55,798 nt of DNA, taken from positions 1 through 55,798 of IMG/VR virus record IMGVR_UViG_3300031994_000001, one strand, 5' to 3'. This DNA is from a virus (Duplodnaviria; Heunggongvirae; Uroviricota; Caudoviricetes). Under the pieces are notes generated by a model that was not told the origin of the DNA, made no database searches, and was given only the letters and a program-made list of their open reading frames with translations. Positions within the stretch are counted from its first letter, which is position 1, and the number at the start of each line of letters is the position of its first letter. The position numbers were made by a program, and so were the translations under genes. This document shows positions 1 through 55,798 of the stretch, one piece after another.

Positions 1-2
1 GA

Positions 3-985
3 ATCCAAGGTGTTCAAGGTTTGCAGGGTCTCCAAGGTCAACAAGGTATCCAAGGTGTACAAGGCAAGCAAGGTACACAAGGAACACAAGGAATCCAAGG
101 TGTTCAAGGCAAGCAAGGTACACAAGGAATCCAAGGTGTTCAAGGTCGCCAAGGTGTTCAAGGCACGCAGGGAATCCAAGGCATTCAAGGTCTGCAAGGT
201 CTCCAAGGTCAGCAAGGAACACAAGGTACACAAGGAATCCAAGGTGTTCAAGGTCTCCAAGGAGAGCAAGGTGTTCAAGGTCGCCAAGGTCGCCAAGGTC
301 GCCAAGGTGTTCAAGGCACGCAAGGAATCCAAGGCGTTCAAGGTCTGCAAGGTCTCCAAGGAGTCCAAGGCAATCAAGGTACGCAAGGAATCCAAGGTGT
401 TCAAGGCAAACAAGGTACACAAGGTACACAAGGAATCCAAGGTGTTCAAGGAAAACAAGGTACACAAGGAATACAAGGAATCCAAGGTCGCCAAGGAATC
501 CAAGGTGTTCAAGGCAAGCAAGGTACACAAGGTACACAAGGAATCCAAGGTGTTCAAGGTTTGCAGGGTCTCCAAGGTCAACAAGGTATCCAAGGTGTAC
601 AAGGCAAGCAAGGAACACAAGGTACACAAGGAATCCAAGGTGTTCAAGGAAAGCAAGGTACACAAGGAATCCAAGGTGTTCAAGGCAAGCAAGGTACACA
701 AGGAACACAAGGAATCCAAGGTGTTCAAGGTTTGCAGGGTCTCCAAGGTCAACAAGGTATTCAAGGAATCCAAGGAAAACAAGGAACACAAGGAATACAA
801 GGAATCCAAGGTCGCCAAGGAATCCAAGGTGTTCAAGGCAGACAAGGAATCCAAGGAATCCAAGGTCGCCAAGGAATACAAGGTGTTCAAGGCAGACAAG
901 GAATCCAAGGAATCCAAGGTCGCCAAGGAATCCAAGGAATCCAAGGTAAGCAAGGCACGCAGGGTATTCAAGGTATAGAAGGTAA
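3..985 (+). repeat. 9-bp-period collagen-coding tandem repeat (caagg core)
   Basis: Continuous CAAGGN-NNN units encoding GxQ. Confidence 0.95.
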
Positions 986-3900
986 TAGCGGAAGCGAGAT
1001 AATACTTGAAACTATTGGCAGACAATCGGCAAATACGCTTTTTGTTCAATTTAGACCGAGTTCAAATATTCCAGAGTATGATGGCGATAATAATTGTTAT
1101 ATACATTTTAACGATAATGTAACTATCATATTCAATCACGCATTTAATCACGACAAGTCTTATGTGTCGGACGATTCAAATGCAACTAATGACGATGCTA
1201 TGGGTGCGCCGCAAATGTTGGCTATATTTAATACAATAGATGGCGAAAAACCGTTATTTGAGGGAGTTGCTGCGAATGCGTATGTCCCGATTATGTATCG
1301 CGCACGCTTTGAGGAATTGGATAAAAATAATGTTAGACTTGTTGATAGTCTTCCCGTAATTGGTATAGACCCGATAACTGCGGAGAAATATGCAATAGGT
1401 ATATACGGGACTTATGAAAATGGTGCAAGCGATGAAGAATGGTCTGATGTTTACAGTGCGGAAGCGTATGATTTGTCTGAAAGCGGTATTGAGGAACACC
1501 ATTTCATTTATGAAAAATCATTTTATGGAAGTAACCATTCAACCAATTTCAAATATGGTGTTGGTGACGATTATGACGCTATATATAGTGGATGTAACAC
1601 ACAATCCTACACGTATTCGTTGCAAGGCATAAGCTGTGGTAATCCAGAATTGAAAGCATATCTTGAAAGTGTGTTTAGCAAAAATGACGATGTTGTGCTT
1701 CCGTGCCTTACAAAAATAGGTCATTTTGATACAATACATACATTTGATACTCAAAACATTGAAGAAAGTCAACAGAATACGTCTGATGATTTGAATACTC
1801 TTATCAACCATCTTATCAATATAAGTGGTGACTATTGTATTACTGATGCAGACGACTTTACTTATAGGGGTGGTACAAGTCCGAGTAATGTTGTGAAAAC
1901 GCACTTGGCTAAACCTGCATTTTTGGTTTTGAGAACCACGCATTTGTACCAAGTTGACAATTGGGGAAGTATGTTCACCAATCCTATGTTTATTGATGTT
2001 GAGGTTCAAAAGAGTGGATATACAGCGAAAAATATAACCCAAATAAGAAGTTATATATCGGGTGGTATTGGCGATGATTGGTATAAGTATAATGACTATG
2101 GATTGAGACCGAGTATGGGTGGACAAGCGAAATTGTATCGTGACTATCAACTCAATCTCTTGAACCCTGGTTCATCTCTCGGAGACAGAAACAAGGAATG
2201 GAAAAACACTTGGTCAAAGATAGACAATGACGGATTGTTTGGAAATCGTGTGTTTAATGGACTTGCCAATATATTTGGCAAACTTGGAGGAAGTTTCCCG
2301 CATTTGGATACACACGTATCCGAGGGATATACTACTGATTCCGTTGACAAACTGATAAAACTTTGGGAAATTGTGTCGTATAATTATTACAATGGCGGCG
2401 AATACAATGAGACATTGGGTCCAGGCACGGGAATATTTCCGATTGATAAAAAATACAGAACGAAAAACGGTTTGATAGAATTATCAAATGTTGAAAATGA
2501 GGATTGGCGTGCATTGGTTTTAAATATGAACCACAATACCAATGGTGCGGCATTTGCCCTTAACGGAACAACTTTAAGGACTGAACGTATATGGCAAAAT
2601 ACACAAGCCACACTTAATGCTGCTATTGTCGGAACATACAACTCTTATTATCAAGGTAGATTGGGTGGTGTGAATACGCCGTTCATATTTGGTTTTGATG
2701 CCCTTTGGAATTATCTTGAAAATTATCTGTATGGCTCAAGTTATGTTTCAAATCCATATTTGTCACAAAACTTTTGGCATATGGTTGATAGGGGATACAT
2801 CAGTGTTGGATATTGGAAAGATTTAGACCATTCTTACGGTGATTCGTTGCCTTATGACTTTGGGGGAAGTGCGCTTGGTATGAATACAACGCCTCCGTCT
2901 GACGGTAGCGGTAAATTGCGTGAATATTTTTGGAACGGTAGCCATACTGGTGAATTGATATGTCCTTGGCGATATCTGTTCAACAGTAACCATACCGATT
3001 GGAATCCGTGTTTGAAGTTGAAACGCGATGTTAGAAGTACATCTAATGTCAATTCGGGTCGTGGATTCAGAATTTTCTCTTGGTTTAACGGAAAACATAC
3101 AACGTCTCCAGAAACAAACAATTTCAAGAATTATAGGAACAGCAGCAATGTGAATTATAGACTGTTCTCAACCAATAGCAGTCAAAGTTTGTGCTACAGT
3201 TACACTATTATTGAAATTCCTCTTAACTATGAAGACGCAAGTTTAAATTCAGCAAAGGGCGGTGAAGTTAGCGGATATATCAGCGGCGTAAAGAGCGGCG
3301 GTGAAGGTCAATCACAAATTGCGAATATAAACGAGATTAACTTTGACGGATGCTGCTGTGATAATGTGCTTATCGCCACAAGAGTTGACAGTACAACAAA
3401 TAGGTTTAATTTAAGAGCGATTTCGGGTTCGTATCCATTGAACAGAAACGACAAATTTACTGTAATATTCAAAGATACGTATGATAATGCTCTTGACAGA
3501 CCTATGATGTTCATAGACGGCGATAACGACATTGATATATTTGGTTCAGATGTTGATGTTTCAAATAACACAACTCATCCGATAACTACTTTGGCTGTTG
3601 TGTATAAGAATACAAAAATCAATGGTACTAACCCGACAAAATCATTACCCGCTCCATTTATGGGAATTTCACCTATAAATGGCAACGAAATCAGTATAAC
3701 GGCATATTCTTCTTCTGACGCTGCATTGCGAAGCGGAGAAGTACATACATTCATATATGAAAAATGTTTGTATTATAAGCATAATAATTGCGCTTACAAC
3801 TACGGCGGTAACGGTAAGAATTGTGCAACTATGTGGTCAAACGGCGTGGAGTTGGCTAACTGCTCTTGGCTTGGTGAAAGCGGTAACAGTTCAGATGCAA

Positions 3901-5231
3901 ACAGTATGGTTATAACCGCCGCAATTAAAGTCGGTGACTTCGATACAGCGGGCAGCGGCGGTGGCGGCGGTGGCGAACAAGGTACGCAAGGAATACAAGG
4001 AGTCCAAGGTGTTCAAGGTCTCCAAGGTAAACAAGGCAGACAAGGCGTTCGCGGCTATCAAGGTTATCAAGGTGTCCAAGGTACAAGCGGCGGTGGCGGT
4101 TTGGAAGTCATTCTTCGCACAACAAAGGTTCATAACAATGTCTTCACTGTTGAGAGTGTATCTGGAATTTATCCTATTATAATAGAGCGGAACACAGTTG
4201 TTCGCATTCAGTTCAACCATAGTTTTGACCACGATTATCACGGTATGGGGTATAGTGAGCCGCAAATAATGTTCATAAAAGCATTGGATGAAAACCTTAT
4301 TATATTCAAACTTGATGACAATAGTGACTTTGATATTGGAGCATCGGATAATGAATTACCGTTATTCTATAGATATTATTGGGATAGAGGCAATGGTTTT
4401 ATGGGCGTGCCTGCTCCGATAATAGGAATAGACCCATTCAGCGGCGAAAACTATGCGATAGGTGTTAAGGGATTACAAGGTTTGACAAGAGGTGATACAC
4501 CCGCCCCGTTGTCCACACACGAATTTTTGTACACGTGTGATGTTAATTTCATCTTTAGCATTTCGGTTAATGGTCTTTATTATGGAAATTCTATGTATGG
4601 AACGGCTGCATATTATGACGGTTCTGCCGTTCCGTTCGAGTATGAGTTTAATTTGGAACATATGTCAGAAAATGTGGGTTCTGAAGCAAACACAGTAATT
4701 CGTTGGATGGAAATGGATTGTTATGGTCGCACTCGTCATTATGTTCCAACGCTTACGAAAGTCGGACATTTCAACACAGACCATTATATAAGAAGTTCTA
4801 AATCGAAAAAGGGTGCGTCCGCGCTTTATTCGGAAGAATCTGTCAACTTGGATACTCAAAACACATTGTCCTGCTCAACATCAGACACCAATGCGTCTTA
4901 CTTGTATGCCGCAGTTGAAACGGGTAAGGAAACAACGTTGAATGTTGACCTCAATGTCAACAACACATACGAGAATTATCTGTGTATCCAAAACAACGGA
5001 AAGACTGACTTGGATGTGGTGTTCAGCAGTGTCAAGTTCGGTGACGCAAAGAGTGTTGTAACGAAAGTCCCGTACACAAACGGCGTTGTTACAATCGCGG
5101 CAGGACGCTGTGTTGAGTTCTCAATCATAGGTCAAGAAGGCGGTGATGTCGTTGGAAGCAATAACGCTCTCGTTGTTGTGAAGATGAGCGACCCGATGTC
5201 AAGTATCACATTGGGGGAGATTGAAAAATAA
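3..5231 (+). CDS. Large collagen-like (Gly-X-Gln) virion/fibre protein, 5' partial
   Basis: Frame is open from the window edge; >100 G-X-Q triplets, a second short GXQ tract near 3978-4085, and three related globular domains ending in K[IV]G[HD]F[DN]T. Confidence 0.8.
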
Positions 5232-5241
5232 TCGGGAAACA

Positions 5242-5278
5242 GCCCGTTTTGACTTGAATTGTCAAAACGGGCATTTCA
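5242..5278 (+). terminator. Hairpin/putative intrinsic terminator
   Basis: gcccgttttgac-loop-gtcaaaacgggc just after the stop; weak U tract. Confidence 0.55.
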
Positions 5279-5292
5279 TTAAAAACAACGAA

Positions 5293-5300
5293 TATAAATA
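5293..5300 (+). promoter_or_regulatory. T4-type late promoter TATAAATA
   Basis: Exact TATAAATA 21 nt before the ATG at 5322. Confidence 0.7.
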
Positions 5301-5321
5301 TATCATTAAATAATTGAAATT

Positions 5322-5642
5322 ATGAAAATAATCGTATTTGACAACGACAGCGATTTTGAGTTCTACTGCTTGAAACCGAAATATGAAATCAACCAATCCG
5401 AAATTTCGGGTACTCTCTACTATGATTTGGCATTCACAGACACATACATCAAAGACGTTAAGGACGGCGTTATGTTCTGCATAGACGACCCGAAGTCAAA
5501 GGTCGTGAAACGCGGCTGTGTCACAAGGGGTGTCGTATCAAAGAGGGTTGACAATTTGCTTGACGTTGAGGCGGAAGACCTCCAGATTCTTTACAGAAAC
5601 GCCGAAATCGAAAGATACACATTGAGAAACAATAATAAATAA
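5322..5642 (+). CDS. Hypothetical protein
   Basis: 106 aa ORF downstream of late promoter, abuts next gene. Confidence 0.75.
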   Translation: MKIIVFDNDSDFEFYCLKPKYEINQSEISGTLYYDLAFTDTYIKDVKDGVMFCIDDPKSKVVKRGCVTRGVVSKRVDNLLDVEAEDLQILYRNAEIERYTLRNNNK

Positions 5643-5644
5643 CA

Positions 5645-7075
5645 ATGAAAATACTTAACACGAAAGACTACGAAAGCGAATTGCTCGAAGGCAGAAATTC
5701 TGTCGGAGCAAAGTTGGGCAACAGCACGGAAGTGATTGACCCCGATAAGCCTGCGGGTGAAAACGAAACCATTGCAAGTATCGGCAAGACTGTTGTCAAA
5801 CTTGACAACTATGACGACTTCGAGGGAAAGCGTGCAGACAAGAACCCGTCACACGGTATGTTCTCTGTTGACGCTCCGTTGGAGTACAGCAAGAAACTGT
5901 TTACCGACAAGAAAGTTTGGAACGACAACCTTGAGGATTTGTTTGACGCAATCAAGGGTAAATCCGATTTCTTCGTTCAAGGTGAAGCGGGTTGGGCTAA
6001 AACCGCCCTCATTACACAAATGGCTAACAAGTGCGGATATACCGTTATCACGGTTTATTTGGACAAGGCTGTACCAGAGGATTTGGACGGACTTCCTGCC
6101 GTCAGAGAGGACAAGAACAGACAGAGCGGAATCGTGCAAGTGCGTGCGCTTCCCGTTTGGGCGCAGTATATGCTTGACCGCCCCAATGAAAAATTCCTCT
6201 TGTTCTTTGACGAAATGAACCAAGCAACAAGTGACGTTATGCACTCACTTATGCCTATCGTTCTGAAGCACGTCATCGGCGGTATCGAATTTGACAACTA
6301 CTTCTGTGGCGGTGCAGGTAATATGAGTTATGAGGATAACACCCTCGAATCAATCCCGAAGGCTCTTATGAGCCGTATGGGTGGTGCGCCTATCACTTGG
6401 ATTACGGGTACTCCCGAAGCGTGGAAAGAGGCGTTTGAATACCTCCACGGCGAATGGGACAACCAAATCTCAAAGGAAGTTGTCAGCGCATTTGAGAGAC
6501 ACGCAACCATTTTCGCAAGCCCGCGTGACATTGAAAAGAACATCTTTAAGAATGTCGCAACAATCAAGAACTCATTTGACGAGGACGATGAGTTCAACGA
6601 AAGAGACCGTGTTTCTGTCGGTTCTTTGGAACGCCGTATCAAGAGGCAGACCAACACAGTCGAAGGCAGACAGTACAATATCGGTGAGGGCAACGAATAC
6701 ACCGATGCCATCGCAAGCCAAGTTAGGGAACTTGCCGAGAAATGCTACGACTTCATCAACGGAAGCAGCAGCGGCAGAAAGTTCAATGAAGAACCCGAAC
6801 AGCAGGCAGACGAAAACGCCCCTACATTTGACAAGGACGAAATCAAGAGCATCATTGACTTGATTGTGTTCGGTGAAATGTCAGTCAGCGAGGACGACCC
6901 CGACACAATGGCCCCGATTACCCACGAGACAATCTTCGATTTCTTCCCATCAATGAACAAGGAACTCCTTAACTTCATTGACAAACAAATGGCTAAAGAG
7001 GGCAAGGAATGGATGTATCCGCACAACGAAGATGCCGTTAAGACGGGTAAGTGGACTCTTGACGAACTTGAATAA
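5645..7075 (+). CDS. MoxR-like AAA+ ATPase
   Basis: Variant Walker A GEAGWAKT, Walker B LLFFDEMN, AGN sensor, ALMSRM; adjacent VWA gene. Confidence 0.8.
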   Translation: MKILNTKDYESELLEGRNSVGAKLGNSTEVIDPDKPAGENETIASIGKTVVKLDNYDDFEGKRADKNPSHGMFSVDAPLEYSKKLFTDKKVWNDNLEDLFDAIKGKSDFFVQGEAGWAKTALITQMANKCGYTVITVYLDKAVPEDLDGLPAVREDKNRQSGIVQVRALPVWAQYMLDRPNEKFLLFFDEMNQATSDVMHSLMPIVLKHVIGGIEFDNYFCGGAGNMSYEDNTLESIPKALMSRMGGAPITWITGTPEAWKEAFEYLHGEWDNQISKEVVSAFERHATIFASPRDIEKNIFKNVATIKNSFDEDDEFNERDRVSVGSLERRIKRQTNTVEGRQYNIGEGNEYTDAIASQVRELAEKCYDFINGSSSGRKFNEEPEQQADENAPTFDKDEIKSIIDLIVFGEMSVSEDDPDTMAPITHETIFDFFPSMNKELLNFIDKQMAKEGKEWMYPHNEDAVKTGKWTLDELE

Positions 7076-7092
7076 CAAATAAAAACTTTGAG

Positions 7093-7122
7093 AAAGTGCC
7101 GTCTTTAAGGCGGCATTTTTTT
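7093..7122 (+). terminator. Intrinsic terminator
   Basis: gtgccgtc-ttta-aggcggcat followed by T run. Confidence 0.7.
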
Positions 7123-7171
7123 CAATTTTTATTATATTGCACTGAACACAGTTTCTAAAATAATTGACAAT

Positions 7172-10159
7172 ATGAACAATTGGCAAAAATCAATATCAAA
7201 GATAAAGGACGAGCATACCGCTTGGAGATTCGACTTTACGAAATATCTTGACCAATCAACAAGATATAACGGGTTTCGTTTCTTTTGGGAACTTATACCT
7301 ATGATTACGTTTGTCACGGGTCATAAGGGAATCGCTTGGACTGATAAGGATGTGAACATTTTTCTCAACATACCGCACGATAAAGTGCCTATGGACGATG
7401 AAAAGTGGGAGTTCATATACTATCACGAGTGTTTGCACCAAATGTACGAGACATTTGCTGTTGAGGATACCATCAAAAGCGAGTTTGGCAGTTGCAACCA
7501 CGATTTGCTCAATGTGGCGAGTGATGTCGTAATCAACGATTATGTCAAGACCCGCTGCAATCTTGAATATCCTACCGATGGTCTTATGACACCCGAATAC
7601 ATCAAGGAGAAATTCGGCGTGGAATACGACAGAAAGACCGATGACCAATATGCTCTTTATATGAAACTCAAAGAGGTTGAGGACAAAATTGTTGACGACC
7701 CTCTTGTTCAACAGATGCGTGAGAACGCCCCTATTGTTGACATTGACGGCGGTGGTGATGTGAAGATTCCAAAAACGGTCAAGTTGCCGACAACAAGCGA
7801 GTGGAAAAAAGGAAGCAAGGAAGCGAGAAAGGCTATCAATGACATTCTTCAGAAATACTGTGACGGTATCAAAAAACAGTCCAATGGCAGAATCTCTGTA
7901 AACGATACATTGACTGCTATGAAAAAGGCTGCTGAAGAAATTGAAAAACTCGCAAAGGGTAAGTTGAAACCGACAGTAATCCAAGTTCCGCCAAACGAAT
8001 CTGCGCATTATGTTATGAACTCCGCTATGTTCATAGGTGAGTCTGACGATACGAAGAAAGAGATTTCTCCCGAATATCAGACATACGAACAAGGTTGGGA
8101 TTATGCCGTTAAAGACGTTCTCAATCAAATTAGCCAAATGATGCAAGGTTTGATGGGCGGCGGCGGTCCAGGAGGCGGCGGTGGTACGGATGATAATGAA
8201 CCTATGCACCAAGAAGTTCCCGAAAACGACCCGTCAGAAGAACAACCGTTCCTCCCGCAGACTTTGGGCGGAAGCGGTGGAAAAGGCGACCCCGATGAAG
8301 ACGATAAGGATTCAAAGGATTTAGACCATAATGACGTTTCCGATATGAACGCTGACGAGGCTGCTGACGAGGCGCAGAATGCCGCAGACAAAGCAAAGGA
8401 TAATGCTGACGGCGCACAGAGTTCCGCAGATTCCGCACAACAGAACGCAGATAGTGCCGCTTCTGATGCTGAAAGCGCAAAGAACCAACACGGAGAGGAT
8501 TCAAGCGAATACAAGAAAGCGAAGTCCAAGGCTGACAAAGCGCAGAAGAATGCCGACAAAGCAAAAGACGCTGCTAAAAAGGCAAAGGAAGCCGCAGATA
8601 AGGCGCAAGATTCCGCTGACAAAGCAAAGGACGCTGCAAGCAAAGGTGACACCGATGGGGCAAAAGACAACGCAAGAGACGCGCAGAAGGCTGCTGACGA
8701 GGCTGCTGACGAGGCTTCAAAGGCGGAAGATGCCGCAAACGGCAAGTCAAAGAAAAGCGGTCACAATGACGTTTCCAATATGAGTGCCGATGAAGCGGCT
8801 GACGAAGCGCAAGACGAAGCAGACCAAGCAAAAGAAATGGCTGACGGCGCACAAGAGGCTGCTGACAACGCACAGAGGGCTGCTGATTCCGCTGCTATGG
8901 ATGCTGAACGCGCAGGCACGGAACACGGCAAGGATTCAAGCGAATACAAGAAAGCGAAGTCCAAGGCTGACAAAGCGCAGAAGAATGCTGACAAGGCTAA
9001 ATCCGCTGCTAAAAAGGCAGGCGAATCCGCAGACCAAGCGCAGGACGCTGCTGACGCTGCAAAGGATGCTGCCGACAAAGGCGATACTGACGGCGCAAGA
9101 AACAATGCGAAGAAAGCGCAAAAGGCTGCTGACAAAACCGCTGACGAGGCTGCAAAGGCTGCTTCAGCAGAGAAAGAATCAGAAACCGAAACCGCCCGTG
9201 AAAACATCGGAGACGGTGAAGAAAATGTTGTCGGAAATGCAACCGAGGTTAATTGGGAAAGCAGCAGCCGAGACAAAGGTTGGGCTTGGAGTCAAGAAAT
9301 GGAAGACAACATTCAACGCTACGCCGAAAAACTTGGCGATATGACTTCCGAGGATGCGAAGAATGTCATTAAGAAATTCGCCCGTTCAGCGGACGGCGCA
9401 CTCGGCGAGTTCGTGCGCAAATGCGTTTCAAGCGAGGAAAAGAACAAGAAAGGTATAATTGTTCAAACTCCTATGCACAAGAGAAACGTGTCTTGGGCTG
9501 AAAAATTCAGCGAGAGTATAAAGAACACGGTTAAGCAGTATGTGAAAAGGCGTACAACCGAATGGTATGCCACTTACAGAAAGCCGAACCGCAGGCAGGG
9601 TGTTGTCAAGGATGACAGTTTCTTGAAGAAAGGCAAGATGCGCAAGAAAGACAAACTCACGATTTCTGTCGCTTTCTACATTGACATTTCTTCCTCTATG
9701 GACTCTTCATCAGTCCGTAACATATTCGACTATGTTTACAAGTTGAACGACAAGATTTACAAGCAGTACAAAGGCAACGAGGTTGTTGAAGATACCGTGT
9801 TTGACTTCTACTCATTCAACAGTTCCGTCCATAAGGAGAAACGACCCAATATTCCGAGACCGAATGGCACGACACTCCCGCTCCTTGAACTCATCAAGGA
9901 AATTGAGAAACTGTCGTTTAACCATATGATTAACGTGATTATCACGGACGCGGAAATGGGTAACTTCCCGACAGCGAAAATTAAGGCTGAAATGAAGAGT
10001 CTCCCAGGCAACATAGTGTTTATCACCGACAACACGGAGGTTGTGTCAGTTCTTTCGCCGCTTACGAGCATAACCACTTTCGGTTCAAATAAGAAGTTTG
10101 ACATAATCACAGTGCCGCACGGATTCAAGATAAGCGACAAAGACTTCAAGCAGGTATAG
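7172..10159 (+). CDS. Putative metallopeptidase (HExxH) + VWA-like protein with duplicated Ala/Asp/Lys-rich linker
   Basis: HECLH and NVASDVVIND at N-terminus, DISSS MIDAS-like motif and ITD near C-terminus (DUF2201-type architecture). Confidence 0.8.
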   Translation: MNNWQKSISKIKDEHTAWRFDFTKYLDQSTRYNGFRFFWELIPMITFVTGHKGIAWTDKDVNIFLNIPHDKVPMDDEKWEFIYYHECLHQMYETFAVEDTIKSEFGSCNHDLLNVASDVVINDYVKTRCNLEYPTDGLMTPEYIKEKFGVEYDRKTDDQYALYMKLKEVEDKIVDDPLVQQMRENAPIVDIDGGGDVKIPKTVKLPTTSEWKKGSKEARKAINDILQKYCDGIKKQSNGRISVNDTLTAMKKAAEEIEKLAKGKLKPTVIQVPPNESAHYVMNSAMFIGESDDTKKEISPEYQTYEQGWDYAVKDVLNQISQMMQGLMGGGGPGGGGGTDDNEPMHQEVPENDPSEEQPFLPQTLGGSGGKGDPDEDDKDSKDLDHNDVSDMNADEAADEAQNAADKAKDNADGAQSSADSAQQNADSAASDAESAKNQHGEDSSEYKKAKSKADKAQKNADKAKDAAKKAKEAADKAQDSADKAKDAASKGDTDGAKDNARDAQKAADEAADEASKAEDAANGKSKKSGHNDVSNMSADEAADEAQDEADQAKEMADGAQEAADNAQRAADSAAMDAERAGTEHGKDSSEYKKAKSKADKAQKNADKAKSAAKKAGESADQAQDAADAAKDAADKGDTDGARNNAKKAQKAADKTADEAAKAASAEKESETETARENIGDGEENVVGNATEVNWESSSRDKGWAWSQEMEDNIQRYAEKLGDMTSEDAKNVIKKFARSADGALGEFVRKCVSSEEKNKKGIIVQTPMHKRNVSWAEKFSESIKNTVKQYVKRRTTEWYATYRKPNRRQGVVKDDSFLKKGKMRKKDKLTISVAFYIDISSSMDSSSVRNIFDYVYKLNDKIYKQYKGNEVVEDTVFDFYSFNSSVHKEKRPNIPRPNGTTLPLLELIKEIEKLSFNHMINVIITDAEMGNFPTAKIKAEMKSLPGNIVFITDNTEVVSVLSPLTSITTFGSNKKFDIITVPHGFKISDKDFKQV

Positions 10160-10176
10160 CCTGCCATACATAAAGC

Positions 10177-10205
10177 AAAGGCGCACAAAATTGTGCGCCT
10201 TTTTT
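10177..10205. terminator. Bidirectional intrinsic terminator
   Basis: aaaggcgcacaa-aa-ttgtgcgcctttttt between convergent genes. Confidence 0.8.
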
Positions 10206-10219
10206 ATTGTTTGCCTTTA

Positions 10220-10990
10220 TTATTTATCGGTTTCCGCTTTCTTTTTGTCTTTCGCGTGGTGTTCGGCGTAAGCCTCTATCAGATATTCGACAATCTCGTG
10301 TCTGTGGTTTTCTTTTAGTTCGATGTTCACCATATCGGGTATCTTCTCTGCGCATTTGCACATAAACTTGAATCCGCTGTCGGTTCTGTGCTTCAAGTCA
10401 ACCTGCGACACGTCACCACATATAATCATTTTCGAGCGGAGACCGATTCTCGTGACTATCATTTCCATCTGCTCGTCAGTTATGTTCTGCGCCTCGTCCA
10501 CAATGACGCAGGCATCCAAGAAAGTCAGACCCCTCATAAACGATACGGGTACTATTTCCAATGTGCCGTCATTGAGCCATTGTTCGACAAGGTATCTCTT
10601 GTCTTTTCCCAACAGCAGATAGAAGTTTTGATATATCGGCTGAAGCCAAACATCCATTTTGTCACGCACGGTTCCAGGCAGGAATCCTATATCCTCCTTT
10701 GACACGGTGGGTCTCGTCACTACTATTTTCGTGAACTCCTTTTTCATAAGCCCATCCAATGCGATTTGGCAGGCGAGCAAAGTTTTGCCCGAACCCGCTT
10801 TTCCGTGCAGCACGCTTATTGTGTTGGCTAAAATAATGTTCTTGGCTTCCTTCTGCTCGTCATTCAGTTGGATGCCGAATTTGAATGATTTTTCACTCAT
10901 AGGTGGAATAATGTTTTTGTGTTGGATTGGGGAGGAAACGGGCGTTTCCTCCATAAGTTCTGAAAGTTCTCTTCTTGATACTTTTGTCAT
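10220..10990 (-). CDS. phoH: PhoH-family ATPase
   Basis: GKAGSGKT, VVTRP, IGFLPG, FMRGLTF, IVDEAQN, CGDVSQVDL; start set at ATG 10990, 4 nt after a minus-strand TATAAATA (10995-11002). Confidence 0.92.
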   Translation of the reverse strand: MTKVSRRELSELMEETPVSSPIQHKNIIPPMSEKSFKFGIQLNDEQKEAKNIILANTISVLHGKAGSGKTLLACQIALDGLMKKEFTKIVVTRPTVSKEDIGFLPGTVRDKMDVWLQPIYQNFYLLLGKDKRYLVEQWLNDGTLEIVPVSFMRGLTFLDACVIVDEAQNITDEQMEMIVTRIGLRSKMIICGDVSQVDLKHRTDSGFKFMCKCAEKIPDMVNIELKENHRHEIVEYLIEAYAEHHAKDKKKAETDK

Positions 10991-11028
10991 ATTGTATTTA
11001 TAACCGAAAAAGGTCTGAAAACAGTTCG

Positions 11029-11146
11029 TATAAATAAAACAGCGAAATCGCCCGTTATAAATAAAAACGGTAAAATTGTCCTTTATAAATAAAAACGGAA
11101 ATTCAACCGTTATAAATAAAAACGGCGAAATTGCCCGATATAAATA
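11029..11146 (+). repeat. Five TATAAATA boxes at 27-28 bp period
   Basis: Copies at 11029, 11056, 11084, 11111, 11139 with related AAAACGG..CC(G)T spacers. Confidence 0.9.
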
Positions 11147-11390
11147 AAAAAAAGAAAAAACCGCACAAAATGAGAAAAATGTCCGATATTCGACCAACTT
11201 CTGCATACTTGACAGTGTGCCAATTGTGGCTGCAATCAAGTAAACAGAATCTCTTTGGGGCGTACAATGTTGACGAATGTTGTCCGTAAAAAGATATATC
11301 GTACAGATACACAATAAGTTGGCGGTATATCAAAAATGTACCGCCAATTTTTTTTGAGTTTTTTTCGATTTTTGTTCGTTGTTTTTGGAA

Positions 11391-11671
11391 TTTTTATTAT
11401 ATTATACCGTAATCGTTCTTTGACATAATGAAAACCACCGATACCGCAGTTGAAATTTTTGAGCGGTTTTTCGGAAATTTTTATTATATTAGGAACAACG
11501 GCTCTTTGATATGATGAATGACGGAAGTCATAGGAAGAAAAAAGTTTTGCGACTTTCCGAAATTTTTATTATATTAGGGCATAAGGTTCTTTGTAATGAT
11601 AAAATCTGCGAGAGAAATTGTTAATGTCAGAATTTTTTATTATATTACATCGAACAGAGTTCTTTGACATA
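11391..11671 (+). promoter_or_regulatory. Four tandem units: TTTTTATTATATT motif + boxA-like G[TC]TCTTTG
   Basis: Motif at 11391/11478/11563/11634, each followed 23-25 nt later by gttctttgacata-like sequence (11415/11501/11586/11659). Confidence 0.75.
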
Positions 11672-11689
11672 TTGGCGAGAAGGCACTAT

Positions 11690-12836
11690 AAGGAAAACAT
11701 AGTACGACAACGGCATAATCGGAGTAATCCGAGAACGCTGTTGGTCGGAAGAATCAGACGGGTCTGAAGTCCATCGTGTTTCGGCACGTTGGACTTGAAA
11801 GACCTACTTCGCAGTTCCTGCGTGAAGAGCGCAGGCAACTTGGAGTGCATCAGAGGAGTAATCCTCTTTGGCGGGAAACCCCGATGTAGAACAACCCTAA
11901 AACGGTGGACACCCTTTTGGTTAAGGAAGTAAATTGTGGATAGGAATAAGATACACCACAAGCACTAAACAATACGGTGCAAGGGCAATACCGTGCTAAA
12001 TTGAGATAAACACGATGCCAATCGGAGCAAAGAAGTAGTGTTACTGTTACGCAATATACAGAATCTCATAAACGTGTAGAGAACATAGAGGTTGCACCTA
12101 TAGTCAGAACTGTATCGCAAGTGGGTAGAGCGGGTATGACCCTTAATAACTCGTTAAATGCAGGCTTGCGGTAACTTGCAAGCGTTTCTGATATGGTGAT
12201 AATATGCCCCAGACCACAACGTAGGAGTAGAAAGGAAGCCAACCCAAATGATTATACGGTGATTGGGTTACGAATACGGCTATGGTAACATAGAGTGGCA
12301 GGCAAAATCTTCAGCCTATTGCTGCGAAGTAAATTCATCTTTGGCGGCGGTACAGAACCGCTGTCATCTATCGGCACACAGCCCCCGTAACTCGGCGGCA
12401 GCAGCCGATTCTCCATCGGCGGGCACAATCCGCCGCACACCAAATCCCCGTTGAAACGATATATACGGGTTGCAACTGTCAGCGGAGTAGGTGCTGAACA
12501 CACTGACAGCCAAAGTACCGAAAGCCTAACGATTGGCGAGATAACGATTCAAGTCCAAGAGGCATTCCGAGATGTCGTGGGAAACCGTCCGACATAGCGG
12601 AGACACTTACAATTACACGTAGGGGGTTTGCTAATTACATTTCGCAGTAAACCCAACACGGCGGTTTACTTATGTGCTATGACCTTGGCGATTGACTGCG
12701 TTTCCGCTTATAGGAGAACAGCAGAGCAGTGGCGAGAAAATGTAAAAACTGGCGCAGTGACGCTTTCGCTTACACGTTCTACATTATCCAACGGTCACAT
12801 TAGAGGCGATTGTGTCGCCTTGTGTCATAGCATATA
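11690..12836 (+). ncRNA. Large highly structured ncRNA (family unassigned; GOLLD/ROOL size class)
   Basis: No credible ORF; many GUAA/GNRA/UUCG hairpins; long-range helices 11789-11799/12548-12558 and 12671-12683/12824-12836. Confidence 0.7.
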
Positions 12837-12852
12837 TGATTTATACATAAAT

Positions 12853-12925
12853 AGTCCTATCGGCAAGTGGTTTAAGCCACCACACTCTCAATGTGGAGTC
12901 ACGGGTTCGAATCCCGTTGGGACGA
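12853..12925 (+). tRNA. tRNA-Glu(CTC)
   Basis: ccaca-ctCTCaa-tgtgg, GTTCGAATC T loop. Confidence 0.9.
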
Positions 12926-12945
12926 CAAATTCAAAAACCAAAGTT

Positions 12946-13116
12946 ATGGATTCTGATACGATTAGACTTATCAAGAAGATGGAAGCCAACGCATTCTATC
13001 CTACATTCCCCGAAAAGGAATTTCGGTTCTACGACAAGAAGGTAGCGGAGGAAATTGCAAAGAGCGGGAAGAAAGAAATGAGAAAACTTCTGTCGAAGTT
13101 CAAACTTAAAAAATAG
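12946..13116 (+). CDS. Small basic hypothetical protein between tRNA-Glu copies
   Basis: 56 aa MDSDTIRLIKK...; stop overlaps next tRNA. Confidence 0.6.
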   Translation: MDSDTIRLIKKMEANAFYPTFPEKEFRFYDKKVAEEIAKSGKKEMRKLLSKFKLKK

Positions 13117-13187
13117 TCCTATCGGCAAGTGGTTTAAGCCGTCACCCTTTCACGGTGGAGTCACGGGTTCGAATCCCGTTGGGACTA
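13115..13187 (+). tRNA. tRNA-Glu(TTC)
   Basis: tcacc-ctTTCac-ggtgg. Confidence 0.92.
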
Positions 13188-13418
13188 CACTTCTATTCCG
13201 TAGTTGGTACTTCACACCACTCGTATATTGAAGCCATTTTACGCTGTTTTATGGTAAAAAACCGCCCCGTAAGCAGTTTTGGGTGAAGAACCGCTCTTTT
13301 TGCGTATATCGGGTTAGATGCGCACGGCTCTTTTTGATGGTTTTTCGAGTTGGTTAGGTAGTATGTGCGATTCGGCGGTGAAGTCGTTGGGGCGTGCGAC
13401 AAAAACCTTTTTTTCTTT

Positions 13419-13492
13419 GGGCCAGTAGTTCAGTTGGTAGAACGCCTGCCCTGCAAGCAGGATGTCGTGGGTTCGATTCCCATCTGTGTCCA
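13419..13492 (+). tRNA. tRNA-Ala(TGC), C33, bulged acceptor stem
   Basis: cctgc-ccTGCaa-gcagg; G3:U70 present. Confidence 0.8.
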
Positions 13493-13593
13493 CAAGGTGT
13501 AAATCAATCTCTTTACCCGCACCCGAAGACGCATATCTTCAACAGTATAAAGAAGGGGCAGAGGTCACGGCATCGGAAAGCGGTGCTAATTTT

Positions 13594-13667
13594 GGGCCAG
13601 TAGTTCAGTTGGTAGAACGCCTGCCCTGCAAGCAGGATGTCGTGGGTTCAATTCCCATCTGTGTCCA
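13594..13667 (+). tRNA. tRNA-Ala(TGC) second copy
   Basis: Near-identical to 13419-13492. Confidence 0.8.
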
Positions 13668-13669
13668 CA

Positions 13670-13739
13670 AAGGTGTTTACAGCAGACCATAAAATCAACT
13701 GTTTCATTTATAATCATTCGTTGCTTACAAAGCACCTTG
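13670..13739 (+). ncRNA. Free-standing stem-RCAGCA element 1
   Basis: aaggtgt-ttacagcag...gcaccttg. Confidence 0.6.
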
Positions 13740-13745
13740 TGAAAC

Positions 13746-13820
13746 AGTCCTATAGTTCAACGGATAGAACGGGGGTTTCCTAAACCTCTGATGCAAGTTC
13801 GATTCTTGTTAGGACTACCA
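13746..13820 (+). tRNA. tRNA-Arg(CCT)
   Basis: ggggt-ttCCTaa-acctc, encoded CCA. Confidence 0.9.
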
Positions 13821-13905
13821 ATGATAGATTGGGATAATACTATTAGTTAATGGTTTCATTGTACAAAGCAGTCTTGTCGGCTACCTCCGATTGCCGACAA
13901 GAAAC

Positions 13906-13978
13906 GGGGGTGTAGTTCAGTCGGTAGAACGGCGGACTGTTAATCCGTAAGTCGCAGGTTCGAGTCCTGCCGCCCCCG
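13906..13978 (+). tRNA. tRNA-Asn(GTT)
   Basis: gcgga-ctGTTaa-tccgt. Confidence 0.92.
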
Positions 13979-14157
13979 CAAAGCCGAGGTTGTGGTTCCA
14001 GCAGCCCGCGTGAGGCGCAAGTAGCGCGGTTGCAAGAGGTGTCGTGTCCGAGCAGTCCGCAAGGAAATCGTGGCGTTTAACCACGTTGCACGGTTGGCAC
14101 GGCTTAATAAGATTGGATGAGGGTCGGACAACGAGTGTCCGATGTGTAGGCTTTAAT

Positions 14158-14229
14158 CTTTCCGTAGTTCAACGAATAGAACGTTAGTTTACGGAACTAA
14201 AGATTGGGGTTTGAATCCCTGCGGGAAGA
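14158..14229 (+). tRNA. tRNA-Arg(ACG)
   Basis: ttagt-ttACGga-actaa. Confidence 0.85.
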
Positions 14230-14233
14230 CTAA

Positions 14234-14301
14234 AAGGTGCATACAGCAAACTATAACAGCATCAAACTTTTAATTTGAACTTCGCTAAACCAAGCACCTT
14301 G
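14234..14301 (+). ncRNA. Free-standing stem-RCAGCAA element 2 with Lys(TTT)-like anticodon stem-loop
   Basis: aaggtgc-atacagcaa...tcaaa-ctTTTaa-tttga...gcaccttg. Confidence 0.7.
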
Positions 14302-14350
14302 TTTTTCTTTGACTGCTGATTTTTTTTGTATTTTTCATAATTGTAGAGAA

Positions 14351-14402
14351 AAGATGTATGCAGCAATCCACGGAACGCAAATGAGTTTCTTTCAGCATCT
14401 TG
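14351..14402 (+). ncRNA. Free-standing stem-RCAGCAA element 3
   Basis: aagatgt-atgcagcaa...gcatcttg. Confidence 0.65.
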
Positions 14403-14455
14403 TTTCTTTTGTAAAATGCAAAAAATCAAAAAGATATATGAACTCACGCGGTTCT

Positions 14456-14529
14456 GGCCCCTTGGCGCAGTTGGTTAGCGCAACTGACTCATAATCAGAA
14501 GGTCGTAGGTTCAAGTCCTACAGGGGCCA
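14456..14529 (+). tRNA. tRNA-CAT, probably Ile2 (lysidine type)
   Basis: ctga-ctCATaa-tcag; ggcccct acceptor resembles bacterial Ile2. Confidence 0.85.
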
Positions 14530-14900
14530 CTTGTGGGAATGCGACCGAGACTGTAAAGCCAACTTCGTTTCCAACGACACAAAGTGCAGTTTTTATGATA
14601 TAAGTAATAAACGAGAATGTCTATCGGCTCTCAATCAGCATTGCTGACGGCTTTTGCCCCGCCGAGTTTTATGGTTTCCTGCACTTTTTTCCGATGGCTG
14701 AATAGCATAAACGGAAATGCGTCAATGCCGAAGTCAAGATGTGGGGTGTGGTGACACATCACCGTTCTGAAAATGGGGCGGGTATAATTCTGAAAAGTCG
14801 GGTTATAATGTTCGTTTTTCACGGTTGTTAGTCAACCACCCGATGAAATAGGCTCTTGCTTTGGCGAAGATTCAGAGGTTCGATTCCTCTGTCAGCCTCA

Positions 14901-14966
14901 AAGATACACACAGCAATCATTAAATCATAAAAAATTGTTGTTTAAGTTTTTTACCACAGTATCTTG
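14901..14966 (+). ncRNA. Free-standing stem-RCAGCAA element 4
   Basis: aagatac-acacagcaa...gtatcttg. Confidence 0.65.
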
Positions 14967-14978
14967 TTTTCTTTATAA

Positions 14979-15097
14979 TGGGAGATAGTGTAACGGAAGC
15001 ACACGTAATTTTTCGGTTCTTGTCAAAGAATTATGCAGCAAACAATAAAATTTGCTTTTGGGTAGCCGTGGTGTGGGTTCGATTCCCGCTCTCCCAA
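14979..15097 (+). tRNA. tRNA-Pro(TGG)-like with 48-nt insertion in the anticodon stem
   Basis: tgggaga/tctccca acceptor; cg[15006-15053]gct-ttTGGgt-agccg. Confidence 0.8.
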
Positions 15098-15103
15098 CAA
15101 AAC

Positions 15104-15175
15104 GGAGCATTAGGCTTAATGGTAAACTGACGGACTGTCTATCCGATGTTACGGGTTCGAATCCCGTATGTTCCG
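15104..15175 (+). tRNA. tRNA-Asp(GTC)
   Basis: cgga-ctGTCta-tccg. Confidence 0.85.
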
Positions 15176-15270
15176 CAAACGAAGTGACGTTTAATGCTGT
15201 ATAAGCGGAATTTTCCTGCGGCTCGAAAGTCGCGAATTTCGTGTCGCTGAAAGCAACCTATCCTTTGTCA

Positions 15271-15372
15271 GTATCTGTAGTGGCGAAGCATTGGTGAGAT
15301 TCCAATGTGGAGATGTCGGTCAGAACGTGAGGAAAAACCTCAAGGGCGCGGGTTCGACTCCTGCCAGATACG
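15271..15372 (+). ncRNA. tRNA-like RNA (acceptor + T arm, non-canonical core)
   Basis: gtatctg/cagatac, gcggg-ttcgact-cctgc; no recognisable anticodon arm. Confidence 0.65.
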
Positions 15373-15390
15373 CAATGTGAACTTATAGTG

Positions 15391-15812
15391 AAACATCTGT
15401 TGGAGGTAGGCTTGAGAGTAGCCATCCTTTAAAGAGTTGCGAGAGGTAGTAACTATATATGCGTGCGCAGCGTTGATTTAGGGTTACAAGAAACACCGTG
15501 GCAGGTAACTTGGTCGCTACGGGTCCCCTCACGGAGTCATAAGCACAAATGCCCGATGTCCAATTTTTAGTCTGAAATGGCGAAGTTTCCTTTGGGCGTG
15601 ACGGATTATTTAGGTGTCGGAGACAAGTATGACAGATAAGGTGCAACAGTACGGGAGGAGACTGCACTTAACATTTAACCATCGTGAATGGTATGGTGGA
15701 CGGGAAATGACGAAATTCCCGCACGCCGTGGGTGCATCAAGTTAAGCCCACGCTTGAATGTCTGTGGAACAGCCGTTGGAGCATTTGGTGTAAAAACACA
15801 CAACTGATGTTT
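15391..15812 (+). ncRNA. 23S rRNA factor-binding-centre mimic (split H43/H44 plus sarcin-ricin-like loop)
   Basis: GGAGGTAGGCTTGAGAGTAGCCATCCTTTAAAGAG ... GTGTAAAAACACAC closed by gttg/caac and aaacatc/gatgttt; internal gtgca-acAGTACGGGAGGAgac-tgcac. Confidence 0.75.
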
Positions 15813-15909
15813 TCTTTGACATAAGGGGTTTATAGATACCTACGGCAACCCATACAAAACTCAAACCGAAAAATTTGATTGACAATGTATCTTGTTACCC
15901 TTTTTTGAT

Positions 15910-15980
15910 AGGGATATGGTGTAACGGTAGCACAACAGATTTTGGTTCTGTTGGTCAAGGTTCGAATCCTTGTATCCCCG
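15910..15980 (+). tRNA. tRNA-Gln(TTG)
   Basis: acaga-ttTTGgt-tctgt. Confidence 0.9.
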
Positions 15981-16018
15981 CTAATGCACAACACATAACA
16001 CATTGCGCAACACAACAA

Positions 16019-16089
16019 TGGGCTATGGTGTAATGGTAGCACAACAGATTTTGGTTCTGTTGGTCAAGGTTCGAATCCTTGTAGCCCAA
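16019..16089 (+). tRNA. tRNA-Gln(TTG) second copy
   Basis: Same anticodon and T arm, different acceptor stem. Confidence 0.9.
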
Positions 16090-16094
16090 CGATA

Positions 16095-16445
16095 CGGTGA
16101 ATTGCACACCGTCTATCCAAGTGCAGCAGGCTTGCACCGAAGCCGACAGACACGTGATGAGATAAGTATAATAATTTTGTTGTCGGCTGTTTGGGTGACG
16201 AACCCGCAAAAGTGTCAAGTGACATTCCCGTTAGCAGACGGAGAGAGCCGAAGGCGGTAGTCGGTTGCGGAATAGTTCCTAACGGTGGTATCTGCGTGAT
16301 GGGTCTATCCATTCGCCGAACAAGGGTTTGATACCATATAGCGCAGGAATAACGCCTGCGGTTTGCATCGCGGGTGTTTGTATCAAACAGAAAGGGTTCA
16401 CCGCAGCAGTGAAAGGTGGTTGAAAGTGTGCAATGCTTTCAATGT
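16095..16445 (+). ncRNA. Unassigned structured RNA
   Basis: cggtgaa/ttcaccg long-range pairing plus multiple hairpins, no credible ORF. Confidence 0.45.
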
Positions 16446-16457
16446 GCTGTAACTTAT

Positions 16458-16533
16458 GGGGCGGTAGCGTAGGTGGTTATTTGCGCGTTGGTCTGAAAAA
16501 CCAAAGGCGGTTGTTCAACTCAACCCCGCCCCA
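16458..16533 (+). tRNA. tRNA-Phe(GAA)
   Basis: ttggt-ctGAAaa-accaa. Confidence 0.88.
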
Positions 16534-16538
16534 CAATA

Positions 16539-16602
16539 AAGGTGATAACAGCAATTTTTTTAGAACATCAAACTGTAACTTTGAAATGTCTAATTCACCT
16601 TG
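16539..16602 (+). ncRNA. Free-standing stem-RCAGCAA element 5 with Tyr(GTA)-like anticodon stem-loop
   Basis: aaggtga-taacagcaa...tcaaa-ctGTAac-tttga...tcaccttg. Confidence 0.7.
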
Positions 16603-16638
16603 TTTTTTTTGAATGTCTAACAATTAAAAATAGTAGAG

Positions 16639-17142
16639 ATGATTTTCGAGACACTTGACAAACACATTGCGGACGCTATGTTCGAGGAAAAGAACAGCAC
16701 CGCGAAGTTGAAAACGAATTTTTGGAAAGGCGTTAAGACCGAAATGGTGAACGCCGTCCACAACGGAGTGAAACTTCCGAATGACGAGGAAGAAACGAAG
16801 ATTCTCCGTTCAATGCTGAAGCGATGCCGCACGGCTGCGCAGGAGTTTGCCAAGGCAGGTGACGATAACAAAGTCGCTGTCGAAAACAGAAAGGTAAACG
16901 AGTTCGAGGCTGCTGAACTTGAAAAACTCCTGCCGAAAGAGCCTACCGTTGAGGAAGTGTATAATGAGACGGTCAAGCAGGTTGATATGTTCGTTGCCGA
17001 GAAACTTGGCGAGGACGAGAATTTCAGCGTCAAACAACTACAACGCTTCACAAAGGACATCATTGCGAAAGTCAAGGCTAAATACCCCAACGCGAACAAC
17101 GGTGTCATTGCGAATGTCGTGAAAGAGATTGCCAACAAGTAG
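16639..17142 (+). CDS. yqeY: GatB/YqeY domain protein
   Basis: IADAM...ILRSMLKR...AAQEFAKAG...E.AELEKLLPKE...VIANVVKE pattern. Confidence 0.8.
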   Translation: MIFETLDKHIADAMFEEKNSTAKLKTNFWKGVKTEMVNAVHNGVKLPNDEEETKILRSMLKRCRTAAQEFAKAGDDNKVAVENRKVNEFEAAELEKLLPKEPTVEEVYNETVKQVDMFVAEKLGEDENFSVKQLQRFTKDIIAKVKAKYPNANNGVIANVVKEIANK

Positions 17143-17153
17143 TTGGCACAAAT

Positions 17154-17238
17154 GGGAGTGCGGTCACGATGGTGGAGTGGCGGCGGTCTGTAAAACCGTT
17201 ACAACGAAACACAGTAGGTTCGAATCCTACCACTCCCA
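17154..17238 (+). tRNA. tRNA-Tyr(GTA)
   Basis: gcggt-ctGTAaa-accgt, long variable arm. Confidence 0.88.
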
Positions 17239-17345
17239 CGTGAAAAGGTGTAGTGTTGTTTACCGTTTTGTCAAAATGCACCAACCAACCTTGAGCAGCG
17301 CGTGTAAAAAGGCTTGCAAGGAGGACAAAACCAAAACGGAGTTAC

Positions 17346-17465
17346 GCGGACATAGTTTAATGGTAGAACGCGATAATCACAACGGTTCTTGACAAGAATT
17401 ATGCAGCAACTTTTTCGATTCGGTATTCCAAACCCGAAGTGCAGGTTCGAATCCTGCTGTCCGCT
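17346..17465 (+). tRNA. tRNA-Gly(TCC)-like with 49-nt insertion in the anticodon stem
   Basis: gcggaca/tgtccgc, U73; cg[17373-17421]ggt-atTCCaa-acccg. Confidence 0.78.
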
Positions 17466-17480
17466 CAAAGTTTTCCAAAT

Positions 17481-17599
17481 GGGGGTGTAGTTCAATTGGT
17501 AGAATGCGTATTTAACGCACCTCGTAAGAGGTACACGCAGCAAACTTTTTCTATGGTCTGTCACACCCGTGGTTGTAGGTTCGAGTCCTGCCGCCCCCG
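17481..17599 (+). tRNA. tRNA-Asp(GTC)-like with 46-nt insertion in the anticodon stem
   Basis: gggggtg/cgccccc, G73; cg[17509-17554]ggt-ctGTCac-acccg. Confidence 0.8.
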
Positions 17600-17745
17600 C
17601 CCTGCCCCAATAAGGCTTTTTGAATTGTATGCACGAGTTCGGTTGCGTGTGCTTTTGTATTGTAAGTATAGCATATCCGATAAGGAAGGTAAGAGTGTGA
17701 TTCTCTTTCTGAAGTTACTGCTCCGAATATCACATTCAGTTCAGT

Positions 17746-17808
17746 TGGACATATTGTAAATGCAGCATATCTGATAAGGAAGGTTTCGGTTCATATCCGA
17801 ATGTTCAG
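17746..17808 (+). pseudogene. Degenerate tRNA-like sequence
   Basis: tggacat/atgttca and ttcgg-ttcatat-ccgaa; partial duplicate at ~17658-17690. Confidence 0.4.
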
Positions 17809-17815
17809 CAAACAG

Positions 17816-17889
17816 TGCGGAATAGGGAAGAGGTCAATCCCGCAAGGCTCATAACCTTGAAACCGCAGGTTCGAATCCTGCTTCCGCTA
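17816..17889 (+). tRNA. tRNA-Met(CAT), initiator-like
   Basis: 1:72 mismatch, caagg-ctCATaa-ccttg. Confidence 0.85.
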
Positions 17890-17939
17890 CAAGGAGCAAA
17901 GCGCGGCTTCAACTTCGGAAAAGCGCAAACCGAAGTACC

Positions 17940-18008
17940 GAAACGTGATGTAATGTCAGCATATCTTCGAGTGCAGAGGAAAGTCTTGGTTTGAATCCAA
18001 GCGTTTCA
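17940..18008 (+). pseudogene. Degenerate tRNA-like sequence (GTG in loop, no U33)
   Basis: gaaacgt/gcgtttc, tcttc-gaGTGca-gagga, cttgg-tttgaat-ccaag. Confidence 0.5.
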
Positions 18009-18017
18009 ACAAAACAG

Positions 18018-18089
18018 TGCGGGATGACGCAGTGGCAGCGTGCAAGGCTCATAACCTTGAAGTCGGGGGTTCAAGTCCCTCTCCCGCTA
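18018..18089 (+). tRNA. tRNA-Met(CAT), initiator-like second copy
   Basis: 1:72 mismatch, caagg-ctCATaa-ccttg. Confidence 0.88.
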
Positions 18090-18272
18090 CAATATAGTGA
18101 CAGAAGTGTTCGGATAGATTGCACAGCCTCTTTTCCGCTCTTTAAGAACCGAGTTTATTATCAATACACAAGCGGAATGCTTCCGTGGCTGTTCGGACAT
18201 CAACCTGCCCGTGCGCGGCATAGCCGCCTTTCTTCACGAACTCGGCAAACCAGCCGACTGCACTATATATTT

Positions 18273-18347
18273 GCGGGTGTAGCACAACGGTTAGTGTAGG
18301 AGATTTCCAATCTTCTAATGTGGGTTCGATTCCCATCATCCGCTCCA
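18273..18347 (+). tRNA. tRNA-Gly(TCC)
   Basis: gaga-ttTCCaa-tctt, encoded CCA. Confidence 0.9.
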
Positions 18348-18498
18348 CATAACTTGACAAGGTTGTGTAAAGTGTGGTCACGAACCACAACCCGTCCGTG
18401 CGAGCGGGCGCGGGGGATGCGGGAATATCCCGAAAAGATACGAAATCCCGTGGTGTAGGTTATCTGTATATTCCACCGAAGAAGAACAGAATATTTTT

Positions 18499-18582
18499 GG
18501 GCGAGTGGCGGAATTGGCAGACGCGCAAGTTTGAGGGACTTGTCTCCGAAAGGGGGTGTGGGTTCAAATCCCATCTTGCCCA
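18499..18582 (+). tRNA. tRNA-Leu(GAG)
   Basis: caagt-ttGAGgg-acttg, long variable arm. Confidence 0.92.
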
Positions 18583-18728
18583 CCCAATAGAAGGTGTTTA
18601 CCAAATAGGCACATTCGCTTATATCCAAGGTTCTTTAAGAGAGTTATGGAGCGAACTCACACGGTTAGTATGGACACAGATATATAGGATGGCGAGGCTT
18701 CATAAGCAAATGCCTATTTTTCCCAATC

Positions 18729-18812
18729 GGGTGAGTGGCGGAATTGGCAGACGCGGCAGCATCAGAGGCTGTTGCCCGCAATGGCTTGTGGGTTCGAGTC
18801 CCACCTCGCCCA
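18729..18812 (+). tRNA. tRNA-Leu(CAG)
   Basis: gcagc-atCAGag-gctgt. Confidence 0.88.
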
Positions 18813-18830
18813 CAAATCTGCTTACTGTTC

Positions 18831-18910
18831 GGGCGAGTGGCGGAATTGGCAGACGCGGTAGTTTTAGGCACTACTGCTTCGGCGTGCGGGTTCGAACCCC
18901 GCCTTGCCCA
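18831..18910 (+). tRNA. tRNA-Leu(TAG)
   Basis: gtagt-ttTAGgc-actac. Confidence 0.92.
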
Positions 18911-18917
18911 CTTCAAC

Positions 18918-19001
18918 GGGCGAGTGGCGAAATTGGTAAACGCGGCAGACTTAAAATTTGCTGCCCGAAAGGGCTTGTGGGTTCGAGTCCCACCTTGCCT
19001 A
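18918..19001 (+). tRNA. tRNA-Leu(TAA)
   Basis: gcaga-ctTAAaa-tttgc. Confidence 0.92.
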
Positions 19002-19018
19002 CACAAAAACTTAATAAT

Positions 19019-19219
19019 ATGAGTGCAAACCTTAATGATTTGATAAAGTCGAAACTGTTTTCTATCGGCGAGGAACAAGCCGAAACAGTCAAGCAGGAAA
19101 TTGACAAACTCTGCAAAGCGGAATCTTCATCTGTTGATGAACTTACCAAGTTGGAGGAATATTTGAGAAAGAAAATGCTTGACGAACTTGCCATACCGAA
19201 AGAACGGTTCAATCAATAG
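19019..19219 (+). CDS. Small hypothetical protein
   Basis: 66 aa MSANLNDLIK..., AT-rich upstream context. Confidence 0.65.
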   Translation: MSANLNDLIKSKLFSIGEEQAETVKQEIDKLCKAESSSVDELTKLEEYLRKKMLDELAIPKERFNQ

Positions 19220-19351
19220 AAACAATCCGCAAACCCGAAACGAGAGGGTGTGGGTAATAAGCCTCGTCCTGCACTTCGTAGAAAGCAGGTAGAGCGAGAA
19301 CGGTGGCAACGCCGCGCTATCAAGATTAAATAACTACTGCGGATTCATTTT

Positions 19352-19436
19352 GGTCAAGTGGCGGAATTGGCAGACGCGATAGACTCAAAATCTATTGCCC
19401 GATAAGGGCGTGAGGGTTCGACCCCCTCCTTGACCA
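19352..19436 (+). tRNA. tRNA-Leu(CAA)
   Basis: ataga-ctCAAaa-tctat. Confidence 0.92.
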
Positions 19437-19541
19437 CGCTGAAAGCGGCTGCATACCGTGAGTACGTTGGCGTTTCGGATTTTCTAATTGTTGGTGCTAC
19501 GCTTTTTGTGGTTGCGCACAACAGTCCCCTAATGGAGCAAT

Positions 19542-19612
19542 GTCTGCGTGTCCGAGTGGTTAGGAGGCGGTCTGCAAAACCGTCAACGGCGGTTCAATTC
19601 CGTCCGCAGACT
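19542..19612 (+). tRNA. tRNA-Cys(GCA)
   Basis: gcggt-ctGCAaa-accgt, U73. Confidence 0.92.
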
Positions 19613-19621
19613 CGTTATATG

Positions 19622-19649
19622 GGGGTTGTAATTCAATGGTAGAGCATCG
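19622..19649 (+). pseudogene. tRNA 5' fragment truncated by endonuclease cassette
   Basis: ggggttg-ta-attcaatggtagagc-atcg then TATAAATA (19650-19657). Confidence 0.6.
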
Positions 19650-19674
19650 TATAAATATTATAAAAAATGATATT

Positions 19675-20478
19675 ATGTATGTATGCAAATATTGTGGAAA
19701 AGAATTAAAAAGACCTTGTGCATTGGGAATACACGAGCGTACTTGTAAAAACAACCCAAACCGAAAACCTTTGGAAAAACACGTATGTGGTTATGGCATA
19801 TATCGTGCAAAAACATCAAATGTTGAAGATAATAGAAGATGTAAGTTTTGTGGAAAGGCTTGTAAAAATGAGAATTCTTGTCAAAATCACGAGCGTACTT
19901 GTCCTAAAAATCCAGATAGGAAGTATGTCAATGGTATGAAAGGAAAACCTGCTTGGAATAAAGGTTTGACAAAGGAAACTGATTCTCGTGTTGCAAAATC
20001 CGCAAATACATTAAAACAAAGATATGCTGATAAAATATATACATCACCGTCAAAGGGTAAATCAATGTCAGAAGAGCAAAAGAAAAAAATTTCAGATACA
20101 ATGAAACGGTATTTATCTGATAATCCAAGCAAAACACCGTATGTGTTAAATCATCATTCGCACGGTGATAGTTATCCAGAAAAATATTTTAAAAGTATTT
20201 TTGATTTTAATAATATAAAATATGAACAAAATTATTTTACTTGTGGTTATTTTTTGGATTTTGCTTTTGTTGATTCTAAACAATATATTGAAATTGACGG
20301 GGAACAGCACTATGTTGACAATAGGATAGTGAAACACGATAAAATACGAACAGATAAATTACTTAAAAACGGATGGGAATGTATTATGCGTGTTCGTTGG
20401 AGTGAATATAAAAAAATGGAAAAATCAGAACAAGAAGAATTTGTTACAAATATGATTAAATTAATAATGTCGCGGTAG
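19675..20478 (+). CDS. Free-standing homing-type endonuclease (Zn fingers, NUMOD3-like motifs, DUF559/Vsr-like nuclease)
   Basis: Two CxxC..HERTC fingers, KGKPAWNKGLTKE and MSEEQKKKISD motifs, FLDFA..YIEIDGEQH..HDKIRTDKL..GW; visibly more AT-rich than flanks. Confidence 0.8.
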   Translation: MYVCKYCGKELKRPCALGIHERTCKNNPNRKPLEKHVCGYGIYRAKTSNVEDNRRCKFCGKACKNENSCQNHERTCPKNPDRKYVNGMKGKPAWNKGLTKETDSRVAKSANTLKQRYADKIYTSPSKGKSMSEEQKKKISDTMKRYLSDNPSKTPYVLNHHSHGDSYPEKYFKSIFDFNNIKYEQNYFTCGYFLDFAFVDSKQYIEIDGEQHYVDNRIVKHDKIRTDKLLKNGWECIMRVRWSEYKKMEKSEQEEFVTNMIKLIMSR

Positions 20479-20541
20479 CATAATTGGTAATGCTCTTGAC
20501 TTTTAATCAAGAGAGTACGAGTTCGAGTCTCGTCCGCGACA
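20469..20541 (+). tRNA. tRNA-Lys(TTT)
   Basis: cttga-ctTTTaa-tcaag; overlaps endonuclease stop codon. Confidence 0.9.
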
Positions 20542-20560
20542 CAATTCAAAACCGATTGTT

Positions 20561-20716
20561 ATGTGGATAGTGATATTGTTTCTGTTTTTAGTTTTTGCGA
20601 TAATAATCCTTGCTGTCGGTATAATCTGCGCTATGTTGGGTGAAGCCAACAAGCCGTTGGACGACTACAAAAGGGATGATTGCATAGGGGAATTTGACGA
20701 TTTGAACGGGATATAG
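20561..20716 (+). CDS. Small single-TM protein (51 aa)
   Basis: MWIVILFLFLVFAIIILAVGIICAMLG + acidic tail; below ORF-track cutoff. Confidence 0.55.
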   Translation: MWIVILFLFLVFAIIILAVGIICAMLGEANKPLDDYKRDDCIGEFDDLNGI

Positions 20717-20729
20717 GGCGAATACTCAC

Positions 20730-21062
20730 GCGAGTTGTGTGCCGCAATAACCACGACAAAATGGGGTCGGTACGGGAAAGCGGAGGAATAGTGCAAACAT
20801 TGGGTCGGTACGCTTTAGACCGCTGAAGATAAGTGGCGGGGTCTCGGTGTCTCCAAGTGACTACGGAACTCTTGGAATGAGTGCTTTTTATTGTTAATCA
20901 TAAATCATCCAAACAGCCAAGCGAGGTGTGTGCTGAACATAACCACGGCAAAATGGTGTCGGTACGGGAAAACGGCAGAAATATGGTACTCATCGGGTTG
21001 GCACGCTTTAGACCGCTGAACATAAGTGGCGGAATCTCGGTGCATCCAAGTGACTACGTAAC
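20730..21062 (+). repeat. Two diverged ~140-bp direct repeats
   Basis: 20730-20869 and 20921-21062 share gtcggtacgggaaa, acgctttagaccgctgaa, tccaagtgactacg. Confidence 0.85.
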
Positions 21063-21139
21063 GATAATGCGATAAGAAAATGGTGTAGAGCATACGGAAT
21101 GTCTGATAAGGCAAAAGATTATAAGAAATGTAATAATTT

Positions 21140-21211
21140 GGGTGAGTAGCAAAATGGTACTGCACTTGACTCTTAATCAAGGGACTGTGGGTCCGAGTCC
21201 CACCTCACCCA
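21140..21211 (+). tRNA. tRNA-Lys(CTT)
   Basis: cttga-ctCTTaa-tcaag; T loop TCC variant. Confidence 0.88.
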
Positions 21212-21218
21212 CAAATAT

Positions 21219-21292
21219 TGGCGGGTAGTTCAATGGATTAGAACGGTTGACTTCTAATCAACTGGTTATGGGTTCGAGTCCCATCTCGCCAA
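21219..21292 (+). tRNA. tRNA-Arg(TCT)
   Basis: gttga-ctTCTaa-tcaac. Confidence 0.9.
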
Positions 21293-21539
21293 CAAGGTTA
21301 AAATGTCGGAAAATGTCACTTCGTGTGGGACGCGAACACACAGTACGGCAGGCGGTGACAAAGAGTATGGTTAAGTATAAAATCGCCGTTGTATCGTTTG
21401 CGCAAACGGTGCAATGTGAAATGATAGTCGTCTTGGTGTGTACAGCCATTCGGTGAAAGGGGCGAATCTAAAACACATCTACCGCAACCTTTTTTCTTGA
21501 AGAAAAACGCTTGTTTTTTAGCGATATAAATAAAAAAGT

Positions 21540-21611
21540 GCCAGCGTAGCATAATGGTAGTGCAACTGATTTGTAATCAGTCGGTTGTGGGTTCGACTCC
21601 CTCCGCTGGCT
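21540..21611 (+). tRNA. tRNA-Thr(TGT)
   Basis: actga-ttTGTaa-tcagt; TATAAATA at 21525-21532. Confidence 0.9.
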
Positions 21612-21634
21612 CAATTTTCTAAACCTATAATCCA

Positions 21635-21907
21635 ATGACACAAGAGGAGATAGATTGCAGGGCTGCTGATTACGCGCACGAAAAAGGTGTTGAGCCTAAC
21701 ACACTCGTTCCCATACCAAAGAAAGATTTGGAAGTTGGCGCGACTTACGGTGGCGAGTGCAGGAATGCGAGTAAAGCGGTTTGGAATGGCAAAGTGTTCA
21801 CATACAAACGCTACAAATTCGGCGACATATTTGATGAGGACATAAACCATTTCGAGGACGATGACGGATATGATGTTTTCGTTCCATTTGAGAAAATAAA
21901 AGTATAA
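21635..21907 (+). CDS. Hypothetical protein
   Basis: 90 aa ORF, YGGECRNA..AVWNGKVF..INHFEDDDGYDVFVP. Confidence 0.75.
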   Translation: MTQEEIDCRAADYAHEKGVEPNTLVPIPKKDLEVGATYGGECRNASKAVWNGKVFTYKRYKFGDIFDEDINHFEDDDGYDVFVPFEKIKV

Positions 21908-21930
21908 AAATCAACTTGTATAATATATAA

Positions 21931-22097
21931 ACATTGGTCAGTAGAAGACCTTAAAACCTCGGTGGGGAACACCGAGTACAGTCGTGGAGTTATGAACAAA
22001 CCAAGTGGAACAATCAAGTTAATTGATGACTGCTTGGATAACAGTGAAGCGATTATTGAACTTGAAGTCCTACAAGACTAAAGGGATAATTCCGAAA
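21931..22097 (+). mobile_element. ~170-bp dispersed element copy 1, possible tnpB 3' end/omegaRNA remnant
   Basis: Closely similar inverted copy at 48897-49073; ctcggtg-gggaa-caccgag hairpin; vestigial frame SVGNTEYSRG. Confidence 0.5.
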
Positions 22098-22269
22098 TTG
22101 GAGACACGCAACTAATGCTCCGAGTGGACGCTTGCACACTTATTTAGGTTAAGCCGACCCCGTAGAGAGACCACGGATTGCCCAAGCGCAGGGCTTACCG
22201 TTGCGGGGGGAAGTGATACAGAATGGACAGAGGGATTGTTGCTTACCCTTTGCCAAAGTTTCTCAAAAT

Positions 22270-22342
22270 GCGGGCATAGCACAGTTGGTAGTGCGTGACG
22301 TTGCCAACGTCAAGGTCGCGGGTTCGAATCCCGTTGCCCGCT
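22270..22342 (+). tRNA. tRNA-Gly(GCC)
   Basis: tgacg-ttGCCaa-cgtca. Confidence 0.92.
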
Positions 22343-22416
22343 CAACTGAAACATAAAACGTGTGCGGCTTGGTTATTAGGAGGCTTGCGCCCGCCCAAGA
22401 CCCTACCACGTTCTTT

Positions 22417-22489
22417 CGGGTAGTAACGCAGTTGGTAGCGTGCTGCATTTGGGATGCAGAAGTCGAAGGTTCGAGTCCTTTCTACCCGA
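22417..22489 (+). tRNA. tRNA-Pro(TGG)
   Basis: ctgca-ttTGGga-tgcag. Confidence 0.92.
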
Positions 22490-22521
22490 CAACCTCATAC
22501 TAAAAAAGATTATAGAAAAAC

Positions 22522-22663
22522 GGGGCATAGGATGCTTAAACGGGATGGAATCTGGCTACCCGCCCAATGACCTCCTTTCTTGGGCGGCAGGAGCATCGCG
22601 CTTGGGTTTTATAAAAATTTTACCCATTTGCCGCAAGGCGAAGTTCGAATCAGCATTGCTCCA
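22522..22663 (+). ncRNA. tRNA-like RNA with expanded arms
   Basis: ggggca/tgctcc-a ends, gatgctt/gagcatc, tgggt/accca, GCAA hairpin, GTTCGAATC. Confidence 0.5.
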
Positions 22664-22664
22664 C

Positions 22665-22762
22665 AAAATCTGTGCGGGGTTTTTCTCGTAGGAGAAATCA
22701 TCCGCAATTACTAAAATGGTTACATTGAGTTCGATTCTCAAACTTCACCTCGTACAGATTTT
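22665..22762 (+). ncRNA. Long-stem RNA with T arm (tRNA/Y-RNA-like)
   Basis: aaaatctgtgcgggg/cctcgtacagatttt; ttgag-ttcgatt-ctcaa. Confidence 0.55.
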
Positions 22763-22789
22763 TTTTACGAAAAAACAAAACAGACATAT

Positions 22790-22887
22790 ACTGCGCGGGT
22801 TTGCGCCATTCGGGGCGCATCTTTCTTGAACAAGAAAGACCCCTGCATTAGAAACGGAATTAGTTCGACTCTAATAACCCGTGCAGT
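22790..22887 (+). ncRNA. Long-stem RNA with T arm (tRNA/Y-RNA-like)
   Basis: actgcgcgggtt/aacccgtgcagt; attag-ttcgact-ctaat. Confidence 0.6.
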
Positions 22888-22928
22888 TTTTTCTTTGTTC
22901 ATACATAACTTATATATAAATTTAATAT

Positions 22929-23005
22929 GGCGTGGGTAGTTCAGTTGGCAGAACAGCAGATTGTGGTTCTGTTAGTCGTGGGTTCGAATCCCACCCCACG
23001 CCCCA
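22929..23005 (+). tRNA. tRNA-His(GTG)
   Basis: G-1, gcaga-ttGTGgt-tctgt, C73, encoded CCA. Confidence 0.92.
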
Positions 23006-23047
23006 ATCGGCACTTTCACGCATCAAGGCGCGTGGATTTGTTTGTTT

Positions 23048-23120
23048 GTCGCTGTAGCGGAGTTGGTTCTTGCGCCTCTCTCATAAGGAGGAGACGGTGG
23101 TTCGAACCCACCCAGCGGCA
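23048..23120 (+). tRNA. tRNA-Met(CAT), elongator-like
   Basis: cctct-ctCATaa-ggagg. Confidence 0.85.
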
Positions 23121-23255
23121 CATACATAATGCCAAAGTTGTGTTCCTTCGTTGTGGACACATTGCGGGTCTTTGAAAGGCTACTGTAAAATCCCATACGG
23201 TCAGTACCCGTGATTAGTTTAAGATGACGATACAAAATTGGTTTGGCATTTTTAT

Positions 23256-23330
23256 GCGAGGTTAGTTCAGTTGGTGCAGAACACCTGCCCTACAAGCAGG
23301 GAGTCGGGGGTTCAAATCCCTCACCTCGCA
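23256..23330 (+). tRNA. tRNA-Val(TAC), C33
   Basis: cctgc-ccTACaa-gcagg. Confidence 0.85.
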
Positions 23331-23333
23331 CAC

Positions 23334-23477
23334 TGTTGAGTGAGAAGGAATTGGCATACTTCCGCTTGAAGCCGCTGTCGTGAGCGGTTATATAGTGGTC
23401 TTGGGAGTGAGACGTAAAGGTCGCCCGTTGGTCACGAAGCACCAACGGTACTGCGGGTTCGAGTCCCGTCTCGGCAG
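23334..23477 (+). ncRNA. tRNA-like RNA with elongated anticodon arm and double-hairpin variable region
   Basis: tgttgag/ctcggca, Leu/Ser-type D arm gaaggaattggcatacttc, gcggg-ttcgagt-cccgt. Confidence 0.65.
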
Positions 23478-23652
23478 CAAATGGTCAGCCCAAACTGACG
23501 ATTCGGTTTTGCGGTTACATAGTGAGGAACTGCACGGCGTGCGTAACGGTGTCGCGTAAGCGTCCGCGCCGTAAAGGTGTTCGGTGGGAGTTGTGTTAAG
23601 ACCGAGCAACGGCTTTGCGCATTTGGGAAAGCGCGGGGCAAGACCGTTTTTC

Positions 23653-23741
23653 GGAGGGATACCCAAGTGGTTGAAGGGGACGGTTTGCTAAACCGTTAGG
23701 TCGTGAAGAGCGGCGCGAGGGTTCGAATCCCTCTCCCTCCG
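23653..23741 (+). tRNA. tRNA-Ser(GCT)
   Basis: acggt-ttGCTaa-accgt, long variable arm. Confidence 0.93.
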
Positions 23742-23761
23742 CAAATTCTAAATGCTAACTT

Positions 23762-24199
23762 ATGTCAAAAGAGGAAATCGAAAAGGAAATGTCTGATTTG
23801 AGATTCGATATTGCTATGGAGGCTGATTCGGTTATTGTTGCGTGTATGGAGCGCAGGCTGAAAGAACTTGAGGAACAGAAGAAGAATATGGAAAACAAAC
23901 CGATTGGTTTGGCGGGCAATATGCTTCATTTTTTCATTTATGCCGATGGAGAGGTCAAGTTGTTTAAGGAAGTATATTCGCCGAACACCTATTGTGACAA
24001 AGGTACGGTAAGACAGCAATGTTCCGATATAGCGTTGGCTTTCGCTGCGGAAAACGCCGATGCCGATTACAAGAATATCAAACTCAAATTGAACCTCAAC
24101 TATGATACAGCAGTTTCGGAGTTCAGTTGGGATTCGTTTGTCACCAACCCGATACGCTGCGCGGTTGATGTGGTTTCCAAATTGAGGTGCGGCTGTTAG
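23762..24199 (+). CDS. Hypothetical protein
   Basis: 145 aa ORF. Confidence 0.7.
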   Translation: MSKEEIEKEMSDLRFDIAMEADSVIVACMERRLKELEEQKKNMENKPIGLAGNMLHFFIYADGEVKLFKEVYSPNTYCDKGTVRQQCSDIALAFAAENADADYKNIKLKLNLNYDTAVSEFSWDSFVTNPIRCAVDVVSKLRCGC

Positions 24200-24205
24200 A
24201 TACAA

Positions 24206-24280
24206 CGGGATTTGGTTGTAGTATTCTGTGGGGTCAGCCCAAAAAATGTCTGGGTGTCGGTTCGAGTCCGAAAGTTCCGC
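24206..24280 (+). pseudogene. Degenerate tRNA-like sequence
   Basis: cgggattt/aagttccg and tcgg-ttcgagt-ccga; no canonical D or anticodon arm. Confidence 0.4.
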
Positions 24281-24315
24281 TCCGACCAATTTGCGCAAAA
24301 TCCCGTTTTTTAAAT

Positions 24316-24386
24316 AGGAGTGTAGTTCAATGGTAGAATGTCGGTCTCCAAAACCGAGGATGGAGGTTCGAATCCTTCCGCTCCTG
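24316..24386 (+). tRNA. tRNA-Trp(CCA)
   Basis: tcggt-ctCCAaa-accga. Confidence 0.93.
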
Positions 24387-24422
24387 CAACAGAAATTTCA
24401 ATTTTTTATTATATGTGTATAT

Positions 24423-24510
24423 GGAGGGGTGGCAGAGTGGTCTATCGCGGCGGTCTTGAAAACCGTTGGGCGTAACAGCCCCGTGGGTTCGAATCCCACC
24501 CCCTCCGCCA
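24423..24510 (+). tRNA. tRNA-Ser(TGA)
   Basis: gcggt-ctTGAaa-accgt, encoded CCA. Confidence 0.93.
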
Positions 24511-24529
24511 ATTTTTAATCTCATTCAAT

Positions 24530-24802
24530 ATGACGCAGGAAGAAATAAAAGAGTATATCGAAGAGATGGAGTACGAATCCGTCACTTTGTTTGAAAGCCC
24601 GACATACGATACCGCCTGCATAGGCATATCCGAGGACGAAAGGGCTGTCTATGACTACGATTTAATGGTGCAGCATCTTATGGAAAAAGACGGTATGACC
24701 TCCGAAGAAGCGGAGGATTTCATCTGCTATAACACCATAAGGGCATTGCCTTATTTTGACAAAGCACCGATTATCGTCAGACCATTTCCAAAGGCGGAGT
24801 AA
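24530..24802 (+). CDS. Hypothetical phage protein
   Basis: YDTACIG..AVYDYDLMV..DGMT.EEAEDFI.YNTI pattern common in phage small proteins. Confidence 0.75.
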   Translation: MTQEEIKEYIEEMEYESVTLFESPTYDTACIGISEDERAVYDYDLMVQHLMEKDGMTSEEAEDFICYNTIRALPYFDKAPIIVRPFPKAE

Positions 24803-24803
24803 T

Positions 24804-25103
24804 ATGATGCAGGTTGACTTCAACAAGTGTTATGTGCTGAAAAACGACACCACGTATTTCTGCGTTCCGTTGCAAAGGCGTGTTTCGTTTCCCGAAAAGA
24901 TAGTTGTCCGTGCAAGACAAAAAAGTGCATTGCCTATATTTGCCAACAGACCCGACAGTGTGCGTTGGTTCGGCACGATTGTTGACACTTCTGGTGGGCG
25001 CGATTTTGACACGGGTAACGAGATTGAGTTCTTTGCGGAGGATGTTGAGGAAGAATACGAGTTTAGGGATAACTTGCAACTTGTTTGGTTTCATTTACCT
25101 TAA
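24804..25103 (+). CDS. Hypothetical protein
   Basis: ATG directly after previous stop. Confidence 0.65.
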   Translation: MMQVDFNKCYVLKNDTTYFCVPLQRRVSFPEKIVVRARQKSALPIFANRPDSVRWFGTIVDTSGGRDFDTGNEIEFFAEDVEEEYEFRDNLQLVWFHLP

Positions 25104-25111
25104 AATAAACT

Positions 25112-26128
25112 ATGATTAGTATCGTAACTCCTGCGAATAGGGTTCTTCCGTGGCAAAATCTTCGTCTTATAAATGTATGTTCACAAGATTTTGAAGATTG
25201 GGAATGGATTATTCTTGATAATTCAAAAAACGGCTGCTTTAAAGAATATGTTGAGCGTTTTTTCGTTGAAATGCAGGGTGTTCATTATAAGCACTGCAAG
25301 GATAAAATCAAGGTGTACCACGAGCCGCTTGAAGGCATAACTGCTGAAAACGGACGGTTTGGCATTATGAGGAACAGATGTATAGACCTTGTTTCTTATG
25401 ATGGCGATTGCGATGTCATACTTGTACTTGACAGTGATGATTTTCTATATGACGGTGCGCTGTCAAGGATTCAGAATGCCGTTGACACGCATAAGGACAG
25501 CGAATTGTTTACTGGTATGCGTTCTTGGTCTTTATGCCAAGATGTTATTGAAAATGTTATTGAATATCATAACACTGAATTGGTGACATTTTCATCGCAA
25601 AATGACAGCAGACCGATAAAAATGCTTGATGACGTTGGATTTTGTGGGGTTGGATATTCTGAATACAGAGAAAAATATCTAAATGGCGATATTAAACTGC
25701 GGCAAATGGTGCGTAGAAAAGATTTTGTGACATTTCCTTGTTTGGATTATAGGTTCGAAAGCAATTTTGTTACATTTGAATACAACCAAGCGTGGTCGTT
25801 TCTTGCATCGGCGGCGCAGCCGATTGCTTTCAAAAAAAGGGCGTTTGCTGATAAGATTGGTGGGTATTGCACGTCTTGTGTTTGTGAAGACAGTGTATAT
25901 TATCTTATGCCGCATAGATTGAAATGCCCAGTTTTTATAAATCATCCGCTTATTATGATTTGTACTGTATGCTGTGGGGAACTTTTTTGTTCGGCGACAA
26001 ACGATGTCATTGAAAACACTGATGAAACGAATAAATTGTACGAAGCCGTTCGGGTTGGAAATTATCTTGACCGATATAATTTCATAAAGGATTGTATGCA
26101 GGTTATAAAACCAATAATTCACGAATAG
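25112..26128 (+). CDS. Glycosyltransferase family 2
   Basis: ISIVTP, SQDFEDWEWIILDNS, RNRCI, VLDSDD. Confidence 0.85.
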   Translation: MISIVTPANRVLPWQNLRLINVCSQDFEDWEWIILDNSKNGCFKEYVERFFVEMQGVHYKHCKDKIKVYHEPLEGITAENGRFGIMRNRCIDLVSYDGDCDVILVLDSDDFLYDGALSRIQNAVDTHKDSELFTGMRSWSLCQDVIENVIEYHNTELVTFSSQNDSRPIKMLDDVGFCGVGYSEYREKYLNGDIKLRQMVRRKDFVTFPCLDYRFESNFVTFEYNQAWSFLASAAQPIAFKKRAFADKIGGYCTSCVCEDSVYYLMPHRLKCPVFINHPLIMICTVCCGELFCSATNDVIENTDETNKLYEAVRVGNYLDRYNFIKDCMQVIKPIIHE

Positions 26129-26130
26129 TA

Positions 26131-26197
26131 TGTTGATAACTTTGTTGATAATTTTTTGCCGAAGCAATGCGTTGTATCAAAAATTTTTGTATTTTTG
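26131..26197 (+). promoter_or_regulatory. Tandem TGTTGATAA boxes + Bacteroidota -7 element TATTTTTG
   Basis: Same layout at 27578-27645 and 36873-36940. Confidence 0.7.
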
Positions 26198-26215
26198 CGG
26201 CATAAAACTATTGTT

Positions 26216-26647
26216 ATGAAAGACAGAAGATACATCATATTGAGAAAGGACAAAGTTAGCGGTGAAATCTGTGGCTATTGTGAAAACTCGTTTAGTATGA
26301 GTTTCGAGGCTAATCGCGTAAAAGTTTATGGCTGTGTTGTGAAGTTGGGAGCGAAACAGTCGGAGAAAAACTACAAATGGTATATTGATAACCCAAAAAG
26401 ATACAAAGGAATACGTGGCGCAAATTCGCCCAACCAAAAACTTTGGTATGAACTTCGGATGTCCGTCAACAGTATGAACGCAAACAGTGATGGTCGGTAT
26501 GAATACAAGTTGTTTAGGCTTGGCGGTCGCTGTCCCGTTGATGTTGACTTCACCGAGTATAATATGATGAAGAGTGGAAAAATGAAATACGACAAATACC
26601 TTTGGCGGAATCAGCCCTTCAAGGTTGTCAACCCCGACAAATGGTAG
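26216..26647 (+). CDS. Hypothetical protein (likely early)
   Basis: ATG downstream of host-type promoter. Confidence 0.7.
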   Translation: MKDRRYIILRKDKVSGEICGYCENSFSMSFEANRVKVYGCVVKLGAKQSEKNYKWYIDNPKRYKGIRGANSPNQKLWYELRMSVNSMNANSDGRYEYKLFRLGGRCPVDVDFTEYNMMKSGKMKYDKYLWRNQPFKVVNPDKW

Positions 26648-26662
26648 GATTTATTGTGATAA

Positions 26663-26903
26663 CGGGCGTGTGGTTAGAACCTTTTGGTTTTGTGTACACG
26701 AACCAATTGCGGCACTTGGTGCAACGGTGCTTTCCCGAAAGTCATTAGTCGGGATAACGCAAGGCATATTTGAAGTTTCCAAATAGGGTATGTTAAGCGT
26801 TATGGCAACAAGAGGAGACTGCGCGTAATAAATGGAAATAAAGGTGCAGTAAGGCGTAAGCCCAATTCCGTTTTTAGGGAGAGTTCAATTCCTCCCCGCC
26901 CGA
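26663..26903 (+). ncRNA. ~240-nt RNA with tRNA-like acceptor/T-arm ends
   Basis: cgggcg/cgcccg-a ends, GTTCAATTC T-loop, hairpin-rich interior. Confidence 0.5.
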
Positions 26904-26911
26904 CAAATTAA

Positions 26912-26987
26912 CGGTAGGTATATCAGTTGGTAGATAGCGTGTCTGATACACACGAAGTCGCAGGTTCGAGTCCTGCCCTACCGACCA
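26912..26987 (+). tRNA. tRNA-Ile(GAT)
   Basis: cgtgt-ctGATac-acacg, encoded CCA. Confidence 0.88.
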
Positions 26988-26998
26988 ACACAAACACT

Positions 26999-27364
26999 AT
27001 GGATATGTACTATTCAAGCAATGACAAAAAAGAAATTTTAGCAAATGCCGACAGATTCGGCAACCCGTCTGCATATATAGAAATCGCCACGCAGAAACAG
27101 ACAGTTTACGCTGTGTGCGAGGTTTCGTTATCAAACATAGCCAAAGTCATAGGGGAATTGGCTCGCCCTCTCGTCAACAACGGCGAATCCGTGAATGTCG
27201 GAATCGGAAATTTCGACAACGGCAAGGAGAATATTATGGTGAACGGCTCTGCCGATTCGGAAACCATAGGCAAGTTGAAAGAGGCGAACTTGGACGCGAT
27301 AACCGCGCTCACCTCCGCTATGATTAACCAAATCCTCCAATTCGCTTTCAAAACATATCACTGA
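26999..27364 (+). CDS. Hypothetical protein
   Basis: ATG after tRNA-Ile. Confidence 0.7.
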   Translation: MDMYYSSNDKKEILANADRFGNPSAYIEIATQKQTVYAVCEVSLSNIAKVIGELARPLVNNGESVNVGIGNFDNGKENIMVNGSADSETIGKLKEANLDAITALTSAMINQILQFAFKTYH

Positions 27365-27441
27365 CAACTGTCCGCACCATTCGTTTGGCTGCGGATTTTT
27401 TTGTTTCCTGCGGAATCATATAAATACTGAAAAGGTATGCT

Positions 27442-27576
27442 ATGGATTCCGAATGTGAAAAGAAAGACGAGCAAGTGTTCAATAACTACAACTTGGGCTG
27501 TGACGGCTGCTGTTGGGATTGCGAGGACAGAACTTGGTGCTGCCATTCCATCACGGGCGAACAGAGCAACGTGTAA
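27442..27576 (+). CDS. Small Cys-rich peptide (44 aa)
   Basis: MDSECEKKDEQVFNNYNLGCDGCCWDCEDRTWCCHSITGEQSNV behind TATAAATA (27419-27426). Confidence 0.55.
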   Translation: MDSECEKKDEQVFNNYNLGCDGCCWDCEDRTWCCHSITGEQSNV

Positions 27577-27665
27577 TTGTTCATAACTTTGTTGATAACT
27601 TTTTACGAATGTCTGTGTGCCGTATTGGTAAATGTTTTATTTTTGCGGCAATAAAATCACAGTTT

Positions 27666-27908
27666 ATGGAATCTAAAAAGGAAATCAAGTACAGATGGCG
27701 CGAGGCTTTCAACAATGTTTGGCACGAGACGCGCTGCGAGGTTTTGTCAAAGACAGACAAAACGGCGAAAATCAAACTGCTCGAATTTGGAAAGAACGGT
27801 GCGAGACCGAATACCGTTATGCGTGTTCACCTCAAATCCCTTATCGGTCTTGAACAGCCGAAAGTCGAAGCGGACACCTCTTGGCAGAGATATACTTATT
27901 TTAATTAA
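27666..27908 (+). CDS. Hypothetical protein (likely early)
   Basis: ATG downstream of host-type promoter. Confidence 0.7.
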   Translation: MESKKEIKYRWREAFNNVWHETRCEVLSKTDKTAKIKLLEFGKNGARPNTVMRVHLKSLIGLEQPKVEADTSWQRYTYFN

Positions 27909-27918
27909 ACCAAATGAT

Positions 27919-28374
27919 ATGATTACTTCAGCAATGGTCTTGATTGACCGAAACGGAAACATTCTCGGTTGCCACGCATACGGCAGACCGAGTGACACGG
28001 GCTACGACTTCCCGAAAGGTCTCGTTGATGAAGGCGAGACCGACTTTGAAGCCGCTTGCCGAGAACTGAAAGAGGAGACGGGTCTCACGCTCGGACTTCT
28101 TTACAGAAAGAACCTGCTTGTTATCGCGCAGCCAATTGACTGCGGCGTGCATAAACACAATCGGGAAAAGAACATACATCTGTACGTCTGCCCCGTCAAG
28201 GGATTCCCGCTTGCCGATTTGAAATGCACCTCGTACTTTGAGTTGCACGGCAAACAGTTCCCCGAAGTTGACAGTTACTCTGTTATATCGAAAGAGGACA
28301 GAAAGATGTTCAACAAGGTTCTATGGAATAAGTTTGACATTATAGACAAAGCCGTGTCGGATGTCGAATTTTAA
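27919..28374 (+). CDS. Nudix hydrolase
   Basis: Nudix box GLVDEGETDFEAACRELKEETGL. Confidence 0.9.
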   Translation: MITSAMVLIDRNGNILGCHAYGRPSDTGYDFPKGLVDEGETDFEAACRELKEETGLTLGLLYRKNLLVIAQPIDCGVHKHNREKNIHLYVCPVKGFPLADLKCTSYFELHGKQFPEVDSYSVISKEDRKMFNKVLWNKFDIIDKAVSDVEF

Positions 28375-28427
28375 GGGCGTTGCAAAAGCAACGCCTTTTT
28401 CTTTTATAAATATCAGAAAAGTTAAGT

Positions 28428-29303
28428 ATGGACATACTCAAATCGGAACAGTACATAGGCGAGAAACTTAATATAGCACCCGTTACGAAAGAACGGCTGA
28501 AAATGAGTGTGTATGATTTTGCCGCTGTGCGCGATTTCATACACGACAACAAATTGGTTTACAATAAGGAAACAAAGTGTTACGATTGCGAGGAAAGCGT
28601 TTCTGTTGACGACAGAATCGTTAGGGATGACAAAACGGGGTTTTTGATAAATTTCGGTGTGGTATTGGGCTTTTTCTGCAATGGCTGCAAATTGGTCGGG
28701 TTGAACGGCGCACCAAAGGAGGTTCTTGACAAATTCAATTGTGCAAACAACAAACTCACAAATCTCATAGGGTCTCCGACAAAGGTGGGGTATTTCTATT
28801 GCTACAACAACAAACTAACGTCATTGGAAGGCGCACCCGTTGAGGTGGAACACGATTTCAATTGCAGGGATAATCAGTTGACAACGCTCGAACACGCTCC
28901 GAAGAAAGTTGGTGGTATGTTTATTTGCAAGGGGAATAAGTTGACGACACTCGAAGGCGCACCATATCAATGTAAGACGTTCAACTGTAGCGACAACGAA
29001 CTGTATTCGCTTGAATTTGCGCCAAAGAAAGTTTGGGGTAATTTCCTCTGTTCGAATAACCATCTTACTATGCTTGAATATGCACCGCCGATGGCTGTGC
29101 TTTTTGACTGTTCAAGAAACGAACTGACATCGCTCGTTGGCGCACCGAATCGTGTTACAAAGGATTTTTATTGCAACAAGAACAATTTGAAAACGCTTGT
29201 TGGCGCACCGAGGTATGTCGGTGGCACATTCGATTGCACGGAAAACCCTCTTGTGTCGCTTGATGGGAAACCCGTTACAATAGTTGGACATTTTGCGCAT
29301 TGA
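28428..29303 (+). CDS. EKLNI-tag + leucine-rich repeat protein
   Basis: MDILKSEQYIGEKLNIAPVTKERL; ~22-aa LTTLEGAP..VGG.F.C..N repeats; TATAAATA 28405-28412. Confidence 0.85.
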   Translation: MDILKSEQYIGEKLNIAPVTKERLKMSVYDFAAVRDFIHDNKLVYNKETKCYDCEESVSVDDRIVRDDKTGFLINFGVVLGFFCNGCKLVGLNGAPKEVLDKFNCANNKLTNLIGSPTKVGYFYCYNNKLTSLEGAPVEVEHDFNCRDNQLTTLEHAPKKVGGMFICKGNKLTTLEGAPYQCKTFNCSDNELYSLEFAPKKVWGNFLCSNNHLTMLEYAPPMAVLFDCSRNELTSLVGAPNRVTKDFYCNKNNLKTLVGAPRYVGGTFDCTENPLVSLDGKPVTIVGHFAH

Positions 29304-29333
29304 CGAATATAAATATATAAATGTTTTATTCTT

Positions 29334-29855
29334 ATGGAAATACTGCGTTCCGAAGATTATATCAATGAGAAACTGAACATTCAGCCCGTTTCAAAGGAAA
29401 GAATGTCCGAGATAGTGGATGGCACATACGCCATAACGGGATGTACTGTTGAATGGGAGGATGACCAAGATTATATGAGTGAACACAAAAACGGATTGAG
29501 CGGAAGCAAGAAATATCCGATTCGTATGAAAGCGGATTCGCTCGAACAGTTGCTCATTGGTTTTGCAAAGAAAGTCGCGCCTAATCACACGTTGGACTTT
29601 GTGAATGATTGGGAGGAAAGTGATTTGAAGGATTATACTTTGATGCTGTTTTTGAAAGGGCATTTGAATAAGGAAACCTTTGAGTTCACAGACCCGACAT
29701 CCGAAGAATGGGATGAATTTTTGGACGGTAAGCGGACAATGACTTGTGTTTACTATTGCGTTGACATAACCAAGGGTGGCAAACGTGCCGATTTGAGCGA
29801 TGAAATGTCGGAACTTTATGAAAAGTATAATGAAATGAAAAGGAATAAAAAATAA
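29334..29855 (+). CDS. EKLNI-tag + acidic unknown domain
   Basis: MEILRSEDYINEKLNIQPVSKERM; TATAAATA 29308-29315. Confidence 0.8.
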   Translation: MEILRSEDYINEKLNIQPVSKERMSEIVDGTYAITGCTVEWEDDQDYMSEHKNGLSGSKKYPIRMKADSLEQLLIGFAKKVAPNHTLDFVNDWEESDLKDYTLMLFLKGHLNKETFEFTDPTSEEWDEFLDGKRTMTCVYYCVDITKGGKRADLSDEMSELYEKYNEMKRNKK

Positions 29856-29860
29856 GAAAT

Positions 29861-30280
29861 ATGGCACATATAAAGAAAATTAACGAAATGGCGGGTAATT
29901 ACACGCTAAAAGGTCTCCTTCTCGGATATGAAGAAGAAGGTAAATATGCAATGGCTGTTGACGGTTTTCAAGCGATTTATCAAACATTATATAGTGATGA
30001 CGAAGTAAATGGTGCTGTTGACTTTTGTGTATATGCTTCCGAAAAACCCAATATTGACGAAGAAAGCATTTTCGATTATCTTTGTGAATTTATATTTGAT
30101 AAGTTGGTTGATGATGCCACTGACGCGAATATTATCAACGCCATTTATAACGGCGACCATTTGAACTATTTGTCGTCAAGATGTGAAATGTTTAAGGAAT
30201 TTGACAATAGCCAATATACCCAATGGGCGAGCGAAGTTGCAGACTTGCTCGGTATAGAACTTGATTATTACGAAAATTAA
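29861..30280 (+). CDS. Hypothetical protein with MAHIKKINE leader (possible internal head protein)
   Basis: Short I-x-E-ending leader. Confidence 0.7.
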   Translation: MAHIKKINEMAGNYTLKGLLLGYEEEGKYAMAVDGFQAIYQTLYSDDEVNGAVDFCVYASEKPNIDEESIFDYLCEFIFDKLVDDATDANIINAIYNGDHLNYLSSRCEMFKEFDNSQYTQWASEVADLLGIELDYYEN

Positions 30281-30296
30281 ATGATACCTCACATAA

Positions 30297-30328
30297 CAAA
30301 AAGCCACTCTGAACAGAGGGGCTTTTTG
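30297..30328. terminator. Bidirectional terminator
   Basis: caaaaagcc-a-ctctg..cagag-g-ggctttttg between convergent genes. Confidence 0.7.
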
Positions 30329-30970
30329 TTATTTTTTAAAGTCTCCTTTAATCCAACTTGGTTTTGTTTTTGGTAAAACAAGGTTCGGGTTATTGATACA
30401 ATAAAAATCATCTTTGACTTCATTTGGTGCGCCTTCGAGTGTGGTGAGTTGATTATAACTGCAATCAAAATAACCGCCGACTTTCTGTGGTGCGCCTTCA
30501 AGTGTTGTGAGTTTGTTATTGGAACAGTCAAAATTTTCGCCGACTTCATTCGGTGCGCCTTCAAGTGTTGTGAGTTGATTATAACTGCAATAAAAACTCC
30601 TACCAACTCTCTGCGGTGCGCCTTCGAGTGTGGTAAGTTGATTATGATGGCAATAAAAATTCCCGCTAATTTCATTTGGTGCGCCTTCAAGGGTTGTCAG
30701 TTCGTTAAAACTGCATTCAAAATCCCCGCCGATTTTACCAAAGTTAATGGCAAGTACACCGTTTTTTACAACACGACCGTCAACATTAATACTTTTATCA
30801 GTATCGTATAGTCTTGTTAATGGATTCCATACGAGATTGTTGTCTTTTATGAATTGTTTCGTTTTATCATCAACTTCGGGTTCTTTACACAATTCAGCAA
30901 GTCTATCTTTTGAAACGGACTTAATGTTCAGTTTCTCGTTTATGTATTGTTCGGATTTAAGTATTTCCAT
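30329..30970 (-). CDS. EKLNI-tag + LRR protein
   Basis: Tag plus 22-aa repeats, C-terminal KPSWIKG cap. Confidence 0.88.
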   Translation of the reverse strand: MEILKSEQYINEKLNIKSVSKDRLAELCKEPEVDDKTKQFIKDNNLVWNPLTRLYDTDKSINVDGRVVKNGVLAINFGKIGGDFECSFNELTTLEGAPNEISGNFYCHHNQLTTLEGAPQRVGRSFYCSYNQLTTLEGAPNEVGENFDCSNNKLTTLEGAPQKVGGYFDCSYNQLTTLEGAPNEVKDDFYCINNPNLVLPKTKPSWIKGDFKK

Positions 30971-30974
30971 ATTA

Positions 30975-31631
30975 TTATTTTGTTATAAATTCGCCTTTTA
31001 CCCAACTTGGTTTTTCGTTTGGAAATATATTTTCATATTTGTTGCCTTTGCAAATGAAGTTTCCGCCGACTTCATACGGTGCGCCATTTAGACTCAACAA
31101 TTTATTATAACTGCAATCAAAATCACCCGCTATTTTTTGTGGAGAACCGCGTAGTGACATAAGTTCCCAATTATTTTGACAAGAAAAGTTGCCGCCAACC
31201 TCTTGCGGTGCGCCACGTAGCGATGTGAGAAAATTATTGCTGCATTGAAAATGACCGCCGACTTTTTGCGGTGAACCTGCGAGGGATTCGATTGTGTTAC
31301 CAGAACACATAAAAAAACCTCCGACTTCTTGCGGTGCGCCTTCAAGCGTTTTCAATTTGGCTTTCGTATCTACAACAAAATTCCCCTTTACATATCCAAA
31401 TTTTATTTTAAGTTTTTTGTCATTTCCGACAATATTTTCATTGACCCAAACATCACCGTCACAATCGTAACATTTTGTACGATGATTCCATTTCAAATTA
31501 TATTCATCTATGAACTCTCTTACTTTTTCATCAACATTAGGTTCTTTGAAAAAGTCAGAAAGTCTTTCTTTTGTCACGGGTTTAATGTTCAGTTTCTCGC
31601 CAATGTATTGTTCTGATTTTAGTATTTTCAT
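30975..31631 (-). CDS. EKLNI-tag + LRR protein
   Basis: Tag plus 22-aa repeats, KPSWVKG cap. Confidence 0.88.
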   Translation of the reverse strand: MKILKSEQYIGEKLNIKPVTKERLSDFFKEPNVDEKVREFIDEYNLKWNHRTKCYDCDGDVWVNENIVGNDKKLKIKFGYVKGNFVVDTKAKLKTLEGAPQEVGGFFMCSGNTIESLAGSPQKVGGHFQCSNNFLTSLRGAPQEVGGNFSCQNNWELMSLRGSPQKIAGDFDCSYNKLLSLNGAPYEVGGNFICKGNKYENIFPNEKPSWVKGEFITK

Positions 31632-31634
31632 AAT

Positions 31635-32462
31635 CTATTGTCTGATTTTTCCTTTAATCCAACTCGGTTTATTTTTCGGTAGAACAAGGTTTGGATTATT
31701 ACTGCAACAAAAATCACCACCGACTTCATTCGGTGCGCCTTCAAGGGTTGTTAATTCGTTATTATAGCAATCAAATTCGCCATCTACTTTCTGCGGTGCG
31801 CCTTTTAGGTTTGTGAGTTCGTTATCACTGCAATAAAAACCACCACCGATTTCCTGCGGTGCGCCTTCAAGGGTTGTTAATTTGTTATTACTGCAACCAA
31901 AATATCCGCCGATTTCCTTCGGTGCGCCTTCAAGGGTTGTTAATTTGTTATAAGCGCAATCAAAGTATCCACCTACTTTTAAAGGTGCGCCTTCAAGGGT
32001 TGTTAATTTGTTATTAAAACAATTAAAATCACCGCCGACTTCCTGCGGTGCGCCTTCAAGCGTTGTGAGTTTGTTATATTTGCAACTAAAATACCCACCG
32101 ACTTTCCTCGGTGCGCCGTCAAGCGTTGTCAAATTATTACGACCGCAATAAAAATTACCGCCGACTTCATTCGGTACGCCTTCAAGGGTTGTCATAATAT
32201 TTTCATTGCAATCAAAATTGCCGTTTACTTTCCCGAATCTTATTTTAAGTTTACCGTCAAGCACTATGTCTTTTGAAATGTCAACGTCTCCGTCACAGTC
32301 ATAACATTTTGTTAATGGATTCCATACGAGATTGTTGTCTTCTATGAATTGTTTCGTTTTATCATCAACTTCGGGTTCTTTACACGAATCAAGCATATCC
32401 TTTGAAACGGGTTTTATGTTCAGTTTCTCGCTTATGTATTGTTCGGATTTCAGTATTTCCAT
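31635..32462 (-). CDS. EKLNI-tag + LRR protein
   Basis: Tag plus a longer run of 22-aa repeats, KPSWIKG cap. Confidence 0.88.
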   Translation of the reverse strand: MEILKSEQYISEKLNIKPVSKDMLDSCKEPEVDDKTKQFIEDNNLVWNPLTKCYDCDGDVDISKDIVLDGKLKIRFGKVNGNFDCNENIMTTLEGVPNEVGGNFYCGRNNLTTLDGAPRKVGGYFSCKYNKLTTLEGAPQEVGGDFNCFNNKLTTLEGAPLKVGGYFDCAYNKLTTLEGAPKEIGGYFGCSNNKLTTLEGAPQEIGGGFYCSDNELTNLKGAPQKVDGEFDCYNNELTTLEGAPNEVGGDFCCSNNPNLVLPKNKPSWIKGKIRQ

Positions 32463-32463
32463 A

Positions 32464-32543
32464 TTAGTATTTTGTTATAAGTTCGTCTATCTGTTGTTTT
32501 TGCATATAAAGTTTCCGTCAACTTTCTGCGGTTCGCCACGAAG
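32464..32543 (-). pseudogene. Relic of a deleted LRR paralog
   Basis: Out-of-frame LRGEPQKVDGNFICKNNR and DELITKY* matching the end of 30975-31631. Confidence 0.6.
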
Positions 32544-33117
32544 TTGTTATGATTTTTCCTTTAATCCAACTCGGTTTTGTTTTTGGTAAAACAAGGTTCG
32601 GGTTATCACTACAATATAAATTACCACTGACTTCCTGCGGTGCGCCTTTAAGGTTTGTGAGTTCGTTATCACTGCAATTAAAACCATCTTTGACTTTCTG
32701 TGGTGCGCCTTCAAGCGTTTTCAGATTGTTATCACTGCAATCAAAACCATCACCGACTTTCCTTGGTGCGCCTTCAAGTGACGTGAGTCTATTTCCACTG
32801 CAATCAAAATAACCACCGACTTCCTGCGGTGCGCCGTCAAGGGTTGTAAGTTCGCTAAAACTGCAATTAAAATATCCTTTAACGTGTCCGAATCTTATTT
32901 TAAGTCTGCCGTCAGACACTATGTCGTTTGGAATTATAACATTCCCGTCACAATCATAACGTCTCGTTGATGGATTCCATACGAGATTGTTGTCTTCTAT
33001 GAATCGCCTTGTTTCACTGTCGGTTAATGGTTCTTTAACTGAATCAAGCCTATCTTTTGTTACTGGTGTTATATTCAGTTTTTCGCTGATGTATTGTTCG
33101 GATTTCAGTATTTCCAT
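32518..33117 (-). CDS. EKLNI-tag + LRR protein
   Basis: Start moved to MEILKSEQY; minus-strand TATAAATA at 33135-33142. Confidence 0.88.
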   Translation of the reverse strand: MEILKSEQYISEKLNITPVTKDRLDSVKEPLTDSETRRFIEDNNLVWNPSTRRYDCDGNVIIPNDIVSDGRLKIRFGHVKGYFNCSFSELTTLDGAPQEVGGYFDCSGNRLTSLEGAPRKVGDGFDCSDNNLKTLEGAPQKVKDGFNCSDNELTNLKGAPQEVSGNLYCSDNPNLVLPKTKPSWIKGKIITTSWRTAES

Positions 33118-33146
33118 AGTTCTTATATATAAGTTATTTATAAGCG

Positions 33147-35057
33147 TCAATAGTGTAGCGGCTGCGCCCTCAACTGTGTGTACGGGTTTGGTTTTGACAC
33201 AGTTACAGTGCTTTGGTAGGGTGTCGGAAATTCCTGCTTCGGTTCTGCCTCGTAGTCGCTACCGTATAGATGCTTGTAAAGTTCCTGCTCGGTTTCGGGG
33301 TTGTCTTCAAGAACAATGTCGGCAGTCCAACGGAAGTCTCTGTTGTCGAAGAATGCGCTTGCGTCAACGCAGGACATAGCGCGGTCATCGTGGTCGGTGA
33401 TTGCGGCGTATGTAGAACCGTTCCGACCGAAGAGGTTGAACTCGCCTATCGTTTCGGGTTCGTGGATAATCATACGACCCGAATTGATGTGCTTCCTTGT
33501 GTTCTGACAGTATATGAGTTTGTTGTCTTTGTTGAGTTTGAGTCCAGGCTCGGCAACCTTTCTGTCAGCAGCCCTTTTGAATTTGAGAACGGTTGACGGG
33601 TCGAAGTCGTTTTTGTCACCGAAAGCGTTGCCCATAGCGTTGTAAACCTCTCCGCCAAATGCGTTCCATTCAAGCAGAATCTTTATGTTGTCGGGATTGA
33701 ACACCATATGCGTAAGTATGTAGAGCAATTTGGCGAACTTCTGCAAGTGTATCTTGTTGCTCGCAAATATGCCGACCTGCTCCAAGCCTATGAAGTCGTA
33801 AATCGAATCGGGCGAAGTGACCTTATCCCAATCAGCCTTATCCATAATCCGCATACGGAATATGTTTATGATTGAGTTGTCGCCTCCGTTACCTTCGGCG
33901 ATGTCTATGCTGAACAAGAATTGGTCGTTTGTGGACTTTGCCGCTTCGGGGTCGAAATCCTGCTTCCACAGAATGTCGCGTGCTTCCTCTATGTCGTAGT
34001 CATCGAAGATTGCAAGTCCGTCAGACTTGACGAAATCTTCGCGGGATTCTTCGAGTATGCGCAGGGCGTTGGGTCCCAACAAGAGGTTGCCCGTACTCAA
34101 GAACGAGTTGCCGTACTGTGCGCCGAACCTTTCCCTGCCCAATTCCTCGTCAGAGCCGCCCAAGTCGCGTATCATTTTATCCATCCAAGATTTGTCCCTC
34201 TTGACCCAACATTTCTTTTCCTTATCCCAATCTGGTACTTGCCACCAATCAATTCTGAACGGTTTGAATGAGTTGATTCCCTTTGTTGCGGCATCGTAAA
34301 TCTGATAAAAGCGGTTCATACCGTTTGGCGTTGAGGTCACGATAATCTTGCTGTCGGGCAATGACGAAACGGTAGGGTAGATGTTGTCAAAGAACTCGTC
34401 AATGACATTCTTTTCAACGTGAGCGAACTCGTCAAGGTAGAGACAGTGGATTGTGAATCCGATACCGCTTCGAGGGGTCGTTGATTCGCCTATGAGACGG
34501 CATCCGTTGTCGAACACGCATTCAAGACTGCCCCATTTGTTGACCCCAGGCTTCATAAAGAACGGCACGTTCATAATGACATCCTGCACCTTTTTCAGAA
34601 CATCCCTTGCCGTTTTCTCCTTGTTTGCGCAACAGAACACCGTTTTGTCGTAGTTGAAAAGGATATACCAAGCGAGGTATATTGAGGAAGAAACGGTTTT
34701 TCCGCTCTGCCTGCTCGAAAGTATCACGGTGAATCTGTTGTCCGTTATTGTGTGTAGCAAATCCTCTTGGTAGTCGCGCAGTGTTATGGGTTCGAGTGCG
34801 CCCGTGGTTGGCGACATTGTGTATGCGTAGTGGTTGGCGAAGTAGTTGACATCGTTTTTGCATTTCACAAGTTCGTCAATCTCCTGCTGTGTGTATTCAT
34901 ATAAAAGATTGGGTTTCCTCAAATATGTGTTGCCGAAATAGTACGGGTTGTCCTTTCTCTCTATTCCGTTGTTGAGGTCGTCTGTGAACTGCTGTATCGC
35001 TTTCGTACTCCACACAGAGGTCTGCTGTGCCTGCTGTTGTGTTTGTCTTGCTGCCAT
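33147..35057 (-). CDS. terL: Terminase large subunit (T4 gp17-like)
   Basis: LRDYQ, SRQSGKT, LYLDEFAH, TSTPNG, RNase H-like SIDIAEG.GGDNS, HDDRAMS. Confidence 0.93.
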   Translation of the reverse strand: MAARQTQQQAQQTSVWSTKAIQQFTDDLNNGIERKDNPYYFGNTYLRKPNLLYEYTQQEIDELVKCKNDVNYFANHYAYTMSPTTGALEPITLRDYQEDLLHTITDNRFTVILSSRQSGKTVSSSIYLAWYILFNYDKTVFCCANKEKTARDVLKKVQDVIMNVPFFMKPGVNKWGSLECVFDNGCRLIGESTTPRSGIGFTIHCLYLDEFAHVEKNVIDEFFDNIYPTVSSLPDSKIIVTSTPNGMNRFYQIYDAATKGINSFKPFRIDWWQVPDWDKEKKCWVKRDKSWMDKMIRDLGGSDEELGRERFGAQYGNSFLSTGNLLLGPNALRILEESREDFVKSDGLAIFDDYDIEEARDILWKQDFDPEAAKSTNDQFLFSIDIAEGNGGDNSIINIFRMRIMDKADWDKVTSPDSIYDFIGLEQVGIFASNKIHLQKFAKLLYILTHMVFNPDNIKILLEWNAFGGEVYNAMGNAFGDKNDFDPSTVLKFKRAADRKVAEPGLKLNKDNKLIYCQNTRKHINSGRMIIHEPETIGEFNLFGRNGSTYAAITDHDDRAMSCVDASAFFDNRDFRWTADIVLEDNPETEQELYKHLYGSDYEAEPKQEFPTPYQSTVTVSKPNPYTQLRAQPLHY

Positions 35058-35195
35058 ATTTCACATATATTCTATGCGTCTTGGAATATCAAATCTGCGT
35101 TATTTCGTTCATATTTTTTGCGCGTTTTTGAGATTTTTTTATTATATTATTCCAAGAAACGCTATTTATATTTATAAAGGATAAAAACAACTTTT

Positions 35196-36044
35196 ATGGA
35201 ACATCAAATAGGTCAAGAAATTACGATTAACGCACGGCACAACATCAAGGTTGTTGTGTGCGAACACCGCAACTGTGACGGCTGTTTTTTCATCTACAAA
35301 TGCAAGACCGACAACCGAGAGGATGTCAAGAACGCATACGGCGAATGCTCCTGCCTTGAACGCAAGGACGGCAAGAACATCATATTCCTGCCCGTCTCCG
35401 ACAACGGTATGAAGTTCAATACCGACAAAGCGGTGGTGAACATTCCTCTGTACTTCCAAGAGACTGATTCATACGAAGTTGGCTCGAAAGTATGGTTCGC
35501 TTCCGACCTGCATTTGTTCCACGACAGAGAGTTCATTTGGCGTGCGAGAGGGTTCAAGGACATTGACGAAATGAACGCTGAAATCGAAAAGCGTTGGAAC
35601 GAAACGGTGGGTAAAAACGACCACGTTTATGTGCTTGGCGACCTTATGCTCGGCGGTGTTTCCAACAAGGGAATGGACACGCTGAAACGGTTGAACGGCA
35701 ATATACATATCGTAATCGGAAACCACGACACCGACAACCGTCTCGCGCTTTACAGAATGCTGCCGAATGTCAAGAGCGTGACATTCGCCGCGAAGGTAAA
35801 GTACGGCGGCTACAATTTCTTCCTCACCCACTTCCCGTGTCTGACGGGCAACATCGAAAAGGAAAGTCTGAAGCAGATGAGCCTTAATCTGTCGGGTCAC
35901 ACCCACAGCAAGGACAAATTCTTCTACGACCTGCCCTATGTTTACAATGTGGCTGTGGATGCGCACAACTGCACACCCGTTTCGGTTGACGAAATCATAA
36001 CCGATATGATTGCCAAGGTTGAAGAATGCAAAAAGGAACTGTAA
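35196..36044 (+). CDS. Calcineurin-like metallophosphoesterase with Cys-rich N-terminal extension
   Basis: SDLH, LGD, GNHD, THFP, GHTH motifs. Confidence 0.88.
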   Translation: MEHQIGQEITINARHNIKVVVCEHRNCDGCFFIYKCKTDNREDVKNAYGECSCLERKDGKNIIFLPVSDNGMKFNTDKAVVNIPLYFQETDSYEVGSKVWFASDLHLFHDREFIWRARGFKDIDEMNAEIEKRWNETVGKNDHVYVLGDLMLGGVSNKGMDTLKRLNGNIHIVIGNHDTDNRLALYRMLPNVKSVTFAAKVKYGGYNFFLTHFPCLTGNIEKESLKQMSLNLSGHTHSKDKFFYDLPYVYNVAVDAHNCTPVSVDEIITDMIAKVEECKKEL

Positions 36045-36045
36045 T

Positions 36046-36342
36046 ATGAAAAGGATTCTGTTTACTCTTGCTCTGTGTCTTATTGTATGTGCGTCTTGCA
36101 GGCATACCTTTTATGACCGAGAAGGCGTTGTCACAAAGGTGAAGATTGAGCATTCGTCATACAAAGACGTGAAATACTGTTACAAGGTCATTGTCGAAGA
36201 CATTGATAAGACGGAACTTTCTGGTAAATTCATTTTATACACGAATGTCAAATACCAAGTCGGTGACACGGTTTCCATCGGAAATGCGAATACCAATACC
36301 GTTGTGGTACACGACACTATGTTTTACCGTATGAGTGACTGA
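36046..36342 (+). CDS. Putative lipoprotein
   Basis: MKRILFTLALCLIVCASC signal/lipobox. Confidence 0.65.
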   Translation: MKRILFTLALCLIVCASCRHTFYDREGVVTKVKIEHSSYKDVKYCYKVIVEDIDKTELSGKFILYTNVKYQVGDTVSIGNANTNTVVVHDTMFYRMSD

Positions 36343-36344
36343 TT

Positions 36345-36872
36345 ATGGCGGCACATAGGGAAGACCATAAAGAAAGCGGAGACAACAACAGTATCATACT
36401 TTTTATGACGTTGTTGCTTTGGTATTGCGACTTTGACGGTGTAGTCAAGGGTCACAAGGGCTGCGGTTATGACATAAAGGGGATAAAGGGGGACACGGAG
36501 TATTTGTTCAATCTCAAACAGCGTGCCGTCAGCAGCGACCGATATGGCGACCTCGTTATGGATAAGGAGGATTTCGATGCCCTGCATTGGGCGCAGGAAA
36601 AAAACAAGAACGCAAAGGTTCTCTATGTTCAGTTTTTTACCGACTATGTTATTTACATTACAAACGATAAGGATTGGGAGGAAATAAAAAGAGACTGTCC
36701 GACAACAACGAGGTTTTCCGACAACACTTATGTCAAAAAGGTTCTTATGCGGAAAGACCAATGCGCCGACAATGTGAAACGAATTGACTTGAACACAATG
36801 TGTTTGGACGATAAGAAGTATATCTATGGCAAGCCGTGCAGGAAAACAGAGGAACGCAAAAGTCTGTTCTGA
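36345..36872 (+). CDS. Hypothetical protein, possible degenerate PD-(D/E)XK fold
   Basis: YD...FNLKQR (N at the expected acidic position), CPTTTRF..VKK. Confidence 0.5.
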   Translation: MAAHREDHKESGDNNSIILFMTLLLWYCDFDGVVKGHKGCGYDIKGIKGDTEYLFNLKQRAVSSDRYGDLVMDKEDFDALHWAQEKNKNAKVLYVQFFTDYVIYITNDKDWEEIKRDCPTTTRFSDNTYVKKVLMRKDQCADNVKRIDLNTMCLDDKKYIYGKPCRKTEERKSLF

Positions 36873-36956
36873 TGTTGATAACTTTGTTGATAACTTTTTT
36901 GTGAAAAATGTGTTGAGTGTATAAAAAAATTGTATTTTTGCAGCGTAATTAAATAA

Positions 36957-37817
36957 ATGGTTATGAAGTACACTATCAATTCCACCGAGTACAATATCCC
37001 GTCAATCCCGATGATTGAGGGCAATTATCGCTATGCAAAAGAAGTCACCTGCAACTGCGGCGGTGACGAGCGTTTTTACGAGAGCGTATATCATTGGACT
37101 TGTGACGGCATTTATGACGGCAGCATAGGTCAACTCATTTGCTTCACCTGCAACCGCTGCGGCGACAAGTTCTGCTTCCACGCACGGGATTTGAATGCGT
37201 GGGCTAACCTTGGTGTGTTCGACAAATTTGTCGTCAAGGTGAATGGCGAATTGTTCGAGGCGGAGGACGTGGCATTTCCGAAACTTAACGACAAGCGTAT
37301 AAACGAAGTTCTGTCGAAATGCAACAGTCTTGAACACGCGCTTTTGGGCGGCAGATACACGACAAAGGAAGTCGAGGAAGCGGGAAAGCGCACGGCGAAG
37401 ATTTTGAGTATATTCAACCACCATTTCAACGGACATCGTTATCTGTACGGTGCTATGCTATTGCAATACAACAAGAACAAAAAGTTCTCGGACGATTTGT
37501 TCAAGTACAAGAACATTGTGACAACGGAGTTCAATAATATCTGCGACTTCATCGCCAAGGTTGACAACAATGAGTACCCGCAGGAAGTCAGTCTGTGGGA
37601 CAGAAATGACTATGTAATCTATACCGCTGTGATTGTTGACAGAATCCCTAAATTAAAACAACTGCTGAAACACTCCGAAATCAATAACGAAATCAAGCGT
37701 TTGAAGGAGATTGTTAAGAACGGCGGTGCGTATTACTACAAGGATATGTTGGACGAACTGAAGAATTTTGACGGTGAGACCCCGAAAGTGGGAAGCCGTT
37801 ATTACATCACGGATTAA
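36957..37817 (+). CDS. Hypothetical protein with Zn-ribbon-like Cys pairs (likely early)
   Basis: CNC, CNRC; host-type promoter upstream. Confidence 0.7.
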   Translation: MVMKYTINSTEYNIPSIPMIEGNYRYAKEVTCNCGGDERFYESVYHWTCDGIYDGSIGQLICFTCNRCGDKFCFHARDLNAWANLGVFDKFVVKVNGELFEAEDVAFPKLNDKRINEVLSKCNSLEHALLGGRYTTKEVEEAGKRTAKILSIFNHHFNGHRYLYGAMLLQYNKNKKFSDDLFKYKNIVTTEFNNICDFIAKVDNNEYPQEVSLWDRNDYVIYTAVIVDRIPKLKQLLKHSEINNEIKRLKEIVKNGGAYYYKDMLDELKNFDGETPKVGSRYYITD

Positions 37818-37838
37818 ATCGCCAAAAGCAATACAATT

Positions 37839-39215
37839 ATGATTAACATTTACAAGTTGTTGGAAAATGCGCCGATTGGCGCAAGATTTTATTCCCTTTG
37901 CTTCGGGGAGGTTGAGTTCAAGGCGACCGCTGACGGGGAAATGCTCATTTTCAAATCGCTTGAAAAGGAAAAGTATTTCAAGTTCGACAAATACGGCAGG
38001 CTTTGCGGTGCGCAGAGTGAGGACGACATCAACCGTACGCAGTTCCATTTCCCGCAGAAAGGCGACTGTATGCTTTACCCGTCAAAACCGCATCCCGTTT
38101 GGGACGAGCATTGGCAGGATGTCGTTATGCCGCAGTGTGACGGCTGTGTGATTGTTGACGCTAACGGTTTCTCTTATCTTATTGACAGCAACAGTGAGCA
38201 GTTATATCCCGCCAACCCGAATGTGAAGGACGAGATAATCCGACTGCACAAGTTCAACTTCAAAGGCTCTCGTTTCGCTACGCCGACCGAAACGTTCACA
38301 TATCTTTCTGAACTCAAAGGCAACGGGTTCTATTGGGACAATGCAAAGCGTAAGATGAAGATGGGCGGCAACGACAAGGCTTTCGAGTGCGTTGTCTGCA
38401 AGGTTGACATTGACTGCACAACTCGTGACGGCAAGAAGGCATACCTTGAAGAAGGCACGCCGCTGTTTGTCAACAGATACAGCAAGGTTTTATCCTCGTA
38501 TAATCTCGTTGATTTGAACGGTGACGAATATGCCATCATTCCGAGTTTAATCCGTCCGTGGACTGTCAATGACGCTAAAAACGGCGATATTCTTTACGAT
38601 GACAAACACATAATCATATTCGATTGTGTTCACGGCAATTTAGCGTATTACCACGCCATACTGCATCGTGACAGCAATAAAGTTGAGGACACGCAGTCCA
38701 AATCATATTCTTGTATGGACAAAGGCAACCTTAAATTCGCCAACAACGACATACGCAGGACTATGTTCGAGACTATGGAGAAAAACGGGTTGTATTGGAA
38801 TGAGAAAGACAAAATCATCTACCATAGCAACAACGGTTATCCGAAGTACAGCGTTGACGACAGAATCAAGTACAACGGTGATGTGTACCTCATCAGAAAA
38901 CTTGAAAAACACGGTTATAGCGTGTTCAGCGTTGACGGCGGTGACTGTACGGGAATCGGCTACAACACCGAGGTCAAGGAAGTGCCGTTCACCGTTGACG
39001 AACTGAAACCTTTTGATAAGGTTCTCGTCAGAATGGGCGGCGACTTTGAATGGTGCGCCGACTTGTTCAGTTACTATGAAAGGTTGAGTGAGGGCGAACT
39101 TGTATTTCACACTTTGGGCGAGTGTATTTGGATGCAGTGCGTTCCGTACAACGAAAAGACAAAACACTTGCTTGGCAAGCGAACCGACTATATTGGAAAA
39201 TACAAAACTTGGTAA
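37839..39215 (+). CDS. Modular hypothetical protein
   Basis: 458 aa; YSLCFGEVEF, PWTVNDAKNGD, LKPFDKVLVR, CVPYNEKTKHLLG modules. Confidence 0.75.
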   Translation: MINIYKLLENAPIGARFYSLCFGEVEFKATADGEMLIFKSLEKEKYFKFDKYGRLCGAQSEDDINRTQFHFPQKGDCMLYPSKPHPVWDEHWQDVVMPQCDGCVIVDANGFSYLIDSNSEQLYPANPNVKDEIIRLHKFNFKGSRFATPTETFTYLSELKGNGFYWDNAKRKMKMGGNDKAFECVVCKVDIDCTTRDGKKAYLEEGTPLFVNRYSKVLSSYNLVDLNGDEYAIIPSLIRPWTVNDAKNGDILYDDKHIIIFDCVHGNLAYYHAILHRDSNKVEDTQSKSYSCMDKGNLKFANNDIRRTMFETMEKNGLYWNEKDKIIYHSNNGYPKYSVDDRIKYNGDVYLIRKLEKHGYSVFSVDGGDCTGIGYNTEVKEVPFTVDELKPFDKVLVRMGGDFEWCADLFSYYERLSEGELVFHTLGECIWMQCVPYNEKTKHLLGKRTDYIGKYKTW

Positions 39216-39216
39216 T

Positions 39217-39816
39217 ATGGAAGACAAATACACAGTTAGATTAAATAATGTAGTCTGTTTCGACATCAAAAACGGAAGCGGTTGTATCGTGCGGAAAGAC
39301 GTTATGGAAAAGGCTATTGCCGATTTCACGAAAAGAGGCTGCGGTCTTGGCACATTGGCTCATTTAGACATAAGCGAGCAGGAACAGCCCCTTCCGCTGT
39401 CACGGGCTGACTACGCTGTTGAAAATATGCACGTTGACGACCTCGGTTATGTTGTTGCCGACATCAAGCCTATCGGAAAACAAAACGCGGAGATACTGAA
39501 AGCGATTATGCAGGGACATCCAGAATCCGTCAGTTTCAATGTTCGAGGCTTTTGCCACAAAGAAACTGACAAGATTTTGAAGAAAAACTGCAAAATCGGG
39601 GAAGTTCAAGGTGAATCCGAGCAGGAAGTATGCGGTGATTGCTGTGGTAAATGCCACACGAAGCAGGGCGGCAAAGATGAATCCGAACCGCAGCAGGGTA
39701 TCGGCAGTCAAGAATGCGGCGCACCCGAACAAGAGTACGAGTATGTTGAACGCTGTGTGATTGACCAAATCACGGCGATTGATGTCACTTATAACCCGCA
39801 TAACGAGAAAAAGTAA
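39217..39816 (+). CDS. Degenerate T4 gp21-like prohead protease paralog
   Basis: LGTLAH, SFNVRGF, TAIDVTYNP align in order with gp21-family LGELxH, SSRG, D.VxxPS. Confidence 0.55.
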   Translation: MEDKYTVRLNNVVCFDIKNGSGCIVRKDVMEKAIADFTKRGCGLGTLAHLDISEQEQPLPLSRADYAVENMHVDDLGYVVADIKPIGKQNAEILKAIMQGHPESVSFNVRGFCHKETDKILKKNCKIGEVQGESEQEVCGDCCGKCHTKQGGKDESEPQQGIGSQECGAPEQEYEYVERCVIDQITAIDVTYNPHNEKK

Positions 39817-39821
39817 GACCT

Positions 39822-40109
39822 ATGGCAAAGAGCAAGAAGAAAGTTATCAAGCAGTACAAGGAGGGTGACAGAGGGCTTCAAGCATATATGCAGCGGGACA
39901 CCCCTATTGTCGTTCTGAAAATTGTTGAGGCGGAGTGTGTGTTCTGCCTTTACAAGTGGTGGAATCCGTACAAGCAGTTGTGGATATACGAGGGCAGGAA
40001 GTTCACCGAACTTCTGTTTTGGAACTCGTTGTATTATGAACTAACCAATGAGGAACGCATCAAACTTTTTGAACTCAACGGGTTCGATTACGAGAAAGTC
40101 AAAGGATAA
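39822..40109 (+). CDS. Hypothetical protein
   Basis: 95 aa in tightly packed run. Confidence 0.7.
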   Translation: MAKSKKKVIKQYKEGDRGLQAYMQRDTPIVVLKIVEAECVFCLYKWWNPYKQLWIYEGRKFTELLFWNSLYYELTNEERIKLFELNGFDYEKVKG

Positions 40110-40123
40110 TAATACAAATAATT

Positions 40124-40468
40124 ATGAGCAGGTCATATAAGAAATTCGTTAAGGTCGGAACTTGCGGTGGATTCGGCAGAGACAATTCGGAGTTTTACAA
40201 GTACCGCAGAAAAAGAACGGCAAACAAGAACAAACAGATTGTCAGAAACGCTGTCGCCAACTACAACCCCGAAGACATTGACGACCACGTGTACGCATAC
40301 AAACCGTCAAAGCGTGACGATTGGGCAGAGCCTACTGACGGCACTTCCCTATTCGACAAAAAGACTGCCGAATCGCTTATAGGCAACCACCCATACGGCG
40401 AAAGATACGATGAGTGGATTCGGCGTAAGATACTGCCAAAACTGAAAAAGAAAGGAAAAAGGAGATGA
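40124..40468 (+). CDS. Basic hypothetical protein
   Basis: MSRSYKK..., Lys/Arg-rich. Confidence 0.7.
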   Translation: MSRSYKKFVKVGTCGGFGRDNSEFYKYRRKRTANKNKQIVRNAVANYNPEDIDDHVYAYKPSKRDDWAEPTDGTSLFDKKTAESLIGNHPYGERYDEWIRRKILPKLKKKGKRR

Positions 40469-40728
40469 ACAATATCGAAATGTATGTCGTGCTTTATCTT
40501 GACATTATGGTTTTCGGAATTTGCTATTTCATATACACGCAGGTTCTGACAACAAAAGAGGGCAGGCAGACAAAACGAGGAGCATTGAAAGAATTTGTGA
40601 CGGTGTTCATACCGTTTTACATATTGAAAAAATATTACAACAAGAAACGCAGAGTAACACGTAGAGTTAAAAACATCAAAAATGGAATTGTTAGCAAGGT
40701 ATATACACGGTTCGGCAGACAGCACTGA
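40465..40728 (+). CDS. Small membrane protein
   Basis: Hydrophobic N-terminal segment; ATGA overlap. Confidence 0.6.
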   Translation: MNNIEMYVVLYLDIMVFGICYFIYTQVLTTKEGRQTKRGALKEFVTVFIPFYILKKYYNKKRRVTRRVKNIKNGIVSKVYTRFGRQH

Positions 40729-41425
40729 CGTTGATGTTGTCTATGTTGTTGACGCGATACCGTCACCGCAGGAATCGAAGTCTTTTTGCAGCGCAGACAA
40801 GTCGGAGAACCGAAACATAATCACCATTGACGCTCGGCGCGGTGTCGTCAGCGGCTGTTACAAGGGAAGCATTGACGAGATTAACAACTCTCTCTTTGAG
40901 ACATATAACTTGCATCATCAGACAGACCCGCTTATGATTAGGTTCAGACGGTGCAGGGACATTGCCATCAAATGTATGCGCTCCACACGAATAGTGCTTT
41001 CCCATTTGTCTCGGTCACAGTACCGCAAGTATGTAAAGGACGCGCTTCGAGGCAGTTGGAATGAAAGACTGCTTACCTTGGAGATGCTGATGAACAATCT
41101 CGCCGAGATTGACTTCGACACCTTGAACAAGAATATGAGCGGAGACGACATAAAGAAAGCCATAGCGTTCCAAGTAGGTCAGTGCTGCGCACTTATCGGC
41201 GGCGTTGAGATTTACACGAAAATGGGGCTGTCTTGGTTCTACCCGTATCTCAAACCTTACCTTTACCGCAAGTCGGAAAACATAGACGACTTGAAAATCG
41301 GTATGCACTTGTTCTTGTCTGCTTTGAGTTATGATGTCTGTGGTATAAGCGGCATTGGCGAAACAACGCAGATTCAGCACGGCAACAAGATATATGACTT
41401 GATAAACGAAGTTAAAATTTCTTAA
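40682..41425 (+). CDS. Putative Pol-beta-superfamily nucleotidyltransferase
   Basis: HGS..STDVDVVYV (GS + DxD). Confidence 0.6.
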   Translation: MELLARYIHGSADSTDVDVVYVVDAIPSPQESKSFCSADKSENRNIITIDARRGVVSGCYKGSIDEINNSLFETYNLHHQTDPLMIRFRRCRDIAIKCMRSTRIVLSHLSRSQYRKYVKDALRGSWNERLLTLEMLMNNLAEIDFDTLNKNMSGDDIKKAIAFQVGQCCALIGGVEIYTKMGLSWFYPYLKPYLYRKSENIDDLKIGMHLFLSALSYDVCGISGIGETTQIQHGNKIYDLINEVKIS

Positions 41426-41432
41426 ATGCCCT

Positions 41433-41993
41433 ATGGAATTGAAATACACTACACCAATGACAAAGAGCGTTCTTGTGTTTGACAAGAACATATCCCACGC
41501 CTACGGGTTGCAGGTCTATGAAAAGACAATCAACATAAACGGAGGTGACAGTTGGATGTATATCAAAAACGAAAACGCAGTTCCCGTAAACCCAACGGGC
41601 GAGATTCCGATTAGTCAAATTGACTTGGAGTGGAATGACCTTGAACAGCCATATATTCCAACGCTGAAAGAGCGGTTGAAAAGTCTGTTCACGGGAAAAC
41701 TGCCTACTATGCGGATTGTCAGACCCGAATCGGGAAGGATTGTCATTGCGGAATACGACAAAAACGGAAGGACATTTTTGGAGGTGGCGCGTTTTGATTA
41801 TACAAATGACGGGCATCCGAGATGGACTACTTCCGTTGACACAAGGGGGTATCGTTTAGTCAGATGGGCTTATATCCCAACCCACATTGTTGACTTCGCC
41901 AAAAATTCCGTTCTTGCGAAAATGGAGAATGAAATGTACAGCGAGTGTATTCACCAACAAAGACGATTTGAATATGGAAAAAGCAACGGATAA
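41433..41993 (+). CDS. Hypothetical protein
   Basis: 186 aa. Confidence 0.7.
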   Translation: MELKYTTPMTKSVLVFDKNISHAYGLQVYEKTININGGDSWMYIKNENAVPVNPTGEIPISQIDLEWNDLEQPYIPTLKERLKSLFTGKLPTMRIVRPESGRIVIAEYDKNGRTFLEVARFDYTNDGHPRWTTSVDTRGYRLVRWAYIPTHIVDFAKNSVLAKMENEMYSECIHQQRRFEYGKSNG

Positions 41994-42195
41994 TTGGCAG
42001 ACATTGCGCAACGAGATAGAAAAACAGTTGGAGTTATGTTCCAAGCGCAAGGCTTTCAGCGAATGGCTGCGGGCGAAGTCAATCGCGTTCAAGGAGGTGC
42101 TTGACGTTATGGATAGGATAGAGGACGGAACGCAGTCGGAGTATGTGCCTCACAAACACGGCGGTTGGGTTAAAAAAGCAAAGCCGTCCGAGTAG
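41974..42195 (+). CDS. Small hypothetical protein, paralog of 42242-42481
   Basis: NWQTLR...KEVL..MDRIE.GTQSEY.P shared. Confidence 0.7.
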   Translation: MEKATDNWQTLRNEIEKQLELCSKRKAFSEWLRAKSIAFKEVLDVMDRIEDGTQSEYVPHKHGGWVKKAKPSE

Positions 42196-42241
42196 TGTGA
42201 TTCGGATTTTTTTTATTATATTATGATGTAAATTTACGATT

Positions 42242-42481
42242 ATGGAAGGCGTAACGAATACAGAAAATTGGCAAACGCTTCGTGAGCGTATCAACGAGCA
42301 GTTGACCGACTGCTGCAAGCACAGCGGTTGCGGCGGTAATTGGGGTATTTGTGCAAGGCTTTACAAAGAGGTGCTGAAGGAAATGGATAGGATAGAGGGA
42401 GGCACACAATCAGAATATGCCCCGTTCAACGGTGTGTGGCACACAAACGAAGAAATTGTTGAGTTATCAAATAACAATTAA
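42242..42481 (+). CDS. Small hypothetical protein, paralog of 41974-42195
   Basis: As above; TTTTTATTATATT motif at 42210-42222. Confidence 0.7.
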   Translation: MEGVTNTENWQTLRERINEQLTDCCKHSGCGGNWGICARLYKEVLKEMDRIEGGTQSEYAPFNGVWHTNEEIVELSNNN

Positions 42482-42491
42482 ACTATAAAAT

Positions 42492-43055
42492 ATGGAAAAC
42501 ACAGACAACAACAAAAAAGAAACCAAATCTGTTGAAAATTCGGAGCGTGCTGAAAATGTTGAAAAATGGTTGGCTATACGGAACGAGTGGGAACGCAGGG
42601 CAAAGACCGAAACCAAGACAATCACGGACTTAACAAATCTCGCCACCGACATTTGGAATCACGTTATCTCATTGAAAGACGGCGAGGACATTTACAACGA
42701 TTCTTCGAGTGCGGCTTCATCGCTTGCTCTTGCAGGAATTTATATGTGTTCCTACAATTTCGGTCTGACATTATTCCAAATGCACTATATAATGTGGACT
42801 ATCATAGACAAAATGATGATTGACGAACACGATGTCGGTCTCCGTATTGTGAACTTCAACAATATGCTGTATCCGCAGTATGAATACCTTTTCAACAAAA
42901 CAATGTCGAAAGACGAGTTCGATGCGTTGCAGAAAAAGGCTGCGTCTATGCTTAAAATAGGCAATCTCGGAAAAGAGGTTGAGGAACATTTGAAATCCAT
43001 CGTTGCGGGCAACGTGCCTTTCGGATGGAAAGTTGACGAATCACGAAAACGCTAA
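42492..43055 (+). CDS. Hypothetical protein
   Basis: 187 aa. Confidence 0.75.
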   Translation: MENTDNNKKETKSVENSERAENVEKWLAIRNEWERRAKTETKTITDLTNLATDIWNHVISLKDGEDIYNDSSSAASSLALAGIYMCSYNFGLTLFQMHYIMWTIIDKMMIDEHDVGLRIVNFNNMLYPQYEYLFNKTMSKDEFDALQKKAASMLKIGNLGKEVEEHLKSIVAGNVPFGWKVDESRKR

Positions 43056-43059
43056 CATT

Positions 43060-43542
43060 ATGCCGCCGAAAGACTATAAGCCGTTATTGGAAAGTAAATG
43101 GGAGGTCACATTCAACATACCGAATGCTGTTATCCAAACGGATGCTGATACGGTGAACATAACCCGTAATATTGAGAAAAAGTATATACCCATAACATTG
43201 GAGGATGCCTATGCGGTGCTTCGCGACAAGGAACTTGCCAAATTCCCAACGATGTTCTGCAAGGTCATTGTCCGCAATGAGAAATATGCAAAGCACTATG
43301 CTCACTCCAATACAAAACTCCGCATACAGCCCGTCAATAAGGAGCGTCTTGGCGGTATGGGCGATGAAATCAAGCGCATCAAGGACAAGGATATACCGAG
43401 TTCCGAATTTTTGCTTAAAAATGCGTGTCTGCTTAACCGAAACAACACCACTATGGATTTTGACAGCGAGGAAAACAGAGAAATTGTGAAGCGTGTGTTT
43501 GAGGAATGCAACAATGAAATTTACAAATTTATGATAGGATAA
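43060..43542 (+). CDS. Hypothetical protein with internal KLRIQPVNKERL motif
   Basis: Paralog of 43870-44397. Confidence 0.72.
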   Translation: MPPKDYKPLLESKWEVTFNIPNAVIQTDADTVNITRNIEKKYIPITLEDAYAVLRDKELAKFPTMFCKVIVRNEKYAKHYAHSNTKLRIQPVNKERLGGMGDEIKRIKDKDIPSSEFLLKNACLLNRNNTTMDFDSEENREIVKRVFEECNNEIYKFMIG

Positions 43543-43892
43543 TGGCTGAACGTAGTGAAATATTGGAAAAATTGAAGGCTCTTTCGTCAGAGACACCATC
43601 GGATTGGCGCAAGCAGGCTGAATGGCGTGTCAAGAACAGAGAGTGGCTTCGCGTTTCGGGCGCGATAGCACTCAAAATACTTATGAACCACGATGGGGAG
43701 ACTTCAGAGCAGATACATCAGTTCGTCAGAGAGACACTTGACTGTGACGAAAGTGCGGTTTCCCGCATTATGAGAGGTGATGCCGACCTGCATTTGAGCG
43801 CGATTATCGCCCTCATAGGTTTTGACGGATTGTGTGACGCTGTGAATGGACTTAAAAACTATATGAACAATGCTTCAAGAGATAGCAAATAG
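43542..43892 (+). CDS. XRE-type HTH protein
   Basis: WRVKNREWLR.S..IALKIL, AVSRIMRG..DLHLSAI. Confidence 0.65.
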   Translation: MAERSEILEKLKALSSETPSDWRKQAEWRVKNREWLRVSGAIALKILMNHDGETSEQIHQFVRETLDCDESAVSRIMRGDADLHLSAIIALIGFDGLCDAVNGLKNYMNNASRDSK

Positions 43893-44397
43893 GAGACTGC
43901 TTGAAAAGGTGAAGCGGGATATGTCCGAACACTTGAAAACCCTGCACTTTACAAAGGCGCAGAAGTTTGAGACGTTTGAGGTCACTTTCGGCTTGCCTAT
44001 GCCAATAAAGCGTGACGATAATGGCAATCTGTCTCCTATGACATTGGGCGAGATGCAGGATATGCTCGCCTACATATCAACGGAAACCGCTAAAACGAAT
44101 CCGATGCGCAAATGCGTTATCGCAGTCAGAAACAATGATTATGTCGCACCGAGTTTACGGAAACTTCCGATAATCAAACCGATAACAAGGGGCAGGCTTG
44201 ACGGGTTGGATATGGATTCAATTGAAAGGTCAAAAGAATCGTATGAAAGGAAATGCTCCGAGGTTTTGTTGCAGGATAGCAAATATATGGTGATTTGCGA
44301 TATAAAGGATAACACGTTTGAAACTGACGGCAACAGAATTGTAATCAAAACCTTGTACGAAACATACGGGGAAATTTTTGCACTTTATTTTTTATAA
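43870..44397 (+). CDS. Hypothetical protein, paralog of 43060-43542
   Basis: EVTF, P.TL, VRN..Y, SE.LL, NR..K motifs shared. Confidence 0.7.
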   Translation: MLQEIANRRLLEKVKRDMSEHLKTLHFTKAQKFETFEVTFGLPMPIKRDDNGNLSPMTLGEMQDMLAYISTETAKTNPMRKCVIAVRNNDYVAPSLRKLPIIKPITRGRLDGLDMDSIERSKESYERKCSEVLLQDSKYMVICDIKDNTFETDGNRIVIKTLYETYGEIFALYFL

Positions 44398-44401
44398 GAT
44401 T

Positions 44402-45079
44402 ATGAAATACCCAAGGACATACCATCTGCCGTTCTCGAAAGGAACAACGTCAGATGACAGAATATTGAAAGCAGGTTGGTTCGACAACTATAAGGGTCGT
44501 GAGGTTGTTCTTACGGAGAAACTTGATGGCGAGAACAACTGTATGACACCGTATGGCGTGTTCGCCCGTTCACACGCAGCACCAACGCGGAATCCGTGGA
44601 GCAGGAATCTGTGGGATTACGGCGGTCTTTACGAAAAGGTGAAGGGGGTTATCGGTCCATACGAGGAAGTGTTCGGCGAGAACCTTTACGGTGAGCATTC
44701 CATAAAGTACAACCGACTGTCTCATTATTTTCATATCTTCGCTGTGAAGGGTTTGTCAAACGAGATGTTTCATTTCCCCGTGTTCTACTCGTGGGACGAT
44801 GTTTGCCTTGTTGCCGAAATGATGGGTGTGCCTACCGTTCCGCTTCTTTGGCGCGGTGTGTTCGATTCCGAGGATGAGGTTGAGGCGAAAATCAACGAAC
44901 TTATGTCGCAGCCGTCAACCTACGGTGACGAGAAAGAGGGCGTTGTTATGCGCATAGCGGACGAGTTCTACACAGACGATTTTCCGAAATGCGTATGCAA
45001 GTATGTACGCGCCAATCACGTTCAGACTGACGAGCATTGGACTAAAAATTGGAAAAAGGCTGAATTGTTAAGACAATGA
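44402..45079 (+). CDS. RNA ligase (ATP-dependent nucleotidyltransferase family)
   Basis: KYPRTYHLPFS, TEKLDGEN (motif I), FGEN, EGVVMR, KYVR. Confidence 0.85.
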   Translation: MKYPRTYHLPFSKGTTSDDRILKAGWFDNYKGREVVLTEKLDGENNCMTPYGVFARSHAAPTRNPWSRNLWDYGGLYEKVKGVIGPYEEVFGENLYGEHSIKYNRLSHYFHIFAVKGLSNEMFHFPVFYSWDDVCLVAEMMGVPTVPLLWRGVFDSEDEVEAKINELMSQPSTYGDEKEGVVMRIADEFYTDDFPKCVCKYVRANHVQTDEHWTKNWKKAELLRQ

Positions 45080-45897
45080 AAAATGTTGAACTGCATAATA
45101 CGGACTGTTTCGACTATATGCGGACGATTCCAGACAACTCTGTTCCGCTTATAGTCACCGACCCGCCATACGGTATAAAATTCAGCGGGCAGACTTCCGA
45201 CACGAAGTGGGACTGCATAGGCAACTACTCCGATTTCATTTTAAGTTTTCTCCGCGAGGCTAAACGCATATTGACCGACAGCGGCACACTTTGGATGTGC
45301 TGCGCACGGACAATGATTCCAACGGTGTTCGCTGCCGTGGAAAAGGCGGGATTGCATTGCAACCTTGAAAATTGGCTTACCTATGCCCGACAAAAGGGCA
45401 GAGGCAGTTCGCACAAACTCAAGTCGCAAGCGGAAGAAATACTGCATATAACGAAGTCGGACAAATGGTTGTTTAACAAGGTCGAATATCTGCGTGAGGT
45501 TGTCGCCCCGTATGTCAAAGACGGTAAACCCCGTGGTTGGTTTTTAGACCAAAACACGGGTATGCGTGTCCGTTGGAGCGGCATAGGCAACGTGCTTGCG
45601 TTCACATCGCCAACATACAACTCCAAGTTCGAGCGGCAAATACATTCGACACAGAAGCCCGTGCTGCTGAATGTCGAACTTATAGTGTTGTCGTCTAACG
45701 AGGGAGACACCGTGTTCGACCCGTTTATGGGTAGCGGCAGTTGTGCCGTTGCCTGCGTTCTTACGGGCAGGAAGTTTGTCGGATGCGAGGTTGATTCGGA
45801 TATGTTCGCCAAAGCGGGTCATTGGATTAACAACATAAACTATTCGGAGGCTGAACAATATGTCGCTTCGAGGGTTAGAGTCGGCGGTCTTTTTTAA
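45076..45897 (+). CDS. Orphan N4/N6 DNA methyltransferase (beta order)
   Basis: DPPY before FDPFMGSGS; HSTQKP. Confidence 0.92.
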   Translation: MKNVELHNTDCFDYMRTIPDNSVPLIVTDPPYGIKFSGQTSDTKWDCIGNYSDFILSFLREAKRILTDSGTLWMCCARTMIPTVFAAVEKAGLHCNLENWLTYARQKGRGSSHKLKSQAEEILHITKSDKWLFNKVEYLREVVAPYVKDGKPRGWFLDQNTGMRVRWSGIGNVLAFTSPTYNSKFERQIHSTQKPVLLNVELIVLSSNEGDTVFDPFMGSGSCAVACVLTGRKFVGCEVDSDMFAKAGHWINNINYSEAEQYVASRVRVGGLF

Positions 45898-45929
45898 CTG
45901 AAATTGTCGGATTTTTATTATATTGTAGT

Positions 45930-46646
45930 ATGATAGCGAAAAACTTGGTTGACAGAATAAAGAATGTGGAGAGTAATCCGAAGCAGGCGTTTGAATACAA
46001 GGCAAAGCGTGTATTCAAAGGGGATTTTGTGTTTTCCGTTGACACGCATAAGGAAGTGTTGGACATACCCGTTTTGGAGTTCAATATAAAGAAAATCGGT
46101 TTTTTCGCAGACCCCGCTCTTTCGGTTCTCATAAAAGGCGACAATCTCGTCAACTACTTTTGGTTTCACAGAAAAAACATTATGAGTCTGAATCCCCAAC
46201 AGAAAATAGACGTTACATTATATGAGGATGACAATAAGATTTACGAATTTGGGGATTCTTGTGTCGGCGGGTTGTTCGAGGACGGCGTTCTTTTATGGGC
46301 GGGATATGCAGCCGAGATGAGTGGAATACAAAGTCAGACAGCAAAGGAAATAACAGAGGCGTTCCGAGAGAACAATGCAAAGAAGCATTACCTCGAATAT
46401 GGTATGAACAAGCAAATGGAAGAAAAGTTGGCTGAACTTAAGGTATTTGACGAAAGCAAGTTGAAAGTGATGGCTGCTGACAAAATGGTGTCAATACAAC
46501 GAAGTTCGATGGATTTGTTGCCAAAATTTACATTGCCTTTTACAATCACGCCACCTCCTTCAGTAACATTGCCACAAACACAACTTACGCCTTTTGTACC
46601 TACAAAGAACACATACGTTAAATTAAACACAGATTTTGATATATGA
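45930..46646 (+). CDS. Hypothetical protein, N-domain paralogous to 47182-47727
   Basis: GDFVF..DIPVLEF..IKGDNLVNYF vs GDYVF..DIPICEF..IYGDNIFNYF. Confidence 0.72.
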   Translation: MIAKNLVDRIKNVESNPKQAFEYKAKRVFKGDFVFSVDTHKEVLDIPVLEFNIKKIGFFADPALSVLIKGDNLVNYFWFHRKNIMSLNPQQKIDVTLYEDDNKIYEFGDSCVGGLFEDGVLLWAGYAAEMSGIQSQTAKEITEAFRENNAKKHYLEYGMNKQMEEKLAELKVFDESKLKVMAADKMVSIQRSSMDLLPKFTLPFTITPPPSVTLPQTQLTPFVPTKNTYVKLNTDFDI

Positions 46647-47185
46647 AAGAATTGTTGGTTGATGCCATTATGGGCATCTCGTTGAAATGGGAGCAGATAA
46701 AGAATCTGCCGAAACGCATTTACACCTTGAACAAGGAATACGAGTATAAGGCTGTCCGTTCCGAAGTCGAACTATATGACGAGGATGAACTTAAAGGACT
46801 GTACGACATTTTCAAAGGCACAAAGGAATCAATGGAGTTGTATGACGGGTTCGACCCGCGTAGCGAAGAGGAAATTGCATACGACAAAGCATACGAAAAA
46901 TACATTGAATTTTGCAAGGAGAGAACAGCCAAGGAGCAGAAAATGTACACCAATGTTGACGAAATATCGGACACCATAAACTTCGGAATACTGCACAGTA
47001 TGTTTGTCAAGGGTATCGGTGTTATGGGAAACAACAACGACTGCATAGCAGTCGGTATGAAGAAAAACGGGATTGACATATACCGTGCCAAAATATCAAA
47101 GGAAGATATGGAGACAAAAAGCGAGGGCATAAAAGAACAGAAACTTCGTGATGTCTTGCAAACACTTAACAAGAGACGAGTATGA
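46643..47185 (+). CDS. Hypothetical protein
   Basis: 180 aa, ATGA overlaps on both sides. Confidence 0.72.
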   Translation: MKELLVDAIMGISLKWEQIKNLPKRIYTLNKEYEYKAVRSEVELYDEDELKGLYDIFKGTKESMELYDGFDPRSEEEIAYDKAYEKYIEFCKERTAKEQKMYTNVDEISDTINFGILHSMFVKGIGVMGNNNDCIAVGMKKNGIDIYRAKISKEDMETKSEGIKEQKLRDVLQTLNKRRV

Positions 47186-47727
47186 ACAGAGAGAAAATGA
47201 TAGGTGACTATGTGTTCACCATAGAGGGAGACCAAGCAAGGGGAATCCCCGAATGCGATATACCGATTTGTGAGTTTGACTTTTCGACCTCATCGTCATA
47301 TTCCGTTGACGTTGTGATTTATGGAGACAACATTTTCAATTATTTCTCCAAACTTAATCCGTTTGACAGTGTTAGCGGCAGAAGCGTATTAAAGTCTGAC
47401 TATGCTTTCAACTGCGTAATCCGTGACGGTAACGACACGCTTATTGCGGAAATGAAAAGCACCATAGTAGTTGAATACAATCACATTCCCGATACAGAAG
47501 CGGAGACTGTCACTATGCGTTGCGACTTCTTTGAAATAACAGACAAGACGAAAGAGAGTGTGAAGTTGTCCGAAATGGTGAAGAACGCTAACAGAAAGGC
47601 AGAGGAAGAAGCCCGCAAGTGGATGATAAGTCCAAATGATATTGAGGAAGAGAAAGACGAAAGCATTGTTGGCAACCCGACTTTTCATACGGTGTTGGAT
47701 TGTTTTATGGGAGGATTGTTATTTTAA
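47182..47727 (+). CDS. Hypothetical protein
   Basis: 181 aa, paralog of 45930-46646. Confidence 0.72.
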   Translation: MNREKMIGDYVFTIEGDQARGIPECDIPICEFDFSTSSSYSVDVVIYGDNIFNYFSKLNPFDSVSGRSVLKSDYAFNCVIRDGNDTLIAEMKSTIVVEYNHIPDTEAETVTMRCDFFEITDKTKESVKLSEMVKNANRKAEEEARKWMISPNDIEEEKDESIVGNPTFHTVLDCFMGGLLF

Positions 47728-47772
47728 TTCATATCTAATTTATAAAGAAACGGGTGCTATTTGCATCTGTTT

Positions 47773-48297
47773 TTAGTGTCGATGCCATTTCAAAGTTTTC
47801 CATATAGGCTTCGCCTTATCCAATGGCGGCTCTTGGAAATATTTAACATCAAGAGGAAGTTTAAGGTCGGGTATTCGGTAAACCGAGTTCACTACGCTCA
47901 ATCCTTTTTCTCTCACCAAATCGCCGTTGAATGGTTTGAAATCCTGCACATATTCATAGGTGTACATACCGTTGTTGCCCGCCAAATCGGGTTGACCAAA
48001 TTTTATGTAGGATATGAACAACCCCTCTTTCGCATCGTTGTATGACGCTGATTTGAGGTCAAGGCTATGCAGGTAGTATCTGTCCTTTGCGTTCAAGTCA
48101 TCGAATGAGAGGAACACCCCGATTGATTCGCCTATGCCGAAAATCACAATGTCACCCGTTTTGAAATTAGCCTTCATTTCCTCCGCAGTTCGGTAGTGTG
48201 GAACAGAGGTCGCGTCATATAGACGCTCCTTTGAGACGGGCTGTATCTTCAGTTTCTCATTCACCCGTTTGCCTATGAAACTTTCGTATGATTTCAT
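47773..48297 (-). CDS. EKL-tag + KTGDIV module
   Basis: MKSYESFIGKRVNEKLKIQPVSKERL; FKTGDIV...PLDVKYFQEP..IWK. Confidence 0.82.
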   Translation of the reverse strand: MKSYESFIGKRVNEKLKIQPVSKERLYDATSVPHYRTAEEMKANFKTGDIVIFGIGESIGVFLSFDDLNAKDRYYLHSLDLKSASYNDAKEGLFISYIKFGQPDLAGNNGMYTYEYVQDFKPFNGDLVREKGLSVVNSVYRIPDLKLPLDVKYFQEPPLDKAKPIWKTLKWHRH

Positions 48298-48302
48298 ATT
48301 GC

Positions 48303-48893
48303 TTAATCTTTTACAAACCTCACACTCAACGCGAGATGTTCGTATTCGGGTACTGCTTTTATGTATATGAAGTCGCTTGTTTCCCTGCCGCACAGTCTGT
48401 ATGGGGCGTTGTCGTCACCTTGAACCCAAAATGCGAAGAAACGGTCTTCAATATATCTGCCGCTTTCAACATATCCGCTGAACTTTGCATTGAATCCGAA
48501 TGTGTCGTTACCGCCATCTTCCTTTGACAATATCTCATTCAGTTTGTCGCCGCACGCGGTTCTCAAAAACCTCACGTCAGCCATAGTGGGGATGTGCCAA
48601 CCGAGAGGCGCGATTCTTTTAGCAGCCTCGTATGTGTAGAACATACCCAAGCCATTGTCGTTATTGTCTCCACAAGCATAATAGTCAATTGACGCTCGCA
48701 ATATCATTTTGCTCTGCGCTTTGTATTTTTCTGTCAATGCGATGTTTGTGGCAGTCCAAAAGGCGTTCCCGATTTTGACGACTTTTCCGAGTATGCCGTC
48801 ATTGTATGTCATCGTATTGAGCAGCCTTTCCCTTGTGACGGGTTTTATGTTCAGTTTTTCCTCTATGTATTCGTTGTATGTTTTCACAAGCAA
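48303..48893 (-). CDS. EKL-tag + FISUMP (Fib_succ_major)-like domain
   Basis: KIGNAFWTATN, YTYEAA..APLGWHIPT, GFNA..SG, LSVRFVKD. Confidence 0.82.
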   Translation of the reverse strand: MLVKTYNEYIEEKLNIKPVTRERLLNTMTYNDGILGKVVKIGNAFWTATNIALTEKYKAQSKMILRASIDYYACGDNNDNGLGMFYTYEAAKRIAPLGWHIPTMADVRFLRTACGDKLNEILSKEDGGNDTFGFNAKFSGYVESGRYIEDRFFAFWVQGDDNAPYRLCGRETSDFIYIKAVPEYEHLALSVRFVKD

Positions 48894-48896
48894 TTC

Positions 48897-49073
48897 TTTC
48901 GGAATTATCCCTTTTAATCTTGTAATATTTATAAGACTTCAAGTTCAATAATCGCTTCACTGTTATCCAAGCAGTCATCAGTCAACTTGAGTGTTCCACT
49001 TGGTTTGTCTATAACTCCACGACTGTACTCGGTGTTCCTCACCGATGTTTTAAGGTCTTCCACTGACCTATGT
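48897..49073 (-). mobile_element. ~170-bp dispersed element copy 2 (carries TATAAATA)
   Basis: Reverse complement of 21931-22097 with an extra late-promoter motif at 48926-48933. Confidence 0.55.
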
Positions 49074-49224
49074 CATCTGACTTTCTTGGTTTTACTTATA
49101 CAAGTCAGTTTGTTTTTTTTAATTTAATATAAAACCACAATACCAATACTCCAAAGAACTACATACACTTAATATATTTATATTTTTCAAGATTTCTTGC
49201 AATACCAAATAGATGATTCCGTTA

Positions 49225-49797
49225 TTATTTATCAAACAAGTCTTTCACGAACCTCACGGAGCAGGCTGTGTTTGACTTTATGCGTTTGAATGTCATCTCG
49301 TGTTCGCTCAACACAAACGCCTTGTAATAACCGTTTTCGTCACGCTCGTCAGATGTGATGAAGTGCGCACGGTGGTCGTTGTTTTTCCAAGCGGAATGTA
49401 ACACCTCAACATATCCAATCAGTTTCGCGCCGAATGGTATAGTGCTTGTGCCGCCGTATTCTGTTGATATTAGGTCGGCTAACGGGAATTTGAATATACT
49501 CTGCGCCTTTATGATTCGCTTGAAATCTTCAGACGAGGGGAGACTCCAACCTTTCGGCACTATTTTCATAGCGGCTTCCGCTGTGTAATAATAGTCGTTG
49601 TCGAAAACAACATAATCCAATCCTTTTTTGATGGGTGTTCTGTCAGCAGCCAATTTGGTGTTTGCGTTGTCGCGTGTCCAAAGTATGCCGCCCACATTGA
49701 CATCCTTTCTATGCTGCTGCATATTTTTCAGTCGCTCCTTGGTGACGGGCTGTATGTCAAGTTTCTCGTTGAATTGGTCTATGTCAAGTATTTTCAT
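49225..49797 (-). CDS. EKL-tag + FISUMP-like domain
   Basis: MKILDIDQFNEKLDIQPVTKERL; VPKGWSLPS; SVRFVKD. Confidence 0.82.
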   Translation of the reverse strand: MKILDIDQFNEKLDIQPVTKERLKNMQQHRKDVNVGGILWTRDNANTKLAADRTPIKKGLDYVVFDNDYYYTAEAAMKIVPKGWSLPSSEDFKRIIKAQSIFKFPLADLISTEYGGTSTIPFGAKLIGYVEVLHSAWKNNDHRAHFITSDERDENGYYKAFVLSEHEMTFKRIKSNTACSVRFVKDLFDK

Positions 49798-50387
49798 AGG
49801 TCTTTGCATAATCTTACAGACATACCGATGTAATGTTTGTCTTTCACGTCACTTATTTTACAATACGGCTTATCTTTTTTTGTTATCATAAAACATTTCG
49901 CATTTTGCGGGTTTTTATCGTCAACACACCAAAAGGATGCACACGAATCAAATCCGTTGACAAAAGGTCTTCTTGAAAAGCCCAACAACTTCGCATCAAA
50001 GCCATATTTGTCCGTACACTTGTTGTCTTTTGAAATAAGATGCTTCCCGTATTTCATTATTTTTTCAAAATCTTCTGTGGTCGGGATTCTCCAACCTTTC
50101 GGTACTAATTTCAACGCGCCAGGAAACGTATAGTATATCGTGTTGTCAATTTGTGTTATGATATAATCACCGAATTCTAAAAATTCTTGTTTGTCGTTAT
50201 CATACACACCCTCTTTGAGCGGGTTTCCGTCCGCGCCGACAAGTGATGTCTCATTTTTTGTTCGCCAAAGCAAACCACCCAATGCTATTGTATTATAGTC
50301 GTTTTTCTTGGTGTTCAAAAGACGTTCCCTTGACACGGGTTTTATTTCAAGTTTCTCGTTGAATTGACTGTATTTTAGGATATTCAT
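49794..50387 (-). CDS. EKL-tag + FISUMP-like domain
   Basis: FNEKLEIKPVSRERL; VPKGWRIPT; MSVRLCKD; TATAAATA at 50449-50456 (-). Confidence 0.82.
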   Translation of the reverse strand: MNILKYSQFNEKLEIKPVSRERLLNTKKNDYNTIALGGLLWRTKNETSLVGADGNPLKEGVYDNDKQEFLEFGDYIITQIDNTIYYTFPGALKLVPKGWRIPTTEDFEKIMKYGKHLISKDNKCTDKYGFDAKLLGFSRRPFVNGFDSCASFWCVDDKNPQNAKCFMITKKDKPYCKISDVKDKHYIGMSVRLCKDL

Positions 50388-50458
50388 AATGTGTTATTTT
50401 TATAAATGCCAATATGTTCCGAGCATTCTCATATATAAGTTATATAAGTATTTATAGG

Positions 50459-50995
50459 TCAGTTTCGGATTAGCCTTATTGTTAGGGCAAATTCCCTTGA
50501 ACAGAAACTTTTTCTGATATAGTATTGGTTGCTTTGTCCGTAAATATATTTCACATATCCCTCACCGCATTCTTCCGAAATCCAAAATCTGAATGAGCGT
50601 CTTGGATACATAAGTTCGCTTGCGAATCCGATATACCCCGTGTAGTGTGCGTTGAACCCTATTATGTCCTTTCCGCCGTCTTTCACCGACAAGAAATCGT
50701 CACGCTTGTATAGGCACTTTTCAAGAAGTTCAGCCCATTCAACGCTGTTCGGTATGTGCCAACCTTTAGGCACGACACGCAAGGCGGCATCGTAAGTATA
50801 GTACACGTTTCCTTTGAAAATGTAATAGTCGTTACCCCGTATCAGCGTATCGCCGTTAGGACACACAATTCCATTGTAATTTTCCACACTCCATATTTGG
50901 TTGCCTATCTTGATATTCTTCACCATAACGGGCAGAGAGTGCAGGCGTTTCTTTGTTATCGGCTGTATCTTGATTCTCTTGTTTTCCATAATCAA
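50459..50995 (-). CDS. Truncated tag + FISUMP-like domain
   Basis: KRIKIQPITKKRL; KIGNQIWSVEN; VPKGWHIPN. Confidence 0.8.
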   Translation of the reverse strand: MIMENKRIKIQPITKKRLHSLPVMVKNIKIGNQIWSVENYNGIVCPNGDTLIRGNDYYIFKGNVYYTYDAALRVVPKGWHIPNSVEWAELLEKCLYKRDDFLSVKDGGKDIIGFNAHYTGYIGFASELMYPRRSFRFWISEECGEGYVKYIYGQSNQYYIRKSFCSREFALTIRLIRN

Positions 50996-52038
50996 TCGTT
51001 TTTGACCAATCTTATCGGCATAAAGATTTCCTTGTTCGATGTGCCTATTCTGATGTGTGGTGTTTCCTTGCTTATGCAGAGACAGTATGCGCTGCTTGTT
51101 GGAAGTTCACTGCAACCGAAAAGCCAAAAGTCGAACCTTATGTCCTTGCACACTATTCTGCGAAAATGATTCTTCATAATCCAACCCGTGTATTTTGCAT
51201 TGAATCCGAATCTGTCAATGCCGCCGTCTTCTTCTGAAACGAGGTTGTCTCGGTTGCCTGCCGTTATCATCAAATCCATTGCTTCCGTTTTTGTCGGAAT
51301 ATGCCAGCCTATCGGTGTCACTTTCTTTGCACCATCGTAAGTGTAATATGCGTTGCCGTCCACAATGACATAATCAACGCATTTCACGAGTTTGCTGCCG
51401 TCAGCACAAGTGGTCTCCTTGCAGTTTTCCACAGCCCAACGATACGCACCTATTTTCAGATAATCGTACCGATTCGATATACTTTTCAGTTTGTCCTTGG
51501 TAACGGGTTGGATATTCAGTTTCTCCAATGTCAGAAATTTGTTGAATCCGTGTTCCGCAGACCAAACGTTGACATACGACAGCAATATATCCGAAGGCAG
51601 CGAATGCTTTATGTCAAGCGGTGTGTATGGTTGTTGTGGTGGTTTTTTGTATATGCCTATACAATATGCCCCCTCTTCGCGGGATGCGCTTTGCATATTG
51701 TCGTCAAACTCGCTCAACGTTATGGCGGTAAACCCGTTATCATATCCTATGAGAGTGCCTTCCAATTTCGATGATTCGTGTACATATTGTGTGTATCTTA
51801 TGAGATTGAACTTTTTTTCGTAATTGTATTTTACCATATCTTCATAGGTTACGTAGAAATATGTGGCATTTTGCGATACAATTTCCCCGTGTTTCAAATC
51901 GCCCAATGTGACAAGATAACCACTTTTGTTGAGTATTGATTTAGGGGTTTTTCTGCGTGAGCCTTTCATAAGTCCCTCCTTGCTGACGGGTTGTATGTTC
52001 AGTTTCTCGTTGAATTTATGTGTGTCAAGTATTTCCAT
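50992..52038 (-). CDS. Two-module tagged protein (KTGDIV-like + FISUMP-like)
   Basis: Tag at N-terminus and internally (TLEKLNIQPVTKDKL). Confidence 0.82.
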   Translation of the reverse strand: MEILDTHKFNEKLNIQPVSKEGLMKGSRRKTPKSILNKSGYLVTLGDLKHGEIVSQNATYFYVTYEDMVKYNYEKKFNLIRYTQYVHESSKLEGTLIGYDNGFTAITLSEFDDNMQSASREEGAYCIGIYKKPPQQPYTPLDIKHSLPSDILLSYVNVWSAEHGFNKFLTLEKLNIQPVTKDKLKSISNRYDYLKIGAYRWAVENCKETTCADGSKLVKCVDYVIVDGNAYYTYDGAKKVTPIGWHIPTKTEAMDLMITAGNRDNLVSEEDGGIDRFGFNAKYTGWIMKNHFRRIVCKDIRFDFWLFGCSELPTSSAYCLCISKETPHIRIGTSNKEIFMPIRLVKND

Positions 52039-52039
52039 T

Positions 52040-53953
52040 TTATTTCATTGTTTGTAGTCTTTTCCAAATTGTTGTTGTATCTGTTGGGAGTTCTCTCTTG
52101 CCCGTAACTGTTTTGAGATAGTCGTAGTCAATTTGGTTCGGTTGGCTTTCGTCCTTCAATATGTCTGTTACCTTAAATGTATTTGAAGTCAACATATTGT
52201 TCAAAAACGAAACGAATCTGTATGTGTTATAACTTGCCATTGATGTTATCTCATATCTCAAAAATATCCCGTCATTTGTTATATCTTCGTATTTGTCAAC
52301 GTCAAATCCCAATGTTTTGTATTTTGCATAATCGGCTTTCGCTATGTAGATATACACTAACCCGAACTCCTTTTGCTTGATGTCGTTGCCTATCACGATA
52401 TATCCCGTTTTCAGCAGGCTTTTCGGGTTTGTAATGGCAGTTGTGTACGATTTCAGTTTTTCCTTTGACACGGGTTGTATTTTGAGTTTTTCCGTGACGG
52501 GTGCTGCGAACTGCTTTACGAGTGTCCAACCGCTTTCGATTTTTTTGTCATACTCAACGAAAAAATTTCGTGAATAAAGCGGACGCAGAACTTTCTTGTT
52601 TCTGTATATGCTTTCTATGTATTCATCCGCGTAAAGCGTTACGTTAGCCTTTGTTGTTTTGTTGTCGAAACGGGACAGCAAATTATACGAAAAGGTATCG
52701 TCTTTGCTGTTGTATCGTACAAGCAACCCTTCGTCAGCCTCTTTGCTTGTCTCCAAAAGTGTATTGAATTTGAATATGTCTTTATACAAGTGGAAATAGT
52801 CATATTTTGATATGTAATAATACAGCACTTGTATCGGACTTCCAACTCTGTTTCTGCTTATATCGGTTGTTGCGGTACGTGTCACGAACACAGCGTCTCC
52901 CGTTTGGAGATTGTGTTTCCACCCAATGTTTGCCCTTCCACTTTGTGACACAAGTTCCTCTTTTGATATTGGCTGTATGTTCAGTTTCTCGTTTACGCGA
53001 ATAAGTTTGTCACCTTCCCGCTTGTAAATGATGGATGCGTTGTCGGTGTTAGGGTGTTTGAAATAATCGAATGGAAGCGGCTGTTCGATATTGTTTTGCC
53101 TATACACGAATGTCGTATATCTGTGCGAGAGTTCATTTTCGAGTTTATCGTTAAGGTTAAGCAAAGAAGTGAATGTGAATGTGTTTGCTTGCTTATACCG
53201 CACAATTATGCCTTCTTTCGTCAAAGAAAAAGGTATTGTCGCCATATTCAGAAGTTTGCCGTAATCATAGTTCGCATAATCGTACATTGATATATAGATG
53301 CCCGTGCGGGTCTCCCCAAGCCTCATTTCAGAAACAACAATATCTCCCGTTTTTAATAATTTTTTCGGGGAAACAATCGTATTGCGAAGTCTCTCCTTGC
53401 TGACGGGCTGTATGTCAAGTTTCTCGTTCAACGATTTGTCTTTGTATATGCAAACTGTGTCTGTGTTCTTTATGTTGTCGCGTATGAAAAACTCGCTTTT
53501 TATCGGTTGTTCGATAGTTCCAACGGGTCTTTTTATTTCGGTGACGGTTGTTTCGTTTCCGACCAAGTTTGTCGTCATACTGCTGTCCCTATAGAATGTT
53601 GACAGAAATATACAGCGGAATGTCTTTTTATTGTGGTCATACGTTATCAACATACCGTATTTGCTTTCTTTTTTTGAGCGTAGGTGCTTTTCAAAATTAG
53701 CCCCGAATGAATACCCGTGTTTGAAATAATCCTCGAATGCGACATATCTAAAACACATCAGACTCTCGTGTTGCACTATTCCGTCTTCGTCACGCCTTAT
53801 CATACGGATAAAGAGAATGTCGCCCGTTTTCAGTCTGTCTTTCCAATTCTTTGTGTTTACCCACATTTCCCTGCCGTGGTTTGACAACTGCTGTTTTGTA
53901 ACGGGTTGTATGTTAAGTTTCTCGTTGAGTTCTTTTGTGTTCAGTATCTTCAT
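52040..53953 (-). CDS. Four-module tagged protein (4 x KTGDIV-type module)
   Basis: Tags LNEKLNIQPV, LNEKLDIQPV, VNEKLNIQPI, VTEKLKIQPV, each preceding a TG[DY]-module. Confidence 0.85.
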   Translation of the reverse strand: MKILNTKELNEKLNIQPVTKQQLSNHGREMWVNTKNWKDRLKTGDILFIRMIRRDEDGIVQHESLMCFRYVAFEDYFKHGYSFGANFEKHLRSKKESKYGMLITYDHNKKTFRCIFLSTFYRDSSMTTNLVGNETTVTEIKRPVGTIEQPIKSEFFIRDNIKNTDTVCIYKDKSLNEKLDIQPVSKERLRNTIVSPKKLLKTGDIVVSEMRLGETRTGIYISMYDYANYDYGKLLNMATIPFSLTKEGIIVRYKQANTFTFTSLLNLNDKLENELSHRYTTFVYRQNNIEQPLPFDYFKHPNTDNASIIYKREGDKLIRVNEKLNIQPISKEELVSQSGRANIGWKHNLQTGDAVFVTRTATTDISRNRVGSPIQVLYYYISKYDYFHLYKDIFKFNTLLETSKEADEGLLVRYNSKDDTFSYNLLSRFDNKTTKANVTLYADEYIESIYRNKKVLRPLYSRNFFVEYDKKIESGWTLVKQFAAPVTEKLKIQPVSKEKLKSYTTAITNPKSLLKTGYIVIGNDIKQKEFGLVYIYIAKADYAKYKTLGFDVDKYEDITNDGIFLRYEITSMASYNTYRFVSFLNNMLTSNTFKVTDILKDESQPNQIDYDYLKTVTGKRELPTDTTTIWKRLQTMK

Positions 53954-53965
53954 ATCGGCATTATG

Positions 53966-54436
53966 TTATACTCTTGACCAAACAAGTTTCGCTTTCGCCG
54001 CGTCTGGGTGTTTGAAATACTCCGCATCCAACGGAAATTTAAGATTTTCGTATCTGTAAACAAGCCATATACGGAGACCTATACTGTTATAAACCAAGTT
54101 TTCGTCAAACGATTTTAGTGAAATAAACTTGAATCCATCATTCTCATAATATTGCATAAAAGCACCGTCACAGACCACTTCTTCCCATTGTGACATACGC
54201 GGAATCAAGTCGAATACGTCATCGTATGTGTGTCTCATTATATCTTCGTATGAGACATAAACGTGAGCCTTTATGTCTTTTCCATTACCCATAAAAACAA
54301 TGTCACCCGTTTTAAAATCGAACACATAGTTCTTTGACGGTTTATGGCTACTGATTGCGCAGTCTTTTAACCGTTTCTTTGAAACGGGCTGTATGCTCAT
54401 TTTCTCATTAAGTTCTTCTGTTTTCAGTATCTTCAT
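53966..54436 (-). CDS. EK-tag + KTGDIV module
   Basis: MKILKTEELNEKMSIQPVSKKRL; FKTGDIV. Confidence 0.82.
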   Translation of the reverse strand: MKILKTEELNEKMSIQPVSKKRLKDCAISSHKPSKNYVFDFKTGDIVFMGNGKDIKAHVYVSYEDIMRHTYDDVFDLIPRMSQWEEVVCDGAFMQYYENDGFKFISLKSFDENLVYNSIGLRIWLVYRYENLKFPLDAEYFKHPDAAKAKLVWSRV

Positions 54437-54440
54437 AGTA

Positions 54441-54920
54441 TCAGTTTCTTTTCCATATCAATTCGGCTTTTTCATAAGGTGGGCGTTGAAAATACATATA
54501 ATCCAATTTAATGTCTTTACCTTTGAACCTATACACTTCATAAATTTCTTTGTGTAAATAACTGCTTGACAAATTTTCATTGAAAGCCGAAAGCATATAC
54601 CGTTTGAAACCGCCGCCGTAGTTTATGGCAAACATTCCATCTTTGTATTCATCGCTATTGATAATGTTGTCAAGATTCAAACCAAATTCTAAAATGTCAT
54701 CATAGGTTTTATTAACCATATCACTGTGCGATACATATACTGCATACTCTGACGAATCGTATGATTTGCCCATACGTACAATGTCTCCCGTTTTGAAGTT
54801 AACCGCGTATCTTTTTGAAAGTCTGTTTGGTATTTCGCCGACAGTCTTTTCCAAACGGTCTTTTGTGACGGGTTTAATGTTAAGTTTCTCGTTTAGTTCT
54901 TCTGTTTTCAGTATTTTCAT
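54441..54920 (-). CDS. EKL-tag + KTGDIV module
   Basis: MKILKTEELNEKLNIKPVTKDRL; FKTGDIV. Confidence 0.82.
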   Translation of the reverse strand: MKILKTEELNEKLNIKPVTKDRLEKTVGEIPNRLSKRYAVNFKTGDIVRMGKSYDSSEYAVYVSHSDMVNKTYDDILEFGLNLDNIINSDEYKDGMFAINYGGGFKRYMLSAFNENLSSSYLHKEIYEVYRFKGKDIKLDYMYFQRPPYEKAELIWKRN

Positions 54921-55798
54921 ATTTGCTTATTTTTGTCTCTTACAAACCTTACGGACATTCCGTATTTTGACGGTATCTTTTCCGAAAAAGCAACACCGCC
55001 GTCCTTTAGTTTGCTGCCCGCTATTTTCAGACCTTTTATGATGTCGGGTTCGTCAATACCGAATTTAGGATAGTCATAGGCAAGGGTGGCATAAAGGTCT
55101 TTTCCTATCACACGAGCCTTTGTGTGCGTTCCGACCAATTTCACATTGAATCCGTATTTGTCCGTGCCGCCGTAATCTTTTGAGATTATGTTAAGCACAT
55201 TATTCTCGGTGTCGTTTGCGAGACTGTTGTAATCTTCCTTTGTCGGCAAACGCCAACCGCTCGGAACAATCCGCATAGCAGCGTCATAAGTGTAGTAGAT
55301 TTCGCCGTTTTCTTCAAAGTAGTCAACACCCCTTTTAAGCGGTGTTCCATCGTTTGCGGTCAAAATTGAAGCGTTCTCGGCTGTCCAAATCTTATCGCCT
55401 ATATACACAAACTTGTTTTTTGTCGCTTGAAGTCTCTCTTTCGATACGGGTTGTATGTTTAATTTCTCCATAACCTTTTTGGGTTGATGGCTGTAGTTGT
55501 AAATGAGTGACCAACCGTGGGACAATGCAAAAACAAGGTTTTGGTTGTCTTTAAAATATTTGTCGGTCAAGGGGTATTTGAAGTTCTCGTTTCTGTATAT
55601 CCTGCACACGTATTCCAAATCCCACATAACGGTATTGCATATAGGTTTGGTGTCACCGAATCGGTTTACCCTGCTGAATCCGTATTTCTTTTCGTCCCAA
55701 CGCCACCTTATAAACAAACCTTCTTTTATTGAAACATTCGATGTATCAATGGTTTTGAAGTTGAAAATTGATTTGTATTTGTGATAGTCCTCTTCCGA
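54917..55798 (-). CDS. Multi-module tagged protein (KTGDIV-type + FISUMP-like), 5' partial
   Basis: Frame open to window end; internal VMEKLNIQPVSKERL. Confidence 0.8.
   Translation of the reverse strand, partial: SEEDYHKYKSIFNFKTIDTSNVSIKEGLFIRWRWDEKKYGFSRVNRFGDTKPICNTVMWDLEYVCRIYRNENFKYPLTDKYFKDNQNLVFALSHGWSLIYNYSHQPKKVMEKLNIQPVSKERLQATKNKFVYIGDKIWTAENASILTANDGTPLKRGVDYFEENGEIYYTYDAAMRIVPSGWRLPTKEDYNSLANDTENNVLNIISKDYGGTDKYGFNVKLVGTHTKARVIGKDLYATLAYDYPKFGIDEPDIIKGLKIAGSKLKDGGVAFSEKIPSKYGMSVRFVRDKNKQI

Follow-up and report, generated by a model that had tools for sequence, protein, structure and literature searches.

The window analyzed here, which is the first 55.8 kb (55,798 nt) of a 413-kb virus record, contains on its + strand a 493-nt sequence without an ORF (11810-12302) that we identify with high confidence as a group I intron. 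This assignment draws on homology to tRNA introns, covariation of the helices, the U·G pair at the 5′ splice site, the guide pairings, and the terminal G. The predicted intron forms the central 43% of a stretch (11690-12836) that had been put forward as an ornate noncoding RNA of about 1.1 kb, possibly of a new class, or as two adjacent RNAs. Much of that interpretation stood: the stretch is noncoding and richly structured, heads a tRNA island, is neither GOLLD nor ROOL, and holds more than one RNA. The proposal of a new class did not hold for the core. The explanation we favor, to which we give somewhat better than even chances, is that the intron is competent for splicing, sits in the leader of a tRNA operon, descends from the intron of a tRNA-Leu(UAA) gene, and is flanked by exons that serve mainly as scaffolding.

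Genomic setting and coding potential

The flagged stretch lies between four tandem promoter-like repeat units (11383-11674, + strand; repeat families D1, D2, and D4) and tRNA-Glu(CUC) (12853-12926, + strand), the first gene of a 36-gene tRNA array that extends on the + strand from 12853 to 26987. Repeat and promoter scans thus agree with the earlier description of an element that follows four promoter-like repeats directly and opens the tRNA island. The promoter scan places sigma-70-like −35/−10 pairs within the repeats at 11459-11487, 11547-11575, and 11618-11646 on the + strand, and the last transcript from the repeats would be expected to start near 11653. The unit before the repeats ends in a strong terminator-like hairpin (11316-11350), and the sole terminator-like site between the promoters and tRNA-Glu is a weak one in the P8 extension of the intron. 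Given the promoter-like sites upstream and the absence of a real terminator before tRNA-Glu, the stretch is best read as the leader of the tRNA operon, and the 5′ end of tRNA-Glu (12853) as the expected RNase P cut that would free it.

Elsewhere in the window, an ORF of 1736 aa (21-5231) carries collagen triple-helix repeats (Pfam PF01391, E=6.8e-53). Within the array, three Rfam tRNA matches are 119-120 nt long (14979-15097, 17346-17465, and 17481-17599), with inserts of about 46-49 nt; these tRNAs were missed by aragorn at default settings and are unrelated to the group I family described below.

Under code 11, the frames overlapping 11690-12836 reach 91 aa at most, with one exception: a frame of 162 aa (12628-13116) that reads through tRNA-Glu and that we consider spurious. 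Pfam returned no credible match for the five largest of the overlapping frames that lie within the region, and joining the exons in silico opened only a start-poor frame of 77 codons without an ATG. Long ORFs elsewhere in the window use the standard code, which rules out a recoding artifact. The ORF listing and the Pfam searches are therefore in line with the original prediction of no plausible ORF.

A cmscan of the whole window against Rfam at the gathering threshold gave no match in the region, and searches at E≤10 of 11300-13000, 11790-12320, and 12296-12852 returned only chance-level matches, none of them a credible full-length hit of the kind that would have pointed to a known family. Neither ROOL nor GOLLD appeared in the window at gathering or in the region at E≤10, in keeping with the earlier reluctance to assign the stretch to either. 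Among the rejected candidates, c-di-GMP-I-UAU at 11703-11750 (17.8 bits, E=1.2, against a gathering threshold of 65.9) is most likely a chance match, and rmf (16.1 bits) and several microRNA and snoRNA models scored at chance level.

The core is a member of a family of tRNA introns

Homologues of the core came from giant phages. A blastn search of the region against 50,697 phage genomes returned no match. Nor did a homologue of the RNA turn up in 80 neighborhoods of genes related to the adjacent PhoH, which is too widespread to serve as a marker of kinship. Giant-phage records (190-435 kb) were reached through the AAA-type protein encoded at 5645-7075, and against these the 1147-nt query matched only over its positions 177-621, that is, window 11866-12310. 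In one relative, the matching sequence was the 3′-terminal part of a roughly 395-nt insertion in a tRNA-like gene. Overall, relatives were found only for 11843-12310, and this sharp internal boundary of homology fits the suggestion that the stretch contains more than one RNA.

The 21-mer at the 3′ end of the intron, GGCTATGGTAACATAGAGTGG, is shared by 26 IMG/VR stretches and four MAG contigs. The resulting family comprises over 30 copies, introns of 390-640 nt in rumen-type giant phages. When introns were allowed, aragorn placed the copies of the relatives in the anticodon loop of a tRNA wherever both flanks were present. The hosts include tRNA-Leu(UAA), tRNA-Arg(UCU), tRNA-Lys(UUU), tRNA-Tyr, and others, with at least four anticodon types among loci L106-L131, L145, and L150-L153, and three insertion points occur in the anticodon loop, following U34, nucleotide 35, or nucleotide 36. 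Host tRNA types are intermixed in a tree of the intron cores, which suggests that the family has hopped repeatedly between tRNA genes. All copies recovered by a scan with a pattern of the P7 block were embedded in tRNAs, apart from one partial match. Within the family, the window copy alone was found without a surrounding tRNA, and it is the only match to the family profile in the 413-kb genome.

Several further observations concern the relatives and their surroundings. The P9 of the L122 copy is enlarged by a long insert that looks like a small ORF, possibly a homing endonuclease gene. One close relative of the phage comes from the rumen: locus L152 lies in ONIZ01000001.1 (410,106 bp), deposited under the title 'uncultured Firmicutes bacterium RUG343', which equals record G001 in length and has the motif at the corresponding position. 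This rumen MAG record, which has the same sequence as G001, appears to be a phage genome. Record G001 (410 kb) also holds, at L103 715-943, a second, unrelated-looking group I intron in tRNA-Arg(UCU); it scores 46.6 bits against RF00028, just under gathering, and lies about 150 nt upstream of the family intron of the next tRNA. That neighboring family copy (L103, approximately 1128-1522) has no P1 segment and no U at position −1, and may be decayed. In the contig of a related phage, not far from its tRNA array, L115 550-609 resembles a twister-P1 ribozyme (52.9 bits against a gathering threshold of 67.2, E=3.6e-9). Within the promoter repeats of the window, the 25-nt sequence GATACCGCAGTTGAAATTTTTGAGC (11440-11464) resembles the 5′ strand of the family P3′-P8 region (nhmmer E=0.096) and could be a stray piece of an intron or simply a coincidence.

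Fold and covariation of the intron

We aligned 23 distinct relatives and the window copy with MAFFT. A profile HMM built from the 23 relatives, with the window left out, matched 11866-12313 at E=1.5e-50. The alignment shows the canonical helix order P3-P4-P5-P6-P7-P3′-P8-P7′-P9, including the P3/P7 pseudoknot. We scored 44 pairs belonging to nine of the core helices (inner P2, P3-P7, P9.0, and P9): 95.6% of the cells are paired and 26 of the pairs show two-sided changes, values that none of 500 partner shuffles matched; sliding the partner by 1-3 columns lowered pairing to 37-48%. Homolog covariation, named in the original prediction as a check, thus supports the core as a set of group I helices. 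The window copy has canonical pairs at 42 of the 44 scored positions and retains 103 of 117 near-invariant columns, with most of its 14 differences being compensatory changes in P3, P8, and P9, indicating that the fold was maintained during divergence. Judged from its sequence, the intron is of the bacterial tRNA-intron type.

The predicted elements all lie on the + strand. P2 is formed by 11847-50/11884-87 and 11870-74/11879-82, with a GAAA loop, and is followed by P3 (11892-96/12090-94), P4 (11902-07/11989-94), P5 (11912-16/11981-85), P5a (11962-65/11977-80), and P6 (12002-07/12063-68). P7 pairs 12079 and 12081-86 with 12204-10. P8 (12096-109/12186-97) contains a tetraloop-receptor-like motif, seen across the family in the alignment as CCUAAG...UAUGG. 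The 3′ part of the intron contains P9.0 (12214-17/12295-98), P9 (12220-23/12275-78), and a terminal hairpin with a GUAA loop (12280-93).

All four tetraloop hairpins noted earlier were recovered (11719-11732, 11852-11867, 11775-11788, and 12280-12293). Two of them are peripheral elements of the intron: agagga-gtaa-tcctct (11852-11867) is a window-specific insertion in P2, and ctatg-gtaa-catag (12280-12293) is the terminal hairpin.

P7 retains both G12081-C12209, which is invariant in 24/24 copies, and G12079-C12210. It also contains two adjacent A·C mismatches, 12082·12208 and 12083·12207. The latter is unique among the 24 copies, and the former is shared by three copies in apparently intact tRNAs. 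These mismatches could weaken or abolish catalysis.

The Rfam group I model RF00028 (Intron_gpI) did not score the window at E≤10, nor did it score eight loci that hold family members, and it is blind to the whole family. The core is a known class that this model misses, rather than the new class first proposed. The failure fits the remark that the seeds of RF00028 are non-bacterial (Williams 2020, doi 10.1101/2020.01.27.920355). The RF00028-type intron at L103 715-943 shares the J6/7-P7-P3′ block with the family, for example with 93% identity over 29 nt (E=1.6e-7).

Splice sites and predicted splicing pathway

The 5′ splice site is predicted after U11809, where exon nucleotides UACUU (11805-11809) face the guide GAGUG (11843-11847) on the + strand to form P1. 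All four pairs with the guide GAGU are present (4/4), including the U11809·G11843 wobble, and the P1 loop carries an extra hairpin (11810-11839). P10 pairs 11840-11842 (UUG) with 12303-12305 (CAA), again with all pairs present (3/3), and matches the window's own unusual 3′ exon start: its C:G pair is missing from the tRNA-Leu copies and fits the extra C that opens the 3′ exon here. The terminal G of the intron is G12302, and all copies of the family end in GUGG-YANG immediately before the 3′ exon.

The guide covaries with the host exon, being GAGU opposite CUU (Leu, Lys, and one Arg type), GGAU opposite UCU (Arg), and GCAU opposite UGU, and P10 covaries with the first bases of the 3′ exon across the relatives. 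The family appears to spread among Leu, Arg, Lys, Tyr, and other tRNA genes through adjustment of a guide of 3-4 nt.

In the pathway that we infer, the 1.1-kb stretch would be a composite 5′ leader of the tRNA-operon transcript. Free guanosine would attack after U11809, which would be held in P1 by the guide GAGU; the terminal G12302 would then occupy the G-binding site in P7, P10 (UUG/CAA) would align the 3′ exon, and the exons would be joined. The product would be a leader of about 680 nt, which RNase P would cut off at the 5′ end of tRNA-Glu (12853). Exon-exon helices (11795-11802/12308-12314, and UACUUC/GAAGUA once ligated) would replace the anticodon stem and hold the splice sites together.

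Structure of the flanking exons

Folding of the flanks, which together measure about 680 nt, is far stronger than that of shuffled sequence. The 5′ exon, the first part of the leader (11676-11809, + strand), ends in ...UACUU and has a minimum free energy (MFE) of −46.6 kcal/mol compared with −30.6 kcal/mol for shuffles (z −4.45). It contains two strong local hairpins, one with a GUAA loop (11705-11747) and one with a UUCG loop (11760-11805). Domain a of the 3′ exon (12303-12660, + strand) is a run of G+C-rich hairpins with a z of −4.58, compared with −2.3 to +0.5 for nine coding or spacer stretches of the same length. Domain b (12661-12852, + strand) abuts the first tRNA and contains inverted repeat I2, whose arms form the 13-bp helix 12671-12683/12824-12836 of the original prediction (92% complementary). 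This last segment of about 190 nt has a z of only −1.7, which is no different from the controls.

The 11-bp helix 11789-11799/12548-12558, also described earlier, is 100% complementary and belongs to a larger set. There are three perfect long-range helices of at least 10 bp, where dinucleotide shuffles average 0.44 (p about 0.011). The 5′ arms of all three fall within 11772-11814, and 0/1000 shuffles showed such clustering. This 43-nt segment on the + strand spans the 5′ splice site and supplies the 5′ arms of perfect helices of 10-11 bp. On the + strand, 11772-81 pairs with 12008-17 in the P6 extension of the intron, 11789-99 with 12548-58 in the 3′ exon, and 11805-14 with 12322-31, also in the 3′ exon; the distal partners of the latter two helices (12548-12558 and 12322-12331) thus fall in domain a. 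Each of the three competes with a local helix or with P1, and MFE folding favors the local hairpins and P1. Together, the very strong folding of the flanks and the clustering of the long-range helices appear to exceed what a passive leader would require.

We searched for relatives of the flanks (11676-11842 and 12311-12852) and found no homologue in nine related full genome records, none in a 20-mer scan of IMG/VR, and no paralogue in the 413-kb genome. A junction pattern run against metagenome contigs gave four matches, all of them chance matches without an intron. Because the nearest protein relatives of this phage (G000) are only about 40% identical, the absence of flank homologues is weak evidence. 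No second intron was detected in the flanks with the family HMM or with the RF00028-type intron of L103.

The hexamer TTGGCG occurs five times within 1 kb on the + strand (11672-12690), about ten times its window-wide density, and is also over-represented in the window as a whole (60 occurrences against 32 expected). The sequence TGGCGAGA recurs three times, at 11673, 12534, and 12730.

The flanks do not resemble a tRNA. With introns of up to 1400 nt allowed, aragorn found no tRNA around the window copy, and on the ligated exons it found no credible tRNA, a relaxed threshold giving two implausible calls. Where a tRNA host has its anticodon stem, the window has the exon-exon helix 11795-11802/12308-12314, which closes a 12-nt loop holding the junction.

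Origin and alternative explanations

Most likely, the window copy descends from an intron-bearing tRNA-Leu(UAA) gene, as judged by its Leu-type guide, the start of its 3′ exon, and the position of tRNAs with Leu-type introns at the head of arrays elsewhere. The 3′ exon starts with C followed by AAAAUCU, compared with AAAAUC(U/C) in the Leu hosts. In L113, L121, L123, and L131, from phages that are otherwise unrelated, the local tRNA array opens with an intron-bearing tRNA-Leu(UAA), and in L128 a single tRNA lies 2.9 kb upstream of it. A gene of this kind at the head of the array would have had its tRNA body replaced by other folded RNA. The proposed ancestry rests on about eight exon nucleotides and the array-head position, the rest of the flanks not being tRNA-like. 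Arrays headed by a Leu-type intron showed no synteny with this phage, and the phages that carry them have no PhoH.

The absence of a tRNA body also suits a rather doubtful alternative, that of a dead relic: a decayed intron-bearing tRNA gene at the array head that no longer splices and leaves 1.1 kb of inert spacer in the precursor. The two A·C mismatches in P7, of which one occurs in no other copy, and the flanks without homologues are compatible with such decay, as is an intact, intron-less tRNA-Leu(UAA) elsewhere in the island (18918-19002), which makes the window copy dispensable. However, free decay should erode the core pairs, the fit of P1 and P10, and the folding of the flanks. Instead, nearly all scored core pairs are canonical (42/44), the differences from the family consensus are mostly compensatory, P1 and P10 match the present non-tRNA flanks, down to the C:G pair missing in the tRNA-Leu copies, and the flanks fold better than both shuffles and local controls. 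The same folding, at z values of −4.45 and −4.58 beyond the control range, could mean that ligation of the exons yields a large structured phage RNA (~680 nt) that is new and has a function of its own, with the intron a passenger removed during maturation. This would agree with the clustering of three long-range helices, the five copies of UUGGCG in 1 kb of the + strand, the maintained splice-site pairings, and the fact that GOLLD and ROOL, other large phage RNAs, adjoin tRNA arrays. We consider it unlikely, as the exons have no homologue in the nine related records, the IMG/VR pattern scans, or the one metagenome scan, match no Rfam family, and over their last 190 nt fold no better than controls.

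The three long-range helices, each competing with a local helix or P1, bear on a further reading, in which alternative helices at the 5′ splice site act as a switch for P1. Splicing, and with it how much operon tRNA is made or how it is processed, would then respond to a signal or to folding during transcription; the c-di-GMP-II riboswitch coupled to a group I ribozyme in Clostridioides difficile is the precedent. Pairing of 11805-14 with 12322-31 would indeed sequester the splice site, and the 5′ exon contains the very weak c-di-GMP-I-like match. Yet that match lies far below gathering and is most likely chance, no ligand-binding aptamer is recognizable, and MFE folding prefers the local hairpins and P1, making a regulated ribozyme leader quite improbable. 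The leading idea of the original prediction, one ornate RNA of a new class spanning 1.1 kb, would account for the missing Rfam match and for the many GNRA hairpins and long-range helices, but is hardly tenable: homology to cleanly tRNA-bounded introns in over 30 places extends helix by helix through the central 493 nt, and none of those copies shares the flanks. A bolder proposal, which we regard as doubtful, combines several of these elements. The spliced flanks would be a new folded phage RNA of about 680 nt, or a radically remodeled descendant of tRNA-Leu, whose maturation, and perhaps the output of the 36 tRNAs, would be gated by a switch of three helices. Against these alternatives, we retain the splicing-competent intron of tRNA-Leu(UAA) descent, with exons acting mainly as scaffolding, as the preferred explanation.

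Comparison with known systems

The closest described counterpart is the bacterial tRNA-Leu(UAA) group I intron of the cyanobacterial type 'Leu.3Ug', which is spliced as CUU/a...g/AAAA (Williams 2020, doi 10.1101/2020.01.27.920355). The Leu copies of the present family share its insertion point after U34, along with the U·G wobble, the terminal G, and the order of the core helices, and the window copy keeps the Leu-type guide GAGU and the 3′ exon start (C)AAAAUC. The window intron differs in its length of 493 nt, with large extensions in P1, P2, P5, P6, P8, and P9, in the lack of a tRNA, and in a junction loop of 12 nt instead of the 7-nt anticodon loop. With P1 and P10 fitted to its new flanks, it would be a natural case of a tRNA intron outliving its host gene.

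Further similarities are presumably shared with the IC3 ribozymes of Azoarcus tRNA-Ile and Anabaena tRNA-Leu. We take the J3/4-P4 string AAAUUCGG, the J6/7-P7-P3′ block GUG-N-AGAGACU...ACGGGAG-UACC, and an L2 GAAA loop facing an 11-nt receptor in P8 (CCUAAG...UAUGG) to be common to both. Unlike these ribozymes, the window copy has GAACAU/AUGCCC in P7, with the two A·C mismatches, and CCUAUAG in the receptor. The core is a known class in an unusual non-tRNA context. The Rfam group I model misses this whole family of large tRNA introns, which is common in rumen-type giant phages.

In a 5′ leader of Clostridioides difficile, a group I ribozyme is coupled to a c-di-GMP-II riboswitch. Both systems place a group I intron in a noncoding leader with alternative pairings of the splice site. 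The window contains no recognizable aptamer, in contrast, and its downstream genes are tRNAs rather than an mRNA with a ribosome-binding site built by splicing.

GOLLD and ROOL are large phage RNAs found beside tRNA arrays, and the stretch described here is likewise large, noncoding, phage-associated, and next to tRNA genes. It matches neither of their Rfam models even at E≤10, however, and its core belongs to a different, known class of ribozyme, so that a candidate for a new ornate RNA is largely reassigned. The remaining novelty is carried by the strongly folded flanks, which provide a test case for a function of their own.

What the first reader, a model, noticed from the sequence alone, without database searches (positions are those of the whole stretch)
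13670..16602. Five free-standing, circularly permuted copies of the same module, two presenting bare anticodon stem-loops
Seen: units AAG[GA]TRY/A-x(2-3)-RCAGCA[AG]...complement-CTTG at 13670-13739, 14234-14301, 14351-14402, 14901-14966 and 16539-16602, with covarying stems (ggtgc/gcacc, gatgt/gcatc, gatac/gtatc, ggtga/tcacc). Four start within ~5 nt of a tRNA or tRNA-like 3' end. Strand order is permuted relative to the tRNA-embedded form, where CTTG precedes AAG. Two enclose perfect 5-bp/7-nt anticodon arms: tcaaa-ctTTTaa-tttga (Lys) and tcaaa-ctGTAac-tttga (Tyr). Established: tRNA-Lys(UUU) is cut by PrrC and PARIS AriB, and tRNA-Tyr(GUA) by colicin E5 and retron PtuAB. Inference: a family of anticodon-nuclease decoys that share one protein-recognition handle.
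Basis: partly seen in the sequence, partly recalled or inferred. Interest (0 to 1): 0.85.

Follow-up and report, generated by a model that had tools for sequence, protein, structure and literature searches.

The report
Phage Y-like RNAs displaying anticodon loops
A giant rumen phage hides small RNA genes among its tRNAs; they share one clamp-like "handle" that most likely binds a Ro60-shaped phage protein, and many relatives display a lysine-tRNA anticodon loop, possibly as bait for host tRNA-cutting defences.

Summary
The five units are real (5 found, 0.002 expected). Each has a 7-bp helix joining its ends, an unpaired RCAGCAR and variable cargo. A sixth degenerate copy and three tRNA-embedded, permuted copies also lie in the window. 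In gut bacteria the handle sits just upstream of a DUF2828/DUF7788 gene (51 of 61 loci), usually with a WYL regulator and often RtcB. This 413-kb phage encodes its own DUF2828 protein near an RNA ligase, and the predicted model folds like Ro60 (Z 20.3). Anticodon arms are strongly enriched in relatives (30/96 against 1.6 expected). Lys(UUU) makes up about half of an anticodon-blind set; Tyr(GUA) is rare (2/123). Three of the five units have no canonical arm. Best reading: Y-RNA-like partners of a Ro60-like protein that present tRNA parts in a tRNA damage/repair setting. Binding, accumulation as small RNAs and decoy action are all untested. The units fail the YrlA membership tests and resemble Dictyostelium Class I RNAs. 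I found no description in Rfam or the papers I could search, but three key reviews were unavailable. This scan has reported the family many times on other DNA.

The parts
13670..13739 (+). Unit 1: handle helix + ACAGCAG; cargo has no canonical anticodon arm (a conserved Asn-like CTGTTTC stretch). Lies between tRNA-Ala and tRNA-Arg(CCU).
   Evidence: (orthologue in L241)
14234..14301 (+). Unit 2: handle + ACAGCAA + 12-nt linker + Lys(UUU) anticodon arm (14262-14278); directly 3' of tRNA-Arg(ACG).
   Evidence: the L241 orthologue keeps the loop while the arm stem and handle change compensatorily
14351..14402 (+). Unit 3: handle + GCAGCAA; cargo is a 5-bp hairpin with an 8-nt non-anticodon loop; the only unit not abutting a tRNA end.
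14901..14966 (+). Unit 4: handle + ACAGCAA; A/U-rich cargo, no canonical arm; directly 3' of the tRNA-like shell 14696-14900.
15833..15894 (+).
16539..16602 (+). Unit 5: handle + ACAGCAA + 13-nt linker + Tyr(GUA) anticodon arm (16568-16584); directly 3' of tRNA-Phe.
14979..15097 (+). Embedded (permuted) form: tRNA body with the handle hairpin + GCAGCAA inserted in the 5' strand of the anticodon stem; Pro(UGG)-type loop intact.
17346..17465 (+). Embedded form in a tRNA-Gly(UCC)-like body (loop with A32, read by eye from the sequence).
17481..17599 (+). Embedded form in a tRNA-Asp(GUC)-like body.

Best explanation
The units are genes for ~50-70-nt RNAs of a Y-RNA-like family. They are co-transcribed with the tRNA cluster and probably released when neighbouring tRNA ends are processed (inferred). 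The 7-bp helix joining the ends plus the unpaired RCAGCAA is a binding handle (structure shown by covariation; binding inferred) for the phage's own DUF2828/DUF7788 protein at G000:211210-212730, whose model has the Ro60 ring fold (shown on a predicted model). About 11-13 nt beyond the handle the RNA presents an exchangeable tRNA part: a bare anticodon arm, T/D arms, or a whole tRNA in the permuted forms (spacing shown). The particle most likely works in tRNA damage and repair, holding tRNA-like bait or substrate for anticodon-directed host enzymes. Because the handle clamps both ends, a cut loop would stay together for a ligase (inferred). About 0.7 for the ribonucleoprotein reading; about 0.35 overall that the bait is specifically a decoy for anticodon nucleases.
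For: 51 of 61 bacterial loci found by the RNA motif alone carry DUF2828, mostly 13-55 nt downstream of the last unit; 44 carry a WYL-type regulator and 32 RtcB. Conversely, 40 of 79 viral DUF2828 loci have a unit on the gene strand and none on the other strand. Pairing-blind test: 55 of 70 motifs pair with their own partner, against 11 when partners are swapped. This genome encodes DUF2828 with an RNA ligase as the second ORF downstream, and a second ligase lies just before two embedded copies. AlphaFold model pLDDT 92.7; the 13 best Foldseek hits are all Ro60/TROVE; VIA-align Z 20.3, rmsd 4.0, 427 residues to 1yvp. In phage LeBron a handle unit next to the gene encloses a YrlA-like T-acceptor-D domain (39.8 bits). 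Anticodon arms: 30/96 viral and 11/69 bacterial units against 1.6 and 0.75 expected. The loop starts 12-18 nt after the motif in 19 of 31 cases against 23% in shuffles, and at 14-15 nt in the embedded copies. Precedent: the Salmonella rsr-yrlBA-rtcBA operon responds to tRNAs cut in the anticodon loop (PMC7790460).
Against: No binding data. In this genome the protein gene lies about 195 kb from the RNAs. A 93%-complete phage with a unit (G003) and the closest relatives (fragments) show no DUF2828, so the partner may come from the host or may not be obligate. Metatranscriptome contigs cover the units only at low depth inside longer pieces and cannot show discrete RNAs. Three of the five units have no recognisable tRNA part. 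The bacterial set was found with one narrow pattern and is dominated by related rumen Clostridia.
Confidence: 0.7

Rival explanations
1. One reading: the family's main job is to act as decoys (competitive substrates) for host anticodon nucleases such as PrrC, PARIS AriB or PtuAB.
For: Lys(UUU) is 63 of 123 non-redundant arms in an anticodon-blind search, against 4% of tRNA genes in the same loci; the share stays near half under stricter de-replication and with 48 different handle stems. It also leads the stem-blind set (7 of 31). AriB cleaves tRNA-Lys and recognises the anticodon stem-loop (PMC11464382). A competitive-inhibitor role was already proposed for YrlA (PMC7790460). This reading is compatible with the best explanation.
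Against: Tyr(GUA) 2 of 123. Most units have no arm. The search stems were chosen from examples already seen, and related units are not independent. The bias is really toward U36 (82% against 35%) and, in the remainder, A36 loops such as Ser(UGA), which would also fit t6A/i6A modification enzymes. The phage's own tRNA-Lys has the same loop. The handle also occurs in bacterial repair operons, where anti-defence is not expected.
Confidence: 0.35
2. Tether or scaffold without a decoy role, as in Deinococcus and Thermus phage RYPER: the RNA links the Ro-like protein to a host enzyme (PNPase, a ligase or a tRNA-modifying enzyme) that recognises the cargo.
For: Thermus phage Ro60 with its Yrl RNAs binds and attenuates host PNPase (PMC12135203). 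Cargo is diverse: T arms in 22 of 69 bacterial units. RtcB or a ligase is a frequent neighbour.
Against: It does not by itself explain the concentration on one loop sequence, Lys(UUU), kept under compensatory stem changes. Ser loops are common although SerRS ignores the anticodon (established knowledge), which argues against synthetases as the general target.
Confidence: 0.3
3. Cis-acting transcription terminators or tRNA 3'-processing and stabilising signals, with no separate RNA product.
For: Four units abut tRNA 3' ends and four are followed by T-rich runs.
Against: None is called as an intrinsic terminator; the enclosed region is 28-46 nt. RNA contigs run through units into the next gene. 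The same handle sits inside tRNA bodies and in tandem arrays in bacteria. Selection on an unpaired motif and on anticodon loops is not needed for termination.
Confidence: 0.08
4. An autoregulatory leader: the protein binds the handle in its own mRNA, and the free copies are titrating sponges or remnants.
For: In bacteria the last unit often ends a few bases before the ribosome-binding site of the DUF2828 gene.
Against: Here the units precede no open reading frame and the phage's DUF2828 gene has no handle in its leader. Conserved cargo is not explained.
Confidence: 0.1
5. Decayed tRNA genes, self-splicing introns or DNA-level repeats.
For: The embedded copies interrupt tRNAs that have intact duplicates elsewhere in the cluster.
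Against: Strict strand bias, compensatory changes, presence in very different phages and bacteria, no Rfam intron or ribozyme match, and no RNA contig joint that skips an insertion (weak).
Confidence: 0.04

Closest known systems
Ro60 (Rsr, TROVE + vWA) with YrlA-type Y RNAs (Rfam RF02553; Chen et al. 2014, PMC4201824), including the Salmonella rsr-yrlBA-rtcBA operon (PMC7790460) and Thermus phage phiLo Ro60-Yrl (PMC12135203)
   Same: Ring-fold protein; small RNAs whose ends pair; a conserved protein-facing motif next to the 5' strand; a modular tRNA-like cargo, in permuted order in relatives; linkage to RtcB or RNA ligases and a divergent regulator; carried by phages.
   Different: The protein is DUF2828/DUF7788 (10-17% identity to solved Ro60s, no PF05731 match). 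The motif is RCAGCAA, not GNCGAA. The regulator is WYL, not RtcR. Cargo often includes a real anticodon loop, which YrlA lacks. The handle is also inserted inside tRNA bodies. Here up to a dozen copies lie far from the protein gene.
Dictyostelid Class I RNAs (Rfam RF01414; Kjellin et al. 2021, PMC7919456)
   Same: About 60 nt, start AAG, short stem joining the ends, an unpaired motif ending C-x-x-C-A-A beside the 5' strand, variable interior, many copies. Relatives from other phages match the Rfam model full length at 28-35 bits.
   Different: The window's units do not match the model, end in CUUGU instead of CUGU, and have the motif's T3 in only 2 of 5. The known direct binder of Class I RNA is an RRM protein. 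No anticodon cargo is described, and Class I RNAs were reported as unique to dictyostelids.
Phage tRNAs that counter anticodon nucleases (T5 tRNA-Lys against PARIS, PMC11464382)
   Same: tRNA-cluster location; focus on the Lys anticodon stem-loop.
   Different: Those are functional, cleavage-resistant tRNAs that replace the host's. These RNAs lack acceptor arms and cannot decode.

Membership tests
YrlA-type Y RNA | Helix formed by the 5' and 3' ends | tested here: met
   7 bp, covarying
YrlA-type Y RNA | GNCGAAN0-1G Rsr-binding motif near the 5' end | tested here: not met
   Absent from all six units; the LeBron relative matches the model only in the tRNA-like domain
YrlA-type Y RNA | tRNA-like domain with T arm, closed acceptor stem and D arm | tested here: not met
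   No T arm in the window's free units; present in some relatives
YrlA-type Y RNA | Rfam RF02553 score at or above gathering (69 bits) | tested here: not met
   No hit on the units; best relatives 39.6-39.8 bits
YrlA-type Y RNA | Canonical TROVE (PF05731) Ro60 gene in the genome | tested here: not met
Ro60-Y RNA particles (broad sense) | Ro60-fold protein genetically linked to the RNA | tested here: met
   DUF2828 model matches Ro60; encoded in this genome, adjacent in relatives
Ro60-Y RNA particles (broad sense) | Physical binding of the RNA by the protein | not testable with these tools
   No protein-RNA assay or protein-RNA modelling was available
Dictyostelid Class I RNA | About 42-65 nt, AAG start, short terminal stem | tested here: met
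   52-70 nt, AAG start, 7-bp stem (features from PMC7919456)
Dictyostelid Class I RNA | 11-nt motif with T3, C6, C9, A10, A11 | tested here: inconclusive
   C6, C9 and A10 in all five, A11 in four, T3 in two (read); T3 in 167 of 343 family members
Dictyostelid Class I RNA | 3' end CUGU | tested here: not met
   Window units end CUUGU; many relatives end CUGU
Dictyostelid Class I RNA | Rfam RF01414 at or above gathering (41.5 bits) | tested here: not met
   No hit on the units; relatives 28-35 bits
Anticodon-nuclease decoy | Displays a canonical anticodon arm of a known target tRNA | tested here: inconclusive
   Met for units 2 and 5, not for 1, 3 and 4; family enrichment for Lys(UUU) but not Tyr(GUA)
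Anticodon-nuclease decoy | Is bound or cut by the nuclease and protects the phage | not testable with these tools
   Needs an experiment
Intrinsic terminator | Short GC-rich hairpin with a 3-8-nt loop followed by a U tract | tested here: not met
   No unit is called

The most novel reading that the evidence does not exclude
The handle RNAs and the Ro60-fold DUF2828 protein form a recyclable anti-defence particle: it offers Lys(UUU) and other anticodon loops to host anticodon nucleases, holds the cut halves together, and has them resealed by the neighbouring ligase. The same handle family is the prokaryotic and viral source of the orphan Class I RNAs of social amoebae.
Probability: 0.22. Interest if true: 0.88.

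Novelty: new variant of a known kind. Interest (0 to 1): 0.66.

Why it matters
It supplies a candidate RNA partner for a protein family found in 711 deposited phage records (Felix O1-like, KVP40, A511, LeBron and others) that is annotated only as RNA-binding or Ro-like. It points to a second Ro-Y RNA system with its own recognition motif. The concentration on the Lys(UUU) loop makes a long-standing question directly testable in laboratory phages: whether phages counter tRNA-cutting immunity with RNA bait as well as with resistant tRNAs. The likeness to Dictyostelium Class I RNAs offers a lead on those unexplained RNAs.

Tried and rejected
Canonical TROVE and RtcB genes are absent from this genome. 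Rfam has no match for the units at gathering score or at E up to 5; the YrlA and Class I models do not hit them. A sequence search of the PDB with a DUF2828 protein found no Ro60; only fold comparison did. My first anticodon count was inflated by T loops read as Ser(CGA) arms and was redone without them. One search removed the pattern-matched units, so it under-counts Lys by design; I used it only to show the remaining diversity (57 of 270 against 8.6 expected). RNA runs were contigs only, with no silent-region control, so depth and ends were not used as evidence for discrete RNAs; the size-fractionated run had only scattered cover. A blastn of the putative 23S L11-domain mimic against E. coli found nothing. 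Literature: DUF2828 appears in 5 irrelevant papers. The Sim and Wolin 2018 review, Sim et al. 2020, Boccitto and Wolin 2019 and Burroughs and Aravind 2016 were not held, so an earlier mention of this motif there cannot be excluded. No complex prediction was run, because the tool does not take RNA. The host was not determined; the runs are mostly sheep and cattle gut.
Full report
Setting. The window is the first 55.8 kb of a 413-kb phage genome found mostly in sheep and cattle gut samples. Positions 12.8-27 kb hold 36 called tRNA genes, all on the + strand, with several non-coding elements between them.

Observation. The five units are present as described. A scan for AAG-N3, RCAGCAR and a perfect downstream complement gives 5 in 12.5-18 kb against 0.002 in shuffles. 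Each is 52-70 nt with a 7-bp helix joining the ends. Across 14 copies from this phage and two relatives the helix is 99% paired, with two-sided changes at four positions. A pairing-blind test on loci chosen by the protein gave 55 of 70 motifs pairing with their own partner, against 11 after swapping partners. Units 2 and 5 enclose perfect Lys(UUU) and Tyr(GUA) arms; units 1, 3 and 4 do not. There is a sixth, degenerate unit at 15833-15894 and a seventh at genome position 133736.

Permutation. In three tRNA bodies (14979, 17346, 17481) the same helix appears as a hairpin followed by RCAGCAA, inserted in the 5' strand of the anticodon stem. The anticodon loop is left intact: Pro(UGG), Gly(UCC), Asp(GUC) (the Gly loop read by eye). 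Many other phages have this form. A third topology in relatives puts the handle at the termini around anticodon arm, T arm, looped acceptor stem and D arm (L010; LeBron without the anticodon arm), which is the circular permutation of the embedded form. The anticodon arm follows the motif after a similar linker in free and embedded forms: loop start 12-18 nt downstream in 19 of 31 free units against 23% in shuffles, and 14-15 nt in the window's embedded copies. This suggests a fixed geometry of display.

Partner. Searching 185,579 prokaryote genomes with the RNA pattern alone gave 61 loci. Of these, 51 have a DUF2828/DUF7788 gene, mostly 13-55 nt after the last unit, 44 a WYL-type regulator and 32 RtcB; eight of the other ten look like chance matches. 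In reverse, 40 of 79 viral DUF2828 loci carry a unit on the gene strand and none on the opposite strand. This phage encodes the protein at 211210-212730, with an RNA ligase as the second ORF downstream and another ligase just before two embedded copies. The AlphaFold model (pLDDT 92.7) matches Ro60 over its whole length: the top 13 Foldseek hits are Ro60/TROVE, and VIA-align gives Z 20.3, rmsd 4.0, 427 residues. Homologues occur in 711 phage records, and some are annotated Ro-like RNA-binding protein (PMC13148394). Against an obligate pairing, one 93%-complete phage with a unit lacks the gene.

Cargo. With T loops excluded, 30 of 96 viral and 11 of 69 bacterial units carry a canonical anticodon arm, against 1.6 and 0.75 in shuffles, and only 5 and 0 on the reverse strand. 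An anticodon-blind search on two common arm stems gave 123 non-redundant units: Lys(UUU) 63, Thr(UGU) 12, Ser(GCU) 10, Asn(GUU) 6, Tyr(GUA) 2; 82% have U36, against 35% of tRNA genes in the same loci. The Lys share stays near half at 70% de-replication, across 48 handle stems. These units are not independent and the stems were chosen from examples already seen, so the p-values overstate the case. In the closest relative the orthologue of unit 2 keeps the Lys loop while both its arm stem and its handle change compensatorily, which indicates selection on the loop. The Tyr loop of unit 5 differs by one base from the Asp loop found on the same stem in that relative, so Tyr is probably not a family trait.

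Expression. Rumen metatranscriptome contigs cover units 1, 3, 4 and parts of 2 and 5 at low depth inside longer pieces. This fits transcription of the cluster but shows neither discrete RNAs nor their ends.

Mechanism. Shown: the structure, the conserved unpaired motif, the genetic linkage to a Ro60-fold protein and to RNA ligases, and selected anticodon loops at a preferred distance. Inferred: release by tRNA-end processing, binding of the handle by DUF2828, and display of the cargo to anticodon-directed enzymes. The bacterial arrangement parallels Salmonella rsr-yrlBA-rtcBA, which is induced by tRNAs cut in the anticodon loop and whose authors suggested YrlA might competitively inhibit the nuclease (PMC7790460). 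AriB cuts tRNA-Lys and reads the anticodon stem-loop (PMC11464382). I put about 0.7 on the ribonucleoprotein reading and about 0.35 on a nuclease-decoy role. Tethering to PNPase or to modification enzymes is the main alternative (PMC12135203); terminator, leader and intron readings fit poorly.

Comparison and novelty. The system works like Ro60 with Y RNAs but is not YrlA: there is no GNCGAA motif, no T/D domain in these units, no Rfam hit and no canonical TROVE gene. It shares its outline with dictyostelid Class I RNAs (PMC7919456); relatives reach 28-35 bits on RF01414, below the cut-off of 41.5, while the window's own units do not match. I found no published description of the RNA family, but several key reviews were unavailable. 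Earlier notes of this scan report the same family in at least 59 genomes; my reading was recorded before I saw them, and they are not independent support.

Verdict. A real, conserved and apparently undescribed Y-like RNA family with a plausible protein partner; function unproven. New variant of a known kind; interest 0.66.

Noticed in passing
window 15381-15817: A ~435-nt structured RNA that stands out in rumen metatranscriptome contigs (contig depth about 1000 and 350 in two studies). Its ends resemble a split 23S rRNA L11-binding domain (from memory; blastn against E. coli gave no hit).
   Followed up: partly
window 12226, 14054, 15322: Three sarcin-ricin-loop-like sequences; the one at 15322 sits inside a tRNA-like shell (about 15268-15375) conserved in relative L241. 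They may be further mimics of translation RNAs.
   Followed up: partly
window 13980-14154, 15177-15373, 15386-15817: RNA contigs show joints from the 3' end back to the 5' end of these spacer RNAs (one with an added CA), suggesting circularised or self-ligated processed RNAs; library artefact not excluded.
   Followed up: no
window 14696-14900: tRNA-like shell with a ~120-nt extension of the anticodon arm, conserved in L241; unit 4 starts at its 3' end.
   Followed up: no
G000:C1 about 196770-196930, 224828-224945, 224951-225068, 226684-226813: Four more tRNA-like genes with the embedded handle hairpin outside the window, two of them directly after an RNA ligase gene.
   Followed up: partly
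G000:C1 133736-133791: A lone free unit between a promoter-like T/A-rich box and an ORF; it may be a leader element.
   Followed up: no
window 16639-17142: YqeY-like protein (PHROG: tRNA amidotransferase) inside the tRNA cluster, right after unit 5. A cattle-gut strain has an 803-nt replacement at the following tRNA-Tyr.
   Followed up: no
L249:4400-4780 (mycobacteriophage LeBron): Three handle units follow the DUF2828 gene; one encloses a YrlA-like domain (39.8 bits). The protein is reported as moderately toxic on overexpression (PMC13148394).
   Followed up: yes
L011 and L019: Handle strands repeated in tandem so that free and hairpin topologies overlap; L019 is a giant-virus contig.
   Followed up: no
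L020-L080: In bacteria the unit nearest the DUF2828 start often shows an Asn(GUU) or Asp(GUC) arm (10 of 21 arms), unlike the Lys bias of phages.
   Followed up: partly
window 19636-20478 and 5645-10159: A 280-aa ORF that looks like a zinc-finger/endonuclease gene runs into tRNA-Lys(UUU) (by eye); an AAA ATPase and a long protein with metallopeptidase- and vWA-like motifs lie upstream of the cluster.
   Followed up: no

Follow-up and report, generated by a model that had tools for sequence, protein, structure and literature searches.

Within the tRNA gene array of a large phage lies a stretch of DNA whose ends resemble one part of 23S ribosomal RNA and whose interior carries a hairpin resembling another. 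Is this RNA the remnant of an rRNA gene or a conserved fold in its own right, and what could it do for the phage? The window analysed here comprises 55,798 nucleotides and opens an IMG/VR phage record of 413 kb, of which it makes up the first 55.8 kb. The RNA in question, about 420 nt long, non-coding and closed on itself, occupies positions 15390-15813 on the plus strand and is present as a single copy in the 413-kb genome.

Architecture of the split-GAC RNA

The 5' end of the RNA (15398-15437) corresponds to residues 1051-1090 of 23S rRNA (E. coli numbering) and the 3' end (15788-15805) to residues 1091-1108, which belong to the uL11/thiostrepton domain of the GTPase-associated centre (GAC). 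The GAC copy is split between U1090 and G1091. The elements of the locus, all on the plus strand, are the following:

15272-15372, plus strand: tRNA-like element that stops 18 nt short of the RNA and has an acceptor-like stem of 7 bp together with a T arm
15361-15389, plus strand: weak sigma-70-like promoter match (9 of 12 consensus positions; a consensus match only)
15390-15402, plus strand: 5' strand of the closing helix (H42 tip; rRNA 1051-1055 plus 8 further pairs), pairing with 15801-15813; the homologous columns covary and show four Watson-Crick types
15403-15437, plus strand: 5' half of the GAC copy, G1056-U1090, with the H43 hairpin at 15404-15428 and the junction UUUAAAGAGU; supported by the rRNA match and by invariant and covarying positions
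15438-15783, plus strand: ornate insert of 346 nt, branching from H44 between U1090 and G1091; basal and internal helices covary
15438-15440 with 15781-15783, plus strand: basal helix of the insert, UGC with GCA; 100% paired and covarying
15531-15534 with 15773-15776, plus strand: long-range insert helix, ACGG with CCGU (alignment columns 179-182 with 461-464); both sides are changed in 3 of the 4 pairs
15570-15581, plus strand: small hairpin on a covarying stem, its UGAAAU loop being kept in the SRL subclass
15641-15667, plus strand: sarcin-ricin-like hairpin, with AGUACGGGAGGA at 15648-15659 corresponding to rRNA 2654-2665 and G replacing A2660
15784-15787, plus strand: UUUG linker from the insert to G1091, conserved in 81 cores
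15788-15800, plus strand: 3' half of the GAC copy, H44 hairpin G1091-A1103 (GUGUAAAAACACA); rRNA match, with pair 1092-1099 tracking base 1072
15801-15813, plus strand: 3' strand of the closing helix, pairing with 15390-15402 and covarying
15910-15981, plus strand: tRNA Gln-UUG gene, next in the array, from the tRNA calls

The strings on which the original prediction was built, GTTGGAGGTAGGCTTGAGAGTAGCCATCCTTTAAAGAGT at 15399-15437, GTGTAAAAACACACAAC at 15788-15804 and gtgcaacAGTACGGGAGGAgactgcac at 15641-15667, are exact in letters and position, and the rRNA strings it had quoted agree with a Salmonella 23S record, in which the corresponding GAC and sarcin-ricin loop (SRL) stretches read GCCAGGATGTTGGCTTAGAAGCAGCCATCATTTAAAGAAAGCGTAATAGCTCACTGGT and CTCCTAGTACGAGAGGACCGGAG. 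The proposed closure of both halves by gttg/caac and aaacatc/gatgttt is found as a helix of 13 positions interrupted by a single U.U mismatch. A separation of the halves by about 350 nt had also been put forward; the split is present, but the insert proper measures 346 nt (15438-15783) and is followed by the UUUG linker (15784-15787).

Compared with the Salmonella 23S rRNA, the window is identical at 27 of 39 positions in the 5' half and at 10 of 17 in the 3' half. Thirteen of the 19 differences fall into sets of positions that covary within the family described below, namely 1052/1107, 1053/1106, 1054/1105, 1058/1080, 1090/1101 and 1072 together with 1092/1099. A degenerate H43 pattern has one match in the window and none in 100 dinucleotide shuffles, even when 2 mismatches are allowed, and the SRL pattern AGTACGNGAGGA has one match compared with a shuffle mean of 0.03 (dinucleotide shuffles). 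Chance is excluded as the source of both motifs. The single-sequence fold of the window RNA is no more stable than those of shuffled sequences (z = -1.2); structural support comes from covariation.

Searches with Rfam 15, covering the whole window at the gathering threshold and 15150-15950 at E-values up to 10, returned only tRNA and tmRNA fragments, and the RNA has no covariance-model match to ROOL, GOLLD or any Rfam 15 family. A group I or group II intron was rejected, as no Rfam intron family matched 15150-15950 at E-values up to 10 and the length of the insert varies from 0 to 364 nt among family members. These two findings, together with conserved and covarying helices of the insert's own, speak against splicing of the insert, a question raised with the original prediction. 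A protein-coding function was dismissed because the longest open reading frames of 15 homologues differ in strand, frame and length, and an autoregulatory r-protein leader because the RNA precedes tRNA-Gln and no uL11 domain is encoded in the genome.

Conservation of the core and of the insert

The pattern GGCTTNNNAGNAGCCATCNTTTAAAGA has matches in at least 119 IMG/VR contigs, almost none of which are rRNA. Members share a common layout, in which a GAC 5' half ending in AAAGAGU is followed by a variable insert, the UUUG linker, the motif GYGUAANARCACAC and finally the complement of the upstream stem. All of these hallmarks are present in the window, including the AAAGAGU end, the insert, a UUUR linker, GYGUAANARCACAC and a closing helix of its own. 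The phage-borne rRNA-like RNA family is large, real and conserved. Since parts of H43 and H44 were fixed by the search patterns, some of the invariance within these helices reflects ascertainment.

Across 81 distinct cores, the closing pairs 1051-1055/1104-1108 occur as all four Watson-Crick types (GUUG/CAAC in the window), and in the homologue alignment 7 of the 8 pairs of the closing helix are changed on both sides. For H43 (1057-1081) together with the junction U1082-G1087, 98.3% of the alignment cells are paired, and the junction sequence UUUAAAG is identical to that of rRNA. Pair 1058-1080 varies between UA (38 cores), GC (25), AU (11) and CG (5). Three residues that the search pattern did not cover, A1057, G1059 and U1060, never vary among the 81 cores, and the long-range pair formed by U1060 and A1088 is likewise kept in all 81.

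The conservation extends to a base triple of the rRNA. In real rRNA, as Conn, Gutell and Draper reportedly described in 1998, triple 1072:(1092-1099) covaries as C:C-G or U:U-A. The phage cores contain C:CG 42 times, U:UA 24 times, U:UG 12 times and C:UA 3 times, so that 78 of 81 obey the rule; pair 1092-1099 (CG in 42, UA in 27, UG in 12) tracks base 1072, and the window has U:U-A. Covariation of the closing stem, of pair 1058-1080 and of this triple indicates that the tertiary fold, beyond the helices alone, is under selection, and argues that the three-dimensional GAC fold is kept in the phage RNA family. The original prediction had read the compensatory changes in the window as a sign of conserved structure, and the helices and the one rRNA triple that covary across the family bear this out.

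Other positions are less constrained. Position 1061 varies (A in 38 cores, U in 20, G in 20), as it does among real GACs (PMC6239185). Residues 1067 and 1095, both A in rRNA, occupy the loop tips and make contacts to factors and thiostrepton. Position 1067 is A in 51 cores, G in 29, the window having G, and U in a single core. A1095 is present in the window. Most members retain the GUAA loop of H44; those failing the 3' pattern include the loop variants GUAG, GUUG and GUGA.

In addition, the family displays features of its own. The UUUG linker (U in 78, U in 79, U in 77 and G in 70 or A in 10 of the 81 cores, position by position) is missing from real rRNA and from the one unsplit member, L106. 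Position 1101 is A in the family and forms a U1090-A1101 pair that is swapped relative to E. coli, and the basal helix of the insert, 3 bp long, is paired in 100% of the alignment cells. A1101, the linker and the basal helix are shared derived characters and point to a single origin rather than to repeated capture of host rRNA.

These observations bear on whether the locus is mere debris, left either by the decay of a captured 23S rRNA gene or, as exon stubs, by a mobile rRNA intron. The split at one rRNA position, with a 5' stub ending in U and an insert ending in G, resembles group I splice sites, and phage records can contain real rRNA pieces: a match in Paenibacillus phage Pd_22F proved to be genuine 23S sequence from outside the family. 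However, the LSU rRNA model (RF02541) has no match in the 413-kb genome at E-values up to 10, whereas the control matched in 13 of 14 genomes, and no intron or other Rfam family apart from tRNA and tmRNA fragments was found in 15150-15950 at the same threshold. Moreover, the insert lengths of 0-364 nt, the closure of the stubs by a covarying helix of their own, and three features foreign to rRNA (A1101, the linker UUUG and the helix at the base of the insert) speak against such an origin. An rRNA gene or scrap was rejected on these grounds, with covariation and family-specific features opposing it as well, and we consider debris exceedingly improbable.

The insert itself is structured. For nine better-aligned sequences, RNAalifold predicted 79 pairs, 39 of them with compensatory changes. 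Predicted elements comprise a hairpin with a UAGCUA loop, the long-range helix 15531-15534/15773-15776, the UGAAAU-loop hairpin, which possibly serves as a T-loop-like contact point, and a long helix bearing the SRL hairpin. Since its helices are conserved and covary, the insert represents a conserved ornate domain and not a spacer. The existence of L033, with an insert of about 41 nt, and of L106, with none, shows that the core can also stand alone.

The sarcin-ricin-like hairpin, distribution and genomic context

The hairpin at 15641-15667 shares 11 of 12 bases with the universal 12-mer of the sarcin-ricin loop, AGUACGAGAGGA, and differs from it at A2660, which is G. About half of the subclass representatives match the 12-mer at 12 of 12 positions, the others deviating by G at 2660 or by U at 2654. 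Of the 72 distinct complete elements that were fetched by the GAC 5'-half pattern alone, 11, the window included, carry AGUACGNGAGGA at the same relative place, and one further locus, L109, carries the variant UGUACGAGAGGA. The exact SRL string of the window has no match in IMG/VR, and a degenerate pattern was needed; the combined GAC and SRL pattern retrieved 13 IMG/VR loci and 29 metagenome loci. SRL-bearing loci fall into 15 clusters at 90% identity, with RNAs of 390-440 nt. The claimed match of the 27-nt hairpin to the sarcin-ricin loop is borne out by its conservation on a covarying stem in all 15 clusters. The expectation that homologues carry such a hairpin applies to this subclass, but most members of the family lack it.

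No variation is seen among 14 SRL representatives in GUACG-GAGGA, in the tetraloop-closing C-G pair or in the flanks UA-G and AA, nor at G2655, U2656, A2657, G2664 and A2665. Base 2660 is A or G, and the tetraloop of the window reads GGGA. The stem occurs as GUGCA/UGCAC, UUCCA/UGGAA, UUGCG/CGCAA and GUUCC/GGGAC, with 4 pairs changed on both sides. Covariation among homologues, one of the checks proposed with the original prediction, gave a clear result: in a full-length alignment of 15 sequences 92.9% of the cells are paired, compared with 32-51% after sliding of the partners, and changes on both sides affect 19 pairs, compared with 5-9 in the slid controls. None of 500 shuffles of this alignment reached the observed values.

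A covariance model of the SRL hairpin scores 57.9 bits on the window and detected none among 18 loci with inserts of other classes, which included cultured phages. In a filter-free search of real 23S rRNA, the best match of the model is H95, in register and weak (12.5 bits, E 0.14). Likeness to H95 does not reach beyond the 12-nt motif and the hairpin form. The hairpin is situated in a multi-helix junction, where it is flanked by UAAG and UUAA. When 15 members were compared with real 23S rRNA by short words, only the GAC halves and the SRL recurred across divergent members; further copied rRNA pieces in the insert were rejected, as the other short matches are lineage-specific chance.

Unannotated family members are found in cultured jumbo and T4-like phages, namely Cronobacter GAP32, Serratia BF, Pectobacterium CBB, Erwinia pEa_SNUABM_12 and its relatives, Yersinia fHe-Yen9-04, Pseudomonas pf16 and Aeromonas 4_4572. 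In Xanthomonas XacN1, the RNA directly follows a gene annotated as 2'-5' RNA ligase. Among the 120 matches of the 3' motif pattern listed for prokaryote genome contigs, only 6 carry the 5' half, which indicates that the family is mainly phage-borne; the remaining matches are due to chance, several hundred being estimated for a collection of that size. A blastn search with a 726-nt region against 50,697 phage records at 1e-5 found nothing, owing to the divergence of the window member; queries with the short core or based on another member (L002) did find relatives.

Homologues of the SRL subclass also occur in Lak megaphages of Prevotella, with about 70-72% identity over 74-89% of the RNA. In these, the scaffold is kept, the loops of H43 and H44 are altered and position 2655 is U; Lak-A in addition has A at 2659. 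Loop drift on a kept scaffold implies that at least one lineage can do without exact mimicry. A link to stop-codon recoding, prompted by these homologues, was rejected, because the phage of the window uses the standard code: frames of at least 100 codons between stops cover 94% of the genome and barely lengthen when TAG is read as sense.

The drift in Lak phages relates to a purely architectural role, in which the GAC fold would be a stable clamp that closes and protects an ornate RNA and the SRL-type hairpin a generic RNA-RNA contact module made of an S-turn and a GNRA loop. Function would then belong to the insert, or else to an assembly of higher order, as in the phage-borne ROOL and GOLLD RNAs. 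Inserts of 0-364 nt that are themselves conserved and structured fit this explanation, and so do the Lak homologues, in which the rRNA-like loops drift on a kept scaffold, and the tRNA islands of phages as the niche of ROOL and GOLLD (10.1101/2024.12.08.627333). The split-GAC RNA shares with the latter not only this niche but also a size of several hundred nucleotides, an ornate structure and an unassigned function. It has, however, no match to their Rfam models, and ROOL and GOLLD form RNA-only cages, for which copying of rRNA sites is unreported. Members with an insert of about 41 nt or none argue against a mere clamp, as does the GUAA loop of H44 kept in most members. Moreover, exactly two elements of one functional site are copied and no other piece of rRNA, which would be an odd coincidence for scaffolding. 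Variation at 1067 and 2660, the Lak drift and the many members lacking an SRL keep an architectural role alive, albeit as a quite unlikely one.

In the window, the RNA is embedded in a same-strand array of 36-38 tRNA genes (Rfam, ARAGORN), and at most of 15 loci examined a tRNA array lies beside or around the RNA on the same strand. At several loci (L002, L100, L134, L142, L035, L141 and L005), same-strand tRNA genes start or end 4-7 nt from the RNA, and in phage pf16 it is located between tRNA-Asn and tRNA-Pro. Since tRNA genes often abut its ends, the RNA is probably released by tRNA-processing enzymes, and its ends would be set by RNase P and the tRNA 3'-processing enzymes. By analogy with these tRNA-abutting loci, the element at 15272-15372, which was called neither by ARAGORN nor by Rfam, is a possible processing signal for the 5' end. 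No uL11, EF-Tu-type translational GTPase, Ro/TROVE or RtcB domain is encoded in the 413-kb phage genome, and any partner among these would therefore be host-derived.

A proposed decoy and its relation to known systems

With a probability of roughly 45%, we propose that the split-GAC RNA is a stable RNA, processed from the tRNA array, which holds copies of GAC and SRL off the ribosome and competes for a protein that reads these sites. The RNA would be transcribed together with the phage tRNAs and freed from the array by the enzymes that process them. Its ends would fold into the GAC three-way junction (H42 tip, H43 and H44), which is the binding site of host uL11, and the structured branch of 346 nt extending from H44 would display the copy of the sarcin-ricin loop. 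Both GTPase-docking elements of rRNA would in this way be presented outside the ribosome, in competition with ribosomes for the recognising protein. From the rRNA-like folds and the genomic setting, we infer expression and abundance of the RNA, its processing, binding of uL11 and competition as a decoy; host uL11 probably binds the free RNA, as judged from the conserved binding site.

In favour of the decoy, one RNA unites two elements of rRNA whose cooperation is restricted to the ribosome. Phage tRNA arrays are thought to counter attacks on the translation apparatus. The first-choice prey would be a toxin, from the host or from a competitor, by which these rRNA sites are modified or cut, the RNA acting as an anti-defence decoy beside spare tRNAs; a low-abundance translational GTPase or uL11 itself would be the second choice. 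Such an anti-defence role is favoured by the existence of toxins acting on this region, as Tre23 ADP-ribosylates H44 at 1095-1098 and VapC toxins are listed among 23S rRNA cleavers (PMC8661411). Some preys can be narrowed down. With G at 2660 in the window and several relatives, enzymes that require A2660, such as those depurinating in the manner of ricin, cannot be the conserved target. L10, which the original prediction had named, is disfavoured, because only the H42 tip and no kink-turn region is present, and binding of uL10 is therefore doubtful. As most members are devoid of the SRL, SRL docking cannot be the common function of the whole family.

Several observations weigh against a decoy. 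The factor-contact bases 1067 (A, G or U) and 2660 (A or G) are not fixed, and both are G in the window. Competition with tens of thousands of ribosomes would be required. Furthermore, the insert has strongly conserved motifs of its own, which the decoy model leaves unexplained.

A related, tentative and somewhat doubtful proposal is that the RNA and host uL11 assemble into an off-ribosome particle, in which the geometry of GAC and SRL would be held by the insert and the GTPase-docking surface rebuilt. The particle would capture a translational GTPase or an rRNA-directed immunity toxin.

Alternatively, the RNA might reprogram translation by sequestering free uL11 or a factor that docks at GAC and SRL (EF-G, IF2, RF3, BipA, LepA or HflX), so that host ribosomes would be altered late in infection, with, for instance, a blunted stringent response or a shifted termination efficiency. 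Ribosomes lacking L11 fail to activate RelA and terminate poorly with RF1, which is counted in favour of this explanation. It draws on the same structural evidence as the decoy, the phage has no uL11 of its own, and a 27-nt SRL oligonucleotide, that is isolated SRL RNA, binds EF-G and IF2 (PMC3496166). However, EF-G and EF-Tu are too abundant to be titrated, and uL11 already incorporated into ribosomes is not quickly removed. RelA, put forward as prey in the original prediction, becomes less likely, since it depends mainly on the A-site finger, which is missing from the phage RNA, and not on the SRL or the thiostrepton loop (PMC5829649). Given also that the standard code of the phage leaves a link to recoding unsupported, reprogramming of translation appears unlikely.

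Comparison with known systems places the proposed decoy in context. The closest relative of the core is the 58-nt GAC domain of 23S rRNA itself (H42 tip, H43 and H44; E. coli 1051-1108), with which it shares helices, register, the UUUAAAG junction, U1060/A1088 and the GUAA loop. Pair 1058-1080 and triple 1072:(1092-1099) covary in the phage RNA, and 1061 varies as in real GACs (PMC6239185). In contrast to the rRNA domain, the phage RNA stands alone in a tRNA array, outside any rRNA gene. Its H44 is discontinuous, with a helical branch and UUUG between 1090 and 1091; it has A1101 in a swapped U1090-A1101 pair and, in the window, G1067, and it lacks the lower part of H42 with the kink-turn. Similarly, the phage hairpin has in common with H95's sarcin-ricin loop (E. 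coli 2653-2667) the sequence AGUACGNGAGGA, a C-G-closed GNRA tetraloop, the bases of the bulged-G motif and a short stem, whereas it departs from H95 in the non-canonical pairs on either side, in the G at 2660 of the window and in its place within a multi-helix junction. Isolated copies of the same elements are known as the 'ribosome-in-pieces' oligonucleotides of the SRL and the thiostrepton domain, the SRL fragment being 27 nt long like the phage hairpin (PMC3496166). Those are synthetic and separate molecules, whereas in the phage both elements occur naturally on a single RNA, where selection conserves them.

Off-ribosome imitation of the rRNA site of a ribosomal protein is a principle shared with other RNAs. 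Autoregulatory mRNA leaders of r-proteins imitate the rRNA sites of these proteins; such leaders act in cis in front of r-protein genes, whereas the phage RNA precedes tRNA genes in a genome without a uL11 gene. A phage RNA that imitates the RNA partner of a host toxin and thereby neutralises the toxin is reportedly found in pseudo-ToxI of phage phiTE. Pseudo-ToxI copies an antitoxin repeat, whereas the split-GAC RNA copies ribosomal RNA. OLE RNA has been proposed to sequester bS21 (RpsU) (10.1101/2024.12.08.627333) and, as judged by the lack of an Rfam match, is unrelated to the phage RNA in sequence. In none of these closest known systems does a natural RNA acting in trans unite two functional elements of the ribosome. 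No description of the split-GAC family was found in the literature searched, which excluded most subscription journals, nor is there an Rfam 15 model for it.

Should the RNA bind uL11 and proteins that read GAC and SRL, a ribosomal functional centre would for the first time have a natural copy that stands free of the ribosome, and structural biology would gain a minimal model of the factor-binding site, already tested by evolution. Large phages commonly carry the family, among them the cultivable GAP32, pf16 and XacN1 as well as the Lak megaphages, which makes the question accessible to direct experiment. The RNA could moreover point to host toxins that attack the GAC/SRL site. If it indeed acts as bait in the shape of a miniature ribosomal site, it would represent a new class of anti-defence or translation-control RNA, and with it a new means by which viruses disturb translation factors or neutralise rRNA-directed immunity.

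tRNA-like elements around the split-GAC RNA

The tRNA array surrounding the split-GAC RNA, which resembles the GTPase-associated centre (GAC) of 23S rRNA, contains four further elements on the same strand:

14979-15097, + strand, tRNA match with insert
15272-15372, + strand, tRNA-like element with acceptor-type stem and T arm
17346-17465, + strand, tRNA match with insert
17481-17599, + strand, tRNA match with insert

The tRNA-like element, which ends 18 nt before the start of the GAC-like RNA, combines a 7-bp acceptor-type stem (GUAUCUG/CAGAUAC) and a T arm (GCGGG-UUCGACU-CCUGC) with long extra arms, and was called neither by ARAGORN nor by Rfam. In the three tRNA matches, 119-120 nt in length, the acceptor, D and T arms are normal; each carries an insert of about 46 nt with the common motif GCAGCAA(A)C, and ARAGORN gave no call for any of them.

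Homologues and a 23S rRNA stretch in other phages

Published Lak megaphage genomes harbor unannotated homologues of the SRL-class RNA, whose insert bears a hairpin resembling the sarcin-ricin loop (SRL), flanked by tRNA-Arg and tRNA-Gly genes (coordinates local to each locus):

372-812, Lak-B3 (L278), SRL-class RNA homologue
372-830, Lak-A2 (L279) and Lak-A1 (L280), SRL-class RNA homologue

In all three, the GAC loops are changed and the SRL lacks the bulged G.

In Xanthomonas phage XacN1 (L154, about 1500-1760), the gene immediately upstream of a family member bears the annotation 2'-5' RNA ligase, which hints at a tie between the split-GAC RNA and RNA repair in some phages.

The record of Paenibacillus phage Pd_22F (L156, MZ092003.1) contains a true 23S rRNA stretch near 83.4-84.0 kb, which runs unbroken through H43-H44 and past them; the stretch was captured from an rRNA or else stems from contamination by host DNA.

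Possible recombination in the split-GAC RNA gene

The metagenome members L137 and L129 have the same 5' part and unlike 3' parts, with H44 among the differences (C-G type against U-A type). This pattern suggests recombination inside the split-GAC RNA gene.

Follow-up and report, generated by a model that had tools for sequence, protein, structure and literature searches.

To our knowledge, only T4 offers a detailed picture of how a large phage selects the proteins destined for its head and its host, with a partial one available for phiKZ-like phages. In T4, the internal proteins IPI, IPII, IPIII and Alt carry a capsid-targeting leader (CTS), which the gp21 prohead protease cleaves off (PMC9026906, PMC3012670); targeting is the task of residues 4 and 7 of this leader, and processing is guided by residues 8 and 10 (PMC9026906). 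In phiKZ, 201phi2-1 and SPN3US, a diverged gp21 homologue cuts many head-internal proteins after Glu, with multiple cut sites per propeptide, and the products are ejected (PMC9026906, PMC5694885, PMC10052503). The phage described here lies outside the latter lineage, in which propeptides are long, no short tag is shared, the cut motif is S/A/G-x-E and a universal post-cleavage block has not been described. It resembles T4 in placing a short N-terminal leader, about 10 residues in the T4 CTS, on unrelated, fast-evolving small proteins, and in its gp21-type protease, gp23-type MCP, T4-type terminase and late-promoter motifs. Cleavage and packaging have been demonstrated for T4, whereas this phage is known from sequence alone. 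We favour, with a probability of roughly 60%, the reading that its proteins bear a two-part tag, composed of a T4-type head-loading leader and a retained handle, with polyprotein cutting and virion-carried cargo.

We analysed a window of 55,798 nucleotides (IMGVR_UViG_3300031994_000001:1-55798) together with the whole 413,021-bp genome of this uncultured phage of ruminant gut origin. Window and genome share the tag consensus [ILVF]-x-E-K-L-x-I-x-P-[VI]-[ST]-K-x-R-L. A census by regular expression and HMM counted 20 copies spread over 16 window genes, matching the roughly 20 copies on about 16 genes reported in the initial annotation. Strict copies, 18 in a six-frame regular-expression search, all fall within 28.4-33.1 kb and 48.2-55.5 kb, and the HMM census gave degenerate copies at 30934, 54403 and 50977. 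The back-translated 30-nt pattern matched the window 19 times as compared to 0.00 expected (100 shuffles), and the genome 63 times as compared to 0 with a reversed control. Genome-wide, we counted 76 tag copies in 58 genes, and the tagged modules make up 9.6% of the genome, whereas T4 has a handful of internal proteins. The tag had been described as heading its proteins, which is true of 15 window copies, 14 with a leader and one without (50989); the remaining five, overlooked before, are internal (Table 1). A search of 1.84 billion proteins yielded 142 N-terminal tags and 42 internal joints, and public data hold 166 tagged protein clusters. The tag-bearing clade consists of uncultured phages from ruminant and pig guts. 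A sheep-gut RNA library contains exact contigs of the region, which does not prove transcription.

Table 1. Tagged genes and large terminase gene of the window (arrow, proposed cut).
Feature	Coordinates	Strand	Tag and remarks
LRR cargo gene	28428..29303	+	N-terminal tag MDILKSEQYIGE↓KLNIAPVTKERL, nt 28428-28499; TATAAATA at 28405
Acidic 173-aa orphan cargo gene	29334..29855	+	N-terminal tag, nt 29334-29405; TATAAATA at 29308
LRR cargo gene	30329..30970	-	Tag with Pro to Ser at block position 5 (KLNIKSVSK)
LRR cargo gene	30975..31631	-	N-terminal tag
LRR cargo gene	31635..32462	-	N-terminal tag; InlJ LRR match 1.3e-21
LRR cargo gene	32518..33117	-	N-terminal tag; first gene of cluster; TATAAATA at 33135-33142
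T4-type large terminase (TerL)	33147..35057	-	Head-morphogenesis neighbourhood; TATAAATA at 35163-35176
KTGDIV cargo gene	47773..48297	-	14-aa leader MKSYESFIGKRVNE↓KLKIQPVSKERL
FISUMP cargo gene	48303..48887	-	Probable GTG start; 10-aa T4-like leader (M)KTYNEYIEE↓KLNIKPVTRERL; TATAAATA at 48926-48933
FISUMP cargo gene	49225..49797	-	N-terminal tag; Pfam Fib_succ_major 3e-12
FISUMP cargo gene	49794..50387	-	N-terminal tag; TATAAATA at 50449-50456
FISUMP cargo gene	50459..50989	-	Degenerate 12-mer alone (MENKRIKIQPITKKRL), without leader or Glu cut site
Two-module gene	50992..52038	-	N-terminal tag and KTGDIV-like module; internal tag FLTLE↓KLNIQPVTKDKL (Lys codon 51522) and FISUMP
Four-module KTGDIV gene, 637 aa	52040..53953	-	N-terminal tag (Lys codon 53920) and three internal tags
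Internal tags of 52040..53953	Lys codons 53422, 52987, 52489	-	SLNE↓, RVNE↓ and PVTE↓, respectively
KTGDIV cargo gene	53966..54436	-	N-terminal tag, KMSIQPVSKKRL variant
KTGDIV cargo gene	54441..54920	-	N-terminal tag; AlphaFold pLDDT >90 for domain, ~50 for tag
Two-module gene, 3' part	54917..55798	-	Runs off window; KTGDIV, internal tag KKVME↓KLNIQPVSKERL (Lys codon 55465), FISUMP

The tagged genes are predicted to be expressed late, beside the head genes. Tagged clusters flank the TerL and MCP genes, and the late-promoter motif TATAAATA, previously noticed in front of several of them, occurs 18 times in the window as compared to 2.4 expected. The motif is found 22-29 nt ahead of the ATG codons at 28428, 29334 and 33117, and further copies stand before the genes starting at 48887 and 50387 and before the TerL gene. 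Throughout the genome, 13 of the 58 tagged genes have it at the same distance of 22-29 nt, and a 14th at 69 nt.

The commoner form of the leader is M-[KRE]-I-L-x(4-5)-[YF]-[IV]-x-E, the rarer one M-K-T-Y-x-E-Y-I-x-E. Its length is exactly 11 or 12 residues in 121 of the 142 N-terminal tags from the protein search (10 aa in 3, 11 aa in 36, 12 aa in 85) and in nearly all of the 58 tags of this genome, and thus usually exceeds that of the T4 CTS. Within the 12-residue class, position -4 is [YF] in 85/85, position -3 is [IV] in 82/85 and position -1 is Glu in 85/85 sequences, so that the class ends in [YF]-[IV]-[NSG]-E, where T4 has F-I-A-E; the two systems share the hydrophobic-x-Glu ending, the aromatic residue at -4 and the Ile or Val at -3. 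P1 is Glu in 73 of the 76 tags of the genome. Three variants, MKTYNEYIGE, MKTYEEYIEE and (GTG)KTYNEYIEE of the window, are identical to MKTYQEFIAE of T4 IPII/IPIII in 7 of 10 positions, ten residues being too few for a homology statistic. Of 43 ORFs with a leader, 39 continue past the cut site with the 12-residue block (12-mer). In three proteins the leader stands without this block, as in MKILSLDQFIAE↓GAGAG, and several others begin directly with the 12-mer, which shows E↓K to be a genuine boundary between modules.

A protease suited to such sites is encoded in a 651-aa frame, which contains a Peptidase_S77 (gp21) domain (PF03420, 7e-14) and whose C-terminal half is built of 12 repeats with an exact 14-residue period, each bearing Y-[LI]-A-E-[QK]-L. 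The frame thus joins a prohead protease of the gp21 type to a scaffold. The gp23-type MCP (PF07068, 6e-29) has a predicted maturation site, M-L-N-E↓S, that aligns with F-L-T-E↓A of T4 gp23 and L-M-E↓N of Sphingomonas phage PAU, and the combination characteristic of the T4 CTS, a gp21-type protease and a gp23-type MCP with the same kind of site, is therefore present. Because neither the MCP site nor those of the scaffold include the 12-mer, this block should be unnecessary for cleavage as such. PAU belongs to the same MCP/terminase clade, and N-terminal sequencing showed that its MCP, initially of 585 aa, is 520 aa long after processing (PMC5646251), a loss of about 65 residues at a position aligning with L-N-E in this phage. 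Its gp152 (scaffold), gp153 and gp154 (annotated internal capsid protein), whose genes adjoin those of protease, scaffold and MCP, likewise begin with a leader, MKT[LI]xxLYE↓A. In contrast to the present phage, PAU has few leader-bearing proteins; a search with the tag profile detected the 12-mer block in none of PAU, PTm1 and LR756500, and T4 has nothing comparable to it. Taken together, the gp21-type gene, the shared motif in MCP and scaffold, the length and ending of the leader and the variants with 7/10 identity make a T4-type capsid-targeting leader with a cut after [ILV]-x-E a well supported prediction. The first half of the earlier proposal, a T4-type leader removed after [IL]-x-E, is thereby strengthened by comparative sequence evidence, the cleavage itself being predicted.

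At the internal joints, the M[KE]IL part of the leader is lost, and [VIL]-x-E is retained together with the 12-mer. In the protein search, all 42 joints had Glu at P1 and 38 had V/I/L/M at P3, and 13 joints of this genome follow the same pattern. The module …KDKSLNE↓KLDIQPVSKERLRN…, internal here, is 94% identical to the strain protein P0008, MEVFGTDKFNE↓KLDIQPVSKERLRN…, which has its own full leader; the pair w348/P0148 likewise matches an internal module with an own-leader module. An AlphaFold model of a two-module protein (pTM 0.45) gave pLDDT values below 50 for residues 1-26 and for residues 159-180, the internal tag, and of 80-93 for both domains. Together with the model of a single-module KTGDIV product (Table 1), this suggests that the tags, N-terminal and internal alike, are disordered. 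The modules should thus fold independently and be joined by exposed linkers, each with a protease motif. Since internal tag copies are located at module joints, some tagged genes probably encode polyproteins, an arrangement that sets this phage apart from T4. Viral polyproteins are built alike, with folded modules and short disordered linkers that each carry the motif of the virus's own protease; here, cleavage is predicted. For accessory cargo of tailed phages, we found no description of polyproteins in the literature searched and know of none.

The strongest conservation lies past the proposed cut, unlike in T4. In the block K-L-x-I-x-P-[VI]-[ST]-K-x-R-L, I is present in 76/76, P in 75/76 and L in 71/76 tags, as compared to 30-40% conservation at the leader positions. 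Because of this, the 12-mer instead of the leader might be the true targeting element, acting as a loading signal that binds the protease-scaffold fusion or the inner capsid wall and has no role after maturation, the leader then being just a cap that comes off and contributes the P-side of the cut site. Its retention at every internal module despite loss of the leader, and the proteins that begin directly with it, would be in line with such a function. Encapsulins offer a working analogy, as one short, disordered and conserved peptide loads unrelated cargo into an HK97-fold shell (PMC8346489), although these peptides are usually C-terminal, have another sequence, bind the shell directly and are unpaired with a protease site. 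However, the conserved length and T4 CTS-like character of the leader and the three leader-only proteins speak for a leader that functions by itself, and a functionless cap would not hold 11-12 residues in 121 of 142 cases. We thus consider a pure loading signal unlikely.

The cargo of the genome falls into 26 unrelated clusters (BLAST), comprising the KTGDIV domain, internalin-like LRR, FISUMP, DUF285 and many orphans. The analysis confirmed the diversity first seen in the window (LRR, acidic, FISUMP and unnamed KTGDIV proteins), and among 150 database representatives, 47 carried KTGDIV, 16 FISUMP, 13 DUF285 and 2 LRR_4, most others being unnamed. The LRR cargo matched Listeria InlJ (3bz5, E 1.3e-21) and, at 3e-4 to 2e-3, the LRR domains of IpaH7.8 and SspH1; with the Pfam LRR models, no match reached E 0.01. 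FISUMP cargo matched Pfam Fib_succ_major at 3e-12 to 4e-9, three window proteins scoring 47.6, 37.5 and 44.9 bits (gathering cut-off, 33.9 bits), and its close homologues were found only in phages, the borrowing from host surface protein families proposed in the initial annotation being speculative. The KTGDIV family, an undescribed domain, matched nothing in Pfam or PHROG and no PDB fold clearly.

The nameable cargo, internalin-like LRR, DUF285 and FISUMP, represents binding domains typical of cell-surface proteins. Cargo of this type suits exterior display at least as naturally as a head-internal role. The tag could therefore be an anchor of about 15 residues, [VIL]-x-E-K-L-x-I-x-P-V-S-K-x-R-L, that, without any cleavage, docks adhesin-type modules to the capsid outside or to head or tail fibres, with multi-module proteins serving as multivalent decorations. 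The relative PAU is reported to be 'hairy', with head fibres or hairs. Terminase/MCP relatives also include PTm1, which has head-fibre-like appendages (PMC8643167), and the tag, modelled as an exposed disordered extension, would be suited to docking. Such an anchor leaves unexplained the fixed leader of 10-12 residues, whose last four residues resemble the T4 CTS and whose variants reach 7/10 identity, the separate occurrence of leader and 12-mer, split exactly at E↓K, and the retention of the protease-type [VIL]-x-E alone at internal joints. Moreover, LRR domains also occur in injected effectors, such as IpaH and SspH1. In light of these data, exterior display is doubtful, somewhat more so than the loading signal.

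At the codon level, pairwise identity within the block is 0.81 at positions 1 and 2 and 0.48 at position 3, where 0.35 is expected. Leu is encoded by 6 codons, Arg by six and Ser by both families, and seven positions are at least 90% conserved over the 150 cluster representatives, which are less than 50% identical overall. Judged by these values, selection is acting on the block at the peptide level; conservation stronger in the DNA than in the peptide, which the initial annotation had named as pointing to a recombination cassette, was not observed. Some effect at the level of DNA or RNA, or a recent shared ancestry, may contribute to the third-position excess and to the codon skew (Lys AAA 97%, Pro CCC 77%). 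That the stretch is kept mainly as a DNA homology patch for swapping or fusing modules is thus highly improbable, even though third-codon identity is somewhat raised, two codons are skewed and the module make-up of strains differs exactly at tag boundaries (P0008, P0148 and P0003 vs window genes), a shuffling that is better read as a by-product.

The two-part tag that we favour draws on the tag anatomy, peptide-level selection, the protease with its matching cut motifs, the disorder of the tag and the separability of its parts, from which we infer that the tagged proteins are cleaved, packaged and ejected, and what the 12-mer does. A tagged protein would be carried by its leader into the scaffold core while the prohead assembles, and the gp21-type protease would there remove the leader by cutting after Glu, leaving the 12-mer as the new N-terminus of the cargo. 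The 12-mer would be a handle needed by each module, its most likely use being docking within the head or leaving it together with the DNA. In multi-module proteins, one full leader would stand at the N-terminus and the joints would keep the cut site and handle alone; the same protease would probably cut such proteins within the head, releasing single modules of ~120-280 aa that all begin with the handle. By analogy with the T4 internal proteins, the cargo is presumably delivered into the host along with the DNA. More tentatively, the tag may constitute a two-stage code, in which the leader loads, the protease cuts every [VIL]-x-E↓K, and the common N-terminus provides a second address, by which the module either docks on the inner capsid or the DNA or is threaded into the host by way of the tail, yielding an injected arsenal. 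The second address, already suggested in the initial annotation, fits the retention of the block at all modules, including internal ones, and its modelled disorder; its role is conjectural. On this more tentative reading, the two-stage peptide code would be undescribed for any phage.

In sum, this clade appears to mark the proteins destined for head and host by a sequence code that is strict and readable. If so, the injected proteome of an uncultured phage could be listed from its sequence, amounting to 76 modules here and 166 clusters in public data, and the unexplored small binding proteins among them (KTGDIV, LRR, DUF285, FISUMP) would form a pool of candidate host-defence inhibitors. The T4 model would gain two new elements, the conserved 12-mer behind the cut and the arrangement as polyproteins, and the tag might serve to load foreign proteins into capsids. 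Should the two-stage code hold as well, a tenth of a 413-kb genome would represent a sequence-addressable arsenal of injected proteins.

The initial annotation proposed some 20 copies of a shared peptide tag, an N-terminal leader ending in [ILVF]-x-E followed by the conserved 12-mer K-L-x-I-x-P-[VI]-[ST]-K-[ED]-R-L, on about 16 genes, and our census bears this out. A six-frame regular-expression search recovered 18 strict motif copies in the window, and an HMM census raised the count to 20 tags in 16 genes. The back-translated 30-nt pattern matched 19 times in the window, as compared to 0.00 in 100 shuffles, and 63 times in the whole genome, as compared to 0 for the reversed control. The profile search of the genome and its relatives that the annotation had called for revealed 76 tags of at least 15 bits genome-wide and, among 1.84 billion cluster representatives, 166 clusters at E <=1e-3; the tagged clusters examined were all metagenomic, on contigs of up to 413 kb. 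In 148 analysed database proteins, 142 tags begin at residue 1, and 121 of these have a leader of 11 or 12 aa; 29 proteins bear two to four tags. The description of the tag as a protein head holds for most window copies, which are N-terminal, whereas five of the 20 are internal and had been missed.

Codon statistics and structure predictions indicate that the tag is a peptide signal, neither a DNA signal nor part of a fold. Across the 13 codons from the Glu to the last Leu, pairwise identity was 0.81 for the first two codon positions taken together and 0.48 for the third, which is not the pattern of DNA conserved above peptide that the initial annotation had named as evidence against its reading. 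The position-3 identity expected for the same peptides at genome-wide codon usage is 0.35; within the block, Leu is encoded by six codons, Arg by six and Ser by both families. The block also carries a codon skew and a moderate synonymous excess beyond what peptide selection explains: among the 76 tags, AAA encodes 97% of the Lys residues that follow the Glu (against 55% genome-wide), and CCC encodes 77% of the Pro residues (against 22% genome-wide). In the KTGDIV family, an undescribed cargo domain with a mean identity of 27%, just one Gly is invariant besides the tag's own E, K, I and P. AlphaFold predicts the KTGDIV domain with a pLDDT >90 and the tag at ~50, without secondary structure. In the model of a KTGDIV-KTGDIV protein, pLDDT falls below 50 in the N-terminal tag (residues 1-26) as well as in the internal one (159-180), and the two domains are confident with their mutual placement not fixed (pTM 0.45).

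As judged from the sequences, leader and 12-mer part exactly at E↓K, the arrow marking the proposed cut. Three proteins of the genome have leader and cut site without the 12-mer (MKILSLDQFIAE↓GAGAG…, MKILSFDEFKSINE↓S… and MKILLTEQYSE↓L…), and several, here and in relatives, start directly with the 12-mer (M-LNIQPLTK…, M-LSIKPITKTRL…). Module 2 of the 637-aa four-module protein is internal in this phage (…KDKSLNE↓KLDIQPVSKERLRN…), and its 94% identical homologue opens a separate 471-aa protein in another strain, with its own full leader (MEVFGTDKFNE↓KLDIQPVSKERLRN…). The FISUMP module of the complete two-module protein stands alone elsewhere, after MKTYNEYIGE. Between such fused and separate strain pairs, the sequence upstream of the Glu is wholly different and that downstream unchanged. 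When 50992-53953 was compared with tagged proteins of other strains (P0003, P0007, P0008 and P0148), module make-up differed exactly at tag boundaries, and the same tagged module was fused, free-standing or placed with different partners, depending on the strain. This sequence comparison suggests that the tags double as recombination joints. Apparent joints between tags in matching DNA contigs had sides of ~30 nt; rather than rearrangements, we take them to be cross-matches to other tagged genes.

At the joints between two modules of one protein, the leader has lost its M[KE]IL portion, and [VIL]-x-E plus the 12-mer are retained. P1, the residue before the proposed cut, is Glu at 42 of 42 internal tags in the 148 analysed proteins, and P3, two residues further upstream, is V, I, L or M at 38 of the 42. 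The multi-module frames are not assembly errors, because a bovine strain that is 3% diverged is colinear without gaps across 50714-54403.

Selected tagged genes, and genes of the packaging and processing machinery
Feature	Coordinates	Sequence	Strand	Content or match
637-aa protein	52040-53953	window		four KTGDIV modules, tag before each
Two-module protein	50992-52038	window		KTGDIV-like module, tag, FISUMP module
Two-module gene running off the window	54917-55798	window		KTGDIV module, tag, FISUMP module
T4-type large terminase (TerL)	33147-35057	window		Pfam Terminase_6N, 2.6e-16
Tagged DUF285 (BspA-like repeat) protein	93587-94222	genome	-	DUF285, 7e-42
Prohead protease with scaffold-like tail fusion	290919-292871	genome, outside window	-	Peptidase_S77

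Several lines of sequence evidence support reading the first part of the tag as a capsid-targeting leader of the T4 type that ends in a protease site. The genome encodes a gp21-type prohead protease domain (PF03420, 7e-14) and a gp23-type major capsid protein (MCP; PF07068, 6e-29), the gene of the latter lying just beyond the window and flanked on both sides by tagged genes. The scaffold-like tail of the protease contains twelve repeats with an exact 14-residue period (H-[SN]-D-Y-L-A-E-[QK]-L-x-x-x-x-x), each with Y-[LI]-A-E-[QK]-L, and their P4-P2' pattern is that of the tag's Y-I-N-E-K-L; the tag HMM found no match in this frame, i.e. no likeness beyond Y-[IL]-x-E-K-L. A similar protease-scaffold fusion is annotated in PTm1. 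The MCP site M-L-N-E↓S aligns with F-L-T-E↓A of T4 gp23, L-M-E↓N of PAU, I-N-E↓S of PTm1 and L-Y-E↓N of LR756500. N-terminal sequencing of the PAU capsid protein gave a 520-aa mature form of the 585-aa precursor (PMC5646251), so that the cut falls on the Glu of the aligned L-M-E or no more than one residue away. In the capsid-targeting sequence (CTS) of T4 internal proteins, targeting depends on residues 4 and 7 and processing on residues 8 and 10 (PMC9026906); the T4 record reads MKTYQEFIAE↓A for IPII and IPIII. The 12-aa leader class described here ends in [YF]-[IV]-[NSG]-E, resembling T4 F-I-A-E position for position. A rarer 10-aa class (MKTYNEYIGE, MKTYEEYIEE, and MKTYNEYIEE in window gene 48303-48887 when read from GTG) is identical to the T4 CTS at seven of ten residues. 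PAU scaffold gp152, gp153 and the annotated internal capsid protein gp154 have the common leader MKT[LI]xxLYE↓A, showing that the leader convention also occurs in a cultured clade member. That diverse internal proteins can share a CTS was already known from T-even phages (PMC3012670, PMC9026906); none of the papers we searched describes the 12-mer or polyprotein cargo.

The tags of the genome head 26 BLAST clusters of cargo. The modules, comprising 21 KTGDIV, 18 LRR and 9 FISUMP copies and many small families and singletons, total 13,270 residues (9.6% of the genome), the median module being 162 aa long. The cargo labels first assigned stand: the LRR cargo matches InlJ at 1.3e-21 and also the IpaH/SspH1 LRR domains, FISUMP scores above the Pfam cut-off, and KTGDIV matches neither Pfam nor PHROG and resembles no fold clearly. 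DUF285 is a further tagged family. For the KTGDIV fold, the best E was 0.8 in Foldseek against the PDB and the best Z was 4.3 in VIA-align against 48,161 chains (NlpC/P60-like 3kw0, 2if6), followed by SH3/Tudor-like barrels at Z ~3; the ESM Atlas returned viral hypothetical clusters only, below 0.8. Searched against 5.8 billion proteins, the KTGDIV and the FISUMP modules each had only two homologues, near-identical phage proteins, so no donor emerged for the idea that cargo had been borrowed from the host. Pfam and PHROG searches of 20 further tagged or leader-only proteins yielded nothing apart from DUF285 and an APOBEC-like deaminase match just below threshold (PF05240, 6.9e-5; 23.2 bits, cut-off 23.6), the latter in a tagged 151-aa protein at genome positions 333970-334420 (-). 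One tagged database relative matches a MafB19-like deaminase at 2e-5, and the deaminase-like protein is a possible enzymatic cargo amid otherwise binding-type modules. A K-T-R-L form of the block occurs in the DUF285 family and is common in a related 192-kb contig, so tag variants follow cargo family, not phage lineage. Two paralogous leaderless proteins of ~175 aa (window 43003-43542 and 43870-44397, +) each contain a weak 12-mer-like stretch in mid-protein, scored at 11 bits for KLRIQPVNKERL and 9 bits for IKPITRGRLD; the resemblance could be accidental or reflect distant kinship with the block. Directly 3' of the tagged acidic gene 29334-29855 lies an untagged, very acidic 139-aa ORF (29861-30280, +) with no Pfam or PHROG match.

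The T4 late-promoter motif TATAAATA is found 18 times across the window, where 2.4 copies would be expected. It lies 22-29 nt 5' of the ATG in 13 of 58 N-terminally tagged genes and 69 nt in a 14th, usually ahead of the gene that opens a tightly packed cluster, in agreement with the earlier placement of several tagged clusters behind late promoters; it also precedes TerL. Sigma-70-like promoters and terminators showed no enrichment in 47-55.8 kb. At window 11029-11150, a tandem array comprises 4.4 copies of a 28-nt unit (consensus TATAAATAAAAACGGCAAAATCGCCCGT) in which a late-promoter-like TATAAATA is followed by a short GC-rich palindromic stretch, and an extra TATAAATA lies nearby at 10995 on the opposite strand.

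The virus record spans 413,021 bp at a CheckV completeness of 100%; the window, its first 55.8 kb, contains 36 tRNA genes. By terminase and capsid protein (28-44% identity), its closest deposited relatives are 460-640-kb uncultured phages, Prevotella Lak phages, Tenacibaculum PTm1 and Sphingomonas PAU, LR756500 having the closest MCP (44%). A tblastn search with a 26-aa tag against 50,697 deposited phage-genome records gave no match at E up to 10, and no convincing hit to the tag profile emerged from LR756500, PTm1 or PAU (best E 0.17). Gut metagenomes from sheep, cattle, goat and pig contain near-identical DNA. A sheep-gut metatranscriptome library includes contigs that match the region exactly, which attests to presence in an RNA library, short of proof of transcription.

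For the tagged proteins, we consider it most likely that the leader would carry the protein into the scaffold core and that a gp21-type protease would cut after the Glu. In multi-module proteins, which are candidate polyproteins, one leader would suffice, and a cut at each joint would free modules that each begin with K-L-x-I-x-P-V-S-K-x-R-L. Tag anatomy, peptide-level selection and matching protease sites can be read from the sequences; that the cargo would be packaged, cleaved and ejected is our inference. The main rival, that the motif anchors adhesins on the particle exterior, appears improbable: it accords with the nameable cargo domains being typical surface-binding domains and with head fibres reported in relatives, but leaves unexplained the T4-like leader, the split at E↓K and the protease-type residues at internal joints. 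Within the favoured packaging mechanism, the 12-mer, with its alternating hydrophobics, central Pro and flanking basic residues, fits a putative extended groove-binding peptide. It could be a docking site for the protease-scaffold protein, relevant only before cleavage, could provide a handle for exit through the tail, or, by analogy with the cargo-loading peptide of encapsulins, might dock the modules inside the head.
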